From positions 1 to 64,000 of the forward strand of contig CAXXFK010000040.1 of assembly GCA_963663965.2 (NCBI GenBank): a stretch of DNA of 64,000 bases. Direction: 5' to 3'. Below the pieces are notes generated by a model. It was not told the DNA's origin. It worked only from the letters and a program-made list of their open reading frames with translations, and ran no database searches. Of this stretch, positions 1 to 64,000 are shown one piece after another (the stretch's first letter is position 1; the number at the start of each line of letters is the position of its first letter). Origin of the DNA: Sedimentisphaerales bacterium. GTDB lineage: Bacteria > Planctomycetota > Phycisphaerae > Sedimentisphaerales > SM23-30. The position numbers and the translations under genes are program-made.

Positions 1-2592
1 TCGACCACCGGTTACTCCCTGACGCTATCCCAACCGCTGACAGAAGATCAAACCTGGTATTGGCGTGTTGATACCCGCCGATCGGACAAGATACTAACCG
101 GTCCGGTCTGGTCAGTTACACCCGCCTCCATCCGGCCGCCCCGTTACATGGAAAAACTCGGCCGCGGAGTCGTGGCTTTTTACCAGGGCAACGGCAATGT
201 CTATGTCGGCTGGCGTCTGACCGGCTTTGATCCTGCCGATATTGCCTTCAACCTGTATCGCAACGGAGCCAAACTCAACTCAACACCTATTGCCAACAGC
301 ACCAACTGGCTGGACAGCAATGTGAACATCGCCCAGGATAACACTTACTATGTCAGACCCGTCCGCCACGGCATCGAACAGCCTCCCAGTGTCTCATATA
401 CCCTTCCCGCTAATCCGCGCCAGTGCCAGTATCTGAATTTTCCCCTCAGTACCATTCCTGATGCCCCTGGCTCTTATTCCGTACGCTACGTGTACGCCGG
501 CGACCTGGATGGCGATGGTGAATATGACCTGGTTGTCTGCCGTGATTGCGATTCTCTGGCCACCCATAAAGTCCTGGAAGCCTACCGGCGGGATGGCGCT
601 TTTTCTCTGGCGTGGTCTTTCTGGGCCCGAATATCCAGGAAGCCTATACCCTGGTCTTCGATTTTGACTGCGATGGCAGAGCCGAAGTGCTGACTAAAAC
701 CTGTGAAGACACTACTTTCGCCGACGGCGTCACCATTGGCGATACCGATGGCGACGGCATCACCGATTATCGCAACATTGGGGCATCTTATGAGGTCCTC
801 AACGGCCCGGAGTTTATCTCCATCATCGACGGCTTAACCGGCGCCGAATTGGACCGGACCGATTTTATTCCACGCGGTGATATCAATGGACTGGGGTGAT
901 GATTACGGTCATCGCGCCAACTTTATCGAAGAATGCGTCGCCTATCTGGACGGTGTGCACCCCCAGTATCGTGTTCATGCGCAAGGCCCCGGCGATTATA
1001 TGAAAATGTGGGCATGGGATTATATCAACGGCAAACTCCAATTACGCTGGACCTGGTTCAACCACCATCATGAAGGATTGCCCGCCGATGAAAATTACGC
1101 CGATTTTCATCAAATACGCGCGGTGGATCTCGATGGCGATGGCAAGGATGAACTCAACCTGGGCGGTAGCGCTATCGACGATACCGGTGTTCCACTTTAC
1201 GGTACGGAACTGGTTCACGGCGACCGCTACCAGATTACTGATTTTGACCCTGACCGGCCCGGTCTGGAAGTCTACGCTATTCAACAGAACAACCAGACCC
1301 TGCTGGGCGCCGCTTACTATGACGCCGCGACCGGCGAGATCCTCAACCGCTATTATATGGATGCCGTCGGCGATGTCGGCCGGGGTGATGCCGGCGATTA
1401 CGACCGCAACCATAAAGGTCTGGAGTTTTTCTGCACACTCAATGGCATGTACAATTGTCAAGATGGCCTGATCTATGAAGAGCATCCATTTCCCACTCTC
1501 GGTATCTGGTGGGATGCCGACCTGCGCCGCGAATTTTTTATCGGTGTGGGTGGTACTGGCCAGAGTCCGGCTATCGAAAAATGGAACGATACCACCCACT
1601 CCAGCAACCGGCTCTGGACGCTTTATAACGATGGCGGCTCATACAATATTATCGTCCCCTGGGCCGGGCGTCCCCCACTACTGGCGGATGTCATTGGCGA
1701 CTGGCGTGAAGAGGTGGCGCTCGAAACCCGCGACCATACCGAACTGCACCTCTACAGCACCACATTACTGACCAGCCATCGGCTCTATACACTCATGCAC
1801 AATCCCTATTACCGGGTCGATGTCACTCACAAAGGCTACATCGTCACCACATACACCGATTATTATCTGGGTGAGGATATGGATTCCCCGCCCGTACCCT
1901 ATATTCAAACGGCCGGAACGGAAACTGGCGGTATACGCTGTGAGTGGTGGTCGGGACTTAGCGGTGCGACCGTATTGGACCTGACAAACGCGCCTGATTA
2001 TCCCGACCACCCCACTGGCATCACCCTGCTCCCGGCCATGACCACCGTCACCAACGACGGCGACTATTACGGCGCCCGGCTCCGGGGCTATCTGGTCCCA
2101 CCGACGACCGGTGCCTATACCTTCTGGATCGCCGGTGATGATACCGGCCAGCTCTGGCTGAGTTCCAGCGCCGACCCGACCCGCATCGCTTTAATCGCTT
2201 CGGTGCCGGCATACACCAGCCCCAATCAGTGGAATAAATTCCCTCAACAGCAGTCCGGGCCCATATCACTGATCGCCGGACACAAGTATTATATCGAAGT
2301 CCTGCATAAAGAATCCTACGGCGATGACCATCTTGCCGTGGCCTGGCAGGGGCCGCAAATCGATCAATCGGTTATTCCCGGCCGCTACCTGATTCCCTGG
2401 GCACAAGACCACACCGGCGATCAAAACAGTGATGACCAGGTGGATCTGCAGGATCTGGCTCGACTATCTACGCTCTGGTTCCAGACCGATTGCGCCCTGA
2501 ACCTGCAAACCGATCTTAATGGTGACTGCCTCATCGACATCGCGGACTGGAATATCGCCTTGAGATACTGGCTGACCAGGTATCCAGAATAA
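1..2592 (+). CDS. Rhamnogalacturonan lyase (PL11, YesW-like) with PA14 domain and C-terminal dockerin-like domain; 5'-truncated by the window and split by frameshifts
   Basis: Frame 1 is open from base 1 (..TWYWRVD..GPVWS..RYMEKLGRGVVA, a typical PL11 N-terminus). Further motifs: GDLDGDGEYD, DFDCDGRAEV, GPEF, WGDDYGHRA, HGDRYQITDFDPDRPGLE, ADVIGDWREE, TLMHNPYYR. PA14 (RLRGYLVPPTTGAYTFWIAGDD) and DLNGDCLIDIAD follow. Pieces are 148-693, 612-899 and 877-2592. Confidence 0.85.
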
Positions 2593-2612
2593 ATCACCGA
2601 TACGGAGTTTCA

Positions 2613-4019
2613 ATGAAACAGTTACTTTCTTTTTGTCTGCTCTATCTGGTCCTGCCCCTGCATGCCGCCCTTACACTGCCTCCTTTTTTCTCGGACCACA
2701 TGGTCCTCCAACGAGATAAACCGATTACCATCTGGGGCGAGACTACCCCCGACACTCCCATTACCATTAGTCTCGATCGGCAAACTCAGACCATCCAGTC
2801 CGGCGCCACCGGACACTGGAAAGCCATCCTGCCGGCCCAACCCGCCGGCGGTCCCTATACCCTCACGATAAAAATTCCCGAATCTACCCGTACGATCGAA
2901 GATATTTACCTGGGCGATGTCTGGGTCTTTTCCGGCCAGTCCAATATGCAGGTATCGTTCGATTACTATCTGACTCTGCCCAATCTGCCGGAATCCTGGC
3001 GCCAGCATTTCCAAACGACTCTCGATACCTGCGGCCGGGAACAACATGTCCGTCATTACATGGTCGCCACCCGCGACCGGAACGGCCAGACTATCCGTAA
3101 TCAGGCCGAAAATCGCTGGTACGGTAACCAGGGCGAATTCGTCCGGCATTGTAACCCCATCGCCTGGCATTTCGCCCGGGAGGTAGCCCACAAAACCGGC
3201 GTTACGACCGCCGCCGTGCGGATTGCCTGGGGCGGCCAGTATATCGAGCGTTTCTATAACGGCGCCGACATCTATAACTACATGCTCAAACCGTGGGGCG
3301 ACTTTCCCATCCGCGGTGTGATCTGGTATCAGGGCGAAAACAACCTGCACAAAGATGGCGACCGGCTGGCCTACGCCCTCAAACTCCAATTGCTCATCCG
3401 TGACTATCGCCGGCTCTGGCACGATCCGCAACTGCCCTTCTATATCGTCCAGCTGCCCCCGGCCCGCTATTCCGAACAACCCTTCAATGATGAAAACAGC
3501 CTGCCCCTCTTTCTCGAAGCCCAGCGCCAGGTCCTGGCCCTGCCCCATACTGCCATGGCCAACACCAGCGATCTGGGCATGACCAACGGCCTGCATCAAT
3601 ATCAAAAATACGATCTGGCTATTCGGCTGGCCAATATCGCCTTCGCCAACAGTTACGGTTTCACCGATGCCATCCCTGCCGGCCCCCAGTTCAATTCGTT
3701 CCGCATCGAAGCGGATAAAATCCGGGTTGAGTTCGAAACCTTTGGCTCCACCCTCACCACCCGTGACGGCCAGCCCCCCGCTTTCTTCGAAATCATGTCC
3801 GCCGGCAAAAATCAGCCCTTCCTCCCGGCCCAGGCCCGTATCGAAGGCAACAGTGTTCTACTCTGGAACGAATCGGTTTCCAAACCCTACGATGTCCGTT
3901 TCGCCTTCCGCGAACAGGACCTCATGCAGGTCAACTTGACCAACACTGAAAATATCCCCGCCGCCACCTTCTGGGCCCGCGCCACCAACCAGCTTCACCC
4001 CGGTCTGAAAAGTGAATAA
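2613..4019 (+). CDS. Sialate O-acetylesterase family (SGNH) esterase, secreted
   Basis: Signal peptide; FSDHMVLQRD, GDVWVFSGQSNM, GVIWYQGENN, LPFYIVQLP and GLHQ motifs. Confidence 0.9.
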   Translation: MKQLLSFCLLYLVLPLHAALTLPPFFSDHMVLQRDKPITIWGETTPDTPITISLDRQTQTIQSGATGHWKAILPAQPAGGPYTLTIKIPESTRTIEDIYLGDVWVFSGQSNMQVSFDYYLTLPNLPESWRQHFQTTLDTCGREQHVRHYMVATRDRNGQTIRNQAENRWYGNQGEFVRHCNPIAWHFAREVAHKTGVTTAAVRIAWGGQYIERFYNGADIYNYMLKPWGDFPIRGVIWYQGENNLHKDGDRLAYALKLQLLIRDYRRLWHDPQLPFYIVQLPPARYSEQPFNDENSLPLFLEAQRQVLALPHTAMANTSDLGMTNGLHQYQKYDLAIRLANIAFANSYGFTDAIPAGPQFNSFRIEADKIRVEFETFGSTLTTRDGQPPAFFEIMSAGKNQPFLPAQARIEGNSVLLWNESVSKPYDVRFAFREQDLMQVNLTNTENIPAATFWARATNQLHPGLKSE

Positions 4020-4098
4020 GCACATTAATAAACATGCGATCGCCTATCCCTGATCTGGCTCACCATAAACTCTATCCAGTTTTGCCAGTTTCCGTTCT

Positions 4099-4263
4099 TT
4101 ATTCGTCATTGATTTTAAACCATCTTTGTAATCGCATAGACGCTTGCCCGAGTTTCGTCCGACGCTCCGCCAGATTCAATTGGGGATAAAAGTTTGGACT
4201 GCCAAGAACTGTCTGCCAGGCAACTGCCAATTCCGTCAATTGCCTGATTATTCTATTCTCCAT
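4099..4263 (-). pseudogene. 54-codon ORF coupled to the AbiEi-like gene; probable internally deleted cognate toxin remnant
   Basis: ATG at 4263 overlaps the end of the upstream gene. It reads MENRIIRQLTELAVAWQTVLGSPNFYPQLNLAERRTKLGQASMRLQRWFKINDE*, and this is the position where an AbiEii-type partner normally lies. Confidence 0.4.
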
Positions 4264-5326
4264 TGAACCTCCTCAGAATTTGTTCCTTTAATTGCCTGGC
4301 GATTTTAGGGCCACGCGGTTTGTCATTTACCAATTCCAGATATAACTCTAAATCATCCACCATATTATCCGGTCTTACTCTCCTGTTAAACCATATACAA
4401 GAATTTCTGCTTTCTATAAAAGTAACCTGCCCGTATTCTTCGTCCGGAGTAACCGCGATTGAGCTTCGCTTGAGAGCGCTTTTCACCTCTTGCATTGATT
4501 TGATAAAAATCGTAATTTGATCCGTCATTCCCAGGTTTTTTCTTTTCGCTGCGTAAAATCCGGAATAAACATAGTCTATCTGAAATTCTTCCAATAATGC
4601 CTCTAATTCATTTATATTTTCTAACTCATATCGATACTCTCGATCCCTCTTCCGCTTAGCGAAATTCCAATAACCTTCCGCGAGACGATCAAGCAATATT
4701 TCCGGTTTTTTCAGGCTGATTCTGGATTCCCTTTTACTGATAATCAGTTCTTCTTCCAGTGATTTTAGCACCTTCGAAACCGTTCCAAGCGTTATGGCCC
4801 CATTTCTTTGCTTGATAAAATCCGCAATCTCATACAAAGAAGCAAAACCTTCAGGACAAAGCAGCAAGGCTCTACCGACCAAAGAAGAGGTACCCTCATA
4901 GATTTTTTTTATGGGTGATGTGTCCGGAAATTTATTGGATTTTCCTGTCCGTTCGATATAGATCACCGGGGGAATTGTAATAAGCATATTCCCTGAAAGA
5001 TCAATCCAGCATATCTCTTGCTCCCTTAAAAGTTTTGATTCCTTATAACTGACATAAGGCGCAATGATCATAGGCAGCAATTCCTGCCGCTTGAGTTCAT
5101 TTTTGATATTGCCAAAGATATTAATTTTCTCATCGATTACTTTGGGTGTTGAGATCGACAGCAATTCCACTGCAGCCTTAAATGATGGACCCTCTGGAAT
5201 CGAAAATTCAATAATTGCATCAATCGCATTGTTATTGATATTGGTATTGATTCTATCAACCACCAGCGGAGAGAGTGCCCCTTGGATTTCTAATTCCCTG
5301 ATTATGTCGCTTTCTTTGAGTCGCAT
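4253..5326 (-). CDS. AbiEi-like type IV antitoxin / transcriptional regulator (AbiEi_2-like)
   Basis: PMIIAPYVS..LREQEICWIDLSGNMLI, an HTH (GTVSKVLKSLEEE), LLDRLAEGY and C-terminal LELYLEL..KPRGPKIA; low GC. Confidence 0.7.
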   Translation of the reverse strand: MRLKESDIIRELEIQGALSPLVVDRINTNINNNAIDAIIEFSIPEGPSFKAAVELLSISTPKVIDEKINIFGNIKNELKRQELLPMIIAPYVSYKESKLLREQEICWIDLSGNMLITIPPVIYIERTGKSNKFPDTSPIKKIYEGTSSLVGRALLLCPEGFASLYEIADFIKQRNGAITLGTVSKVLKSLEEELIISKRESRISLKKPEILLDRLAEGYWNFAKRKRDREYRYELENINELEALLEEFQIDYVYSGFYAAKRKNLGMTDQITIFIKSMQEVKSALKRSSIAVTPDEEYGQVTFIESRNSCIWFNRRVRPDNMVDDLELYLELVNDKPRGPKIARQLKEQILRRFNGE

Positions 5327-5332
5327 CTTATA

Positions 5333-5434
5333 TTTTCCTTATAATTAATATTTTCCTATATAGGAAATATCATAAATTCAGGAAAACAACAATACAAATT
5401 TTCCTAAATTGACTTATTTTCCTATTCAGGAAAA
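5333..5434. promoter_or_regulatory. Array of TTTTCCT-N4-AGGAAAA-like inverted repeats; probable autoregulatory operator
   Basis: Perfect palindrome TTTCCTATATAGGAAA at 5352-5367, TTTTCCTATTCAGGAAAA at 5417-5434, and half sites near 5333, 5380 and 5399, directly upstream of the AbiEi-like gene. Confidence 0.65.
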
Positions 5435-5636
5435 CTTATTATATTAAGAAAACACAGATAAAGTTTTATGGATTTCGAAAATAAATATCGTTTTAACCAT
5501 TTAATATTAATATAGTTATAATAAAATTAACACCATCGGGCATAATCGACTATCATGACGGTTACCAATTAATTGATCAAACGAAATAATCCCTCAAAAT
5601 ATATTCCCGTCCGATATTAAAACTTTACCCGCCCCT

Positions 5637-6677
5637 TTACTCTCCCACCATCCTGCCACCTTTCAGATCAAATCGATACACCCGATCAAACTGCCGGTTC
5701 ATCACCAGATGCATCTCCCTGGCATCCATATCGTAGACCACCGACCAGGGGGTTTTGTCTGCCACCTGTTTCAGTATATCCAGCGCCTGAGCTACTGTTA
5801 ATTTTCCCTGCCGTTTTTCCAGCGCGGCCAGTATTAATCGATAACGGCTGCACGTGACTTCATCTGGATCTTTGATTTTCGCCAAAGCAAAGTTCGTCGC
5901 CGCCTGCCAGGGCTGTTCGTTACGTATTACACACGGCTCGCCATCGATCCACTCCACAACCGCGGCATTTCCTGTCGGATCCGCCAGCATCAGGTGTAAC
6001 CCCACTACCGGCGTAAAACCAATATCTACTCCCCCCAGCCATGTCAACGCCTCCGCTACTGTCCGGCAATGATCCAGTATCCAGCGTACCGCCGCCAGGC
6101 AATGGATGAACGACTTATCATCCTCGTGTTTATCCGAACTGCCCGCCAGGGTCGCCACCGCCACGATCAAACCACACTCATTCATCCCATCCAGCGGAAA
6201 CAGCGGCCCGGCCAGCATCCGCATCTTCTGCCACACACTCAGGCCCTCCTCCGGCTCACCCGCCAGCCCCAGATGCGTCAGATCCACCATACTCACCGAG
6301 GCATAACCGCCCGGCGGATTGATAAACAACAGCAACGCCGGGCTATAGCCCCAATCGAATCCGCGCCCCAACAGCGAATGATCCGGTTCCCCCAGCGCCG
6401 CGAATATCGCGCATGCATCGCCGCCGGAACCACCGCCTCCGGTAAAAATCCGCGGATAAAGCCACCGCCACCCACCCATCAATCCCTGATAACCACCCTG
6501 CCAGTGCATCGTATACAGCGGATAGCCATCCACCCGCCGCAAACTCAGAATCGTTCGCACCGGATTAATCGCCAGTATCACCAACACCAACGCAATGACC
6601 AGTAATACCCGCCCAATCCAGCGCCGGCGGCGCTTGCGTTTTTTCTTACTGTCAGTTTTCAGGTCAATATTTTCCAA
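5637..6677 (-). CDS. Linear amide C-N hydrolase (choloylglycine hydrolase / acid ceramidase-like Ntn hydrolase) with N-terminal membrane anchor
   Basis: Candidate nucleophile Cys (DA|CAIFAA), LLGRGFDW, PLDGMNECGL, HLMLADPTGNAAVVEW, ATNF, WSVVYD. Confidence 0.8.
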   Translation of the reverse strand: MENIDLKTDSKKKRKRRRRWIGRVLLVIALVLVILAINPVRTILSLRRVDGYPLYTMHWQGGYQGLMGGWRWLYPRIFTGGGGSGGDACAIFAALGEPDHSLLGRGFDWGYSPALLLFINPPGGYASVSMVDLTHLGLAGEPEEGLSVWQKMRMLAGPLFPLDGMNECGLIVAVATLAGSSDKHEDDKSFIHCLAAVRWILDHCRTVAEALTWLGGVDIGFTPVVGLHLMLADPTGNAAVVEWIDGEPCVIRNEQPWQAATNFALAKIKDPDEVTCSRYRLILAALEKRQGKLTVAQALDILKQVADKTPWSVVYDMDAREMHLVMNRQFDRVYRFDLKGGRMVGE

Positions 6678-9600
6678 TTACCTCTTCCCGAAATTAAAGT
6701 ATAGCTGACCGCGATAGCGCCCCTGTGCCACGTTTTTCTGGCTTTCCGGCCCCAGCTGATCCGCGGGTTTAAACTTGGTGCCAATCGGTGGGATCGCGTG
6801 CAGAAACGAAACTTCGCCCTCAGGAAACGCCACCTGGGTATTGCTGGGATTGATCCCGAACTGCGGTTTACCGACCCGGAAATACAGCGTATCGGCCAAA
6901 TCATGATCCGCAACCGCTGTAATCACCCCGGTATGCGTATCCAGCTTCAACCAGTTCAGATTGGCAAAATATCCCTTAAATTCAGGCACGGCATAGGTCT
7001 GGCCGGGAATCGGATCGTTATAATCCATATGCCAGACGCCCAGGCTGGTCCCGCGCAGCCGGTTTTTCCACACCCGGTACGGCCCGGCGCCCAGCCAGGT
7101 CTTGCCTGCCATCTGATCTTCCGGGCAATCGAACGTGATTCCAAAAGTATCATAAGCCCCTTCCAGTTCCATTTCCCAGCTTAAACCCAGCCAACCCGAT
7201 GGATAGACCGTCCAGGTAAACTGGTGATCCTTACCCTTGCATTCAATCACATAATCAGCCCCCTCCTTGCCATATTTAACTTCAGGCCCCTGCCGGTCGG
7301 GCGCCGATTCATGGTCCACCACCTGAAATTCCTGGATGCTGGTCCAGTTATTCTCGGTATTCCCACGCCCCGTCAAGCGGATATATCGCCCGGAAACCGT
7401 ATCCAACCGGTAATGTTCCAGCTGATCTGTCTGGCCGCTGCTCTGGCCGCGATAAACCTCCTGCCAGTTTTGACCATCCGCCGAAACCGCCAGTTCAAAC
7501 CGGGCCTGTCGGGCATTACCCTTCTGCCAGGATATCGCCACCTCCGGAATGGCCTTAACACGACCAAGATCGAAAACAATCATCACGCCATCCCCTTCCG
7601 CCGACCAGCGCGTCCCCAGTTGCCCATCAATCGTATTCGCCGCTCCATTGCCCGACTCAGCCCGATCCGCTCGAGCTGACACAATCGGGATTGTCGGATT
7701 CGCAACATCACCATCCGGGACAAATCGCGGACCATTGCCAAAGGCCATCGCCTGGCCCTCTCGCTCGACACTCATCAGCCGGCCATTGGTCCTGTCAAAC
7801 TCGAACCGTGCCTCATCATTAGTCACTACCAATCGATTCCCATCTATTCGAGCCACCGGGCGGCTACCGCCCTTGGCAACCCTGTCCTTTACATCAATTG
7901 TAAGATCACCCATCGCCCAGGTCCACGTCCACAATTCTTCTCCCCCCGGGCCTCGCGCGGTCAACCGCAAAGCGTCCCGGCCACGCCAGCCCTCCGGCAG
8001 GTTGATCGTCAGTTCCCCTTTACTACCCGGCTCCACATCCGGTCCGGCCTGCTTATCCGTTTGGCGGATCACTACGCTTTTATCATCAAAAGGCCCGCCA
8101 AAGTCAATCCACGACCAGGTAAACTCACATTGCCGCAAATTGGTAAATGAATAATCATTCGACACCGGAATATGCCCCGAAAAGTCATCACCGATCACCT
8201 CCAGATCGATCTGCACCGGCGACCAGATCTCCTTGATCGTATAAAAGCTCCCCTCTTTCTGGCGATGCGGCCCAACAATGCCATCCGGCGCGTGATTGCC
8301 ATCGTTGTCATAGATGCCGTCTTTATCGGTGCGGATCACCCCTTCATCTACTAAGGCCCACAAAAAACCGCCCACGCCCAATTTAGACTGCTTCGTCGCC
8401 TGCCAGAAATCGTTCAATCCCGCACCATGCCCGCCATCATACAGCCCATGCAAAAACTCCGTCGGCATATATAAATCGCCCTGCCGGTATTCTTGCCCGG
8501 ATTGCCTGACCAGCTTGCCCTCCGCCAGTGTTTTATGCTGATCGTAGCTGCGATAGTGCGCGGTATTCACCCCACTGCTGGACTCCCATGGATGCAGTAC
8601 CGGCCGGTTCTGGGGATCGTAAAGCGCGAATTCCCGGTCCAGTTCCTTGTTCCAGCCGCCCTCATTGGCATTATCCCAGAACAAAATGCACGGATGATTC
8701 ACATCCCGCCGCACCATCTCCGCCACCAGCTTCCGGCCGATCCCCGTATCATAAGGGGGCTTCTGCCAGCCGGCCAGTTCATCCAGCACATACAAACCCA
8801 ACTCATCGCATGCCCGCAAAAAATCACGGTCCGGCGGATAATGCGACATCCGCACCGCGTTCATATTCATCGATTTGATCAACCGGACATCATCGTAACA
8901 GATTTTTTCGCTCAGACACCGGCCCGTATCCGGCCAGAAACTATGCCGGCACACCCCTTTCAGCATAATCCTGCTGCCATTCAAATACAGCCCTTCACCC
9001 GGCCTGACCTCGAACGTCCGAAATCCGAACCGTTCACGGATGTTATGCACCGTCTTGCCGTCCTGTCTCAGCTCCAGCGCCACGGTATATAAATGCGGCG
9101 TCTCGGCCGTCCAGTTCTGCTGATTGACCACCTGTGTCTGAATCCGCACCGTTTCAGCGCCCGCCGCCACTTTCGTCACAAATTCACTGCCCAGCGACAG
9201 GTTCGTATCATCGATAATCCGCGCGGCGATCTGACCCTCTTCGACCACCCCCCGCAGATGAACATCCATCATAAAAAGGCCATCCGCCCGCGCATCTACC
9301 GCCGTCCAGTCAATCGAGGTTTGAGGTACTGCCGCAAGCCAGACCGGCCGGTAAATCCCGCCAAACACCCAGTAATCCGCCTGACGTTCGGCCGCCTCCA
9401 CACTTTTATCCGCAGATACCTTGCTCACCGTCACCTCCAGCAGGTTATCACCCTCACATTTCACCAGATCGGTAATGTCATATTCGAACTCATAAAATCC
9501 GCCCTGATGGATCGGCCCGGCTGACCGGCCGTTCACCCAAACCTGGGTATCGGTCATCACCCCGCCAAATACCAGCAGAACCCGTTTTGTCGCCCAACTG

Positions 9601-9896
9601 CTATCCAGCTTAAAGCGCGTCCGATATTTTCCCTGCTCATCCAACTTCGGCCGGTCATGGCCATAATTATAACCGCCAAACCCCTGCAACTCCCAGTTGG
9701 AAGGCACCTGGATCGTCGTCCACTCTCCCGCCCGGCGTCCCCCCGTACAATAAAACTCCCAATCCACGGTATCATCGCACCCCTTACCCGAAAGATACTG
9801 GATTTCAGTGCTGTCGGGAACAACAGAAGCCTGAAGTGTAGAGAAAATAACTAAGGCAAGTACGGAAGTAATTCTACATCGATTTAATTTATTCAT
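6678..9896 (-). CDS. Glycoside hydrolase family 2 (beta-galactosidase-like) with inserted F5/8 type C (CBM32-like) domain
   Basis: VPSNWELQGFG, FGFRTFEV, LKGVCRH, MNMNAVRMSHYP, WDNANE (acid/base), PTEFLHGLYDGG (nucleophile); IDGQLGTRWSA discoidin motif. Confidence 0.92.
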   Translation of the reverse strand: MNKLNRCRITSVLALVIFSTLQASVVPDSTEIQYLSGKGCDDTVDWEFYCTGGRRAGEWTTIQVPSNWELQGFGGYNYGHDRPKLDEQGKYRTRFKLDSSWATKRVLLVFGGVMTDTQVWVNGRSAGPIHQGGFYEFEYDITDLVKCEGDNLLEVTVSKVSADKSVEAAERQADYWVFGGIYRPVWLAAVPQTSIDWTAVDARADGLFMMDVHLRGVVEEGQIAARIIDDTNLSLGSEFVTKVAAGAETVRIQTQVVNQQNWTAETPHLYTVALELRQDGKTVHNIRERFGFRTFEVRPGEGLYLNGSRIMLKGVCRHSFWPDTGRCLSEKICYDDVRLIKSMNMNAVRMSHYPPDRDFLRACDELGLYVLDELAGWQKPPYDTGIGRKLVAEMVRRDVNHPCILFWDNANEGGWNKELDREFALYDPQNRPVLHPWESSSGVNTAHYRSYDQHKTLAEGKLVRQSGQEYRQGDLYMPTEFLHGLYDGGHGAGLNDFWQATKQSKLGVGGFLWALVDEGVIRTDKDGIYDNDGNHAPDGIVGPHRQKEGSFYTIKEIWSPVQIDLEVIGDDFSGHIPVSNDYSFTNLRQCEFTWSWIDFGGPFDDKSVVIRQTDKQAGPDVEPGSKGELTINLPEGWRGRDALRLTARGPGGEELWTWTWAMGDLTIDVKDRVAKGGSRPVARIDGNRLVVTNDEARFEFDRTNGRLMSVEREGQAMAFGNGPRFVPDGDVANPTIPIVSARADRAESGNGAANTIDGQLGTRWSAEGDGVMIVFDLGRVKAIPEVAISWQKGNARQARFELAVSADGQNWQEVYRGQSSGQTDQLEHYRLDTVSGRYIRLTGRGNTENNWTSIQEFQVVDHESAPDRQGPEVKYGKEGADYVIECKGKDHQFTWTVYPSGWLGLSWEMELEGAYDTFGITFDCPEDQMAGKTWLGAGPYRVWKNRLRGTSLGVWHMDYNDPIPGQTYAVPEFKGYFANLNWLKLDTHTGVITAVADHDLADTLYFRVGKPQFGINPSNTQVAFPEGEVSFLHAIPPIGTKFKPADQLGPESQKNVAQGRYRGQLYFNFGKR

Positions 9897-9957
9897 AATT
9901 AACCATTTTCTTCGAAATCATTCTAATGTAATTGATTACAAAAACCTATTCATACAA

Positions 9958-10182
9958 TTATTTAATTACTTTCGGATCAGGCGGAGGTCGTTTTTCAATC
10001 TGTAAATCCCTGTTTTTTTCCGTAATTGCCTTAGGATCCTTCTTGTTATTGAGTTCCTCCAGTAATTCAGCAGGATAGCGATTATAACACTCACCCCACC
10101 AACGTTTCATTCTCGTATTCCAGATTCGCCAGGAGCCATCAGGCAATGCCTTTGCAACATATTTTTGCTTGGGTTTTCCCAT
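9958..10182 (-). CDS. Small basic hypothetical protein
   Basis: 74-aa ORF co-oriented with its neighbours; no recognisable motif. Confidence 0.55.
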   Translation of the reverse strand: MGKPKQKYVAKALPDGSWRIWNTRMKRWWGECYNRYPAELLEELNNKKDPKAITEKNRDLQIEKRPPPDPKVIK

Positions 10183-10354
10183 TATGGATATACTCAGGTT
10201 AACAGCGAATTTAGATGAGTTATTACTATTACATAATCATCAACATAAATATTTAATTCCACGTTGGATCAATTAAATTTTCACACAAAACATCCATACT
10301 GTCAAGTATGGACATAAATCCCCATCTTTTAGTTATTCCAATTGATATTGGTCA

Positions 10355-11038
10355 TTATTGATAAAACTCATAATGCAGATAAACCCCCGGATATACTTCC
10401 GCCAGTTTACCTTCAGGGAGTTGGTAAGCCCCTTCAGATGGATAAATAATAAGCTCCCAGCCCAGTTGCATAAAACCGGAATTCCAACTCAATATGACAC
10501 ATCTTGTCCCATCCACTTCTTTAACTTCAACATTTTCAGGATTGAAAGGCCGGGCTGCTTCCGGAACATTAAGACCATTCGTACAGATTATTCCACCATC
10601 CGGGATAATTACCCCTTGTCCCCAGCTTCTGATTTCCTCATATTCATCAACAAACTTGTAATGAAACAATAATCCGTTAAAATAAATTTCATGAGACAAA
10701 CCCGCTACCAATAGTAATCCATACAAAAGCACACAACCAAGCGCTAAATTGACAATTCTGATCCAGAACTTTCGCCGACCGGCAATTGATTCTCGAATAC
10801 ATTTCCATATACTGATCAGAAAGAATATAGAAATGATCAGAGCAATAAAAGGTCTGTAAAATTCCATCCTCATTACCGCATTAGGATGAATTAAACCCAC
10901 GATCCAGAACAACATCCCGTAGACCAGCACGGTCAGTAACATAATATAGATTCGGTTTATTTTTCTGACATTACCCAATCGGGCGGATTTGCCAGATTCT
11001 GCATCACTCTGGTTGTTACTTGATTCGATTTGCTCCAT
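10355..11038 (-). CDS. Hypothetical membrane protein (about 3 TM helices)
   Basis: Three hydrophobic segments followed by a soluble C-terminal domain. Confidence 0.7.
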   Translation of the reverse strand: MEQIESSNNQSDAESGKSARLGNVRKINRIYIMLLTVLVYGMLFWIVGLIHPNAVMRMEFYRPFIALIISIFFLISIWKCIRESIAGRRKFWIRIVNLALGCVLLYGLLLVAGLSHEIYFNGLLFHYKFVDEYEEIRSWGQGVIIPDGGIICTNGLNVPEAARPFNPENVEVKEVDGTRCVILSWNSGFMQLGWELIIYPSEGAYQLPEGKLAEVYPGVYLHYEFYQ

Positions 11039-11075
11039 TACTAATCCCCGTTAAGAGTAACATTATCTTATCCAA

Positions 11076-11801
11076 TCATTCACTTTTCACCAGTTTATTC
11101 AATTCTTTTCTGATTACCTCATACAACTCCACAATCCACTCCGGCGCTGCCGGCATGGTATCCGGCAACTCCCGCACTCGAAAATCTACCGGACTGAGAA
11201 TCATCATAATGTTATCAATCCCGGTCAGCGAGGCCAGAATAAACAGATCCTCGGCCGCTTCATCCCCCATGGCCAGGCATCCGATGGAACAAGTATTGCC
11301 ATGAATCATAATATCACCGCCCAGGTTATCACGCCCATCGCATTGTCCCATTTCCCGGTCATACGCGTTGGGATAATCCAGTCGCAGGGCAAGGTGATAA
11401 CGGCTGTTGGGATTGAGCGACTCAACCCGATACAATCCTTCCGGCACCTGTCGATCACCTTCGCGTAACTTGGGCCCGGGTCCACCGCTGGCCCCCAGAA
11501 TCGGATACGATCTGAGCAACCGCAACGGATGACCCACCCACACCTCGAGCGTTTTTTCCTGCTTGAGTCCCACCAGGACCATCCTCTCCGGCGGCCAGTC
11601 CGCCCCAATCCGCTTAAAATCCGGTTCCAACCGTTGTTTCACCACCGCCCCATAGTCCTCCACCCGATCTGCCACTGTCTTTCGGCCTCGAAAGGTATGC
11701 AGCACCGCAATAATGGGACGGACAATCCCGGCCCGAAATGGATATAGACAAACCATCAGGATCATGAATATCAATAGAATGTGGCTTTTATTTATTTTCA
11801 T
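11076..11801 (-). CDS. YkuD-family L,D-transpeptidase (YafK/DpaA-like)
   Basis: GPKLREGDRQVPEGLY, NPNSRYHLALRLDYPN, GGDIMIHG and catalytic SIGCLAM. Confidence 0.88.
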   Translation of the reverse strand: MKINKSHILLIFMILMVCLYPFRAGIVRPIIAVLHTFRGRKTVADRVEDYGAVVKQRLEPDFKRIGADWPPERMVLVGLKQEKTLEVWVGHPLRLLRSYPILGASGGPGPKLREGDRQVPEGLYRVESLNPNSRYHLALRLDYPNAYDREMGQCDGRDNLGGDIMIHGNTCSIGCLAMGDEAAEDLFILASLTGIDNIMMILSPVDFRVRELPDTMPAAPEWIVELYEVIRKELNKLVKSE

Positions 11802-12040
11802 CACAGACACCAGAATGGTACTTGATATTCGAGTCCTGTCAAGCATGGAGATCAAATAGTTTCATTTAGTAAACATGCCATAAAACAAGAATTTACTATC
11901 GATAATTCCAGCAACAGGGCAGATGAAAATAGTATTACATAGCAAAACATAGCATTTGATCGGGCGTTGATATCATGCTAAACTATAAGCAATGATGACA
12001 GCTTCATCCATAGAATAACATTTATCAAGGAGTTGTGAAT

Positions 12041-14929
12041 ATGTCTATAACTAAATGGGTATCATCGGTCCTGATATTGGCCGCTTTTTACACTGATCAG
12101 CTATCAGCCAGTGACAATCCCATCCACCGGATCGTCATCGATGACTATGGCGACAATCCCGGCCGGCAGCTCCCGGTTGATTTTATCGGCAACCGTACCC
12201 TGCTAAATACCGACAATGTCACATACACGCTGACTGATGGCTGCCAGGCCCACATCGAGCAATTGCCCAATGGCAAATATTCCTGGGAATGGGCCGGCAG
12301 CGCTCTGGCATTCAATACCCCTCTCAACGCCGGTCTGCTTTTTAACTCGCTGATCAAAACCGGGTTCCTGCCTGAAATTGTCGGATTCCGAGTCTATTGC
12401 AGCGAAGTTTTGAACAATGAAAAGATCCGGCCCTTACTGGAATTCAAATTCGAGCTGAAAAACTCACAAAATGAACTGCTCCAGACGCAGACATTTAATA
12501 TGATGCAATTAACCGGCATGCCCAACTATCTGGAAATACAGATCGACTCAGAAATTGAGATAGCGGATATTGCCTCTGTCTCCTGGGTACTCGATCGCGC
12601 CGGTAAAGGGGACACCATCACTATCGACAGTCTGGAACTCGGTGTCCAATTCCCCCAGACGATCTCCATGACCGAACAAGCCATCTTAGCCCAGCTGAAT
12701 ATGCTTCTGACAAACTACGATCAAACCACCGGCATGGTCGCGGATCGCAACGGCATAGCGATTACCGATTTTGAAAATGTTACCGCTACCGGTAAACTGG
12801 CTAAAATCCTGGCTATGGCAATTACTAACGGATTGGTTGATGCAGAAGCCGGCAAAACGGAAATAATCAAAATTGCCAATCGCATTCTTGCACTGCCCCA
12901 GGGCCCACCCTCTGTCAATACCCTCCTGCCCCATTTCACCAGAAACGGAGGCAGCGAATTACTCTCCGGCTCGGAATGGTCCACGGTGGATACAGCCATA
13001 ACTTACCTCGATGTAGCCACTGCCCTGCAAATGATCGGCGATCCGGATAACCAGTTATCCTCAATCATGACCCGGCTCGAAGCCATTGACTGGGAACCTT
13101 TATATAACAATGGCTCATTCAGCCATGGCTATTACCAGAACGGCTCCCTGATCCCCTATTACTGGCAAGGGTTCGGCGCGGAAACCATGACCGTATTGCT
13201 GGCCGCCCGGATCGCCGATCCGCAACTTACCGGAACCATGCAGTCACCTCCCACCGACAATGGTTCAGGTTTTATACCATACCTCGGCCAGTGGTTCCGC
13301 GGCACAGACCGCTTTGACAACAACTGGACTGACCTGAAATGGCAGGAAGCCGCCGAACAGGTTGGCTTCTATTTCCAGAAAGATCATTACCACCGTTATT
13401 TCACTACAAAAAACTGGTTCGGCCTCAGCGCCGCCGAGGTCCCGGATGGCAATGGCTACTCCGCCTATGGTACTGGAGGTAAAGGCCAACCCCTCTATCA
13501 GGCTAATGAGCAAGATGTTGTTGTCAGTCATTATGCAGCCATGATCAGCCCGCTGTTACCGGATCCGGCCGAAGCAATGTATACCTCACTGATTTCTGAA
13601 AATCTGTTTGGTCCGTTGATCAATCTGGAATCCCTGTCAATTGACACCAGTGATCAATTAACAGTAAACACTAAATATCTCAGCTGGAACCTTACCCTGG
13701 CGCTGGAAGGCTGGCTCTGGAGCGATACTACCACAGCCGATACGACCCGTACTGCATTTCTGGCCATACCACAGATTCAATCCGCCTACGAATATTATTT
13801 CCCCCCGGATTCACAGACCGCCACCAATACCCAGACCATCCTGTTCCCTCAGGGCGACCTTAAAATCCCCCACCAGGCCGGCCTGCCCATTATCTGGCAG
13901 CCGGTCAATACCGCTCAAACAGTCACCTTGTATTATACTCTTGATGCGGGCGCCACCTGGGACTTGATCGGCCAGACCAGTGATGATGGCTATTACCTCT
14001 GGCAACCAACGGTATTTCTGGAAAACACCCAACTGCAAATCAAGCTCGTCAATCAGGCCAGCCAGGCAATCCTTTCTGAAACCAGCACAATCATTACCGA
14101 AACCAACACCCTGACTGCCATCAAAGCTCTTTTCAAACCAGGCAAATCCCGCGCTGCTCAGACAGACCGCATCGTACTCTATTTCGATCTGGCGTCAAAC
14201 AGTTTTAGCAGCGATGACTTAAGTAGTGATGGGATTACGGTAACAGCCCACAATCCCTATGGCGACACCCTGCTCGAACAAACCATCACCGTAACTGAAG
14301 GCAAATTGAGCGGCAATCGCTTCAGCTATAACAGCAAAACCCAACCGATCCGAACATTCAAACTCGATTTTAATAAAGAAACGCTTTATTTTTATTCCAA
14401 CAGTATCGATCTGACCGGATTAACCACCCCCTTGTTTGTCTGGATCAGATCCGGCCAGCACCTCGCCCGTTGCGTATTAACCGAATCCGCCGCCGACCAG
14501 TTGCTGGCACAATCGATCCTGGGTGAAACCGATATCACAGTCAATTCGATTAAACCGATTCCACTCCGCTTCCTGGCAGGCTACGACAATAAACTCCGTG
14601 TCGCCCGTCACTCATTTAAATCCGCTTCCGGATCATTATCCATCAAAGGCGAACTGGCAATTGTTGAACCGGAGCTATTTCTGGTCAACGACACCAATAT
14701 TCATTATGGTGAAAATTCCTGGACATTGCCTCATGAGCAGTTTTCGCAAAAAGGCGCTCGACTTCAATACACCCGTCGATCCGATATCCCGGTCAACTCC
14801 TTTTCGATCGATACCAGTAAATGCACCTTCAGTCTCAAAATTAAAGATCAGGAAATGATATCGAATCCTGCACCCACAGAATTAAGAATATGGTGTAATG
14901 CGTTTGATGAAACCGTTGGCTGGGATTAA
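12041..14929 (+). CDS. Large secreted protein with glycoamylase-like (GH144-related) (alpha/alpha)6 domain
   Basis: RBS AGGAG and signal peptide; TTGMVADR, SEWSTVDTA, LEAIDW, FSHGY, WFGLSAAE..GYSAYG and VVSHYAAM resemble glucoamylase-like/GH144 motifs. Confidence 0.55.
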   Translation: MSITKWVSSVLILAAFYTDQLSASDNPIHRIVIDDYGDNPGRQLPVDFIGNRTLLNTDNVTYTLTDGCQAHIEQLPNGKYSWEWAGSALAFNTPLNAGLLFNSLIKTGFLPEIVGFRVYCSEVLNNEKIRPLLEFKFELKNSQNELLQTQTFNMMQLTGMPNYLEIQIDSEIEIADIASVSWVLDRAGKGDTITIDSLELGVQFPQTISMTEQAILAQLNMLLTNYDQTTGMVADRNGIAITDFENVTATGKLAKILAMAITNGLVDAEAGKTEIIKIANRILALPQGPPSVNTLLPHFTRNGGSELLSGSEWSTVDTAITYLDVATALQMIGDPDNQLSSIMTRLEAIDWEPLYNNGSFSHGYYQNGSLIPYYWQGFGAETMTVLLAARIADPQLTGTMQSPPTDNGSGFIPYLGQWFRGTDRFDNNWTDLKWQEAAEQVGFYFQKDHYHRYFTTKNWFGLSAAEVPDGNGYSAYGTGGKGQPLYQANEQDVVVSHYAAMISPLLPDPAEAMYTSLISENLFGPLINLESLSIDTSDQLTVNTKYLSWNLTLALEGWLWSDTTTADTTRTAFLAIPQIQSAYEYYFPPDSQTATNTQTILFPQGDLKIPHQAGLPIIWQPVNTAQTVTLYYTLDAGATWDLIGQTSDDGYYLWQPTVFLENTQLQIKLVNQASQAILSETSTIITETNTLTAIKALFKPGKSRAAQTDRIVLYFDLASNSFSSDDLSSDGITVTAHNPYGDTLLEQTITVTEGKLSGNRFSYNSKTQPIRTFKLDFNKETLYFYSNSIDLTGLTTPLFVWIRSGQHLARCVLTESAADQLLAQSILGETDITVNSIKPIPLRFLAGYDNKLRVARHSFKSASGSLSIKGELAIVEPELFLVNDTNIHYGENSWTLPHEQFSQKGARLQYTRRSDIPVNSFSIDTSKCTFSLKIKDQEMISNPAPTELRIWCNAFDETVGWD

Positions 14930-15001
14930 AATTACTGGTATAATTCCACCTGCCAATCCGATTCGCCACTGCCGCCTGACGGGACCGGTATTGGCGAAAT
15001 A

Positions 15002-18000
15002 TTACTTCTCCGCTTGAATCTTGATTTCCCCCAGGTAAACCGGTGCATTTAAAATCCGGTTCTCCGGAATCTGGCTGGTATCGACCATCACAGCCGAGAC
15101 CCGGCATTGCCCGGCCGGAATCCCGGCCAGACGGGCAGGATAGACATCTTCAACAACCTGATCCGGTACCAGTTGCGACATGGGAGCCGACCAATCCATT
15201 AAATCATGCCGGGTATACCAGGGCGTCCCCCTACGGGTTATTTCGCCATTGACCTCCATTTGAAACGCAGGCATTATATTCGGCTTGATTTTTCCGGTTA
15301 CCCGCCACCAGGTGGATAAATACACAATGCCACCTTCCTTCGCATTGGCCGGGATCTGATATGCCAACAGTTCGATTCCAGGCGCCAATGGTTTCGCAGG
15401 ATTCAGAATGGTTGCCCCATCAGGAATATCCGGCGTAAGCAGAACCCGGGGACCTGAGGCAGGCAAAGACCCGCCTGCTATCGGAAATGTGGCAAACACC
15501 AGATTGGGATCGATGGTTTCCCGGGCGGTCACCTGGCATTCCGCTATGGGGATAACACCCATCGGGCGCCCTTCGAGGTCTTCATCGATCAGCAGGTGAG
15601 TATCCAAAGCGGCACACAAACGATTCATCTCACCAAGGACTTCATGAGCGTCATCATAAGATGCCGGAACGGTATGACCATCCAGGACCTGGGTTGGGAT
15701 GACCTCGATCTTCTGTACGCCGTCGGGAGAAAGATAAAGGCGAAAAAGACCTCCCCGCTTTCCTTCCGGGCTCAGTTCACAATCAAAAAGCAGATTGCCC
15801 ATATCATAAATAACCGCCTTGCCGTCAATTATTTCGATCCCCTGCAACTGGTGGGCGGAATGTCCCAGAATAACATCCACCCCGTTCTCAAAAGCAACAC
15901 GGGCCATCTCACGATGAATCGCCGGAGTTTGCTCAACCCAGTTGCTACCCCAGTGGATCGTAAGCGCCAGCAGATCGCAACGATCTCGCGCCCATTCCCC
16001 CAGTTCACGTGTCCGGGCGGCAAAATCGGCCAGTTCTTCCCGCACATAATGGGTTCCCGGCCGATTCTCTCCTGCCGCAAAACGGGGCATCGTCATATCC
16101 ATGCCCGCGATGGCAACCCGGACCGGTCCTACCCGAACCAGTTGCGGGCTTCCCGCCACCTTGATTTCATTCCCGATCCCGACACAAACCAGCCCGGCCT
16201 TTTCACTCCACATTCTGGTATCGGCTACGCTGTCAGGTCCATAATCCCCCCCGTGATTGTTGGCTGCCGTCACCATATCCATACCCACATCACTCAAACA
16301 ACGCAGCATGTCCGGCCTGGCCCGGTAGTAGAATGAACACCGCTCGCCTTTATCCACCGGAGCCCCTCTCAACGAAACACAGCATTCCAGATTACACAGC
16401 GCCGCGTCAGCCTGGGAAATAAACGGTTCCAGTTCTGACAGCGGCCACTCATACCCCATGCGTCCCACCCAGTCATGCTCCCAACGGGCCAGTACCGTAT
16501 CGCCACCGGCAATCAGAACACCTGATTCGGATGGGCCGGCAACCGCCGGTTTCTCGCGATATCGTTTGGCAGTTATGGTTGTGTATTTTCTCCGGGCCAA
16601 TTCAAGAACCTTAAACTCAAGATGATACAGAACTGTCTTTTTTTCTGTTCGTTCCGTAATCGCCAGGGGGATCAATATCACATCCGGCACCATCGCTTCC
16701 GGATACTGACTGGTATCCGCATTGGCCAGAATCCAGTATTCTTTGCTACCCGGCCCCTGTTCTTCCATAAACCGGTCAAAGGCTACTTCATCGATGAGCT
16801 TTATTTGCAGATTTCCGGTAATCCGGTTTTTCAGGGCGGAATGGATCGCCTGACGATTATCAGCCAGACCGACAATTGTCTGGTCTTCGACGGGCATCAC
16901 CACCACCGCCTTCTCATTAATCTGTTCTACGGATTCTGTCAACCGGTCTGCCAACTCAACGGCCAGGGCCTGCCAGATTTCCAAAGACGAATCGGTGGTA
17001 GTTGCTATCGGGGTGCTGCCGGAATTCGATTTTAACAGAAACTTTCCATCTCCATTGACAACCAGTCTGGATTCATTGCTTCGATACCAGCTGCGGAATG
17101 AAAAGAGTTGTCGGCTTTTTTCCAGGATTGTCTCGGCCAGATCTTCTGAGGAGCACAGTTTCCGCACCCAACGCTCTCGCAATCCATTCTCTTCATTCAA
17201 TCGTCCGGCCCGGCGCAAACAGGCATTACGGCCAGACCCGGCCAGCGCCTCGATCATTTTCAACTGATTGGTTTCAGATACATCATCCCAATGCAACAGG
17301 GCGCACTCCAGCAGATCCGCGGCCGGTGGTTCGGCTTGCCCCCCATCAAACCACGCGTAAGCCGCATTTACCTCGGATTCCGGATAGTATTCGAACCAGC
17401 GCACGCGATGATCATCCTTGAGTCCCGGATTCTTGCCTTCGACGCGAAGTTCGGCCCGATATTCCCAGCCCAGGGTGTCATCATCCCCACCCGCCTGACG
17501 GCACCAGATAATCGCGTCGTTATACACCCGGCCGAAATGGCTTCTCTTGCCCCGGATCGGATTGGCATCCCGGGAACAATCCGCCGGAAACCAGCCGTAA
17601 TCGGACAGATAGACCTCGGTCCAGCGGTGAAAAACGACATCCGTTGTCGGCAGGTCATGAAACCCATTACTGGTACCGCCAACGCAACGGGTTGGCAACC
17701 CGGCCAGCCGGCACAAACCGGACAGGACATAATTATACTCACTACAGGAACCATAGCCTCGCGTCAGTACCTCCGCGGCCGGATCCCAGACATCATCCCG
17801 CACATACCGGACTTTCGAAATGATGTAATCATGAATATTCACCAGTTTGTCATAATCGCTGGCCGCATCCCGGGTCAGATCGGCCGCCAGGTTACGCATC
17901 AAACTCGTGTCCATTGAATAGTTCTTTTCCGCCGCCAGATACAGTGTTCGTAATTCAGTCGCCAACTCCGGCGGTGAACCACCCGAGTCATGCCCGGTTG

Positions 18001-19384
18001 CGTTCCAGCTCATACTGCTCACCGTCAGCCCTGCCACAAAGCCAATATCGAACCATTGGCCGGCCTCGAGTTTATCGATCGAATAATGGGCCAGTTTCTG
18101 ACCATGCCGGTCGGTAAAGATACGCTGTTTCCCTTTTTCTGATAAATGCAGGTAGCGGATTTCCTGCCGGGGCGATGGCAAGGGCAACGGCATATAAATA
18201 TCTAATTTCCCTGATGGCTTTGGGGTTGGATTCATGACACGATAGCCATAGTGAATCGTTCGTCCAACGGGTTCCCACGTCGTGAATTTTTCTTCCTGAG
18301 AAACGGAAACAGCCTGGTTAACCGGATTGTCTATTAATTTTATTATGGCTTCCCAGACAATATTGCCCCGATCGGAATTGGTCATAATGACCGATCCGGA
18401 CTGGTTGGCCATATCGAACCGCGAATGACATCGGAAGCCGCTCCCATTGGTGCCGCTATGGCTCACCCACTGAGGGCTTTCTTCCGGGGCCGACACCACC
18501 CAGCCCAGCGAACGACAGGACCGTGCCACTCCTTTTTCCGGCTCAACCTGCAAGGTTGTCATCTGCTGAATCAGATCTTTTTGTAATGAATACGACGCGG
18601 AACGGTCCGGATTCATCATCTCCAATAAAAACCGCGCGTAATCCGTGGGTGTGGTATACAACGAATAGGCGGCATTGCCTTCGGTATAGAATCGCCGGCC
18701 TTTTTTCAGATTACCCTCTTTGTCATGCCCCCCGGCGTAATTCCCTTTAAGAGCTTCCCGCCAGACATAACTGCTGTGGTCCATCTTAAGCGGCTTGAGC
18801 AGAACACTATCCAACCAATCCGCCATGGGCTGCCCGGTGATTTTTTCAATCGCGGTCTGCAAATACAGATATCCCTCTCCGGAATAGGTGAATTTCGTGC
18901 CCGGTTGGTGCAGGACCTCTAAAGGCCCGCCTTTTTGCCAGCCGCCTTCACGCCAGTTGGGCAATCCGGTCCGGTGCAGCATGACCATTCTCCCGGTGAT
19001 TTCAGCGGCCTGGGGCTGATCGGCCAGATAGGGCTGATCAAGATAGGAATCTAAAGGGACGTCCAGATTAAGCCGTTTGTCTTCAACCAGTTTTAATGCC
19101 GCGTAGGTAAACAACGGCTTACTCATCGACGCCGCTTCAAATAACGTGGATTCATCAACCTTATCCGTCTTTCCGGCCGCTCTGACGCCATAACACCCTG
19201 ACCAGACAATACGATTATCCCGGATCAGCACCATCGACAAACCGGGCACCTTCTCATCCGCCATCAACTTCGGAATCGATGTATTCAGCCGGTCGATAAG
19301 AGCTGGTAGATTCTCCCCGGCCAATAAACTGGAATTCACAAGGATTACGACTAAAAGAATCATGCGTTGAATGGTACCAGGCAT
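15002..19384 (-). CDS. Secreted multidomain fusion: beta-lactamase-family serine hydrolase + transglutaminase-like domain + CapA/PGA_cap metallophosphoesterase
   Basis: FEAASMSK (SxxK), FTYSGEGY, VSHSG; GYGSCSEY..FHRWTEVY..WFPAD (Cys-His-Asp); AGGDTVL, CNLEC, TAANNHGGDYG, IHWG, ILGHSAH, IYDMGNLLFD. Confidence 0.85.
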   Translation of the reverse strand: MPGTIQRMILLVVILVNSSLLAGENLPALIDRLNTSIPKLMADEKVPGLSMVLIRDNRIVWSGCYGVRAAGKTDKVDESTLFEAASMSKPLFTYAALKLVEDKRLNLDVPLDSYLDQPYLADQPQAAEITGRMVMLHRTGLPNWREGGWQKGGPLEVLHQPGTKFTYSGEGYLYLQTAIEKITGQPMADWLDSVLLKPLKMDHSSYVWREALKGNYAGGHDKEGNLKKGRRFYTEGNAAYSLYTTPTDYARFLLEMMNPDRSASYSLQKDLIQQMTTLQVEPEKGVARSCRSLGWVVSAPEESPQWVSHSGTNGSGFRCHSRFDMANQSGSVIMTNSDRGNIVWEAIIKLIDNPVNQAVSVSQEEKFTTWEPVGRTIHYGYRVMNPTPKPSGKLDIYMPLPLPSPRQEIRYLHLSEKGKQRIFTDRHGQKLAHYSIDKLEAGQWFDIGFVAGLTVSSMSWNATGHDSGGSPPELATELRTLYLAAEKNYSMDTSLMRNLAADLTRDAASDYDKLVNIHDYIISKVRYVRDDVWDPAAEVLTRGYGSCSEYNYVLSGLCRLAGLPTRCVGGTSNGFHDLPTTDVVFHRWTEVYLSDYGWFPADCSRDANPIRGKRSHFGRVYNDAIIWCRQAGGDDDTLGWEYRAELRVEGKNPGLKDDHRVRWFEYYPESEVNAAYAWFDGGQAEPPAADLLECALLHWDDVSETNQLKMIEALAGSGRNACLRRAGRLNEENGLRERWVRKLCSSEDLAETILEKSRQLFSFRSWYRSNESRLVVNGDGKFLLKSNSGSTPIATTTDSSLEIWQALAVELADRLTESVEQINEKAVVVMPVEDQTIVGLADNRQAIHSALKNRITGNLQIKLIDEVAFDRFMEEQGPGSKEYWILANADTSQYPEAMVPDVILIPLAITERTEKKTVLYHLEFKVLELARRKYTTITAKRYREKPAVAGPSESGVLIAGGDTVLARWEHDWVGRMGYEWPLSELEPFISQADAALCNLECCVSLRGAPVDKGERCSFYYRARPDMLRCLSDVGMDMVTAANNHGGDYGPDSVADTRMWSEKAGLVCVGIGNEIKVAGSPQLVRVGPVRVAIAGMDMTMPRFAAGENRPGTHYVREELADFAARTRELGEWARDRCDLLALTIHWGSNWVEQTPAIHREMARVAFENGVDVILGHSAHQLQGIEIIDGKAVIYDMGNLLFDCELSPEGKRGGLFRLYLSPDGVQKIEVIPTQVLDGHTVPASYDDAHEVLGEMNRLCAALDTHLLIDEDLEGRPMGVIPIAECQVTARETIDPNLVFATFPIAGGSLPASGPRVLLTPDIPDGATILNPAKPLAPGIELLAYQIPANAKEGGIVYLSTWWRVTGKIKPNIMPAFQMEVNGEITRRGTPWYTRHDLMDWSAPMSQLVPDQVVEDVYPARLAGIPAGQCRVSAVMVDTSQIPENRILNAPVYLGEIKIQAEK

Positions 19385-19445
19385 AAGTTTTTACCTTATA
19401 AATATTCTGTTCAAGGATTCTATACTGCTTACAATTGAAAATGCC

Positions 19446-19521
19446 CGCTGGGCCGTGATATAAGTTCTACACGAGTAAATACTTATCTTGCAAGCGATCG
19501 GGAATTTTAATACCCATTGGG
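19446..19521. repeat. ~76-bp intergenic repeat, copy 1 (copy 2 at 26082-26157)
   Basis: CGCTGGGCCGTGATATAAGTTCTACACGAGTAAATACTTATCTTGC..GATC.GGA.TTT.ATACCCAT, near-identical to 26082. Confidence 0.85.
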
Positions 19522-19680
19522 TATATTTATTTTGACTGTGATACTGTCATATTTATTGTTTGATGGATTATAATCCAGATTCCGGCCGGTAGTAAGCATA
19601 AAATAGATCATATAACCTATTCATAAGATTGTATTCGAATATTATAGTTTATTATCAGTAAGTCTTTAGGTACGAAATAG

Positions 19681-19699
19681 TTAACTAAGACTTAGTTAA
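19681..19699. promoter_or_regulatory. Perfect 19-bp palindrome in a divergent promoter region
   Basis: TTAACTAAG-A-CTTAGTTAA between the divergent fusion gene and the ECF sigma gene. Confidence 0.45.
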
Positions 19700-19931
19700 G
19701 CCATCAATACACAATTACCATCAAAATCACAGATCCGCACTTAGATCTTGCCCGGTTATCCTCCAGACATTCTTGCTATATCTGCTTTTTATTCATATTT
19801 TTATATCAAACACTCTCACAAACCAGACTGATAGCATCAATATTTCAAAAATTTTGATTTTAAGGTTTAAAATTCAACCGGGTTTGCCCATCCTGATATG
19901 GTTCTCGATATTGACGTAAAGGACTATTTGC

Positions 19932-20450
19932 ATGAGTATGGATAACGATAGTTTTCTCGAGTTGCTGATTCCAAACCAGAAACGGCTTTTCTCGTACATC
20001 GTCAAGTTAATCCCAAACTATTCGGACGCGGAAGATGTCATGCAGGAAGTGGTTCAGCTTTTATGGAAAAAATATTCCGATTACGTACCCAACACGGATT
20101 TTATCGCCTGGGCCTTGTCAATTGCCCGCTACAAGGTCTTTGAATACTACAAGGAAAGCAAGCGGAACCAGCAACGCCTGAGCAACGAAACCGTCCGGAT
20201 TCTGGAAAAAGAATCATTGATCTCGAATAAGGAGTTCGACAGGCATTTAGAAGCCATCAAGACCTGTCTCGATAAGTTGAAACAGAGCGATTATCTGCTC
20301 ATCAAACTCAGGTATGAATTGAACGAAAAGGTTAAAAGCATTGCTGCGCGTTTTGGCTGTTCTGTGCAGAACATTTACCGAAACCTCACGCGGGTGCACA
20401 ACCTCCTGCTGTCGTGCGTGAACCGGCAATATCATCGGGAAGAATCATAA
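19932..20450 (+). CDS. ECF sigma-70 factor (Rhodopirellula/Verrucomicrobia type)
   Basis: RLFSYIVKLIPNYSDAEDVMQEV, FIAWALSIARYKV and a region 4 HTH. Confidence 0.92.
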   Translation: MSMDNDSFLELLIPNQKRLFSYIVKLIPNYSDAEDVMQEVVQLLWKKYSDYVPNTDFIAWALSIARYKVFEYYKESKRNQQRLSNETVRILEKESLISNKEFDRHLEAIKTCLDKLKQSDYLLIKLRYELNEKVKSIAARFGCSVQNIYRNLTRVHNLLLSCVNRQYHREES

Positions 20451-22132
20451 TGGATAAGATGGATAAAATGAAAAACGGCCAGATGATTCTAATGGCCCTG
20501 GATGGCAAGATGACCGATGAGCAGTTTGCCGAATTCGATCTGCGCTTGCGTGAAGATGCCGAATTCCGGCAATATTATTTACAATTCATGCACATAAATG
20601 CCTCTCTTAACGCGATCGATAAATTTCCCAGTTATCGAAACGATGAAAGCTCCGGCATACTGGATTATGAAATCTGGGAACAATTTTCCCGGATGGAACA
20701 CACCGCCCCTGCGATCGAAACCGTCGAAATCGAAAAGCCGGAACCGGAACCCGCGCCCGCGCGTCAGGTAGAACGGGGAAAAAGGCCGTATCCAAAAAGA
20801 AAAACCCATTTCCTTGTTACGATTTTAAGCACCGCGGCGCTGATAGCCATCGTTCTTTATCTGGAATTTTCCCCGACGGCCAGTCGACACATTCCAGTGG
20901 CAACGCTCGTCGATCAGATCAATGCACACTGGGCCCAATCCCAGATCAGCCTGAAAAAAGGAGACCGGTTATGGCCCCGTAAAGGAATGCTGGAATTGCA
21001 AAAGGGAATTGTCAAAATCCGCTATGATGAAGGAGTGGATGTGATCATTGAAGGTCCGGCGGCTTTTGAAATTGAGCGGGCCAGAATTCTGCTCGATTTC
21101 GGCCGTTTATACAGTAAAGTATCCGATTCCGGACTGGGCTTCACGGTGATTACGCCGACGTCGCGATTTATTGATCACGGCACCGAATTCGGCGTTCATG
21201 CCGATGTGAATGGTTCCTCTGAGTTGCATGTCATCAAAGGCAAGGTGCAGTTGTTTGCCGGAAGCCAAAACAAGTCAAAAGTGGGTCAACTGCTGACTGA
21301 AGGCAATGCCGCTCGCTATGATGAAGTGCTGGGTAAGCTTGACAATATTCCGATTGCCCAGGCAACCTTTGTCCGGCAAATCGATTCTAACAGCAACTTC
21401 GTCTGGCGGGGCCAGAAAATTGATCTGGCAAATCTGGCAACCGGCGGCAACGGCATATCCACTCCGGGCCATGTCGCCGCGATTGATCCGCGCACCGGAT
21501 TGGAATCGGATATCCTCCCCGTCGACCGGCAGGCAGCCAACACCTATGTTCCGATCCATTGGAACCCCTATCTCGATGGCGTCTTTGTGCCCGATGGCTC
21601 TCAGACACAAATCGTCACCTCTCAGGGTCATACCTTTGAGCAGTGTCCGCCGACCAATGGCCTTTTCTACTCAGATATTCTCGTGAATAAGGAATCTGCC
21701 AGTAAAAAGATTGCCATGGTTCTCCAGGGGATTGATTATGGAGTTTCCGATCACCCGGGCATCTTTTTGCATGCCAATCTCGGCATCACTTTCGATCTGA
21801 ATCGTATCCGGCAACTGGTTATGACAGATGGCAATTTTGTTTTTCGCTCGAAAATCGGCATCAGTGAACGGGGAACTCCCCGACAGTGCAACGCGGATTT
21901 CTGGGTGCTGGTTGATGGCCAGATCCGATACCAGAGATGTCAGGTCCAAACCAAAGGCCTCTGCGATATCATCGAAATCACCTTGCACCCAAATGACAAA
22001 TTCCTGACCTTGATGACGACCGATGGCGGAGATACCGAATCGCCCGAAGTTAAAAAATCGACTACCAATATCATAAGAGCAACGGAAAGCGACTGGTGTA
22101 TTTTCGCTGAACCGGCGCTGATTATAAAGTGA
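20450..22132 (+). CDS. FecR-domain anti-sigma factor with C-terminal NPCBM-like domain
   Basis: TAATG overlap with the sigma gene; single TM; IIEGPAAF, GFTVITP, DHGTEFGV, ELHVIKGKV; HANLGITFDL, FLTLMTTDGGD. Confidence 0.88.
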   Translation: MDKMDKMKNGQMILMALDGKMTDEQFAEFDLRLREDAEFRQYYLQFMHINASLNAIDKFPSYRNDESSGILDYEIWEQFSRMEHTAPAIETVEIEKPEPEPAPARQVERGKRPYPKRKTHFLVTILSTAALIAIVLYLEFSPTASRHIPVATLVDQINAHWAQSQISLKKGDRLWPRKGMLELQKGIVKIRYDEGVDVIIEGPAAFEIERARILLDFGRLYSKVSDSGLGFTVITPTSRFIDHGTEFGVHADVNGSSELHVIKGKVQLFAGSQNKSKVGQLLTEGNAARYDEVLGKLDNIPIAQATFVRQIDSNSNFVWRGQKIDLANLATGGNGISTPGHVAAIDPRTGLESDILPVDRQAANTYVPIHWNPYLDGVFVPDGSQTQIVTSQGHTFEQCPPTNGLFYSDILVNKESASKKIAMVLQGIDYGVSDHPGIFLHANLGITFDLNRIRQLVMTDGNFVFRSKIGISERGTPRQCNADFWVLVDGQIRYQRCQVQTKGLCDIIEITLHPNDKFLTLMTTDGGDTESPEVKKSTTNIIRATESDWCIFAEPALIIK

Positions 22133-22471
22133 ATTCAGATACGGTCTGTCATGAAAGCGCTTCGGACAGAAGAGTTTCTGTTGCGTAACCGCAAATAAAT
22201 ATACCATTAACGATTGATAATGCCCGCGTGGCCGTGAAATAAGTCTTTTATGAGTAAAATCTTAGCTTACCAGCGATCAGATATTTCCTTACCCGATGGG
22301 TATATTCGACAAAAAATCCAACCTCCTGTCAGGCATTCCTGTTCAGGATGATTGCTCAATATTATTTAATTTGGAGGATAGACATGGCAAACACAAAATG
22401 AATCATCGTTATTGATGTGGGAAGCGAGTATGAGCACAAACCGAGGTATTCAATTTGGAAAGGATTGACAA

Positions 22472-24601
22472 ATGAGACGAATGAAAATGTTTGTATGGCT
22501 GAGCTTAATGGCGTGCGTATGGGGATCGGCAGATGCCGCATTGGTCCATCGGTACGACTTTCTAAACGACCCCAATGACCAGATAGGTAATGCCGACCTG
22601 ACGCTTGTCGGATTCGGAACCCGAGTTATAAACGGCGCCCTGGATCTGCCGGGCAGTGGCACGCGAACCCATCACGCCACGGCGTTGGGACCGGCGTTAA
22701 CCGAAATTGCCGGGACGATTAATGGGTCCGATACCATCACAATGGAAGCCTGGTTTAACCTGGGTACCACCGCCAACTGGCGAAAACTCATGATGGTCGG
22801 CGATGATACCGGCGCCGGATCGGGCTTTCATTACATGGATATGACCCCTCGGCGCGGCCGCGATGGCTATGGCGTGAGTTGTTCGATTGATGATGGTGTT
22901 GACGAAGCCTATTCAACGGTTGGAGAGGGACACGAACTGATCCCCGGAATCGATTATTACATGGTGACCATCTGGAATGAAACCGACGATACCCTGACCG
23001 TAGCCTATGCCCCGGCGGGTGATCCTTCGAACCTGGTTGTCAGTATTGCCGGTATGGGCGGCAAAGACCTGGCGAACGTTACCATCGATCAGTTTTATCT
23101 GGGATCTGCCGTGGGATTTTCCGACGAGGATCTGCATGGTAGGGTTAAAGAATTCCGGATTTATAATAACGCCCTGAGTATCGGAACGATTATGGGCGAT
23201 GTGGCCGCCGGCCCAGACACGGCCTCCGTAGTGCTGGTCTCGCCAGAAGCCGGCGCAGTCGATGTGCTTATCGATGATGATCTGGCCTGGAACGCCCCGG
23301 CCTTTACCAGCTTACCGCTGATCAACTATGATGTTTACCTGGGTATAGACGCGGATGCCGTCGCCGATGCCACCAGGACCAGTGCCGAATTCCTGACGAC
23401 TGTGGATGCCGCAACAGAATCATATGATCCTGGCACTCTTGCCAAAGACACCCGGTATTTCTGGCGGATTGATCAGATCGTTGACGATGGATCATCCGAA
23501 CCCAATGCGGTTAAAGGGGCTGTCTGGAGTTTCGAAACCGAGAAAGCGAAACCGGTCATTACCAATCCGGCAGATACCTATGCCAAAATCACCGAAAATG
23601 GTAGTTTCTCACTGGACATCACCTCGGTCAGTACGGTGAACTCGGTGGTATGGTATAAGGTGAATGACAGTAGTGACATCGAGCTGTCCCCCGGCACGAA
23701 ATATATCATCACATTTGATGATACCGCCGCGGCTCTGACGATTACTGACGTTCAAGATGATGATGCCGGCGATTACTATTGTGTCGTAACCAACGCCGCC
23801 GGCCCTACCACTTCAGCAAGCGCCTTATTGAGTATCGCCCGGCGGGTAGCCTGGTATGAGTTTGAAACAGTCTTAACAGAAGAAGATCCTAATGTGCCGG
23901 ATAGCTCTGGTTTTGGTAACACCGGTACCGCGTCCGGCGTTGCGGCTCAAACAACCGGGATAATCGGCAATGCGCTTGAATTTGACGGTACCAGCTGGAT
24001 CGATGTGCCGCGTTCGATTCAGGATGATTTCACGATCGCTTTCTGGATGAAGACCACACAGACCACTACCGGAGATCGTTGGTATAAAGGAGCGGGACTC
24101 GTCAGTGGTGAAATGCCGGGCACCGTGAATGATTTCGGCGTCGCGTTGCATACACCCAGCAATCCGGTTGCGGCAGTTCGCAATTACGGCAACGAACTGG
24201 TCGCCCTGACGAGTGTCAATGACGACGCCTGGCATTATGTCGTTATGACACGTGAAAAAGCCACAGGTGTTTTCAAGCTGTATCTTGACGGCGCTGACCA
24301 GGGTTCCAGTTCCGACACCACCGCGTCACTGACAGTACCCGATCGACTGACGATCGCCGCCCATCCGGGAGGGAGTAATCCTTTTGTCGGCACGCTGGAC
24401 GATGTCTCCTTCTATAATTTCGTGATGACACATCAGGAAATTATTGATCACTATTTCGGCATCACCGGGAAAGGGGTCTGCCTGGGTGCGGTTACGTATG
24501 ATCTGAATGATGACTGCCGGGTGAACCTGATCGACTTTGCCCTGCTGGCCGGCTCATGGCTGGAGTGCAATCTCTCACCCCAAATCGTTTGCGGCCAGTA
24601 A
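22472..24601 (+). CDS. Secreted LamG-like jellyroll protein with Ig domain and dockerin-like tail
   Basis: ALVHRYDF, YFWRIDQ..GAVWSFET, DAGDYYCVVTN, FTIAFWMKT, WHYVVMT, DLNDDCRVNLIDF. Confidence 0.85.
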   Translation: MRRMKMFVWLSLMACVWGSADAALVHRYDFLNDPNDQIGNADLTLVGFGTRVINGALDLPGSGTRTHHATALGPALTEIAGTINGSDTITMEAWFNLGTTANWRKLMMVGDDTGAGSGFHYMDMTPRRGRDGYGVSCSIDDGVDEAYSTVGEGHELIPGIDYYMVTIWNETDDTLTVAYAPAGDPSNLVVSIAGMGGKDLANVTIDQFYLGSAVGFSDEDLHGRVKEFRIYNNALSIGTIMGDVAAGPDTASVVLVSPEAGAVDVLIDDDLAWNAPAFTSLPLINYDVYLGIDADAVADATRTSAEFLTTVDAATESYDPGTLAKDTRYFWRIDQIVDDGSSEPNAVKGAVWSFETEKAKPVITNPADTYAKITENGSFSLDITSVSTVNSVVWYKVNDSSDIELSPGTKYIITFDDTAAALTITDVQDDDAGDYYCVVTNAAGPTTSASALLSIARRVAWYEFETVLTEEDPNVPDSSGFGNTGTASGVAAQTTGIIGNALEFDGTSWIDVPRSIQDDFTIAFWMKTTQTTTGDRWYKGAGLVSGEMPGTVNDFGVALHTPSNPVAAVRNYGNELVALTSVNDDAWHYVVMTREKATGVFKLYLDGADQGSSSDTTASLTVPDRLTIAAHPGGSNPFVGTLDDVSFYNFVMTHQEIIDHYFGITGKGVCLGAVTYDLNDDCRVNLIDFALLAGSWLECNLSPQIVCGQ

Positions 24602-24632
24602 ACTGGACTTTGAATTAACACTTGATCGTGCC

Positions 24633-24665
24633 AGGGACTGTCCCGAATCCGATGGGGCAGTCCCT
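24633..24665 (+). terminator. Stem-loop after the LamG gene (likely intrinsic terminator)
   Basis: AGGGACTGTCCC-N9-GGGGCAGTCCCT followed by TCTT. Confidence 0.55.
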
Positions 24666-24694
24666 TCTTGCATAGATTTTGAGAGGATAAATAT

Positions 24695-25798
24695 ATGAAA
24701 ATGGGATTTTTATCCAAATGGATAGCGGTGATATCGCTGATTATCATTTCGAACATGATGGGTGTATATGGCCAGATAGAACATTCGCCCACTGTCTCCA
24801 ATAATGACCTCCCGACAAAAATAACAGACACACCATTTCCGATGCCCGGAGAGCAGGATTCCTCAAAACCAAATCCTACAGATAACGAAACACACCCACC
24901 GGATTACTGGCGGATCAGCCCTCCGGTGTTTACCGCCGGTCCGGCCCATACGTTTGACGAAACCGCCGTCAAAGATCCCAGTATCGTCTATTATAAAAAC
25001 CAATGGCATCTGTTTTATACCGCCCGCGGCCAGGAAAAATATCAGATAAGCTATGCCGCCGCCCCCACCCTGGCAAAACTGAATAGCGCGCCTCGCACCC
25101 TGTTATCGCAATTGCGCGGCAACAGCGATAGTTATGCTGCGGCGCCGCAGGTGTTCTACTTCACACCTCAAAACACCTGGTACCTGATTTATCAGACCAG
25201 AGACTCCAATTATCAACCGGTCTATTCAACCACTCAAACCATCGAAAACCCGGCCTCGTGGGCAACTCCTAAACCATTGGTCTCTAAGAAAGATACCGGC
25301 AAATGGATTGATTTCTGGGTGATTTGCGATAACACGACGGCTTATTTATTTTATACCCGCAACCAGAATGATGTTTACATTCAAACCACTTCACTGGAAA
25401 AATTCCCCGACGGTTTCGGCAACCCGAAAAAAGAGTATTCCAATCTCGAAGAAGCCGTGCATGTCTATAAGGCAAAAAGTAAAAATGAATACCATATGAT
25501 CTATGAACTGAATGTAAATCAGGAACGGAGTTTTGGCCTGGCGACGGCATCCAGCCTTGCCGGCCCCTGGAAAAAAGTTACCGATCAATACGCGACCGGT
25601 TCACAATTGCGCTATCCCCCCGATACCGATATCTGGACCGAAATGGTCTCTCACGGTGAAGCGCTGCGCAGCGGCTATGATCAGCGACTCGAATACGATG
25701 ATCGACATCCCCGCTGGCTGATTCAGGGATTGTTCAAAAACCAGAATACCGGCAACTACGCCGAACGGCCCTGGAAACTGGGTATAATAGAGAAATAA
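24695..25798 (+). CDS. GH62-like alpha-L-arabinofuranosidase
   Basis: VKDPSIVYY..WHLFYT, AAPQVFYFTPQNTWYLIYQ, WIDFWVICD, EAVHVYK, VSHGEALRSGYDQRL. Confidence 0.85.
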   Translation: MKMGFLSKWIAVISLIIISNMMGVYGQIEHSPTVSNNDLPTKITDTPFPMPGEQDSSKPNPTDNETHPPDYWRISPPVFTAGPAHTFDETAVKDPSIVYYKNQWHLFYTARGQEKYQISYAAAPTLAKLNSAPRTLLSQLRGNSDSYAAAPQVFYFTPQNTWYLIYQTRDSNYQPVYSTTQTIENPASWATPKPLVSKKDTGKWIDFWVICDNTTAYLFYTRNQNDVYIQTTSLEKFPDGFGNPKKEYSNLEEAVHVYKAKSKNEYHMIYELNVNQERSFGLATASSLAGPWKKVTDQYATGSQLRYPPDTDIWTEMVSHGEALRSGYDQRLEYDDRHPRWLIQGLFKNQNTGNYAERPWKLGIIEK

Positions 25799-26081
25799 GA
25801 CCCCAATGAACCAACACCTGCAGCCAGAGCGAATCTCCCCACGGGGTTCCGAATATTAGAAAAACAATAACAGGAAATACTCTGTGGGGAAATTTTTATT
25901 ATCAATGTAAATGCCTCATCATGTATGTTTCATTATTCTACATTGTGGTATCAGAACCTCGATTAAAAACTTCCATGACCTGACAAATTCCTGCAAAGCT
26001 TGACTCCAACATGGCCATCTCCATCAAGGTCCGCGCCGCCTAAGTCACCACAATACACGTTTTAACAGTAAGCCAATTATA

Positions 26082-26157
26082 CGCTGGGCCGTGATATAAG
26101 CTCTACACGAGTAAAAACTTATCTTGCGACCGATCTGGAGTTTTCATACCCATGGGG
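26082..26157. repeat. ~76-bp intergenic repeat, copy 2
   Basis: Matches 19446-19521 with scattered substitutions. Confidence 0.85.
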
Positions 26158-26431
26158 GATAGATGGCAAAATCTTCCATTTTAATCTTGTCATTCTGGTC
26201 CAGATCGCCTGAGGAGGGGTTGATAGCAATATCCAGGAAACGCATAAAACCCTTGCTTAATTTTAATTGATGGGCCCTTATCAAACATGTTTTGGATATA
26301 TGCATGCTCATTATTTTATCTCATTTTCTGGTGGATTCCTCCTTCCATTCATTCTACAATTTAATGCATGCTCGGTCGTTAGTAGTAGGTGATCGTCATC
26401 GAACTTTTATTTGACATACTTGGAGGTCAGC

Positions 26432-27307
26432 ATGAAGCATACTCTCATAATTCTTTATTTAGTCACAAGTTGCATACTCTGTTCCGCCGCCTGCCCTCCG
26501 GCAGACTTGACCGGCGATTGTGATGTTAATCTGGAAGATTTGGCCGTATTGGCTTCCTATTGGTTATGCACCGGCATTAGTGAACCAGAAATCGTTTGGG
26601 TCTCTATTCAAGATCCGGGTGTCTCCGGGCACGAACCTTTTCTTGGCAAAATGTGCAAATATGAAATAACCAATGACCAATATTGTCAATTTCTCAACCT
26701 GGCGCTTTCGTCCGGCGATATAGCCGTCAGCGGTGAATATGTCAATGGAGCGAAAGGGCAAAACCCGGGCTACGATTTTTTGGGCTATCGGTATTACGCC
26801 CTGAACGGTCCGGGTATTGATTTTAATGGAGCCGTGAATGGCGGCGCGGCGCGAATCCACTGGAACGGCAGTTCCTTTACCGTTGATCAGGGCTTTGAAA
26901 GCCATCCGGTTAATCAGGTTACCTGGTACGGCGCCACGGCCTTTTGTAACTATTTCGGCTATCGCTTACCCACTGAGTGGGAATGGCAAGCCGTGGCAGA
27001 TTATCACGGGACCTTCATTTATGGCTGTGGCGTCACCATCAATAACAGCATGGCCAACTATCTCGATTCCAGTCATCCGGATGGCACCACCCCGGTTGGG
27101 ACGTACGGGGCGTACGGCCACGGAATCTGCGACCTGGCCGGTAATGTCTGGGAATGGACTTCGTCGGTCTATAATTCCAATTACCGTGTGCTGTGCGGCG
27201 GTTTCTGGAGCACCAAGGCGGACACCTGCGAAGTCAGCCACCGTCATCAGGCCTTCCCACTCGGGCAAGGCAATTATATCGGCTTTCGGGTTGTTCGGGC
27301 AGAATAA
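26432..27307 (+). CDS. Formylglycine-generating enzyme (SUMF1) family protein with N-terminal dockerin-like domain
   Basis: RBS GGAGG; ADLTGDCDVNLEDL; KYEITNDQY, HPVNQVTW, RLPTEWEW, DLAGNVWEW, IGFRVV. Confidence 0.88.
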   Translation: MKHTLIILYLVTSCILCSAACPPADLTGDCDVNLEDLAVLASYWLCTGISEPEIVWVSIQDPGVSGHEPFLGKMCKYEITNDQYCQFLNLALSSGDIAVSGEYVNGAKGQNPGYDFLGYRYYALNGPGIDFNGAVNGGAARIHWNGSSFTVDQGFESHPVNQVTWYGATAFCNYFGYRLPTEWEWQAVADYHGTFIYGCGVTINNSMANYLDSSHPDGTTPVGTYGAYGHGICDLAGNVWEWTSSVYNSNYRVLCGGFWSTKADTCEVSHRHQAFPLGQGNYIGFRVVRAE

Positions 27308-27497
27308 AGGGATTTCCTGCCAATAATATTCTCCAAAACTCAATGCCTGATTGTTAATTACGCTCATCCTGACTGGATTCTATAATTTTGTTCTGGCACG
27401 AAGAACACAATCACTTTAGTATGTTTATAGCAGACAAAGTTAAAATCATAAAGTTTTCATAACAATATATTCCGGATACATCTTAAGAGTTAAAAAA

Positions 27498-28112
27498 ATG
27501 GGGTTATTAAAAAAGCTATTCGGTCCCAGCAAAAATGAAATCTGGCAAAAGCTCAGCCATGAAGTGGGCGGTACTTTTAAAGATGGCGGATTCTGGCATG
27601 GTAGCAAGGTTGAAATTAAGACCGGGGAATGGACAATGACCCTGGATACCTATACCGTCTCCTCGGACGATTCGAGCACGACTTATACCCGAATTCGCGC
27701 TCCTTATGTCAATAAGGATGGATCCCGGTTCACTATCTATCGTAAAGGGTTCTTCAGCAGCCTGGGGAAATTCTTCGGCATGCAGGATGTGGAAGTCGGC
27801 TATCCATCTTTCGATGAAGACTTTATCATCAAAGGAACGGATGAGGATCAACTGTGCAAACTATTTGCCAATGATCGTATTCGCGAATTGATTTCCGCCC
27901 AACCGGACATTCATCTGGAAGTGAAGGATGATGAAGGATTCTTTGGCGTCGACTTCCCCAGTGGGGTGGATGAACTGTATTTTGAAACGGTCGGCACGCT
28001 AAAAGATATCGAACAGCTCAAGCAGCTATTCAACCTGTTTGCCGAAGCGCTGAATCATCTGTGCCGGATCGGTTCCGCTTATGAAAACGATCCTGGGGTG
28101 GAATTGAAATAG
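27498..28112 (+). CDS. Conserved hypothetical protein (DUF3137-like)
   Basis: Clean 204-aa ORF; YTRIRAPYVNKDG, GMQDVEVGYPSFDEDFIIKG. Confidence 0.6.
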   Translation: MGLLKKLFGPSKNEIWQKLSHEVGGTFKDGGFWHGSKVEIKTGEWTMTLDTYTVSSDDSSTTYTRIRAPYVNKDGSRFTIYRKGFFSSLGKFFGMQDVEVGYPSFDEDFIIKGTDEDQLCKLFANDRIRELISAQPDIHLEVKDDEGFFGVDFPSGVDELYFETVGTLKDIEQLKQLFNLFAEALNHLCRIGSAYENDPGVELK

Positions 28113-28162
28113 CCGGGCGCCTTGAAAATGCCTGGGATACCTGACAAAGTTTACCTGGAGAT

Positions 28163-29429
28163 ATGGCCATGAGACACATTATTCAATCCTTATTGTTTAT
28201 CAGCTTTCTGTCCACGACACTTGTTTTCGGGCAACAGAGAACCGAATCTCCCGTCGAATTCCATAAGATATCAGACCGCCTGTACGAAATCACAGGAGGT
28301 CGAGGCAGCAATGGCGGCGCTTATATGGGCGATAATGGGGTTCTGCTGATCGACACAAAAATGGATCAGGCGTCCGAAGAACAGGTGCTGGAAGAATTGC
28401 GAAAGATGACTGACAGGCCGGTTCGCTATCTGGTGAATACCCACAGTGACCGGGATCATATCAATGGCAATCGATATCTCCCGCCAACTGTAACTTTTAT
28501 CGCCCATGAAAACTGCCGAAAAGAATTTTTTATCCCCGGCCAGAACGGAACCCCATCCGAATGGGAACAGCCCGAGCTGCTGTCTTTTACCCCATCTGTG
28601 ACTTTCAATGATCAAATGGAAATTCACCTCGGCGCTCAGACAGTCCAACTCTGGTATTTTGGCATCGGACACACCACCGGAGATATTGTCGTTTATTTCC
28701 CCGAAGAAAAGACCGCTTTTATCGGAGACCAGATCTTCCTGACACGCCCTCAACTGATCCATTCCTATAAAGGGGGCAGTTCTCTGGAGCAGGTCAAAAC
28801 CCTGACCAGGATGCTGGCGACCATCGACGCGGTAAAATTCTGTAGCGGCCATAGTGAAATCACCGATCGGGCGGGGATAGAAAACCATATTGCCCTGATG
28901 AAACAAAAACAGCAGACCGTAATGGATATGATTGACCAAAACAAAGATCTGGAACAGATCAAAGCCGCGTTTGAGGCGAACGAAAACCGTCTGGTCGAGA
29001 GCATTTACCATGAAATAAACCAACAGAAAGAATCGACCCATGCCCGCTCTGAACCGGTATCATACCAGATCTGTCCCCATTGGCAGGGTGGAAAAGAAAG
29101 ACAACAAGACCTATATCATCCTGGACCGGAAATATGAAGCCGGTCTCAAAGGGTTGGAAAAGCAGTCTTATGTTCATGTGGTCTATTGGTTCGACAAAAA
29201 CGACACGCCTGAAAAAAGAGCCATTTTACAGGTTCACCCCAGGGGGAATCGAAACAATCCCCTGACCGGCGTCTTCGCCACGCACGCTCCGGTTCGCCCC
29301 AACCTGATTGCCATCAGCAAATGCGACATTGTATCGATTAAAGATCATGTAATAGAAGTAAAAGATATCGATGCCTTTGATGGCACTCCGGTACTGGATC
29401 TCAAGGGTGATTTTTTCGGCTTCCAGTAA
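28163..29429 (+). CDS. Secreted MBL-fold metallo-hydrolase, probably fused (across a +1 frameshift at ~29075) to a TrmO/TsaA (YaeB)-like domain
   Basis: NTHSDRDHINGN, GHTTGD, FIGD, SGHS; downstream PIGRV, HVVYWFD, GVFATHAPVRPNLI, IDAFDGTPVLDLK. Confidence 0.75.
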
Positions 29430-29566
29430 GTCAAATTGAATTCATTGCCCAGGATATCGCTGGTTATTCAAGTTGTAGATACCTGGGAGGAAATCTGCCT
29501 GAAAATGGACTGAAATATTTCCCGCAGTATCTCGTTAGTTATAGAGACTAAATCAACGGAGATACC

Positions 29567-31446
29567 ATGAAAGATAATATCAGCCATAAACACCTTGTAT
29601 GTATATTCTTACTGATAACAGCGCTATTAATCACCACACCCTGTCACGCGTTAAGCATTGTGGCCGGCCCCTACCTGCAGAATCCCACCGAAACCTCGAT
29701 GACCATCATGTGGATTACCGACCAGAAGTGCACCTGTTGGGTGGAGTATGGCCAGGATGGCAATGCCAACCTGAAAGCCATTCACAGCCAACACGGCCTG
29801 ATCGATGCCGATCAGACCATCCATCGCATCACCCTTGCTGGCCTGACTCCCGGCCAGACCTATACCTATCGGGTCTGCTCCAAAGAAATACAGAAATTCG
29901 AACCGTACAAGGTAACTTATGGCGAGACGGTTACCGGCGATTATCATTCGTTCCAAACCCTGGCTAAGGACTTGTCCGGCGTTTCTTTTCTGGTTATGAA
30001 TGATATTCATCAACGAGATGAGTTATTTGGCCCTCTGATTAATCTGGCCGCCGCGTTACCGTATGACCTGGTATTTCTCAATGGCGATATCCTGGGCCAC
30101 CTTGAAGATGAACCGCAAATCATCGATCACATTCTTAAACCTTGTAGCGATCTCTTTGCCGGCGAGACCCCGTTTATCTATGTCCGCGGCAACCACGAAA
30201 CCCGGGGCAAATTCGCCCGTATGATGCCCAACTATCTGGCAACGCCGCAGGACCGCTATTATTACGCGTTCGATCATGGTCCCGTCCATTTTATCGTGCT
30301 GGACGGCGGCGAGGATAAGGAAGACAGCCATTGGGCCTACAGCGGCCTGGTTGATTTTGACCAATACCGGCAGGAACAAAAAGTCTGGCTGGAAAAGGAA
30401 ATTCAAACCCAGGCCTGCAAAAATGCCGCCTATCGGATTGTACTGGTCCATATGCCGCCGATGCCCTCGGAAAAATGGCATGGCCAGAATGACATCTACC
30501 AAAAATGGAACCCCCTGCTTAATACCGGCAAAATCGATCTGATGATATCCGGGCATCTGCATAACTACCAGATCGTCGAGCCGGAACAAGGCGTCCGGGA
30601 CTACCCGATCATTATCGGCGGCGGCCCGAAAGATGGCGCCGCCACGGTGATCCGGGTGGACGCCACCCGGGGACAACCTCAAGGTCGTCATGACTCGCGA
30701 TGATGGCAAGATCGTTGGCGAATATCAGGCAAATAACCAGAAATATCAGGCAACCAATCCTGAATGGACCCGTTTATTCAATGGCCACGACCTGGCTGGC
30801 TGGGAAGTCAAATGCCTGGCGCCGGATCGCGACAAGCCATTCTGGCAGGTTAAAAACGGGGCCATCGAATGCAACTCCCTCGGCCGGCCCCGGCACAATT
30901 ATGTCTGGCTCATGACCGAAAAAGAATTTTCCAACTTCCATCTTCGCCTGAAATTTCAGGCCTTCCAATCCTCCCGGGGGCAACAGCGGCCTGCAATTCA
31001 GGAGCCGCTACGATGGAATCCGATTCCGCTCCCAACGGCGGATGGCTCAACGGCCCCCAGGTTGATATCCATCCCCCCGCCCCCCTTCCGAACCGGCCTG
31101 ATCTACGACGAGACCATGGGAGTCCGGCGCTGGATCTATCCATCCTTGAAAGATTCCGCCATCATTCCGGAAAATGCCCCGCCGGCCGCGCAACACACCG
31201 AATTAAAATTCGCTGACAAAAATCCCGATGCCTGGAATACCCTGGAACTGATCTGCCAGGGCATGACAGTCAAAACCAGCGTTCAACGGCAAACCGGTTG
31301 CCGACTTCAATGCCGCCGGATTACTGGATGACCCCAATCACCAGAACCACCAGGTCGGCGCCCAGGGCAAATTCGCCCTGCAACTCCATACGGGAGATGA
31401 ACTCTTTATTCGTTTCAAAGACATAGAGATCTCTGAAATTCAATAA
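29567..31446 (+). CDS. Purple acid phosphatase-like metallophosphoesterase fused to a DUF1080 (3-keto-disaccharide hydrolase-like) domain; several frameshifts
   Basis: GPYLQNP, NDIH, FLNGD, RGNHE, ISGHLH; LFNGHDLAGW, NFHLRLKFQ, GPQVDI, WNTLELIC and terminal ALQLHTGDELFIRFKDIEISEIQ*. Confidence 0.75.
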
Positions 31447-31483
31447 ATCCAAAAAACAATTTTTCTAGATCATATCTTAAAAC

Positions 31484-32709
31484 TACTGCTTTGTAAAGTC
31501 TAAATATTCGGATATAGTGATCTCAATTTACACCTGGCATCTTCCACTTTAAATTGCCAGTTAACGGCCTCGTTGCTTTTCGTTGGAGTGGGTGGCCCAT
31601 GCTTTCGTCTCTTTTTTCAGCCTATCCATGTCGGTCATTTTTTCGATCCTTCAGACATTGCCGGGTCATCGCACTCAGTTCATTTTCGGCCACATTGAGC
31701 CAACTGCCATGCTTGGGCGTGTAATGAAATTCAATTTTTTCCACATACCGGCGCGCCTGCTCCGGAGGAAAAACCTCGTAAAAAGCTCCCTTGGTATGCG
31801 TATTCAAATTGTCGCACACCAGAAGCACTCGTTTCGCTTGGGCATAGCGGCCCTCCAGCAACTCTGCCATTTCAACGGCCCAGTCAGCTTTTTTCCGTTG
31901 TGGACGAGCACTCACCCCACGCCAGCCGGATTTCGGTTCTGTGAACATGAATAGGCTGGCGGTTCCGGCACGTTCGTATTCATAGTCCACTCGACGAGGA
32001 TGATGTAAGGTCGCGGCCATCGGAGTGCGAGTTTCCTTGAGCAATTGCACCGGCTGTTCATCCATGCAGAGCGCCGGAAAATCCGGGTCATACGGCAGGG
32101 AATAGACATTCAGGACATCTTCCATGCACGCGACAAATTCACTGTTTTGCGCCGGCGGTATCACCCAGTACTGTATCTTTCGGTTCGTTATTTCATTTTT
32201 TTAAGCGTCGTGGCAACGGTGGTGTGACTGATGGATTCTACGATTCCCAATTCCACCGCTTTGTCGGCGATCAAACGCAACGACCAGTTACTGTAACCTT
32301 CCGGCGGATCGCTCAGCCTCAGGGCAATGATCTTTGCCTCCTGCTCACCATCCAGCAGCTTGGCGCGAGGCGGCGTGTCACGCTGCTTACCGTTCAATGT
32401 GATGTCAAACCCTCTTTCTACCAGCGATTTACGAACTTTTGTTACGGTCCTGAGGCGACACAAGAAAGCTTCGGCGATTTGATTGCATGACCAGTTGGGG
32501 CCGTCCCGCATCCGCCTTAAGCAAGATTTGTGCCCGTTTGACTTTTTGCGATTGTACCCTTGAGTTTCGTAACGACTTCAAGCAGTTCTTTCCGCTCTGC
32601 GTCAGTGAGACGAACGGTGTACTTTTTCATAACAAACTCCTTAAAACATAGCTTATGGAGTTGTTATCGGATGCAATATTTGCGAATAATTAATTTTTAC
32701 GGAGCACTA
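31484..32709 (-). mobile_element. IS630-family insertion sequence
   Basis: Imperfect ~29-bp terminal inverted repeats (TACTGCTTTGTAAAGTCTAAATATTCG versus TAGTGCTCCGTAAAAATTAATTATTCG) with TA at both ends. Confidence 0.88.
31500..32630 (-). CDS. IS630 transposase (two ORFs joined at an A7 run near 32196-32202, plus additional indels)
   Basis: MKKYTVRLT, WSLRLIA, LKK|NEI, CMDEQPVQL, DYEYERAG, VCDNLNTH, YTPKHGSWLNVAENE, NWQFKVEDARCKLRSLYP. Confidence 0.9.
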
Positions 32710-32744
32710 CCCATATTCTGGCTTCTCCCACGACCATCTTTCCT

Positions 32745-33036
32745 CCCCACTTCCAAACAGCATCTCCCATGCGCTGGGCTGTCGCCGTGAGTAATTGGGG
32801 AGGATTTTCATCCTGCCCTACAAACAAAAATAATCCTATAATAGTTTATAGCACAAGAGTTTAAAAGATAACGGCGGCCAGAATTGAACCGGCGATCTGG
32901 GGCTGTGAATCCCTGGTATGGCAAATGAGTATTAGAACTTCTTCAACAGTCAGGTAAGTGCGTATTGTTTGCCGGATTTTATCAATTCCACAGAAATTGA
33001 CACACATCCTACTCACTCCCCAATCAAAACCAGAAA
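32745..33036. repeat. att-like repeat unit (most degenerate copy) containing a tRNA(CAT)-like 3'-half remnant at 32869-32911 on the minus strand
   Basis: CACAAGAGTTTAAAA-GATAACGGCGGCCAGAATTGAACCGGCGATCTGGGGCTGTGAAT-CCCTGG..TTTTATCAATTCCACAGAAAT..CCCCAATCAAAACCAGAA; aligns with 49154-49465. Confidence 0.8.
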
Positions 33037-33830
33037 CGAGTCTACCCGATATTTGCCAGGAAAAGAGTGCATGCCAAAATACTCGCTTGCTGATCCATCA
33101 AATTATTCTATTCTGGAGAAAAGGCGCTTTCCGGGTGAAAAAGATAACGTAGACTGGCGCATAGCCAGGTAAGTTCAAGATAGTACCTGAGCGCCCTGGG
33201 ATCATGAAGTAAACATCGTTGCAAAATGGAGAAAAATTTCGTTCTTCCAGATCCTCATCATGCAGACGAAGAATCATTTCTCCCCAACCAGATATATTTC
33301 GATTCTTCAAAGTCAGAGTAACTATCTGGCGCATCAGAATTGTCCTGAGGTCTTTGGGAAGTGACATATTCATACCAGATATCATGACATGATTTATTGG
33401 ATTGCGTGCTTCCCTCGCTGATTTTATCAAGTCGTTCTTCCATATCCTTTTCCTGCCAGGAGACCACTTTAGATAACAGGCATATCGAGAATATGCCGGA
33501 TTATAAAAATCGTATTAAAAATATCGCATAAAAACGGCGGATAAGTTTAAAATTAAGGGATATATCTGCCCTGGCCATCGATGTTCTTAATTCCAGGCAG
33601 ACCCAAATCTTATAAAATTCCGTTTCCCTCCGGGCAATTTCAACTATCCTGTCTACTCTAAAATTTCTTTGGCTGGTGTCATTTTAGAATTATCCACCCT
33701 CTTATTATCAGCGCTCTCGGAAATCCCATGCTTTCTTTTATCCCACGATTTTCTTTAGTATTTCCAAAGTCTTCTACCTAGAAATGCCGTCTTTTCATCT
33801 TAAGAGTTCTGTTCAGTTTTGATAAGATAT

Positions 33831-35314
33831 TTACTGTGGCCATTCATAAGCGCCGATATCGGCAGCAGAACCTTGTGGGATGACCGTCCCCTCTATGTCG
33901 ACTTTCAAGCCCAAATTCACTCCCGCATCGATGCAGGGGGACTGGTTATTGATGTGAAAATCATTTTTCACAATATCGAACAACATGGGATCTTTCGCTA
34001 TAGAATGAATTTCTTTATTTAAAGCGGTTTGATACAACCCAAACTGATCCATCGAATATTTTTGAGATGGCGCCAGGATCATAATACCGGAACTCTGATA
34101 CCAGCAGTTGTGATCCATTTGGAGTGCATTAATCGCATCGGCGGACCATCCGGGGGCATAAAAGCCATTGCCCCGTGCTTCATAAAAAATATTGTTGCGG
34201 AGACAGATATCGTGGGCGGCCGCAGGGCTGGAATAAAAACATAAATGACGTCCGCTGGGATCCGGCCGCTGGGGATGACCCCAACCGGATCCGGCATTCA
34301 CGCAGGTGTTATTGTCGAAATAGATGTTATAGGTGAGTGAATTTTCGGGCCGGTTCCAGTATTCAAAAGAATACTCACAATTCCAGATCAGGTTCTGCCG
34401 ATAGGTAATGTTATACTGTTTGACATTCGACGCATTATTCTGATTAGTCAACGCCGCATCGTAGATCTCCCATAGCCGGCAATTTTCCACCAGATGATCG
34501 TGGGCATTCGCCCAGAATTCGATTCCATTACCGTAGCGAACCGGGTGTCCTTCCCGCGGTGGTGAATTGATGCCCGCCCCCGATATAGGAAAGGTCACAC
34601 CGGCGAATAATCAAATGGTGCGTACTACTGCCGCCGAAACCATGCGCGGCTCCGTAGCGCAGCGCCAGATCTTCAAACGTAATATAGCTTTTACCTCCAA
34701 TGTCAATAATATGTTGCTTTAATGCCAGTTCAATGCCGGTGTAAAGCAAGGCTGGGTTTTGAGAACAATACATCTTGACCCGCCTGGATTCCTGATCATA
34801 CCAGTAGTCTCCCGGTTGTTTCAGATCATCCGGTGACCATTTTTTTGACCCCCAACAGATTGCCCCCCATTAAATATAATGTTCCCGACATCTGTTGCAT
34901 ACGAGGAGGTGGTTGACCAGATATGATTCTGTTCGTCCTGCCAGTCCTCCGGTTGATTGGCGCTGACAGATCCAAGCAGTAAAGGTTTTTTCACCCATGC
35001 CATAAGCGCCATAGGTGACAGGACCGGTTTCGCCGCCACTCTGCGGAATCAACTGCCCGCGCCAGGTATCGCCTCGATGGAACCGGATCACATCATTGGG
35101 CTTGAATGATCCGCGATTGACGCGTTCCAGGCTCTGCCACGCGTTTTCAGGAGACAGCCCATTCTGAGTGTCTGAACCATCGCTGGAAACATAATAGACT
35201 TCTGCCATAACCAACTAGGGATAAAAAGAAAAGCGCTAGAATGGCAATCTGCCTGAGCCGGATAAAATGCCATGGATCGCCATCTTTGTATTGAAACTTT
35301 TTATTGTGAGCCAT
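33831..35314 (-). CDS. Secreted right-handed parallel beta-helix protein (frameshifted)
   Basis: YYVSSDGSDTQNGLSPENAWQSLERVN, FHRGDTWRG, YGAYG, GNGIEFW, SPCIDAG..DIGAYE; spread over about 5 ORF pieces. Confidence 0.75.
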
Positions 35315-35438
35315 ATTATTCACCTGAACACTCCGGTTCACCTCCAATGTCGCATCATTTCATCCATATAACATTAATTATCCCCAAACTTATTGCGGGA
35401 TCAAGAGAATTTCTTTTCACTAGAATGACATAATGGCA

Positions 35439-37203
35439 TTATTGAAAATTCGGAGGTGGAATGATCTTCCCGCCAAGCTGTGGCGACATTTTCCTCGCGT
35501 GAATACGTCCCGTAAAACGGAGCATTACCGTCAAGCCAGACATAGATCCGCCGGTTTCTCTGTCATCGTTAAGCTGGGACCTGACCGGAATGAGTATCAT
35601 CTCCCAGTATTTCAATTAATGGACTTTCCGTCGTCGCCGACCGGCCCGGCCGCCGTTGCCAGTTGGTTAATGCTGTTACTGCCCCATTCGAAACCAGCGA
35701 ATGTAGGGCTTTAAGCTTTCGTAGGATTGACTGAATTGTCCCTGGGTTGCGCTCGTCAAGTTGAGTTGACTTTTCCCTTCACCTTCATTGCCATCATGAC
35801 ATCTGACACAATGACGATCCAATACCGGTTGAACCAGTACTGGAAAGCTGAATGGTTTCGATCCCTCCGGCCCGGGTTGGATGCGTGAGGGTTCCTGCTT
35901 CATTGCCAACAGATTTTGCGTGTTCGGCTGCACATCGCCTCGTCCTTTCATGACAGCCGACACAACTTCGGCGCTCCCCCGGTTGCAGATAGGTAATACT
36001 CCGCATCGTTTTGAATGGCTTTACCGGAAGCGTCCACCGCCTGGAAATAGATCGGCTTCCGCGCCGGGACCTGAAAATAGGCCGAGCCGTCCTGCTCCAC
36101 CGGTATCGTTCCCAACAGCATCCGCGCGCTCTCCGCGAAAGCATGACCGATCCTTGGTTGGTTGGCAATGTGATTATGCGTTTTCGGCAACACCTGGTAG
36201 ATCCTCAGTTCCCGAATCGCACGGTCCTCAGGCATCGCGAATAGACTACGGTTCACATCCGCCAAAAATAAATTCACCCTTGTCACCCAGATCGGGGTTC
36301 TGTACCGGGGGATCACCGCAGGTTTCGGACGTGGAACCAGGGGAATCGGGTACATACTTGAAATCCCTGTCTTCCGGTACAGCAGTTCCAGATTCCCAAA
36401 CGGTCGAAATAGTAGATCCCCGTTTCGGTATCCTTTTTCACTCCCGATCCCATTCCCGGTAGCGGATCGAAACTGAACGACACCAGAAAGTAATTTTCCG
36501 ACAGCGGCCATGGACTATGAAAATAACTGTCCGGCCAGCCGGATGCCTCAGGCAAACCGATCTCCGGCGTCAACTCTTCGATGGCATTAAAATCATCCTC
36601 TCCGCTCGTTTCGTCCAGTTTCTCTTTCGCCGGATCGAAGATCACCAGCGCCCCGCCCACATCGGCATGATGCGCCCGGCCACAAACAGAATCCGGTTGG
36701 AACCGGGAATCGCCTTCGGCTGATAGCACGCGTTGATTCGCTGGGTGTAATTCCCGAACAGCACGCTGGGATTCGTACCATCCGGATGACTCACCCAGAG
36801 CCCGTGATAATTCGCGGCCGACCGATCCACGTAGTCCCAGCGGATATACACAATCTGACCATCATTCAGAACCGATGGATGCCATTCGTTGGTTTCGTGT
36901 ACGGAAAGGGTTTGAATAGCCTGCCCCTCCGCATCCATCCGGTGTAATGTGTATGTGGGCAATGGCTCCCAGGGATTATGACACCGCCCGAATCCTCCCC
37001 GACGCGTAGACATAAACGCGACCCCGCCGTCAGGGAGCGGACACGGATCGAAATCATCTTCACACCCTATCGTCAATTGCCGGAGAGCCCCTTCCTCCGT
37101 ATCCATGGCGAAAAGGTGAAAACACTTCCTCTCCGCCGAATAAAAATCGGGTTTTTGCTCTGCTCGTTCTGCAAACGCAAAATAGAGGATTCCCGCATCA
37201 TAG
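35439..37203 (-). pseudogene. C-terminal part of an HzsA-related (hydrazine synthase alpha-like beta-propeller, CxxCH) protein interrupted by IS21
   Basis: EDDFDPCPLPDG, FMSTRRGG, NEWHPSVLNDG, RWDYVDR, LGTIPVEQDGSAYF, RSCVGCHE, VQPVLDRHCVRCHDG, DGNAPFYGTY. Confidence 0.8.
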
Positions 37204-37271
37204 TGTCACCGGGCGGGTTCAAAATCGACCATTGAGGGCGAATCAAAATCGACCACTCTGGGTAAAAAATA

Positions 37272-38022
37272 TCAGTATTTTTCCTTATTGCAAGCCTTAT
37301 TTCTGAGCCGATAGCTTTTGCCGGTAATCTGGATGATTTCGGCGTGGTGCAGGAAGCGGTCCAGGATAGCGCTGGCGCTGGGGACATCACCCAGCAGTTT
37401 GCCCCAGTCTTCCAGGGACGATTGGAAGTCATCACCGTCGAACGCAGTTCATAGCGCCGCATGATCACCCTCAAAGAGATATTCCCCGGATCGTCTGGGC
37501 AACTGCTTCATGCCCATATCGTCAATGATCAGCAGGTCCGGTTTCAGGTACTTGGCCAGCGCTTTTTCCAATCCGCCCAGGGCCTCATCCTGCAGGAAGT
37601 CGCGGACCACATCGAAATACCGAGCGGTACTTGACCACAAATCCGGTTTTTAATGGCCTGATAGCCCAACGCCTGGGCCAGATGACTCTTGCCGGTGCCC
37701 GGCGGCCCCAAGAACAGCACATCGCGCCGTTCGCGCAGGAAACCGGCAGCTGGCCAGATCGTAAATCTGTTTTTGTTTGACGGAGGGATTGAACTGCCAG
37801 TCGAAATCCTCCAGCGTTTTCAGTTCCCGAAAGGCCGCGGTCTTGACCCGCCGCTGGATCTGCCGATCCATGACGCACCAGCAGTTCATCTTGCAGGATC
37901 AATTCCAGGAAGTCCTGGTGAGATAACCGGTTGCCGGCCGCTTCCTGCAGCCGGATCTCCAGCGAGTCGGCCAGTCCGGACAGGCGCAGGCGTTTCAGCG
38001 CGGTTTGGATCGCATCATTCAT
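37272..38022 (-). CDS. istB: IS21 helper ATPase IstB (frameshifted)
   Basis: LKRLRLSGL, KTLEDFDWQFNP, GPPGTGKSHL (across frames), PDLLIIDDMG, TSNR, ILDRFLHH, GKSYR. Confidence 0.88.
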
Positions 38023-38191
38023 ACGAAGGTCTCCTTGTGATTGAGATAAAATAAAAGGTGCTTCACGCCGGGCTTTGCCATCCATACAGCAAAGAGGCTG
38101 AAAAGAGATAGGGGTGTGTGGGGGAAAGTGTCCCCCACGATCAAAACAGTTTTTCTTCCTTAAAATTAAAACCATGATATACTCCAAGAAC

Positions 38192-39727
38192 TTAACCGTG
38201 AGCCGCCGGAACCGACGGCAGGCATTGATCGTATTCACTCAATGGGCGGATAATGGGATGTTCTTCGATAAAATCAAATTGCGGCTGTTCAATCCCTGTT
38301 CCGCGTTTTAACAGGTCACGCAAAGTCCGCAGGCGAAACGCTCCATGTGTCAGGGCAATCCGGCAGGCCTGGTTAATCGCCGGGTGGTCATACTGCTTGC
38401 TCAGGGACAACAGGCCCATGAGCGCCCGAACGGCCGTGATCCCGCGGAACTCCAGCAGAGCCTCGGCCCAGGCCAGGGTTTCCGGCCCGATGTACCGGAC
38501 TTTGGTCAGTAACCAGGTGGATCCTTTTTCCACCCCCGAGCGTTTGCGTGCGTCGATGTGGCGATCATTGGTCTGGAACTTCCCGGCCTCCACCTGGGCA
38601 TGCGTCGCGATCGATTCCATGCGATGGTTGTAGATCCGTACCACCCGGCCGTCCCAGCGGGCCCAGACCGGATGCCCCAGATACTCCGGTGGCACGGAAT
38701 AGTAGGCTTTGGCGACTTCCACATGGCCGTCGCGATGCACCCGGCGTTGAGACTCTTGGAATGAAGGGAAATGACCGGACGGTAAGGGCAGCAAAGCCGG
38801 CTTGTCGGCCTGGTCAAAGATCTGGCGTACCTGTTGACGCATCGTGCCGTGAATCCGGGTATCGGCCACCCGCACTTCCCAATCCTGTAAAAAACGGTTC
38901 TGTTCGGCCAGCGAACTAAAGATCCGGCCCTTCAAGGCGTTGTCCTGCACATATTTGATTCCGCTTTCCACCTTGCCTTTGTGACGGGGTGTGTAAGGCC
39001 TGGCCGGCAGAATGACCGTCCGGTAATGGACACAAAACGATTGCAGTTTGGGATTCAGTTCCGGATCGTACCAGTCGGCCCGGGTGACCGCTGCCTTCAA
39101 ATTGTCGATAACCAGGGTTTGAGGCACACCCCCAAAATGCCAGAAGGCGTTCTCCAGACAGCGTAGAAAACTCTCGGTGGTCTGGTGGAAGACCGACTCA
39201 CTGTAGGCTTTACGCGAATGACTTAAAACCATGCGGAAGACATAAGTTCTTTTGCGTTTGCCATTGAGCCAGACCGGCGCGCCGGTGCCAAAATCGACTT
39301 GCGCTTCCTGGCCCGGCGGGCATTCCATCCGCCGATAGGGCAAAGGGCGGGTCTGGCCCAGGCGCCGCACAAACCGCTTGACACTGTCATAGCTGCCAGT
39401 GAATCCCTGCTCGCTTTGCAGATCCTGAAAGATCCGTTGTCCGGACAACCCCTGACCGAGTTTGTCGCAGATAATCTGACGATAGGGTTCGCACTGGCTC
39501 TGGCGGCCTGCCGACCCGGGGGGCGAAATGGTCGATTTTGGCCCACCGCCGATCTCGGACCCGGGGGGCACAATGGCCGATTTTGACTGTTCACGCACCA
39601 ATCGGACATAGCGACTGACCGTCTGGCGATGGATCCCCAGTCGGCGAGCCACCTCGCGCTGGGAAAACCCTTGTTCACAAAGAGTTATGATCTTATTCGT
39701 CTGTACCATGCTGATCTGATTGGCCAT
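38192..39727 (-). CDS. istA: IS21 transposase IstA
   Basis: HTH SQREVARRLGIHRQTV, PGQEAQVDFG, FGGVPQTLVIDNLK, KGKVESGIKY, YYSVP. Confidence 0.95.
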   Translation of the reverse strand: MANQISMVQTNKIITLCEQGFSQREVARRLGIHRQTVSRYVRLVREQSKSAIVPPGSEIGGGPKSTISPPGSAGRQSQCEPYRQIICDKLGQGLSGQRIFQDLQSEQGFTGSYDSVKRFVRRLGQTRPLPYRRMECPPGQEAQVDFGTGAPVWLNGKRKRTYVFRMVLSHSRKAYSESVFHQTTESFLRCLENAFWHFGGVPQTLVIDNLKAAVTRADWYDPELNPKLQSFCVHYRTVILPARPYTPRHKGKVESGIKYVQDNALKGRIFSSLAEQNRFLQDWEVRVADTRIHGTMRQQVRQIFDQADKPALLPLPSGHFPSFQESQRRVHRDGHVEVAKAYYSVPPEYLGHPVWARWDGRVVRIYNHRMESIATHAQVEAGKFQTNDRHIDARKRSGVEKGSTWLLTKVRYIGPETLAWAEALLEFRGITAVRALMGLLSLSKQYDHPAINQACRIALTHGAFRLRTLRDLLKRGTGIEQPQFDFIEEHPIIRPLSEYDQCLPSVPAAHG

Positions 39728-39832
39728 GTCAAGCTCCCGTTTTTAGGTAACTTTAACAGACCAATTAGCCTTTCTTCAACATGGTCGATTTTAAACTGCC
39801 CCCTCGTGGTCGATTTTAACCGCCCCTTGACA

Positions 39833-40425
39833 TCATAGGAGAGCGCCGGCGTGGTGAAATTGCCCCGGGGCAGACGTCCCTGGATCAAATCTCGAATTTC
39901 AAAAGAGTCGCCCGGCTTCTCTAATACATAGATCCCTCCACCGGAAATGTCGCCATAATCATAATAATATCCCAGGTATTCATGGAGCATCTGGCAGATA
40001 AAACGCCGCCGCTGCATGAATACCAGTTTCTTCCCCGCCAACAGCGGATTCCGCAACGCCAGCTTGCGTGTGACCGTCCGAAGCGTAAGATACAATTCGA
40101 GCCGTTGGCCCAGGTCCAGCGTTTCGAGCTTGCCAACCGGTTCCTCCAAGTCTTGCAGCTGCGCCGCCTCCGATTGATAATCGCCAGGGCTTGACAACCT
40201 CCGCAAATCGTGAAGTAAGGCCTGGGTCCGTTGCCATAACTCCTGGATCGCCGCCGGATCATACATCGAACGATTGTTACGCCTTTCCTGTCGGGCCCAA
40301 TCCTCGATGATCACCTGGTCGTAAGACAGTTCCGAATCGTTCGCCTGAACCGGCAGATCGAATAGGATTACTGTCCCCAGAAAAACCAGGAAACTGACCA
40401 CCCATTGACATCGCTTCGAGTTCAT
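39833..40425 (-). pseudogene. N-terminal part of the IS21-interrupted HzsA-related secreted protein
   Basis: Signal peptide; LALRNPLL..KLVFMQR, GGGIYVLE, PALSYD, then reads into the IS end. Confidence 0.8.
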
Positions 40426-40738
40426 CTGATCTTTCCTGTTCAAGCCGTTTGAAACTTACTTCCTGAAACATCTATACCCCTAACCCGGCACAGCCGCAGC
40501 CAAACAGGGCCACAATGGCATCCGCTTCCCTGTCGAGATTTCCTTGCCATTTTGCCCAGGATTTCACTCATAAGAGACTAACAAAAGAAGCATTTCTAAG
40601 TCAAGAAAATTCATTTCCGCAAGTACTTTACCGGCAATTTTCAAAAAACCCGTTTGGGGGCCCTGATATCCCATATATGATTGCTCAAACGAACCGAAAA
40701 GACACATATTTAAACAGGAATATCGGTTTACGATAGAT

Positions 40739-40951
40739 CCGAAAACAGACATTAGAACTCCTCTGAAACTCAATATTCACTGTTTGAGAAAGGCCTATGG
40801 CGCCACTCAGGCCAATCATGGTGTCCCTTTTCAGACACTCCAAAAAATGATGGGGCATAGTTCGATAGTCACGACTATGCAATATTACCTTAAAAGTAGT
40901 CCAGAGCAGGAAGAAAAGGCAAAAAGGGTGATGGAGAAGGTCATGGGGTAG
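40739..40951 (+). pseudogene. Orphan C-terminal fragment of a tyrosine recombinase/integrase (absent from the ORF track)
   Basis: Translates as ..LKLNIHCLRKAYGATQANHGVPFQTLQKMMGHSSIVTTMQYYLKSSPEQEEKAKRVMEKVMG*, with HxLR, (L/M)GH and the catalytic Tyr region. Confidence 0.88.
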
Positions 40952-41004
40952 GGGGGAAAATGAGCTGATGATCTTGATATTCCCAAATTACCTATCTAAC
41001 AAAA

Positions 41005-44000
41005 CTATTCAACACCCACTAGCCAATATTCTGCTACTGGTACGAAATCCATTATATTGACTATGCTATCGCCTGCCGGATACGGGATAATATCACCCGA
41101 AGGGATGCCGGGAGTTTGTAGCCACTGACTCATTAGAGTGATTAAGTCCGCAAACTCTACCCGGCAGTCACAATCAATATCACCTGATACAAATGAATAT
41201 CCAGAATTAAAACCACAGGCGGTATAAGCTTGGGTTTGATGGACATTTTCATAAATTGACAAATAGCCACTGCTTTTTTCATTTGTCTGTCGGATTGCAA
41301 CATAACCAAGATAATAAGGCCCATCGATACCATTATCAGCAATTAGACTCCCATCATATTCAAATGATATTACAGATATTCCCTGAACAAGCTGAGTATC
41401 AAACGGAATTGCTTGAATAACATTTCCATTGCTACCATACAATCCTGCACATATTTCATAACTACCAGAATCTTGTGTATCAATTTCCACATCGATCATT
41501 AATTTACTCATCGGGCAATGGTTTCCAGTATATGCCACATAATCCATGTAGTTTCCTGTCAACCTGGTTGGTGGTCGTTCAAACATTTCAGCCATATAAG
41601 CATTCATCGTATAATCTGTTGAAGTAACATAATTATCTTCTGAATCATACAATGTTATTGATGCCGTGTAAGAGCCGTTTATACCATTCTCTCGGATATA
41701 TCGTCCGTCAAATAAAACTTTAATTGAATTGGAATTCAGGGAGGACAATTTTCCGTTTTCCGTCAAAAACGGAGATGCATTGGGATCAATACTCAACGAT
41801 ACTACTGCGAAATACTCATCTTGCTCATACACATTCAAGCCAATATCAACCGCTAACCAGTCATACAAACCATCACAATTATCATCGATTCCATATTCAG
41901 TAATTGCTATCAATCTCAACGGCATTTCTCCGAAATCGTTATGATTGATAATTGATGTATTGAATTGAACATAGTCAAGCCGAATATTATTAACATCAAC
42001 TAACTCCAAGTAGACATTATATGTCCCATCATATCCGCTCCGAAATATGTCTTCGCCGCTGAATATTACAGTAGTAGTACTAGGATTTGTTCCAGAAAGA
42101 AATATTTTATCTGAAAGATATGATACATCACCCATACTTTTTCGGTCTGTTATAAATTCCGAATTGTATTTTAGATGACCCATAATATAGAAATCACCTG
42201 ATAAGCCATCAATATTTACATTTATTGCTAACGATTCAAATACTCCATCATTGTCCCCATCATTTCCGTATGCGGTAGGAATATCTGTAAAACTTGGCAT
42301 TGCTTCTTTATTTGTATTAGCAGTTATTGAATTGTCTAAATAATGAATATCATTGTCTAATATAATGCACTTAGCATGACCAAGGGGTGAATAATGAACA
42401 GGTTTATATATGTTTTGTGGAACAAAAGCCTCATCTGACTCAATATTAACTAGAAAGCTTTCTTGTTTTTCTGATTCGATATCACCCTTAATCTCAATTT
42501 CAACTGGTTGACTTTTCTGGCCCTTGTTAAATAAAAGGACTATACTTTTCTCAATATAATCAAAACCAGGTTCAGCTTCCCCTGGTATTGATACTGTATA
42601 ACATCTTACATTGATTGGATATTGTGCTGGCCTTGAAAGCGTAACATTAAAAATTGCTTTCGTAATTCCAGAGTCGCCTTCATTAATTTCAACTATTGCA
42701 CTATTATTTATTGGATTTCCAATAAAAACAGACATGGGCTCAAATTGTGTTATACCATTCAAATAAGTATCATTTATCGGGCCACAATAAATGTCATTAT
42801 TATTAACTGTCGTATGATATATAATACCATAAGTATCCACATATAATCTATCAACACTGTCCCACATTAAATCATTCAATAATCGCACATAATAGTCCCC
42901 AACCCAATATTCATAAAATTGTGTAAAAGTTGGGTCATACCATATGACCCGCAAACCATCGCTAAAATAACATAAAGCATGATATTTAAAATACCAACGA
43001 TCCCTAATACCATCAGTATGCTTCCGAGAAAATGCATTGCCGCCTTCATGCCCACCAATTGGAACCATATCAAATACTTGAGTAATGAATGACCCACTTT
43101 CATCGCCAGGCTTTATTATATTTTTAAGTGGTACCGTCGTATACTCTACTTTTATTCCTAATGTGGTGGCTAATTTTTCAAATGCACGAGCAAAACTTTC
43201 ACAATTCCCATATGGGAGTTTATTAGGATCAATATAATTGCTGGTGTAGAAGAGTAAGTCTCCCCAATTCATAACCTTAAATTGAGAGTAAATCCAATTC
43301 TGTCTCCTGAAACTTGCCATAAATTTATTGAGAATAGCTGGAGCATCAGCCGCCCTTTCTCCTTGTGCTAACTCCACGGCTTTTTTTAGATACTTTTCTT
43401 CAGGAGGGATATTGGATTCTTTTAATATCTTATCGGAATGAATGACAAACAAAGGAAATTCTGCAGGTGGTTCAGGTGATTTAATCTTAAGACCTTTTGA
43501 ATCCCAGAACCTAAACTTTAATCTCAGTATATATTGACCAATTTTCAGATTTCTGTCGTTAGAATCTAAAACAAATCGATTATTTTTTACCGGAATATTT
43601 TTAGCTTCAGCAATTACAGTACCATTGTCTATTATTTCCCAATCGACTTTACATGTCTCATACTCAATATTATTTGGTTTTATATCTATGGTATATATAG
43701 TACCCGGCATTGTATAATACTTATTAGCAGTTGAACCGTTGCCGGATATTTTATTTTCCTTATGAATAGCAGTAATATCTACGTTGTATTCCCCATCCGC
43801 CACAGGATAAAATACATCTGGATGCACTTCGCTCCATATTACATTCGGGATCCCTTGAATCGGGACATTTTCACTAACACTGATTTCTGTAACACGAATG
43901 GTATCAAGAGTACACTTTGCGCAATCTCCCCCCAGTGAATCAATATATAAATACCGTATCCAGTAAAGACTACACGCGCTGTCGCAAATCTGCACCCGTA

Positions 44001-44904
44001 TGCTATTGGTGCCGGCATGCAGATATTGACCAATCTCCCATTCATCTTTTACAAAACCATGATTGCCCGCATGGTTTTCCGCCGGATCATAACTAGTTTC
44101 AATCATTTGGCCATTGACGATAATATCAACAGGAGAATAACCGCCGCTAGGACATTCTGAATAAGATGAGCTGAGATGATCGATGACTAGCTTGGCTGTT
44201 CCCGGTACATTATCCAGCTCAAAATCAGCCTGTAAATATGAGCCATATGCCGTCATTTTCCAGTTGCCAGGATAAGCGGTATTATACTTAATTTTATTAG
44301 CATCATAACTTAATTGAGCCCTGGGACTCAGGATGACAGAGTCGGTCAAATCAATTCCCATACCCGGATTGCAATTATCATAGTCCTCATCAAAATACCA
44401 ATTATCAGGCAGACTTACCGAGAGTCGAGTGGTATGAGGATGAGCCAATCCGAAATACTTAAGATAATAGGGCCGGACATTACCGGTTGTGCTGCTCAAG
44501 GACATTTGTACGAAGGTTACACGTCCATTCGATTCTGAATATTCCAGCAAACCTTCAGCGGGTTCTAGAATTGTATAATCCCGAAAATCATTAAAATCCC
44601 ATTGGTTGTATGAACCATAATAATTATCCTCTGCTACTCCCCAGAAATGGACAGTACCAGTGATATTTTCAATAATATATTGCCAGATATCTCCCCGCTG
44701 TGTATTAAACCGCACATCCAGATTTAATTCGATCTCGCAATGGTAAGTAATTCGTTGCCAGTCATAAATCGGATCCCATATTATTTGTTTCTCGCCCGAA
44801 CCAGAACTCGTTAATCTCGCCATGATCGTTGAGTTATCCTCGGCGAGAATATGTCCCGATGCGGCAAAAAGAAAGACGATTATGGCCCCTATATGTCTTT
44901 TCAT
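41005..44904 (-). CDS. 1299-aa low-GC secreted protein with transglutaminase/papain-like Cys-His-Asp domain, Calx-beta domain, three ~120-aa repeats and dockerin-like tail
   Basis: YGNCESFARAF..KYHALC..WYDPTF; INEGDSG..FNVTLS..GFDY..KGDIESEKQESF; DGDNDGVFESL / DDNCDGLYDWL repeats with G.DG.Y; GDIDCDCRVEFADL. Confidence 0.7.
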   Translation of the reverse strand: MKRHIGAIIVFLFAASGHILAEDNSTIMARLTSSGSGEKQIIWDPIYDWQRITYHCEIELNLDVRFNTQRGDIWQYIIENITGTVHFWGVAEDNYYGSYNQWDFNDFRDYTILEPAEGLLEYSESNGRVTFVQMSLSSTTGNVRPYYLKYFGLAHPHTTRLSVSLPDNWYFDEDYDNCNPGMGIDLTDSVILSPRAQLSYDANKIKYNTAYPGNWKMTAYGSYLQADFELDNVPGTAKLVIDHLSSSYSECPSGGYSPVDIIVNGQMIETSYDPAENHAGNHGFVKDEWEIGQYLHAGTNSIRVQICDSACSLYWIRYLYIDSLGGDCAKCTLDTIRVTEISVSENVPIQGIPNVIWSEVHPDVFYPVADGEYNVDITAIHKENKISGNGSTANKYYTMPGTIYTIDIKPNNIEYETCKVDWEIIDNGTVIAEAKNIPVKNNRFVLDSNDRNLKIGQYILRLKFRFWDSKGLKIKSPEPPAEFPLFVIHSDKILKESNIPPEEKYLKKAVELAQGERAADAPAILNKFMASFRRQNWIYSQFKVMNWGDLLFYTSNYIDPNKLPYGNCESFARAFEKLATTLGIKVEYTTVPLKNIIKPGDESGSFITQVFDMVPIGGHEGGNAFSRKHTDGIRDRWYFKYHALCYFSDGLRVIWYDPTFTQFYEYWVGDYYVRLLNDLMWDSVDRLYVDTYGIIYHTTVNNNDIYCGPINDTYLNGITQFEPMSVFIGNPINNSAIVEINEGDSGITKAIFNVTLSRPAQYPINVRCYTVSIPGEAEPGFDYIEKSIVLLFNKGQKSQPVEIEIKGDIESEKQESFLVNIESDEAFVPQNIYKPVHYSPLGHAKCIILDNDIHYLDNSITANTNKEAMPSFTDIPTAYGNDGDNDGVFESLAINVNIDGLSGDFYIMGHLKYNSEFITDRKSMGDVSYLSDKIFLSGTNPSTTTVIFSGEDIFRSGYDGTYNVYLELVDVNNIRLDYVQFNTSIINHNDFGEMPLRLIAITEYGIDDNCDGLYDWLAVDIGLNVYEQDEYFAVVSLSIDPNASPFLTENGKLSSLNSNSIKVLFDGRYIRENGINGSYTASITLYDSEDNYVTSTDYTMNAYMAEMFERPPTRLTGNYMDYVAYTGNHCPMSKLMIDVEIDTQDSGSYEICAGLYGSNGNVIQAIPFDTQLVQGISVISFEYDGSLIADNGIDGPYYLGYVAIRQTNEKSSGYLSIYENVHQTQAYTACGFNSGYSFVSGDIDCDCRVEFADLITLMSQWLQTPGIPSGDIIPYPAGDSIVNIMDFVPVAEYWLVGVE

Positions 44905-44934
44905 TAACCATTCCTATAATATTCAATTGATAAA

Positions 44935-44972
44935 AATGCCTACCGGATAATCTTCTGAACCCGGCAGGCATT
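44935..44972 (-). terminator. Intrinsic terminator-like hairpin after the lectin PEP-CTERM gene
   Basis: Minus strand AATGCCTGCCGG-N14-CCGGTAGGCATT followed by a T run. Confidence 0.55.
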
Positions 44973-44975
44973 ACA

Positions 44976-45566
44976 TTAAATAATTACTTGCCATCTATAG
45001 ACATAAATACCGAATGCTCCAATAATAAATGATGTGAGGGAACCCGGCTCCGGGACAAATTCAACAACACCACAAATAGGGAAATTCGCTCCATCCCAAG
45101 CAATATCCCCATAATTATTCCATCCGCCATTTCGTCCCCAATATGGAGCGCTCATCATTGCCCAGTTTTCCTGACCAAGTAAGTTGGGTTCACCCCACTC
45201 CCAATTGGTATAAGTTATTGGTTCTCCGCTAATCCATATCCAATTACCTGACCGATCTAGGTCGGTAAAACCAAGCCAAATTCCTCGATTTAATCCTCCA
45301 TAATAACCAAAAGTATCGTAAATCCATTGATTCTCAGATGAATTTCTTATTGTTACCAGTTGTCCACCCAAACTCATTGCTTCAGCATTGGATGCTGTCC
45401 AGGTATTACTACTTAGGAGAAAATAAGAATGATTATTCATAGGATTAAGAATTGGTTCGCCAATAATCGAGGCATCGGAATTTCCAATAAATAATAAAAC
45501 CATGATAATTGATATTATCAATATTTCGATTGATATATAGTATTTCATAAATCTCTCCTTCGGCAT
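44976..45566 (-). CDS. C-type lectin domain protein with PEP-CTERM sorting signal
   Basis: NNHSYFL..TWTAS..LGGQLVTI..ENQWI, IWLGFTD, YTNWEWGEPN, WNN; VPEPGSL plus TM. Confidence 0.85.
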   Translation of the reverse strand: MPKERFMKYYISIEILIISIIMVLLFIGNSDASIIGEPILNPMNNHSYFLLSSNTWTASNAEAMSLGGQLVTIRNSSENQWIYDTFGYYGGLNRGIWLGFTDLDRSGNWIWISGEPITYTNWEWGEPNLLGQENWAMMSAPYWGRNGGWNNYGDIAWDGANFPICGVVEFVPEPGSLTSFIIGAFGIYVYRWQVII

Positions 45567-46186
45567 CTCGTTTGATCAATTACATCTTTTCTATAGCTTT
45601 TTCTTAACAATCCGAACATTCCTAAACAAAGTATTGATAAGCTGTTTGGTTCTGGAATACCAATTATGGATATATTATCAATGAACACTTCACTCAAGTC
45701 TGTTATGTCACCTGTTTGAAAAGTAATTACTGATGCATATTTATTAACTTGGATCAACTTATTCCGATAAGTATTATCTGCAATTCTATCATTGTATGGA
45801 AATCGACTATAAACATCATAATATGCTGTATTGCCACCATCAAGAAATATTGAGCCGCTAGAACCCCAGTTATCATATAATTCCATTTCTTTATACGATA
45901 TGCTCTCAATGTAAACTTGTTGAGGGAAAGTAATTGTTAAACTTGTTACATAATTGCCTTAGCTATTATATCGATTTGTTGATCTGCCAAAGCCAAATGA
46001 TTTATTTCCTTCTATGAGAGGTAAATCCTTAATTCCGGGCCAGCTATTAAAGCTACCTACTGTACTGACAGAAATCCTTGGATCCAGTACCCCGTCTTCA
46101 AAATTTTCATAAAGAAGAATTTGAGTAGAATAAGCGTAAGCATTTACTATTAATAATATAGCGTAGATTAGCATAGCATTTTTCAT
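45545..46186 (-). CDS. PEP-CTERM protein (frameshifted near 45960)
   Basis: Signal peptide and YENFEDG in 45959-46186; IDNISIIGIPEPNSLSILCLGMFGLLRK in 45545-45886. Confidence 0.75.
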
Positions 46187-46356
46187 TTTTAAACTCCTTA
46201 AAAATTGGTATTAGCATGAAATTGATACGATGAATTATTTGCAATAATGGTAATGTGTAATTATGAAGATAAATGTAATCTTCTAATACAATGAAAAATA
46301 ATAAATATTGAGATAGGTAGTTATTATTCCATCGTTATCTGTTCCTCCTCTACCCT

Positions 46357-46458
46357 CCCCACTCAAAACCAGATTGTCAAAGACGCTGGTCAGCCGCTGG
46401 GAGGGATTTTGGGAGTATTTCGACCTGTCCCATCAACAAAAAACTCCTGCAAAAGTTT
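46357..46458. repeat. Partial att-like repeat (arm motif and left arm, no tRNA core)
   Basis: CCCCACTCAAAACCAGATTGTCAAAGACGCTGGTCAGCCGCTGGG..CATCAACAAAAAACTCCTGCAAAAGT matches 47704 and 49154. Confidence 0.85.
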
Positions 46459-47270
46459 TTTCTTCTCCCTGCTAAAAATGCACCGAGGGTGAGAAGGGAG
46501 ACAGTAGCGGGTTCGGGGATTGAGGCAATCCCAGATAACGTACCTACATAGCCAGATCCAACAATAGTCTGCACTCCAGATAAGGGATCAAGACGCATAA
46601 GTACATAACTGTAATTTGAGTGATATATATATCCATCTGGAGCCAAGTCGATATCGTCTACATTGAATCCGCCGATAGTAATCTCATTCACAGTAGAGAA
46701 ATCTTTCAGGTCAATGCTGAGAAGTTTTTGGATGAGGGGGGAAGGATATGAATTAGAAAGAACGGCATAAAGAATCCCATCTTGTGAAATATCTATTCCT
46801 TTTACAGCCCAACCGGCCTCGAAATCATATGAAGAAGTAAAAGTTTCTGTATTTAGATCTATGACTCCAAGTGTTAGACCTTGAGATATATTCCGCTCGA
46901 TAACTCCAAATAATGTTCCATCGGACGCAAAAGCCAATGCTCCGAGATCAAGAGGAGTTCCGAATTGAGTAATAGTAGAAATCGGTACGGCAATTCCGGT
47001 TGCTGGATTAATGCGGGTAATAACACCGGGATTATTATACACATCTGTACCGAATAAAAATCCGGACAGTGGATCTGCATCCATATCTATGCAATGTGGT
47101 GCTAATCCGATTGCACCGACAACGTTTTGTTGACCATTTTCGGCATTAATGGTAACCAGGGTATTCGGATTTCCAGAAGAAGTGGTTCCGTACAAAACAA
47201 ATTCAGCATTCGCATCCTCAATAATATTGAAACAAAAAACCGCCAGGCTAAATAATATTATTCTTTTCAT
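46377..47270 (-). CDS. Beta-propeller-like PEP-CTERM protein whose C-terminus reads through into the att-like repeat
   Basis: Signal peptide; repeated DGTLFG/DGILYA/DGYIY; IPEPATVSLLTLGAFLAGRRK followed by about 26 repeat-encoded residues. Confidence 0.8.
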   Translation of the reverse strand: MKRIILFSLAVFCFNIIEDANAEFVLYGTTSSGNPNTLVTINAENGQQNVVGAIGLAPHCIDMDADPLSGFLFGTDVYNNPGVITRINPATGIAVPISTITQFGTPLDLGALAFASDGTLFGVIERNISQGLTLGVIDLNTETFTSSYDFEAGWAVKGIDISQDGILYAVLSNSYPSPLIQKLLSIDLKDFSTVNEITIGGFNVDDIDLAPDGYIYHSNYSYVLMRLDPLSGVQTIVGSGYVGTLSGIASIPEPATVSLLTLGAFLAGRRKNFCRSFLLMGQVEILPKSLPAADQRL

Positions 47271-47703
47271 CTTTCAAGTCTCCAATACTCAAACAGGTTA
47301 ACACTTCATAGACTCAATTTCTCGACATTCACAATTTTTTCTTTCTCACCGCCAAAATGGCTCCGAGGGCTAGAAGGGAGATCGAGTCATAGATATATTT
47401 ATTAAGACATTTACACGCTACTCTCCCATTTATCTATAATCACTTTTCACTTTTGCACTGATACTGTAACTACCAACGAATCTGATATTTATAATATGCT
47501 AACACAGAGAACACTTTCCAGCACTACAACAAATAATTTAATGTTAACTATTATTTTTTTCTTACCCAATACTATTTGGCAGGGCCAACTGACTATAAAC
47601 TTATATCATTTTCTACGCTGAATGGAAAAATACCCTATTTTCTGGCACTTAATTTAGACAACAATTATCAGTCACTCATTCCCCACTCAACTCTCTACTC
47701 CCG

Positions 47704-47880
47704 CCCCACTCAGAACCAGAATGTCAAAGACGCTGGTCAGCCGCTGGGAATGATTTTGGATGTATATCGACCTGACCCATAATCAAAAAAACTTCTGCAA
47801 AAGACTATTTTACAAGAGTTTAAAAAACTAGCGGCGGCCGGAATTGATCCGGCGACCTGCGGATGATATGAACACCTGGC
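47704..47880. repeat. att-like repeat unit with tRNA(CAT) 3'-half remnant at 47829-47872 on the minus strand
   Basis: Arm motif plus ACAAGAGTTTAAAAAAC-TAGCGGCGGCCGGAATTGATCCGGCGACCTGCGGATGATATGAA-CACCTGG. Confidence 0.88.
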
Positions 47881-47961
47881 ACGCTAAAATCGCTAAGGAT
47901 ATATGATTGATAAGGCCCTTACAATAACCATCCATTAAAAATACCCAACTTTTACCATAAA

Positions 47962-48043
47962 TCTATAAATTTATAGAACTTTTTCTATTTTTGTCTATAT
48001 TAATATTGACTATATATCCGATATGGACTATAAATATATAGAC
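47962..48043. promoter_or_regulatory. Three related palindromes upstream of mobile mystery protein A (probable operators)
   Basis: TCTATAAATTTATAGA (47962-47977), GTCTATATTAATATTGAC (47993-48010), ACTATAAATATATAGAC (48027-48043). Confidence 0.6.
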
Positions 48044-48067
48044 ATACACTTAAAATCAGGTAATTCC

Positions 48068-48532
48068 ATGAAAGCCAGACATAAGTTGTTAGCTAGAGAG
48101 CAATTGGATAAAACACTGACACAATTCCGCCCACTCAAAGAAATAGTCCCCCCACGGAAAGGATGGGTTCGTGCGATCAGGGATGCCCTTGGCATGACCG
48201 GCGAACAACTGGCCAAACGGTTAGGTGTTAACAAACAGCGGGTCAGCCGTATTGAGCAGGATGAGAAACTGGGGAACATCACCATCAAGACACTGATAAA
48301 TGTAGCCAGGGCTTTAGATTGTCATTTTGTTTATGGGTTCGTTCCCAATCTGACTCTTGAAAAAACGGTTGAAAACCAGGCCGGAACGATTGCCCGGAAA
48401 CGGCTGTCCCGAAGTGACCAGATGATGAGACTGGAGCAGCAGGAACTATCGGAATCCGAGAAAGAAAAAGTACTGGAAAAAATGATAACTGAAATGATTT
48501 ACGAAATGCCAAAGTCCCTGTGGAGTGAATAA
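48068..48532 (+). CDS. Mobile mystery protein A (XRE-type HTH)
   Basis: PPRKGWVRAIRDALGMTGEQLAKRLGV, ARALDCHFVYGFVP, MRLEQQ, PKSLW. Confidence 0.92.
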   Translation: MKARHKLLAREQLDKTLTQFRPLKEIVPPRKGWVRAIRDALGMTGEQLAKRLGVNKQRVSRIEQDEKLGNITIKTLINVARALDCHFVYGFVPNLTLEKTVENQAGTIARKRLSRSDQMMRLEQQELSESEKEKVLEKMITEMIYEMPKSLWSE

Positions 48533-49124
48533 TGATGGCATGCAATGATCCTGAAGGAGCAACACCTCTTGACCCGGATGAGATGGAAGGTTTGATTCCC
48601 ACTCATATCACTCGCAGGGATGAACTGGACCGCTGGGAGCAGGAGAATATCAATGAAGCGCTGGCATGGATTGAAGAACGCAAACCGAAAGAGATTTTAA
48701 ATGAGCGTTTCGTGAAACAGCTTCATAAGCGGATGTTTTGCCATGTGTGGCAGTGGGCGGGAACTTTTAGAAAAAGTGATAAAAATATTGGTGTGTCATG
48801 GCATTACATTTCTGTTGAACTGAAAAAATTGTGTGATGATGCAGAATACTGGATCGAGAACCAGACGTTTTCTGAAGTAGAAATAGCCGCTCGTTTTCAT
48901 CATAACATAAACTGGTATCCATTCACCTGTTTCCCAATGGCAATGGCAGGCACGCCCGATTAATGGCTGATATTCTCTTGGAACATGTTTTCGGAAAGCC
49001 GTCATTTACCTGGGGGAGTGCCGATTTGATTAAGACCGGAGAGGATAGGAAGCAGTATATCAATGCGCTCAAAGCGGCTGATAAGGATGATTATGAGCTT
49101 CTGTTAAAGTTTGTCAGATCATAA
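48532..49124 (+). CDS. Mobile mystery protein B (Fic domain), frameshift near 48905
   Basis: PEGATPLDPDE, ELDRWEQENI, LHKRMF..VWQWAGTFR; the shifted frame gives LVSIHLFPNGNGRHARLMAD..FTWG..LLKFVRS*. Confidence 0.9.
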
Positions 49125-49153
49125 ATTCTACTGAAGTCTTGATTTATCCCCCT

Positions 49154-49500
49154 CCCCACTAAAAACCAGAATGTCAAAGACGCTGGTCAACCGCAGGACG
49201 ACATTTCAGAGCAATTTCAACCAGCCTCATCAACAAAAAACTCCTGCAAAAGTCCATTTCACAAGAGTTTAAAAAACTAGCGGCGGCCGGAATTGAACCG
49301 GCGATCTGCGGGCTATGAATGCCTGGCTGGCAAAAACCAAATTCCAGAACTCCTTATATAACAGTAATATAGTTGCACAGTTTTTGTCGAATTTTATCAA
49401 TTCTACAGAAATCAGACACGCTCCCCACTGACACTGAACGCCCTCCCCAATCAGAACCAGAATATCAAAAACGCTGGTGAGCCACTGGAAAATGGTTGGT
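49154..49500. repeat. Best-preserved att-like unit: arm motif, left arm, tRNA(CAT) 3' half (49278-49320, minus strand), right arm, second arm motif (49445)
   Basis: Minus-strand core ATTCATAGCCCGCAGATCGCCGGTTCAATTCCGGCCGCCGCTA has a CAT anticodon loop, T-arm GCCGG-TTCAATT-CCGGC and acceptor 3' strand; there is no 5' half. Confidence 0.9.
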
Positions 49501-49509
49501 ATCCAATGG

Positions 49510-49785
49510 TTTGAAGGTCACCGGCAACAAACGGCTGACCAAAGCCCTGCTGGATCGATTGACGCATCGGGTGCATATTCTCGAAGCTAATGCTGAAAGT
49601 AACCGGCCTCAGGAAACCAAACGGCTGCAGAAGCAGACCAGGGCCCAAGCCGGCGACAAGCAAGGCCCGCTAACTCGCGTCTTCCCTCGGGGAGGCATCT
49701 CTGGGAACTTGAATACAAAATGACACCTGTACGTACGGGATAAATCTACCATTCAGGTGCCGCACTTTTACGCCGGCGTTCGCAT
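49510..49785 (+). mobile_element. Remnant 3' end of a second IS21-family element (istB tail)
   Basis: GNKRLTKALLDRLTHRVHILEANAES.R matches the IstB C-terminal motif. Confidence 0.75.
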
Positions 49786-49982
49786 CAAGAGATTGGTCGT
49801 CGATGGATACCTCGGCATTACCACAATTCATCAAACATAAGTAAAGAAATAATATTGAATTAATTTCATATAAGTTTGATCCAATCTGTTCAAGTAGAAA
49901 TTGAAATAAAAATAGAAATAAATTGCTTTGTTGTTATAATAGGGCGACATTCTGGTAATGAATTAATTTTATTGGCCTGAAA

Positions 49983-50922
49983 ATGAAAAAGCTTTTATTA
50001 GTCTTGTTAAGCTGGATTGACGTTGATGCCAGACCACTGGAAACACGAATTGACAAGCTTGATGTCATTGACTGGCTGCCGGCACTTCCATTCTTTGCAA
50101 TTTTTATTGTCTGTTTTGGCGCTATTTGGACAGGTTGGAGTTGGATTTCAGTTGGAACAGGTCTTGTGTTGTATTTCTTGAGAATGTTCGGTTTGACCGC
50201 TGGTTACCATCGTTATTTTTCCCATCGCAGCTTTGAGACATCAAGATCTTTTCAGTTCATCCTTGCTGTTTTGGGAAATGCCTCTGCGCAACGAGGACCG
50301 CTTTGGTGGGCCGCCCATCATCGACACCATCATCGTTTCGCTGATCAGGCAGAAGATGAACATTCTCCAGGCCAGCAAGGTTTTTGGGTCAGCCACATTT
50401 TGTGGTTTCTGAAGCGGCGAAACTATCCCACTCGCAAAGATTTTGTTAAAGGCTGGTTAAAATATCCAGAACTAGTTTTTCTAAATCGGTATGCTTCAAT
50501 TGTGCCCATGGTAATGATCATCATTCTATATGGTATCGGCGAATATCTTCGTCATGATTTCCCCCCAATTCAATACAACTGGTTTTCAGATGGTCATGTG
50601 GGGATTTTGCATTCCAACAGTTGTTCTATTTAATATCACCGCGACGATCAATTCGCTGGATCATATGTTTGGATCTCAACGGTATAACACAGGTGATCAA
50701 AGCAGGAATAACTGGATATTAGCTATTCTTTCGATGGGAGAAGGTTGGCATAATAATCACCACTATTATCCGATCTCTGCCAGAAACGGATTCTTCTGGT
50801 GGGAAATTGACATGACCTATTATATTCTAAAACTTCTGGAGCAATTCAACGTGGTGTGGAATCTACAGTTAATACCGGAAAAAAAACTCAAAGAGAGATT
50901 GATTTCAACGCAATCCGGCTAA
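49983..50922 (+). CDS. Membrane fatty acid desaturase (delta-9 acyl-CoA type), frameshift near 50565
   Basis: His boxes GYHRYFSHRSF, WAAHHRHHH and GEGWHNNHH; INSLDH; WWEIDMTY. Confidence 0.9.
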
Positions 50923-50932
50923 AAATGGAGTA

Positions 50933-52183
50933 ATGATTGTGAAAATTGGTATCATAGGATCGGGGATTTCGGGACTGACCGCGGCTTATGTGCTTAATCC
51001 CGACCATGAAATCGCCGTTTTTGAAAAAGATGACAGAATTGGCGGACATACCAATACGGTTCATGTAAAACTTTCAGATTCAATATACGCCATCGATACC
51101 GGTTTTATTGTATTCAACGAAAAAACATATCCGAATTTTATTAAGCTGATCAAAAAGCTTGATGTCTCCTGGCAAAAAAGTGATATGAGTTTTAGCGTCA
51201 GCGCTCCTGACGTGGGCATTGAATACTCGTCAAAGTCGCTAGGAACATTATTTGCCCGCAGACGCAACATTTGGAATGCTTCCTTTTGGTGGATGCTCAT
51301 TGAAATCCTTCGGTTTCGAAAAATTTCTCAAGCATCGTTGCATAAGTATTATTCAACCTCATTAGATACCTACTTGCAGCAACAAGGATACAGCCGATAT
51401 TTCAGAGACTATTTTTTGTATCCAATGGGTGCCTCTATCTGGTCAGCAGAACCGGAGCGCTTTGGACAAATTCCACTGGGTTTCTTTTTTCGTTTCTTTG
51501 CGAATCACGGCCTATTAACGCTGACCAATCAGCCACAATGGCTTACAATTCAGGGCGGTTCGCAGTCGTATGTCAAGGCGCTTACAGCAGGATTCAAGGA
51601 CCGGATTTATGTTAATACTTCGATTGAATCCATCCGGCGAGATACCAATGCCGTGATTATCAAAACCCGGCAAGGCAAGGAATATTCATTTGACCATATT
51701 ATTGTTGCCACACACAGTGACCAGGCCCTGAGGATGCTAAAAAGTCCTTCTCCAGCTGAACAGTTGATTCTTTCGGCAATCCCTTATCGAAGGAATCGGG
51801 TGGTGCTCCATTCAGATATTAGCCTGCTGCCTGAAAAGAGAAAGGTCTGGGCCAGCTGGAATTACCAGGCGCCACAAAAAACAAGCCGGCAACTGGCATT
51901 GACCTACTGGATGAATTCGCTACAGGCAATTGATTCAAATGTACAATTTTGCGTGACCCTAAATCGACAGGATCGCATCGATCCGGATACTATTTTTTAC
52001 ACGACCGATTACGAACACCCGGTTTATCACATTGATTCTGTTGACGCTCAACAGCGGCATCATGAGATCAGCGGTACGGACCGGATTCATTATTGCGGTG
52101 CCTACTGGGGCAATGGCTTTCATGAGGATGGAGTTAACAGTGCCTTGGTTGTATGTCGCCATTTTGGAAAAGGGCTGGACTGA
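50933..52183 (+). CDS. FAD-dependent oxidoreductase (UfaD/RSP1091-like, amine oxidase fold)
   Basis: GSGISGL, RIGGHTNT, DTGFIVFN..TYPNF, ATHSDQAL, WASWNY, YCGAYWGNGFHEDG. Confidence 0.9.
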   Translation: MIVKIGIIGSGISGLTAAYVLNPDHEIAVFEKDDRIGGHTNTVHVKLSDSIYAIDTGFIVFNEKTYPNFIKLIKKLDVSWQKSDMSFSVSAPDVGIEYSSKSLGTLFARRRNIWNASFWWMLIEILRFRKISQASLHKYYSTSLDTYLQQQGYSRYFRDYFLYPMGASIWSAEPERFGQIPLGFFFRFFANHGLLTLTNQPQWLTIQGGSQSYVKALTAGFKDRIYVNTSIESIRRDTNAVIIKTRQGKEYSFDHIIVATHSDQALRMLKSPSPAEQLILSAIPYRRNRVVLHSDISLLPEKRKVWASWNYQAPQKTSRQLALTYWMNSLQAIDSNVQFCVTLNRQDRIDPDTIFYTTDYEHPVYHIDSVDAQQRHHEISGTDRIHYCGAYWGNGFHEDGVNSALVVCRHFGKGLD

Positions 52184-52950
52184 TGCAGAGCGCTATTTAC
52201 GAAGGAACCATTAAACATCGACGACATGTTCCTGTTAAAAACAGCTTTTGCTATCGGCTATTTATGCTATATATTGATCTGAACGAGCTCGACGAAGTTT
52301 TTACTTCGAATAATCTTTGGTCTGTTGAAAAGAGAAATGTTGCTGTTTTCAAAAGGTCTGACCACCTTGGCGAACAGAATGTGCCATTGGCTGATTCAGT
52401 GCGTCAATTGGTTCAAGAAAAATCCGGCTTGACACTCAATGGACCAGTTCGAATACTGACCCACCTGCGTTATTTTGGATATTGCTTTAATCCTGTATCT
52501 TTCTACTATTGCTATGATTTTAAGGGGGAACATATCGAGGCTATTGTTCTGGAAGTACACAACATTCCCTGGCTTCAGGAGCATTGTTACGTCTTGACCG
52601 GGAATCTAAATAAAGACTCAGATGAATGGAAGCATTATAAATTTAACAAAGAGTTTCATGTCTCACCGTTTATGGACATGGATTTTATGTATGCGGCGCG
52701 CTTTCTAACGCCGGGGCCTCATCTACGAGCACATTTGCAAAATATCAAGAGCGGGAAAAAGTATTTTGATGCGACATTGAATTTATCCCGCATAGAGATA
52801 TCCAGCCCAAGATTAACAAGACTATTGCTGCGCTATCCGATGATGACAGCTCAGGTGGCGCTCAAAATCCACTGGCAGGCGCTGAAATTAAAAATAAAAG
52901 GGAGCTCAGTATTATCCCATTCAGAGCATAAAAACGAAAGATTGAGTTGA
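52183..52950 (+). CDS. DUF1365 family protein (UfaO/RSP1090-like)
   Basis: TGATG coupling; IYEGTIKHRR, LTHLRYFGYCFNPVSFYYC, EVHNIPW, KEFHVSPFM, IHWQALKL. Confidence 0.9.
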   Translation: MQSAIYEGTIKHRRHVPVKNSFCYRLFMLYIDLNELDEVFTSNNLWSVEKRNVAVFKRSDHLGEQNVPLADSVRQLVQEKSGLTLNGPVRILTHLRYFGYCFNPVSFYYCYDFKGEHIEAIVLEVHNIPWLQEHCYVLTGNLNKDSDEWKHYKFNKEFHVSPFMDMDFMYAARFLTPGPHLRAHLQNIKSGKKYFDATLNLSRIEISSPRLTRLLLRYPMMTAQVALKIHWQALKLKIKGSSVLSHSEHKNERLS

Positions 52951-54277
52951 TGGTTGAAAACATTGTTCCCAAAACCGGACTATTTGATCTTAAATGCCCG
53001 CCGGGGCGTTTTGATAACTGGACTAAAAAGAAGTTGTTTGAACATTTGTCTGCTATTCAATCTGGCCGATTGACCCATTACAGGAGTCAGGGCAGACATA
53101 TAATTTTGGCCAGGTGAAGTCCCCGGAAGATCTAGATGTCGCAATAACCGTACACCACAGCCGATTTTACTCAGCAACCGTCTTGGGTGGCGCCATTGGC
53201 TTCGCCCAAGCCTATATGCTGGGCTTGTGGAATTGTAATCAACTGACGAATCTGATTCGTCTTTTTGCAAGAAACGCTTCTTCGCTTGATGGCGTCGAAG
53301 GTCTCCTGACATGGTTGAGGCGATTTCGCGAAAAAGTGTTTCATCGACTCCATGCTAACTCGCCAATCGGCAGCCGCAAAAATATACAAGCTCATTATGA
53401 CTTGGGTAACAGTTTTTATGAGCTTTGGCTTGATCCCACAATGACTTATTCATCCGGGCGTTTTCCTTTCCGATACAATCTCACTCCAACAAGCACAACT
53501 GGCTAAATATGAACGTCTGTGCCGGAAGTTGTCTTTAAGCCCTGATGACCATGTACTTGAGATCGGTACTGGTTGGGGAGGAATTCGCAGAATATGCGGT
53601 CACCAACTACGGCTGCAAGGTCACAACACGACAACAATTAGCGAGGAACAATATGCTTATGCAAAAAAAACGTTTTGCCAAAGCGGGATTAACCCAACAA
53701 GTAACCTTATTACAGCAAGATTACAGAGAATTGACCGGCCAATTTGACAAACTTGTTTCGATTGAAATGATCGAAGCGGTCGGACATCGGTATATCGATA
53801 CATTTTTTCGGTGTTGCAATCGATTATTGAAAAAAGAGGGCATGATGGCGCTGCAGGCGATAACCATTGCAGACCAGAAATTTAAACGTTATATTCAACA
53901 AGTCGATTTCATCCAGCGCTATATTTTCCCCGGCGGTTGTCTAACCTCGTTGACTCACATGTGCGACAGTTTAACGCGCCTGTACCGAGTTGAGATTGTT
54001 TGACCTTGAAGATCTGACAGCCTGTTATGTTACGACTTTATATCACTGGCAACAAAATTTTAGCAAGCATCTGGAATCGGTTCGCTCCTTCGGTTTTAAT
54101 GAATGTTTTATTCGCATGTGGATCTATTATCTTTCCTACTGTCAAGCTGGCTTTGCTGAACGAAATATCGGCCTGGTACAAATGGTGTTAACTAAAAAGC
54201 AGGTGTTTCCCTGGATTGATGTCATCGCTTTTGAAATAAATAATGTCCGACAAACCATTCATTACCCTTGGCGGTAA
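52950..54277 (+). CDS. cfa: Cyclopropane-fatty-acyl-phospholipid synthase-family methyltransferase (multiple frameshifts)
   Basis: GSRKNIQAHYDLGN, LDPTMTYSS, VLEIGTGWG, FDKLVSIEMIEAVG, DFIQRYIFPGG, RMWIYYLSYCQAGF. Confidence 0.85.
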
Positions 54278-55260
54278 CCAAACAGTTCTGCGCAAGCCAT
54301 GAAAAAGACTCGCCATCGTTGAAACCAGCGATTGGCCTGCTCTGCTGAACCATAGGTGGATTTGAAAATATCAATAATCGCCAGTCGATGGATGTCCATG
54401 TTTTTTAGCCATGCTTCACAGGTTTTTCTGGTAATGCGCACCGCATATCCTCCAGTGATTTTCGATAACCAGATCGTCTTGAAAATGAAAAAATAAATCA
54501 TCCGATGGCATAATCCCTCCGGTAAAAAAGTATTTACTCATCCAGTTCTCATCACCCTCTGTTTCATACAAATAACTGTATTCACGATGACAGAAAATAT
54601 GAACAAACACCCTTCCATCAGATTTCAGCCAGGCAGCAAATATTTTTCAATAATTGCTGATAATTGTGCATGTGTTCAAACATCTCCACGGACACAATTC
54701 GATCAAACTGTTCGGATGTTTCGAATACATTTATATCCTTCGTGATGACTTCAATATTTGTAATATTCTTTTCGCGGCAACGTTTCTCAATAAACTCGCG
54801 CTGCAAGTTGGAATTGGAAACCGATGTAATATGACCGTTGGGGTAAGATTCCGCCATCCATATTGACAGACTGCCCCATCCCACAACCCAGCTCCAATAT
54901 CTTCATGCCATCCTTTAAACCCGCCCGCTGGGATGTAATCGACAGGGCTCTGACTTCAGCTTGATCAAGGTTTTCAACATCGTCCCCCCAGAGGCAACAA
55001 CTGTACTTTAAATGAGACCCCATTACTAATTTAAAAAATCCGGGCGGCAATTCATAGTGTTGCTGATTGGCAGTATCGGTTTCGATGGCGATTGGCTGGG
55101 TTGTTAAGAAATCGAACAGTTGCTTTTTTCTTTTCAGCCGTTCTGCAACATTGCCTTGCATTTCACGCTGCAGCGTTTGTTTATTCAAATGTCGAATCCC
55201 TACGCGGATAAGCGCATCCGGCAGGAGTCTGCGTTCCATTAAGTCAATCAGTAAATTCAT
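54262..55260 (-). CDS. Second cfa-like class I SAM methyltransferase (frameshifted)
   Basis: LPDALIRVGIR, ANQQHYELP, LKYSCCLW, LELGCGWGSLS, FDRIVSVEMFEH, FVHIFCH, YFFTGGIMPS, RWRVFFMACAELFGY. Confidence 0.85.
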
Positions 55261-56048
55261 AAATCCTCCTTTTTAAACATCCATGGAATAAACGGGGAGG
55301 TCGCCTGTTGGTATTTTTTGTAGTCTTCGCCCCGGCTGGCCAGTGCCTGCTGCTCGGTATAAGGGATCCCGGTTATCTTATAAAGAAACACTAGCATTAC
55401 TACTGGACCGAGCGCGGATAAAAACCACATCTCCGAACCAAACGCTAAGAACAAGTAAGTAAACCAGTGAAGCCATTCAAAAAAGTAATTGGGATGTCTA
55501 CTATATCGCCACAATCCCTTTCGGCAGGTTTTGCCTTGGTTGTCAGGATTCCTTCGAAACGCCTCCAACTGCCAGTCAGCAACCGCTTCTCCTGCAATTG
55601 CACCGATTGCGATAATGACAGCGACAACATCATACCACTGTCCGGCAGGAATCGTACTGAATGCTACGGGCAAAAAAGGTATCGAAAACAAGGCGGTACC
55701 GAAAGCCTGAAGCTGGTAAAAGTAGAAGAATTTTTGTTGTGCCTTGTTGCTCCACTCGGAACGCAGCATTTGGTATCGCCCGTCCTCGGGTTTTCCATAA
55801 GCACGAATAAATAGGTAGACAGCCAGCCGAAAGCTCCAAAAACAGGCCAATACCATTAAAAGAATTCTACGGCTCCAATCCCCATTTCCTGTGATGCCAT
55901 AAGTCAACGCAAGGCATCCCACTCCAGCAGCCCAGACAATATCCACGGCAGTGGCGTTTTTGCTTTTCTTTTGAAACCGGTAAAATAAATACATGATGAC
56001 TGCCATCGCAGTCCAGCCGGAAATAAACAGCATGAACATGTTCTTCAC
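55257..56048 (-). CDS. DUF1295 (steroid 5-alpha-reductase-like) membrane protein
   Basis: VDIVW, EDGRY, ADWQL..F, GLWRYSRHPNYFFEW, TGIPYTE, YQQATSPFIPW. Confidence 0.9.
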   Translation of the reverse strand: MKNMFMLFISGWTAMAVIMYLFYRFQKKSKNATAVDIVWAAGVGCLALTYGITGNGDWSRRILLMVLACFWSFRLAVYLFIRAYGKPEDGRYQMLRSEWSNKAQQKFFYFYQLQAFGTALFSIPFLPVAFSTIPAGQWYDVVAVIIAIGAIAGEAVADWQLEAFRRNPDNQGKTCRKGLWRYSRHPNYFFEWLHWFTYLFLAFGSEMWFLSALGPVVMLVFLYKITGIPYTEQQALASRGEDYKKYQQATSPFIPWMFKKEDL

Positions 56049-56244
56049 GAAAAATCCTTATTTCGAACTGCAAGTATCCACATTATACCCTCAATCCCCA
56101 TATATTATAGCATAAATTTCTTTTGTCGTCATTTACTATTTATATTCAATATAGCATTGCAAGGCAGAGTATTTTTAACTTGCGAAGCCCTGAGTTACTG
56201 GGTAGCATGATTGTAGGTGTTTGATCCGTTTTAGGAGATACATT

Positions 56245-56664
56245 ATGTCACTGTCAAAAATTCTTATCACTTACCTCATTTCCGTTCCGATTTTTTTAAT
56301 CATTGACGGCGTCTGGCTGGGAGTCATTGCAGGCGGTTGGTATCGAAAAACACTCGGTCATTTACTTTCTTCTACGGTAAACTGGACTGCGGCAATCGTA
56401 TTCTATTTGCTTTTTCTTGTGGGATTGCTGGTCTTCTCCTTAATTCCGGGAATCAGCAAACAATCTCTCGTTCACACCATTGCTTTGGCCGCCTTGTTCG
56501 GGTTTGTCAGCTATGCAACCTATGACCTTACCAACCTGGCAACCCTTAAAGACTGGCCGCTTACAGTAACAATCATCGACTTGATTTGGGGAGCATTCCT
56601 GTCGGCTTCAACGGCAGCCATCACTTATCTGATAATAACTCGTATTTTTTATAAGCCGGTTTAG
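56245..56664 (+). CDS. DUF2177 family membrane protein
   Basis: IDGVWLG, AAIVFY, YATYDLTNLATLKDWP, IDLIWG; RBS AGGAG. Confidence 0.85.
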   Translation: MSLSKILITYLISVPIFLIIDGVWLGVIAGGWYRKTLGHLLSSTVNWTAAIVFYLLFLVGLLVFSLIPGISKQSLVHTIALAALFGFVSYATYDLTNLATLKDWPLTVTIIDLIWGAFLSASTAAITYLIITRIFYKPV

Positions 56665-56737
56665 TTGGTAGGCAACAAAGAGAGGTCCCATCTCTCTCCC
56701 AACATAATCCCCCATTTTAAATTTATCATTATTCATT

Positions 56738-56764
56738 CTCGAACTGACTATCGGTCAGTTTGAG
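56738..56764. mobile_element. 27-bp fused IRL+IRR scar of the IS701-like element
   Basis: CTCGAACTGACT-ATCGGTCAGTTTGAG; compare IS ends CTCAAACTGACCGAT and ATCGGTCAGTTTGAG. Confidence 0.7.
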
Positions 56765-56767
56765 TTA

Positions 56768-56789
56768 ATGGAAGAGGTCATGGGGTAGG
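56768..56789 (+). pseudogene. Second remnant of the integrase 3' tip
   Basis: ATGGAAGAGGTCATGGGGTAGG versus ATGGAGAAGGTCATGGGGTAGG at 40931-40952 (ME.VMG*). Confidence 0.6.
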
Positions 56790-56844
56790 TATTAAACACA
56801 AACATCATTTGACTGTGGTATTATGCACTTAATGTGTATTTGAA

Positions 56845-57459
56845 TTATTCCAAAGAGCCTTTACTGTTTATGTAACTTACTGTTTCGCTCAATGAAAGTC
56901 CTCTGCTTCCTGGCCCCACCCTTATGTAAAATTCTTCTTCGCCCGGTTTAATTCTAAGGTAGACTGGGGCATCGGCTTTGCGGCAGTCAGCCACAATGAT
57001 AGTTTTGTCTTCAAGAGTAAATGCTTTAAAGGTGATGAACTTTGCAAGAGCCAAACCTATATGCTGTTTTATGAGATTGTTGAAGTGAAGAAGGAGTTTG
57101 TCTTCATTCGGGAAGTTATCCAGATAAGTTCCAAGAATATTTCCGTTGTCCTCTACTCCTACGATGAGTGTTCCCCCCTCTGAGTTCATGAATGCAACAA
57201 GTGTTTTCATCGATGCAAGCTCAATGTCTTTTCCCTGTTGATTTGCTTTGATATTCCTACGGAGGGTTGATTTGAATTCCAAGTGATCGTTTTCACCTGC
57301 GTCGATAGTTTTAAGTAGAGTTTGGTTGTCCATTTCTGCGAGCATTGGTGGAAGTGATGATAGCTTTAATTCGATCTCATAACGTCGCCAGAGGGAAAAA
57401 GTTGCAAGTACCCTCTTGTACCATCCTCTCTGGAAAGAACATAACCACAAGCCAAACAT
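56845..57459 (-). CDS. AlbA_2 / Schlafen-like domain protein, probably 5'-truncated
   Basis: GENDHLEFKSTLR, KTLVAFMNSEGGTLIVGVEDNG, FYIRVGPGS. Confidence 0.8.
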   Translation of the reverse strand: MFGLWLCSFQRGWYKRVLATFSLWRRYEIELKLSSLPPMLAEMDNQTLLKTIDAGENDHLEFKSTLRRNIKANQQGKDIELASMKTLVAFMNSEGGTLIVGVEDNGNILGTYLDNFPNEDKLLLHFNNLIKQHIGLALAKFITFKAFTLEDKTIIVADCRKADAPVYLRIKPGEEEFYIRVGPGSRGLSLSETVSYINSKGSLE

Positions 57460-57671
57460 TGATAACGATCAACCATGCCAGGCATCAATCGGCCCATAGT
57501 CAAAATCACCGTCCTCGTCAATATTTAGAACCTCACTGCTGTAAGGCCCATCCCTGGTTTGTTTCAGCAATTTCAATTAAACCAGAATATCTTTCACTTT
57601 TAAAGAGGGAAAATCAGGAATTATACATTATATACGGATTATTGTAGTGAAAGAGAAATATTTGTAATTTA

Positions 57672-59027
57672 CTCAAACTGACCGATTGAAGGATTTTAGA
57701 TGATAGTAATAGTTCAACAAAAAAGGCCTTTCCAGCCGATAAGTGTAGTGCAAACAAACATTTACTGGCAAGGAGGCCTTATGCTTACTATCGGCAAAAT
57801 CCCGCAAAAAATCAAGCGTTTTTTTCAACCTGTCCAGAGGCAGGTTTCCGAACATGTTTTCGCCTATTTCTGGGAGTTCGTTGTGGCCTTTTCCGTCAGT
57901 CATGGCCACACCATTGAACGGCTGATGGACTGCCTGCGGGACACCTCGCATCGCACCAATCATGGCGAATTCCTCTGGCGCAGCCAATGGGATGAGGCCT
58001 GGACCTTGCGCGCCATCGCCCTGGACACTCTTAAACGGCTCTATCGCAAAGACTGTCCGGACTGCTACCTGATTCTCGACGACACCCAAACCATCAAACG
58101 CGCCAAAAAGATGCAGGCCGTCGGCAAGATCTACCATCATGCCAACAAGACCTACTGTACCGGCCATACTATTCTGAAGGCCTGTTTGTTTTACCGGGGC
58201 GTCACCCTTCCCTGGGGCAACTGGCTTTATCTCAAAAAAGAGCAGGCCCAACGGCTGCAGTTGCCGTTTGAAAAACTCACGAATCTGGCCGCCCAAGCCA
58301 TCCGGCAGGCGCAATTTCCCACCCCATTGCGAATCACGGTGCTGTTTGATTCCTGGTATTTGTGTCCTCAGGTAGTACAGGCCTGCCAGGAACGCCGCTG
58401 GCATTATATCAGCGTGGCTAAAAAAAACCGGACTTTGATGGTTCCAGGGGTGGGCAAAAAAGCGGTTGGAACCTATGGCCGCAATGTTCTGAAAAACTCC
58501 GGCCATTCCTGCAGCATTACGGGATTGCGTAAATCGCTGCCTTATCGCATCGCCGAGCGGCGGGGCCGCATGGGCAAACTGGGTGAGGTCCGGGTGATCT
58601 TCTCGCAACGCCGGAACGAGTCTCAGTTTGTCGCGTTGGTCACCGATCATTTCAACCGGGCGCTGCACAAACTCGTTGCCGATTATCTGAAACGTTGGTC
58701 CATCGAAATGCTGATCAAGGATGAGAAACAGCATCTCGGGCTGGGCGACTACCGCGTCCTGCGGTACCAGGCGATAGTTAGACACCTGAGCCTGGTTGAT
58801 TGCGCCTATGCCTGCCTGACCCATGTTGGCTTGAATGACCAACATGCACAAGGCCACCTCCACACCAAGCCAGTGCTGTTTCTGAAACCCATCAGCAAAC
58901 TGAAGGAGCAGTTGCGTCAGATTGTCTGGCAGGAAGAAGTTAAAAATGTAATCAAGGTATTGCATGAACGAAAAGTGATAAACCGATTGGAAAAGCTGCT
59001 CAAGGCTTCATGATCGGTCAGTTTGAG
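57672..59027 (+). mobile_element. IS701-like (IS4 superfamily) insertion sequence, 1356 bp, with 7-bp target duplication TAATTTA
   Basis: Perfect 15-bp TIR CTCAAACTGACCGAT / ATCGGTCAGTTTGAG; TAATTTA at 57665-57671 and 59028-59034. Confidence 0.92.
57781..59013 (+). CDS. DDE transposase (IS701-like)
   Basis: RBS GGAGG; LILDDTQTIK, VLFDSWY, YLKRWSIEMLIKDEKQHLGLGDY (YREK). Confidence 0.92.
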   Translation: MLTIGKIPQKIKRFFQPVQRQVSEHVFAYFWEFVVAFSVSHGHTIERLMDCLRDTSHRTNHGEFLWRSQWDEAWTLRAIALDTLKRLYRKDCPDCYLILDDTQTIKRAKKMQAVGKIYHHANKTYCTGHTILKACLFYRGVTLPWGNWLYLKKEQAQRLQLPFEKLTNLAAQAIRQAQFPTPLRITVLFDSWYLCPQVVQACQERRWHYISVAKKNRTLMVPGVGKKAVGTYGRNVLKNSGHSCSITGLRKSLPYRIAERRGRMGKLGEVRVIFSQRRNESQFVALVTDHFNRALHKLVADYLKRWSIEMLIKDEKQHLGLGDYRVLRYQAIVRHLSLVDCAYACLTHVGLNDQHAQGHLHTKPVLFLKPISKLKEQLRQIVWQEEVKNVIKVLHERKVINRLEKLLKAS

Positions 59028-59036
59028 TAATTTATA

Positions 59037-62000
59037 TTAATTAATCCAATTCTGAACTAATATATAATAGTCAAACAGGTTTGTAATACCATCACTATTG
59101 ATGTCTGTTCGGGAGTCAACTTTTAACCAACGCTCAGCAAAATAGGATAAGTCTTCAGAGTCTACTCCATCAGGACATAGAAAATCTCCGGCCGAATCGT
59201 ACTCCCACGCCAAACGCGGATACCCGGCCCCATCGACACACATCCGCCAAATATCCTCAACCCCGTTAATATGCTCCCCAACAAAATCCCAACCAACATC
59301 CGTAAAGGTTGCTTGCATTTGCATTTGATTTGTTGTTAGCCCCACCATACCATCGGTATCATAATCTGGTTCGTCCGGGTCAGGAATGCCGCTTGCAACA
59401 ATGTCCCAAAAACAGTTGAATGTATTACCCATATAGCCTACCAATCCTCCAACCATATACCCCTCGCCGGAAACCGACGCGTTTGAATAGCAATTATTAA
59501 TATTAGCACCTCTTCCGTTACCCACTAGACCGCCAGTGTAAGCATTACCAGTAACCGATCCGTTCGAATAACAGTTACTGATATCACCTCTACCATAGCC
59601 CACCAGACCACCAATACTTCCGTATCCTTTTGTTATCCCACTTGAATAGCAATTGTCTATGATACCTGAGTTCTTTCCTACAAGACCACCAATGTCTGTG
59701 CCACCGCCACTATTGGTGGTGCTAGTTGAATAGCAATTAATAATTCGACCATCATTATCGCCCACTAAGCCACCGATCCTACTCGAACCATATGGACCAT
59801 TATAAGATGCATTAGAATAGCAATTCGTAACACTGCCAATGCTATTCTTGGCAATCAGTGTGCCGCTAAAATTTCTTCCTACCATACCCCCAATATCCCC
59901 GTTCCCTGCAACGGTTCCACTTGAATGGCATCGATTTATATTCCCAATATTATCGCCCACAAAAGCACTTACACTATAATACCCAGTTACTATACTATTT
60001 GAATAACAACCATTTATACTACCAGCATTAAAACTTACTAAGGGAGCGACGCACAAACCTGTTCCTGAACCTGTAATAGAAGCATCTTGAATACTAAGAT
60101 TATTAATATTACCATCAATTCCAAGTTGAGCAAATAATCCTAAATATCCTCCTCCTTCAATAGTAAGATTTAATACAGAAAAGCCGTTACCATTAAATTT
60201 TCCGTAGAAACTATCAACGACAGCCGTTGACCATTTGATACCATGTAAATCGATATCAGCTTTCAGGTCATAGCAAGCTCCTCTATCATAGTGATGAATT
60301 GCACCAAGTTCCTCTGCGGTAGAAATCTGATATGGATTTTCCTTGCTGCCATCGCCATCTAATGCGGTCGGAACATAGCTTGTTGTAAAAACAGTTAACT
60401 CCGGATACCCTCCTCCATCAGGCAACTGCCATATCTGACTAGTTCCGTTAGCAGATTCACCGATAAAATCCCATCCGGTGTCTATGAAAGTACTGAGGGA
60501 ATGCATCTGATCAGTTGTTTTCCCTGTTCCGGCATGACTTGTTGTCATGCCGGAAGTTTCAACATCCCAATAGCTGTTGATAGTAATACTGTTATCATAG
60601 CCTACAAGACCGCCTGTATTAGAATTGCCAGTAACAAGGCCGATCGAATAACAGTGTGTAACAACGCCAATGTTATAACCAACCAAACCACCTGTGTTTG
60701 CATTACCAATAATTGTGCTACTCGAATAACAATTACTAATTACACCTCCATTTTGGGTTGGAACGCCACCATTAGTTCCTACCAATCCACCTGATGCGTA
60801 TATCCCGTTAACATTTCCGGTTGAGTAACAACCGGAAATGATACCACCATTTGATCCTACTAAGCCACCAGCATATGAACCTTCAATAAAAGTACTCGAA
60901 TAGCAATTAGTGATACTACCCAGCATATTATCAGCTACCAAAGAAGCTACAAGTCCTCCCCCAATAACAGAAGCACTTTTAACCCTTAGATTGTCTATGT
61001 GCCCTCCAATACCTAGATGACCAAACAACGCCAAGAACCCTCCTCCTTCAATAGTAAGATTTAATACAGAAAAGCCGTTACCATTAAATTTTCCGTAGAA
61101 ACTATCAACGACAGCCGTTGACCATTTGATACCATGTAAATCGATATCAGCTTTCAGGTCATAGCAAGCTCCTCTATCATAGTGATGAATTGCACCAAGT
61201 TCCTCTGCGGTAGAAATCTGATATGGATTTTCCTTGCTGCCATCGCCATCTAATGTGGTCGGAACATAGCTTGTTGTAAACACAGTTAACTCCGGATACC
61301 CTCCCCCATCAGGCAACTGCCATATCTGACTAGTTCCGTTAGCTGATTCACCGGTAAAATCCCATCCGGTATCTATAAATGTTCTGAGGGAATGCATCTG
61401 ATCAGTTGTCTTTCCTGTTCCTCCATTACTTATTGCCGTACCGGACTTTTCAACATCCCAAAAACAATTGAAAATATTAGAGACATAGCTATTATCTCCA
61501 ATCAGTCCGCCGATACTGTAATTACCATTTACGGCACAATTCGAATAACAGTTGGTTATTGCACCTAAGTTCGTACCTATCAGGCCACCTATAAAATAAT
61601 TCCCGATCACATTGCCCCTCGAATAACAGTTGCTAATTCTCCCGTTGTAGTTCTGACCTACGAGTCCCCCGACAAAATTATTGCCCGCCACATCACCATT
61701 AGAGTAACAATTAGTAATATTACCTCCATAATTAGCACCTACCAGAGCAGCAATATAATCGCCTAATCCATCAATTGATGCATTTTCGATACCAAGAAAT
61801 CTAATCTCTGAATCATTATCAATTTTCCCAAATAGTCCCAGATAATACCCTCCTACAAAGCCTTTAACAATTGTTACATTTCGAATTATGTGTCCATTAC
61901 CATTAAAACTGCCTGAAAAAGGAATACCTCTGAAATCACTTTTATTGCCGCTGCTTGGTGAGATAACGGCATTTGTGAATGTTTGTCCAGCGAGATTGAT

Positions 62001-62240
62001 ATCGTTAACAAGCACAAAACACGCTGCCGGGTCACTGTTCACATCCAGAAGATCCTGAATTGTAGCTATTTGATAAGGGTCCTTAGCCGTGCCATCCCCA
62101 CCTGAAAAAGATCCACAATAAGCTGATTCTGATAGTAAAAATATAAGTACTATTGGTAACATAGTCCAAAGTATATTGACTTGTATTATCATGTTTTTTT
62201 TCATTTTGCCTTTCTCCATTAATGCTCTGAATAAAAGCAT
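59037..62240 (-). CDS. GLUG-motif repeat secreted protein with dockerin-like tail
   Basis: FSGGDGTAKDPYQI, many VGGLVG.N..G.I.NCYS repeats, FWDVEKSG, TDINSDGITNLFDY; true start probably near 62200. Confidence 0.9.
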   Translation of the reverse strand: MLLFRALMEKGKMKKNMIIQVNILWTMLPIVLIFLLSESAYCGSFSGGDGTAKDPYQIATIQDLLDVNSDPAACFVLVNDINLAGQTFTNAVISPSSGNKSDFRGIPFSGSFNGNGHIIRNVTIVKGFVGGYYLGLFGKIDNDSEIRFLGIENASIDGLGDYIAALVGANYGGNITNCYSNGDVAGNNFVGGLVGQNYNGRISNCYSRGNVIGNYFIGGLIGTNLGAITNCYSNCAVNGNYSIGGLIGDNSYVSNIFNCFWDVEKSGTAISNGGTGKTTDQMHSLRTFIDTGWDFTGESANGTSQIWQLPDGGGYPELTVFTTSYVPTTLDGDGSKENPYQISTAEELGAIHHYDRGACYDLKADIDLHGIKWSTAVVDSFYGKFNGNGFSVLNLTIEGGGFLALFGHLGIGGHIDNLRVKSASVIGGGLVASLVADNMLGSITNCYSSTFIEGSYAGGLVGSNGGIISGCYSTGNVNGIYASGGLVGTNGGVPTQNGGVISNCYSSSTIIGNANTGGLVGYNIGVVTHCYSIGLVTGNSNTGGLVGYDNSITINSYWDVETSGMTTSHAGTGKTTDQMHSLSTFIDTGWDFIGESANGTSQIWQLPDGGGYPELTVFTTSYVPTALDGDGSKENPYQISTAEELGAIHHYDRGACYDLKADIDLHGIKWSTAVVDSFYGKFNGNGFSVLNLTIEGGGYLGLFAQLGIDGNINNLSIQDASITGSGTGLCVAPLVSFNAGSINGCYSNSIVTGYYSVSAFVGDNIGNINRCHSSGTVAGNGDIGGMVGRNFSGTLIAKNSIGSVTNCYSNASYNGPYGSSRIGGLVGDNDGRIINCYSTSTTNSGGGTDIGGLVGKNSGIIDNCYSSGITKGYGSIGGLVGYGRGDISNCYSNGSVTGNAYTGGLVGNGRGANINNCYSNASVSGEGYMVGGLVGYMGNTFNCFWDIVASGIPDPDEPDYDTDGMVGLTTNQMQMQATFTDVGWDFVGEHINGVEDIWRMCVDGAGYPRLAWEYDSAGDFLCPDGVDSEDLSYFAERWLKVDSRTDINSDGITNLFDYYILVQNWIN
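60148..61421. repeat. Near-identical 383-bp intragenic direct repeat (60148-60530 and 61039-61421, offset 891 bp)
   Basis: GTGKTTDQMHSL..GESANGTSQIWQL..LNLTIEGGG is encoded twice with very few nucleotide differences. Confidence 0.92.
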
Positions 62241-62623
62241 TTAATAGTTCGATATGACCATTGGAAAAAGTCAGTCCCCAAACCTAAGCACATCGACTAA
62301 CCTTTTTAACTACTTAACTATTTCCTACCCTCTCCTGCATGTAGTTCTCCAATTACAAGTTCCCCTATTATATAAAAACTACCATACCTATTTCAAGTAA
62401 AAATATATTATTATCGTCCCAAAGTGCACACCGCGTACCCTGAAGGTATGATATAACAAACTGGTGGCCATAGCTTTATCTCTTTATGTAGATATTTTTA
62501 ATGATCAGCGACAACCATTCTTGCCCTTGACGACAATTAAAAGTTCCCCAAAAATTGAAGTCAGAATAGACTATCTGAAACTCATTAACTCAGGGGATTT
62601 CCGATGATCCCTACCCACTCACA

Positions 62624-62702
62624 CCCCACTCAAAACCAGAATACAAATGACGCTGGTGGGACGCTGGAAATAGGTTGGTCGTGGAGAAAGGGTCGTGGAT
62701 AA
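62624..62702. repeat. Arm motif copy followed by an integrase-tip-like sequence
   Basis: CCCCACTCAAAACCAGAATACAAATGACGCTGGTGGGACGCTGGAAATAGGTTGGT matches 49445-49500; GTGGAGAAAGGGTCGTGGATAA follows. Confidence 0.7.
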
Positions 62703-63287
62703 TTTATTAATAACTCCCTGTTAGAGACAATGAAAATGGTGATATATTGACAGAATAGGAGTATGGGAATATTCAACTTACCTGATGATTGAGTCATAAG
62801 TTGGAAAATACCTGAGTGTTCCTACTTTCTACTCAATAATTTGAGTCACATTGGTCTATCTATGCTATATATGAGTATTTCCAGTCAAATTGGAAAAATA
62901 TGCTGATTTTGGAGTAGGAGGCAGGGTTGTTAGAAGGGGGCAGGTTGTAGAATTCACTCTCCTGGTAGATGTTCAAGAAGCCATGAAGGTAGCTAAGGCA
63001 CTGGCTAAATATAACAAGGCCAGTTAGAACCATAGGGATTTAGTCATAATGTTCCTATCTCCCTCCTGGACAACTCAGAATTGTCCCAGATTGATTATAA
63101 TCTGAACGATGCTCCCCATTTATTGCCATGCCCATTCCTGGCTCATTGTGAGCCGTTTGTGGGGCAATAGGGAAAATGTAATTTCCCGTTACATCCCTAC
63201 TTGCCCATCCCCACCGATCGCTAAGTTTCCTTATTTAAAGATCATATCTGAGATTAGAATCAGGTAGAAACTGGACTGTTTTGTTTC

Positions 63288-64000
63288 CTATTCTTCCAGA
63301 AATTGAAATTGAACGAAGATTGGTTTGTGATCTGATGGATACACACCATTAACATTGTAATCCACCTGCTCATAGTCAAGAATGTTGACATTTCCTTTAT
63401 ATAAGATCCAATCTATACCACGCCCACCCTTGATACTGTCTTTCAATAGGTCTGGATTGTCCGAGTTACCATCTCCCACAAACGTCCTGTAAACTTCACT
63501 GCCAGGTCGTGAATTGAAATCTCCCAATAAAAACACCGGTCGGTCCTTTGTCCATTCACCAAAGCGATTGAAAGCATTAATCCTTTCCATGATTAATTTG
63601 GCACTATTCAGCTTTGCAAGATGATAACCACTTCCGGATGTAAAGAAGTGAGTATTAAAAACGTAAAACTCCTGGGTATTTTCCCAATGCCCTCTGTAAT
63701 CCTCTGGATAGGGACTGGTTTCTCCATCCGCAGAATGGTTAATAAAGGCCAGACGTGCCCACGTGACGATACGAGGATTCACCTCAGGGCCACTGCCAAG
63801 TATTTCGGGGGTTTCGGACAACTGAAAAGAACCCATTTCACGCAGACGGAATTTATCTCGCTTAAAAAAGATAGCCATATGTTCATCGTCATCGCCTCCT
63901 TTACGGCCCTCTCCTATAACCACGTAGTCAGTCAACTTATTCATCAGAAAATCGATTTGCTCCTTCAGACCTTCCTGTGTTCCAATGATGTCTGGGCCAT
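63288..64000 (-). CDS. Endonuclease/exonuclease/phosphatase-family protein (5' end outside the window)
   Basis: PDIIGTQEG, VFNTHF, LLGDFN, IDWIL, YPSDHKP. Confidence 0.9.
   Translation of the reverse strand, partial: GPDIIGTQEGLKEQIDFLMNKLTDYVVIGEGRKGGDDDEHMAIFFKRDKFRLREMGSFQLSETPEILGSGPEVNPRIVTWARLAFINHSADGETSPYPEDYRGHWENTQEFYVFNTHFFTSGSGYHLAKLNSAKLIMERINAFNRFGEWTKDRPVFLLGDFNSRPGSEVYRTFVGDGNSDNPDLLKDSIKGGRGIDWILYKGNVNILDYEQVDYNVNGVYPSDHKPIFVQFQFLEE

Follow-up and report, generated by a model that had tools for sequence, protein, structure and literature searches.

The repeats in the 64,000-nt window analyzed here (positions 1 to 64,000 of contig C40) are, with high probability, the att junctions of a decayed tandem island array, most likely produced when tyrosine integrases of one family serially inserted elements in the region of the anticodon loop of one tRNA-Met(CAT) gene. 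The contig belongs to a metagenome-derived, IS-rich assembly of 7.24 Mb that is 94.6% complete and in which ARAGORN called 51 tRNAs. We found the intact tRNA-Met(CAT) gene at C40 c[81535,81610], on the minus strand and 17.5 kb to the right of the window, as an initial annotation made from the window had predicted. Because the array continues to this gene, the island spans ~49 kb and not the 30 kb first proposed. Five further junctions, in the same orientation as the gene, lie 19-49 kb downstream of it.

When the intact tRNA(CAT) was compared by BLASTN with the whole genome, we recovered the three minus-strand 3'-half copies already described in the window, now with E values of 8e-9 to 9e-15. 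The copy at 49277-49320 was 97.7% identical to tRNA positions 33-76 (E 8.9e-15), that at 47828-47872 was 91.1% identical to positions 34-76 (E 2e-10), and that at 32869-32912 was 88.9% identical to positions 31-75 (E 8e-9). A fourth fragment was found on another contig (C13:127793-127834, 88.1%, E 3e-8). The fragments cover positions 31-34 to 73-76 and all start at the anticodon loop's 5' edge (the anticodon occupies positions 36-38 in the 76-nt ARAGORN numbering); the tRNA 5' half is absent from all of them. On the upstream side of the break, a GCCAG..CCAGG-type sequence that is not in the tRNA is common to the four fragments. Similarity to the tRNA ends at the anticodon loop and the fragments stay alike beyond it, as expected of attP-derived junctions. 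The locus also carries the signature used by Islander, an intact tRNA gene with co-oriented 3' fragments that all lie on its 3' side, and in terms of the Islander end-fragment test the breaks fall in the anticodon loop, a known crossover sublocation. The initial annotation had seen tRNA similarity lost at that loop and all copies in one orientation, and had read them as attP-like junctions of elements targeting one tRNA(CAT); the intact gene, the co-orientation and the position of the breaks bear this out. In six relatives the orthologous tRNA gene likewise has a hairpin directly after it. Co-oriented 3'-half fragments of the same tRNA are present in four other genera, and one of these (G008:C44) adjoins a full 413-aa integrase. 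Flanking synteny with other genera was absent in a search against 21 loci (2/89 ORFs matched, weakly).

The junctions share a common architecture (Table 1). Each of the three window fragments is followed by a terminator hairpin and then by a ~45-nt motif, M. This hairpin-plus-M block of ~125-130 nt on the low-coordinate side is common to all copies, and ~180 nt on the high-coordinate side (block D10 and a second M, M2) are common to the 32.9k and 49.3k copies only, in keeping with the shared flanks noted earlier. A whole-unit nhmmer profile scored the copies at E 1e-47 to 1e-55, and they differ from one another by 14-30%. At 49.3k the junction and the P-arm together make a complete ~350-bp attP-like site, within which M recurs as a direct repeat ~290 bp apart, flanking the core. 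The M repeats of the two arms probably act as arm-type integrase-binding sites, a putative assignment.

Table 1. Features of the array and its surroundings (contig C40 coordinates; the last row lies beyond the window)
Feature	Coordinates	Strand	Evidence
IS630-type transposase gene (HTH_32 + DDE_3), divided between two frames, directly adjoining the array's left end	31622..32645	-	DDE_3 4e-19, HTH_32 1e-13
Terminal junction: tRNA 3' half 32869-32912, degenerate hairpin, degenerate M1-like motif 32737-32792	32737..32914	-	nhmmer E 1.3e-47
P-arm of leftmost unit: 60-nt block D10 32938-32997, half motif M 33006-33035	32938..33035	-	alignment with 49.3k arm
IS21-type IstA transposase gene, inside leftmost unit	38192..39727	-	rve 4e-13, Mu-transpos_C_2 4e-15
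Tyrosine-integrase remnant, last 69 codons only	40742..40948	+	PF00589 33.9 bits, profile positions 125-168 of 172
1299-aa Calx-beta protein and C-type lectin protein, GC 0.33-0.41	41005..45566	-	Pfam, composition
Partial junction: second half of hairpin, M1; tRNA core deleted	46344..46461	-	profile positions 67-177, E 3e-27
DUF6923/PEP-CTERM protein gene	46377..47270	-	Pfam
Junction: ~16 nt of proximal P-arm, tRNA 3' half 47828-47872, hairpin, M1 47690-47751	47690..47889	-	E 1.5e-55
1.25-kb unit: HTH_3 regulator gene and Fic-domain gene	48023..48963	+	HTH_3 8e-13; Fic weak, 5e-4, below gathering score
Junction: tRNA 3' half 49277-49320, 14-pair hairpin then T run 49238-49270, M1 49142-49200	49142..49324	-	E 1.3e-53
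Complete P-arm: D10 49353-49412, M2 49432-49498	49353..49498	-	repeat families, nhmmer, alignment
IstB (IS21) C-terminal fragment abutting M2	49496..49723	+	IstB_IS21 4e-6
Lipid-modification genes: desaturase, amine oxidase, DUF1365, cyclopropane-fatty-acid synthase, DUF1295, DUF2177	49983..56664		Pfam
Truncated AlbA_2/Schlafen gene; 87% identity to a portion of the complete 508-aa gene at the C13 relic	56845..57459	-	
IS4-like DDE transposase gene	57700..59013	+	DDE_5, DDE_Tnp_1
1067-aa GLUG-repeat surface protein	59037..62240	-	Glug 2e-34
Solo M, P-arm (M2) type	62611..62675	-	nhmmer E 2e-13
Longer tyrosine-integrase remnant, frameshifted, ~residues 243-408 of a ~410-aa enzyme	78997..79513	+	PF00589 41.1 bits, profile positions 103-166

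We observed eight significant copies of M and one partial copy, seven of them within C40:32.7-81.5k and all of these on the minus strand. M occurred in 0/400 other genomes of the order; one 2-mismatch match was equalled in number by a reversed-pattern control. The terminal junction at 32.9k, likely the displaced oldest tRNA end, retains an M-like motif, although a purely chromosomal B' arm would have been expected there. Two explanations are an M native to the tRNA flank and the loss of a further element; M may be partly native to that flank. By eye, a faint likeness to M could be read after the tRNA in one relative (G005). The hairpin folded well in the tRNA sense only (-12.3 kcal/mol at 81k and -13.2 at 49k, versus -4.9 and -5.8 antisense), and it weakened with distance from the gene, to -9.9 kcal/mol at 47k and -5.4 at 32k. 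A second prediction independently called the 49.3k hairpin terminator-like.

Two junctions, at 46.4k and 62.6k, lack their cores. At 62.6k the upstream flank of M matches that of the 49.46k M2 (49445-49500 versus 62624-62679, 80%), and this solo M likely represents the left end of a tRNA-proximal unit that reaches C40:81534, beyond the window; the left boundary of this 18.8-kb unit is set by that single motif. At 46.4k the PEP-CTERM reading frame continues past its post-PEP-CTERM basic tail into the half hairpin, apparently marking a deletion scar. The partial junction, both solo M motifs (49432-49498 and 62611-62675) and the half M at 33006-33035 were absent from the initial annotation, as was the stretch of the array beyond the window, up to C40:81610.

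A genome-wide PF00589 search (cut-off 27.1 bits) found no intact tyrosine recombinase in the island, only truncated matches. The two island remnants exceed the cut-off and cover part of the profile only; both are 5'-truncated and convergent with the tRNA. They are 93.7% identical over 222 bp (40742-40948 versus C40:79307-79528), with seven synonymous and four non-synonymous codon differences in 69 codons. A third remnant, frameshifted and with its own att copy, lies on C13. Used as a query, the remnant sequence matched just the two remnants in its own genome, and no full-length family member was found; the prediction of a full integrase nearby was not supported. The closest full-length proteins are 45-52% identical and carry phage-integrase SAM-like N-terminal domains, and the other intact integrases of this genome adjoin intact tRNA genes, convergently. 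An origin from one element family, as first suggested, remains plausible since the junctions share arms and the two remnants are 94% identical. The att copies are 14-30% apart, compared with ~6% for the integrase stumps, which means that simple decay from a single recent source does not account for the att copies.

Pfam searches confirmed the cargo first described for the array, namely surface proteins, an HTH/Fic pair and lipid-modification genes (among the last, the cyclopropane-fatty-acid synthase is split over three ORFs), and identified four IS elements or IS fragments. The IS630-type gene has a depth ~3.5 times that of neighboring DNA and is therefore multi-copy. A mobile-element-type HTH-ImmA regulator (PHROG 4e-47) lies between copies. 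GC content is 0.33-0.45 across 41-64 kb versus 0.486 for the genome; the 18.8-kb tRNA-proximal unit is close to average in GC and carries unremarkable polysaccharide-degradation genes, and the island region includes a sulfatase/glycosidase cluster. Several genes of the island are broken. No conjugation or mobilization genes were found in the array, and no helicase, primase or excisionase among the island ORFs (Pfam, PHROGs); the lone weak "DNA helicase" PHROG match is an AlbA_2 domain.

We reasoned that each incoming circle would have carried a ~350-bp attP with, in the tRNA sense, the order M2, D10 (60 nt), tRNA 3' half, intrinsic terminator hairpin and M1. Integration would have supplied the tRNA with a fresh 3' half and terminator, displacing the previous 3' half and the older elements farther from the gene. 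Later decay would then have reduced the integrase genes to 3' stumps and deleted the cores at 46.4k and 62.6k, and IS630, IS21 and IS4-like elements would have entered the array. As no cognate integrase was detected in the genome (94.6% complete), we predict that the array can no longer move; it would act as a fixed reservoir of accessory genes, namely those for surface proteins, the HTH and Fic pair, lipid modification and polysaccharide degradation.

Could the same repeats have arisen without site-specific integration, by local segmental duplication and gene conversion of the region downstream of the tRNA? The shared block does reach ~125 nt beyond the tRNA end, which exceeds a typical identity segment, and the terminal copy also has an M-like motif. 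However, the break point is the anticodon loop in all copies, the tRNA 5' half is missing throughout, the copies share a non-tRNA arm upstream of the break, and integrase remnants, the HTH-ImmA regulator and unrelated low-GC cargo lie between them; we regard duplication as very unlikely. An equally low probability attaches to an assembly artifact in which strain variants with different islands at the same tRNA were joined into a false tandem. The runs holding this DNA are community assemblies of low depth (~4.6), public contigs break at the 49.3k junction, no cover was seen for 33.3-37.0k, no contig joining the 49.3k and 32.9k junctions was seen among the public contigs compared, and the window differs from a public contig by seven single-base gaps across the IS21 copy. 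On the other hand, an independent public contig of 8511 nt covers 40766-49276 with zero differences and spans the 46.4k and 47.8k junctions, which are therefore not assembly errors; the junction sequences differ mutually and so are unlikely to collapse or mis-join easily, and the P-arm/P'-arm pairings match those expected of a real tandem insertion. The reading as a MITE, or as some similar dispersed repeat with a chance likeness to a tRNA, has only the repetition itself in its favor and is refuted by the copy number, the clustering (the seven M copies in one 49-kb stretch) and the single orientation. The repeat search found neither terminal inverted repeats nor an inverted-repeat family at the boundaries, and the fragments are 88-98% identical to the resident tRNA gene; such an origin is exceedingly improbable.

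We also considered whether the array is a working integron-like or CIME-like platform, from which integrase-less 1.2-1.3-kb blocks (PEP-CTERM and HTH plus Fic) are excised, shuffled or captured in trans, a reading close to the integron-style function first proposed. Junction spacings of 1347 and 1450 bp define two very small units with one gene or gene pair each, the 49.3k attP-like site is complete, and composites that start at the core of 49.3k or 32.9k and end at the tRNA, and only these, hold a full P-arm and a full P'-arm. One review documents cis-mobilization of integrase-less elements in other bacteria (PMC5704250). Against this, no cognate full-length integrase was found in the genome, no single unit has two complete ends (the 47.8k junction has ~16 nt of P-arm only), attC-like sites are absent, the cargo ORFs occupy both strands and share no promoter side, and the junctions are diverged by 14-30%. 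The motif and junction pattern was absent from two public collections (genome and metagenome), so no circulating cassettes were seen. The integron-style function was thus not upheld, and we consider a working platform improbable. There is a similarly slim chance that genes are still being captured at the tRNA(CAT) locus, with an integrase of this family from a visiting element recognizing complete M2-D10-core-hairpin-M1 sites in trans. If so, integrase-less blocks would be excised or reshuffled as 32-kb and 49-kb composites or as 1.2-1.3-kb mini-units, the long M repeats would be a new kind of extended arm site, and cargo-only DNA would ride on a tRNA gene in Phycisphaerae.

Read as a decayed tandem array, the locus documents how, in a planctomycete lineage that has been little studied, a large accessory region has likely come together at a single tRNA gene, and it adds a data point on tandem-island decay. 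The attP layout is fully dissected (arms, core and built-in terminator), and it belongs to an integrase family to which the nearest full-length relatives show only ~50% identity. For annotation, the genes here are best regarded as flexible-genome cargo, and the tRNA halves would be misnamed as pseudo-tRNAs of unknown origin.

An attP of the lambda type has arm-type sites on both sides of its core. Similarly, one motif flanks the core on both sides of the ~350-bp site here; unlike a single arm-type site, M is much longer at ~45 nt, and its role as an arm site is putative. The array resembles an integron in its one-way row of short gene units between recombination sites and in nothing further: it is without an IntI-type integrase beside attI, without attC hairpin sites and without a common promoter, its units lie on both strands, and its sites are tRNA-derived attP junctions.

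A limited literature search returned no paper on such arrays in Phycisphaerae. The initial annotation had recognized no described system of this kind, but Islander tandem arrays, tycheposon islands and CIME accretion are all in print. CIMEs and the site-specific accretion of ICE and IME elements are described in streptococci (PMC5704250); here too the integrases are lost, yet each unit is without a complete site at one or both ends, and, unlike ICEs and IMEs, the array has no conjugation or mobilization genes. In the Islander paper, 2083/3919 islands have an anticodon-centered attP and 125 tandem arrays of two or more members are reported, four of them with at least three members, an array being counted only if each member has its own integrase and fragment (PMC4383910). 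Our locus shares with those islands the intact tDNA, displaced 3' fragments that are co-oriented with it and lie to its 3' side, the anticodon-loop crossover, the tyrosine integrase family and an element that restores the tRNA 3' half (PMC4383910). It has five units with two integrase stumps and three tRNA fragments and, with at least five junctions but truncated stumps only, would not resolve as a tandem under the Islander counting rule as given there.

According to the tycheposon preprint, new arrivals drive earlier elements into the island, and broken integrase genes and pieces of tRNA remain behind; the targets named include tRNA-Met(CAT), and a tycheposon comprises an integration module and a replication module with helicase, primase and similar genes (10.1101/2020.12.28.424599). 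The array differs from tycheposons as portrayed there in that a search for replication or excision genes (helicase, primase, xis) found none, and in its host, which belongs to a different phylum and has a large 7.2-Mb IS-rich genome. Like the Prochlorococcus tycheposon islands, it combines probable serial integration at one tRNA, with older elements displaced into the island, with fragmented integrases, scattered partial tRNAs and a cargo of adaptive accessory genes. Overall, tandem insertion at a tRNA gene is a well-known route of island building, and the array most likely represents that route rather than a new cassette system or mechanism.

We identified 51 tRNAs in the assembly (7.24 Mb, 42 contigs; the window is C40:1-64000 of contig CAXXFK010000040.1, here C40) with ARAGORN, and none of them lies inside the window. 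A tRNA-Met(CAT) was found on the minus strand 17.5 kb beyond the right end of the window, in agreement with the initial annotation, which had predicted an intact gene to the right on that strand. We then compared this gene with the whole genome by BLASTN and recovered four fragments (see table). Three are the tRNA 3'-half copies that had been noticed on the minus strand of the window, confirmed in the sequence at the same positions, and the fourth is on a separate contig of the same genome (C13). The three C40 fragments have the same orientation as the gene and all lie on its 3' side. Since the anticodon occupies tRNA positions 36-38, all four fragments begin at the 5' edge of the anticodon loop.

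Features of the tRNA-Met(CAT) array on C40 and of the related relic on C13 (positions without a contig name are on C40)
Feature	Position	Strand	Details
Intact tRNA-Met(CAT)	C40:81535-81610	minus	ARAGORN
tRNA fragment	49277-49320	minus	97.7% identity, tRNA positions 33-76, E 9e-15
tRNA fragment	47828-47872	minus	91.1% identity, tRNA positions 34-76
tRNA fragment	32869-32912	minus	88.9% identity, tRNA positions 31-75
tRNA fragment	C13:127793-127834		88.1% identity, tRNA positions 32-73
Half hairpin and M1	46344-46461
Solo M, P-arm type	62611-62675
Half M	33006-33035
Integrase remnant	C40:79256-79453	+	PF00589 41.1 bits, profile positions 103-166
Integrase remnant	40763-40897	+	PF00589 33.9 bits, profile positions 125-168
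Frameshifted integrase stump	C13:121207-121396		76% identity to the 79k copy
att copy (tRNA 3' half, hairpin, M)	C13:127653-127851		6.3 kb right of the C13 stump
Full-length AlbA_2/Schlafen gene	C13		508 aa, 87% identical to the truncated gene at window 56861-57408
Unit A	62.7-81.4k		Exo/endonuclease-phosphatase-family gene, two sulfatases, GH28, alpha-galactosidase, beta-helix protein, ECF sigma/FecR pair, integrase stump, HTH-ImmA/IrrE regulator (PHROG 4e-47)
Unit B	49.5-62.6k		IstB fragment, desaturase, amine oxidase, DUF1365, cyclopropane-fatty-acid synthase in three ORFs, DUF1295, DUF2177, truncated AlbA_2, IS4-like transposase, 1067-aa GLUG protein
Unit C	47.9-49.1k		HTH_3 gene, weak Fic match
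Unit D	46.5-47.7k		DUF6923/PEP-CTERM gene, frame continuing into half hairpin
Unit E	33.0-46.3k		Beta-helix protein, unassigned ORFs, IS21 IstA, second integrase stump, 1299-aa Calx-beta protein, lectin

Alignment of the copies with the intact gene defined a repeat unit of ~190 nt that reads, in the tRNA sense, as the tRNA 3' half, a hairpin with a T run, a ~30 nt spacer, and a ~45 nt motif (M) composed of two CCAGCG words 11 nt apart, one TTGACA, and a G-rich tail. Only in the tRNA sense does the hairpin fold well (-12.3 kcal/mol, z -4.2, beside the tRNA gene and -13.2 at 49.3k, versus -4.9 and -5.8 kcal/mol on the opposite strand), and its strength drops with distance from the gene (-9.9 at 47.8k and -5.4 at 32.9k; the C13 copy, -4.8). 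A separate pattern scan also called the 49.3k hairpin terminator-like, and the orthologous tRNA in six relatives has a hairpin directly 3', different in sequence in each, suggesting that the repeat brings a replacement tRNA end plus a terminator. On the upstream side of the break, the four fragments are similar to one another (GCCAG..CCAGG) and not to the D-arm side of the tRNA. Between the 49.3k and 32.9k copies the likeness extends ~180 nt, across a 60 nt block (D10) and a second M, so both junctions have the order M2-D10-core-hairpin-M1, with the two Ms (M2 on the P-arm side, M1 past the hairpin) ~290 nt apart. This arrangement is that of a complete attP whose two arms share one motif. No Rfam match was found over 30000-64000 at E up to 1, and M and D10 are thus not known RNAs. 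The TTGACA word raised the idea of a sigma-70 promoter within M, which we ruled out because a scan gave no matching -10 element.

Whole-genome nhmmer searches with unit and M profiles returned the known copies only. Eight M copies score below E 1e-8: seven lie in C40:32.7-81.5k, all on the minus strand, and the eighth is on C13. The next-best matches had E above 0.2. The repeat is therefore not dispersed, and the genome-wide scatter expected of a MITE was not seen. A degenerate M pattern with ≤2 mismatches matched 7 sites in this genome; among 400 other genomes from the order it matched one (with 2 mismatches), and a reversed-pattern control likewise gave 1 match. Neither M as an exact degenerate pattern nor the P-arm/core junction pattern had any match in public genome contigs and metagenome contigs, and these pattern scans found no active relative of the element.

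The C13 copy belongs to another relic of this element family, outside the window, at C13:121207-132971 (L003 1208-12972), where no tRNA is present. We considered whether segmental duplication links this locus to the right flank of the tRNA, and ruled this out because the 75-240 bp piece that they share (C40:82519-82754) recurs at about 45 other genome sites. This piece (L001 18519-18754) lies at the start of the gene right of the tRNA, has copies of 74-94% identity spread over about 20 contigs, and probably represents a 5' end conserved across a large gene family.

We searched the genome for integrases with PF00589 and obtained 16 matches. The two inside the island are + strand sequences that converge with the tRNA, and both comprise the C-terminal catalytic part only. 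They are 93.7% identical over 222 bp, in a shared block that ends 15 bp past the stop codon, and their 69 common codons carry 7 synonymous and 4 non-synonymous differences. With full-length homologues as queries, the 79k remnant could be traced in another frame to about 78997, which corresponds to approximately residues 243-408 in an enzyme of ~410 residues. The full integrase predicted near the tRNA was not found: the island holds truncated remnants only, and the remnant protein had no further match in its own genome. A conserved mini-gene, rather than debris, would also account for short integrase ORFs; we rejected it because the C13 copy is frameshifted, the relatives' remnants have unrelated N-terminal ends, and two species of one genus have only a 224 bp stump in common, with unrelated flanks. 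Among the nearest full-length proteins, one (45% identical) is a 419-aa frame on contig G013:C135 of a relative, where it converges with a tRNA-Phe at a distance of 330 bp; others are 51-52% identical and have SAM-like N-terminal domains with PF00589. No displaced tRNA-Phe fragment was found within the 20 kb examined beside the 419-aa homologue. By eye, a tandem CGTCCAG pair and then a G-rich run ~80 nt past this tRNA-Phe bear a faint likeness to M, too weak to serve as evidence. We also observed a 34 bp direct repeat (94% identical) at C40:79122-79155 (L001 15122-15155), in the coding region of the remnant, and C40:81356-81389 (L001 17356-17389), 17 bp from the tRNA-side M1. The pair flanks the integrase stump and the HTH-ImmA regulator, and the second piece looks like the final trace of a further integrase copy.

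The junctions define five units, A-E, counted leftward from the tRNA, and none of the five has two complete ends. The run-on frame of unit D marks a deletion scar, and the terminal 32.9k copy is adjoined by an IS630-type element. GC content is 0.33-0.45 over 41-64k versus 0.486 for the whole genome, and unit A is near average. Among 27 unassigned or regulator ORFs of the island, only HTH regulators, the HTH-ImmA fusion, and AlbA_2 matched PHROGs, with no phage structural or replication genes. The cyclopropane-fatty-acid synthase (CMAS) gene spans three consecutive ORFs, accompanied by an opposite-strand CMAS N-terminal fragment (window 53114-54277, 54787-55260); the split reflects either real frameshifts or assembly errors. 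The GLUG gene has an internal 300 bp repeat (60063-60362 versus 60954-61253, 90% identical) that belongs to a 676 bp duplication (83%). An inverted 105 bp repeat (75% identical; window 40479-40581 versus C40:74228-74330) ties DNA just left of the 40.7k stump to the tRNA-proximal unit, and a direct 195 bp repeat (86%) has its copies at C40:69561-69755 and 71435-71629.

In public data, the region is present as low-depth contigs in two runs of a single sample, and one of these contigs covers 40766-49276 with zero differences, spanning two junctions. An apparent joint of 46404 to 49235 and a loose end at 49320 were ruled out as excision products, because they arose from the tRNA-proximal copy (81.4-81.6k) aligned onto its paralogues. 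No genuine excision joint was found among public contigs over 32000-51000, which cannot reveal rare forms and which leave 33.3-37.0k uncovered and uninformative. Over the IS21 copy (window 37215-38115), a public short-read contig has seven single-base gaps and one substitution, suggesting that either the assembly or another IS copy contains indel errors; such gaps may explain the expected IstB ORF (37585-38238) without a Pfam match.

Integration into tRNA genes is routine in this organism. Several intact integrases lie beside, and convergent with, intact tRNA genes (His, Asp, Arg, Leu, Glu), and an Islander-style scan found displaced fragments of eight other tRNAs (Arg-CCT, Gly-CCC, Thr-TGT, two of Leu-CAA, two of Asn-GTT, Val-GAC, Asp-GTC, and His) with start positions 28-33. 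Most are 95-100% identical to their own tRNA, which together with the adjacent integrases indicates many younger tRNA islands; the tRNA(CAT) locus is the most heavily stacked site. Four other genera have 3'-half fragments of the orthologous tRNA in the same orientation, one of them adjoining a complete 413-aa integrase from a family other than that of the array, so this tRNA is a recurrent target. In another genus (G022), a 5'-half copy of the orthologous tRNA-Met (L041 4889-4962) lies 14.8 kb off (L041 19703-19744, 98% identical), which suggests an island displacing the front half of the gene; no integrase was present in the 7 of 14 ORFs scanned. A tblastn comparison of 89 ORFs (C40:20-100k) with 21 orthologous-tRNA loci in relatives gave only 2 weak matches; these loci are from other genera only, and the native empty site is not reconstructible from them.

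Overall, the co-oriented fragments and attP-like junctions, with their P-arm, core, and P'-arm, support an array grown by repeated insertion at one tRNA, and the three-copy repeat of the initial annotation now extends to more pieces and to the C13 relic. The anatomy fits serial site-specific integration. In such a process, the attP core of each circle would recombine with the anticodon-loop region of the tRNA, the incoming element would give the tRNA a new 3' half and terminator, and each insertion would push away the previous 3' half along with all older elements. The succession of events, an arm-type binding role for M, and the immobility of the array today are all inferences. Three observations fit serial integration poorly: the terminal copy retains an M-like motif, the att copies are 14-30% divergent versus 6% for the integrase stumps, and the composition of unit A looks native.

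The proposed integron-like function was not supported, and the array fails each integron-defining feature that could be tested. The signature described for Islander (PMC4383910) is exactly that found at the tRNA(CAT) array: the survey reports an anticodon-centred attP in 2083 of 3919 islands, and 125 tandem arrays of two or more members and 4 of three or more, counts that require each member to have retained its integrase. In tycheposons, new elements are described as driving older ones into the island, with fragmented integrases and partial tRNAs remaining (10.1101/2020.12.28.424599), and a review of IMEs defines CIMEs and accretion (PMC5704250). A literature search on genomic islands, integrases and tRNA in Phycisphaerae found no paper. 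The array represents a known kind of structure in heavily decayed form, a tidy case from an under-studied lineage.
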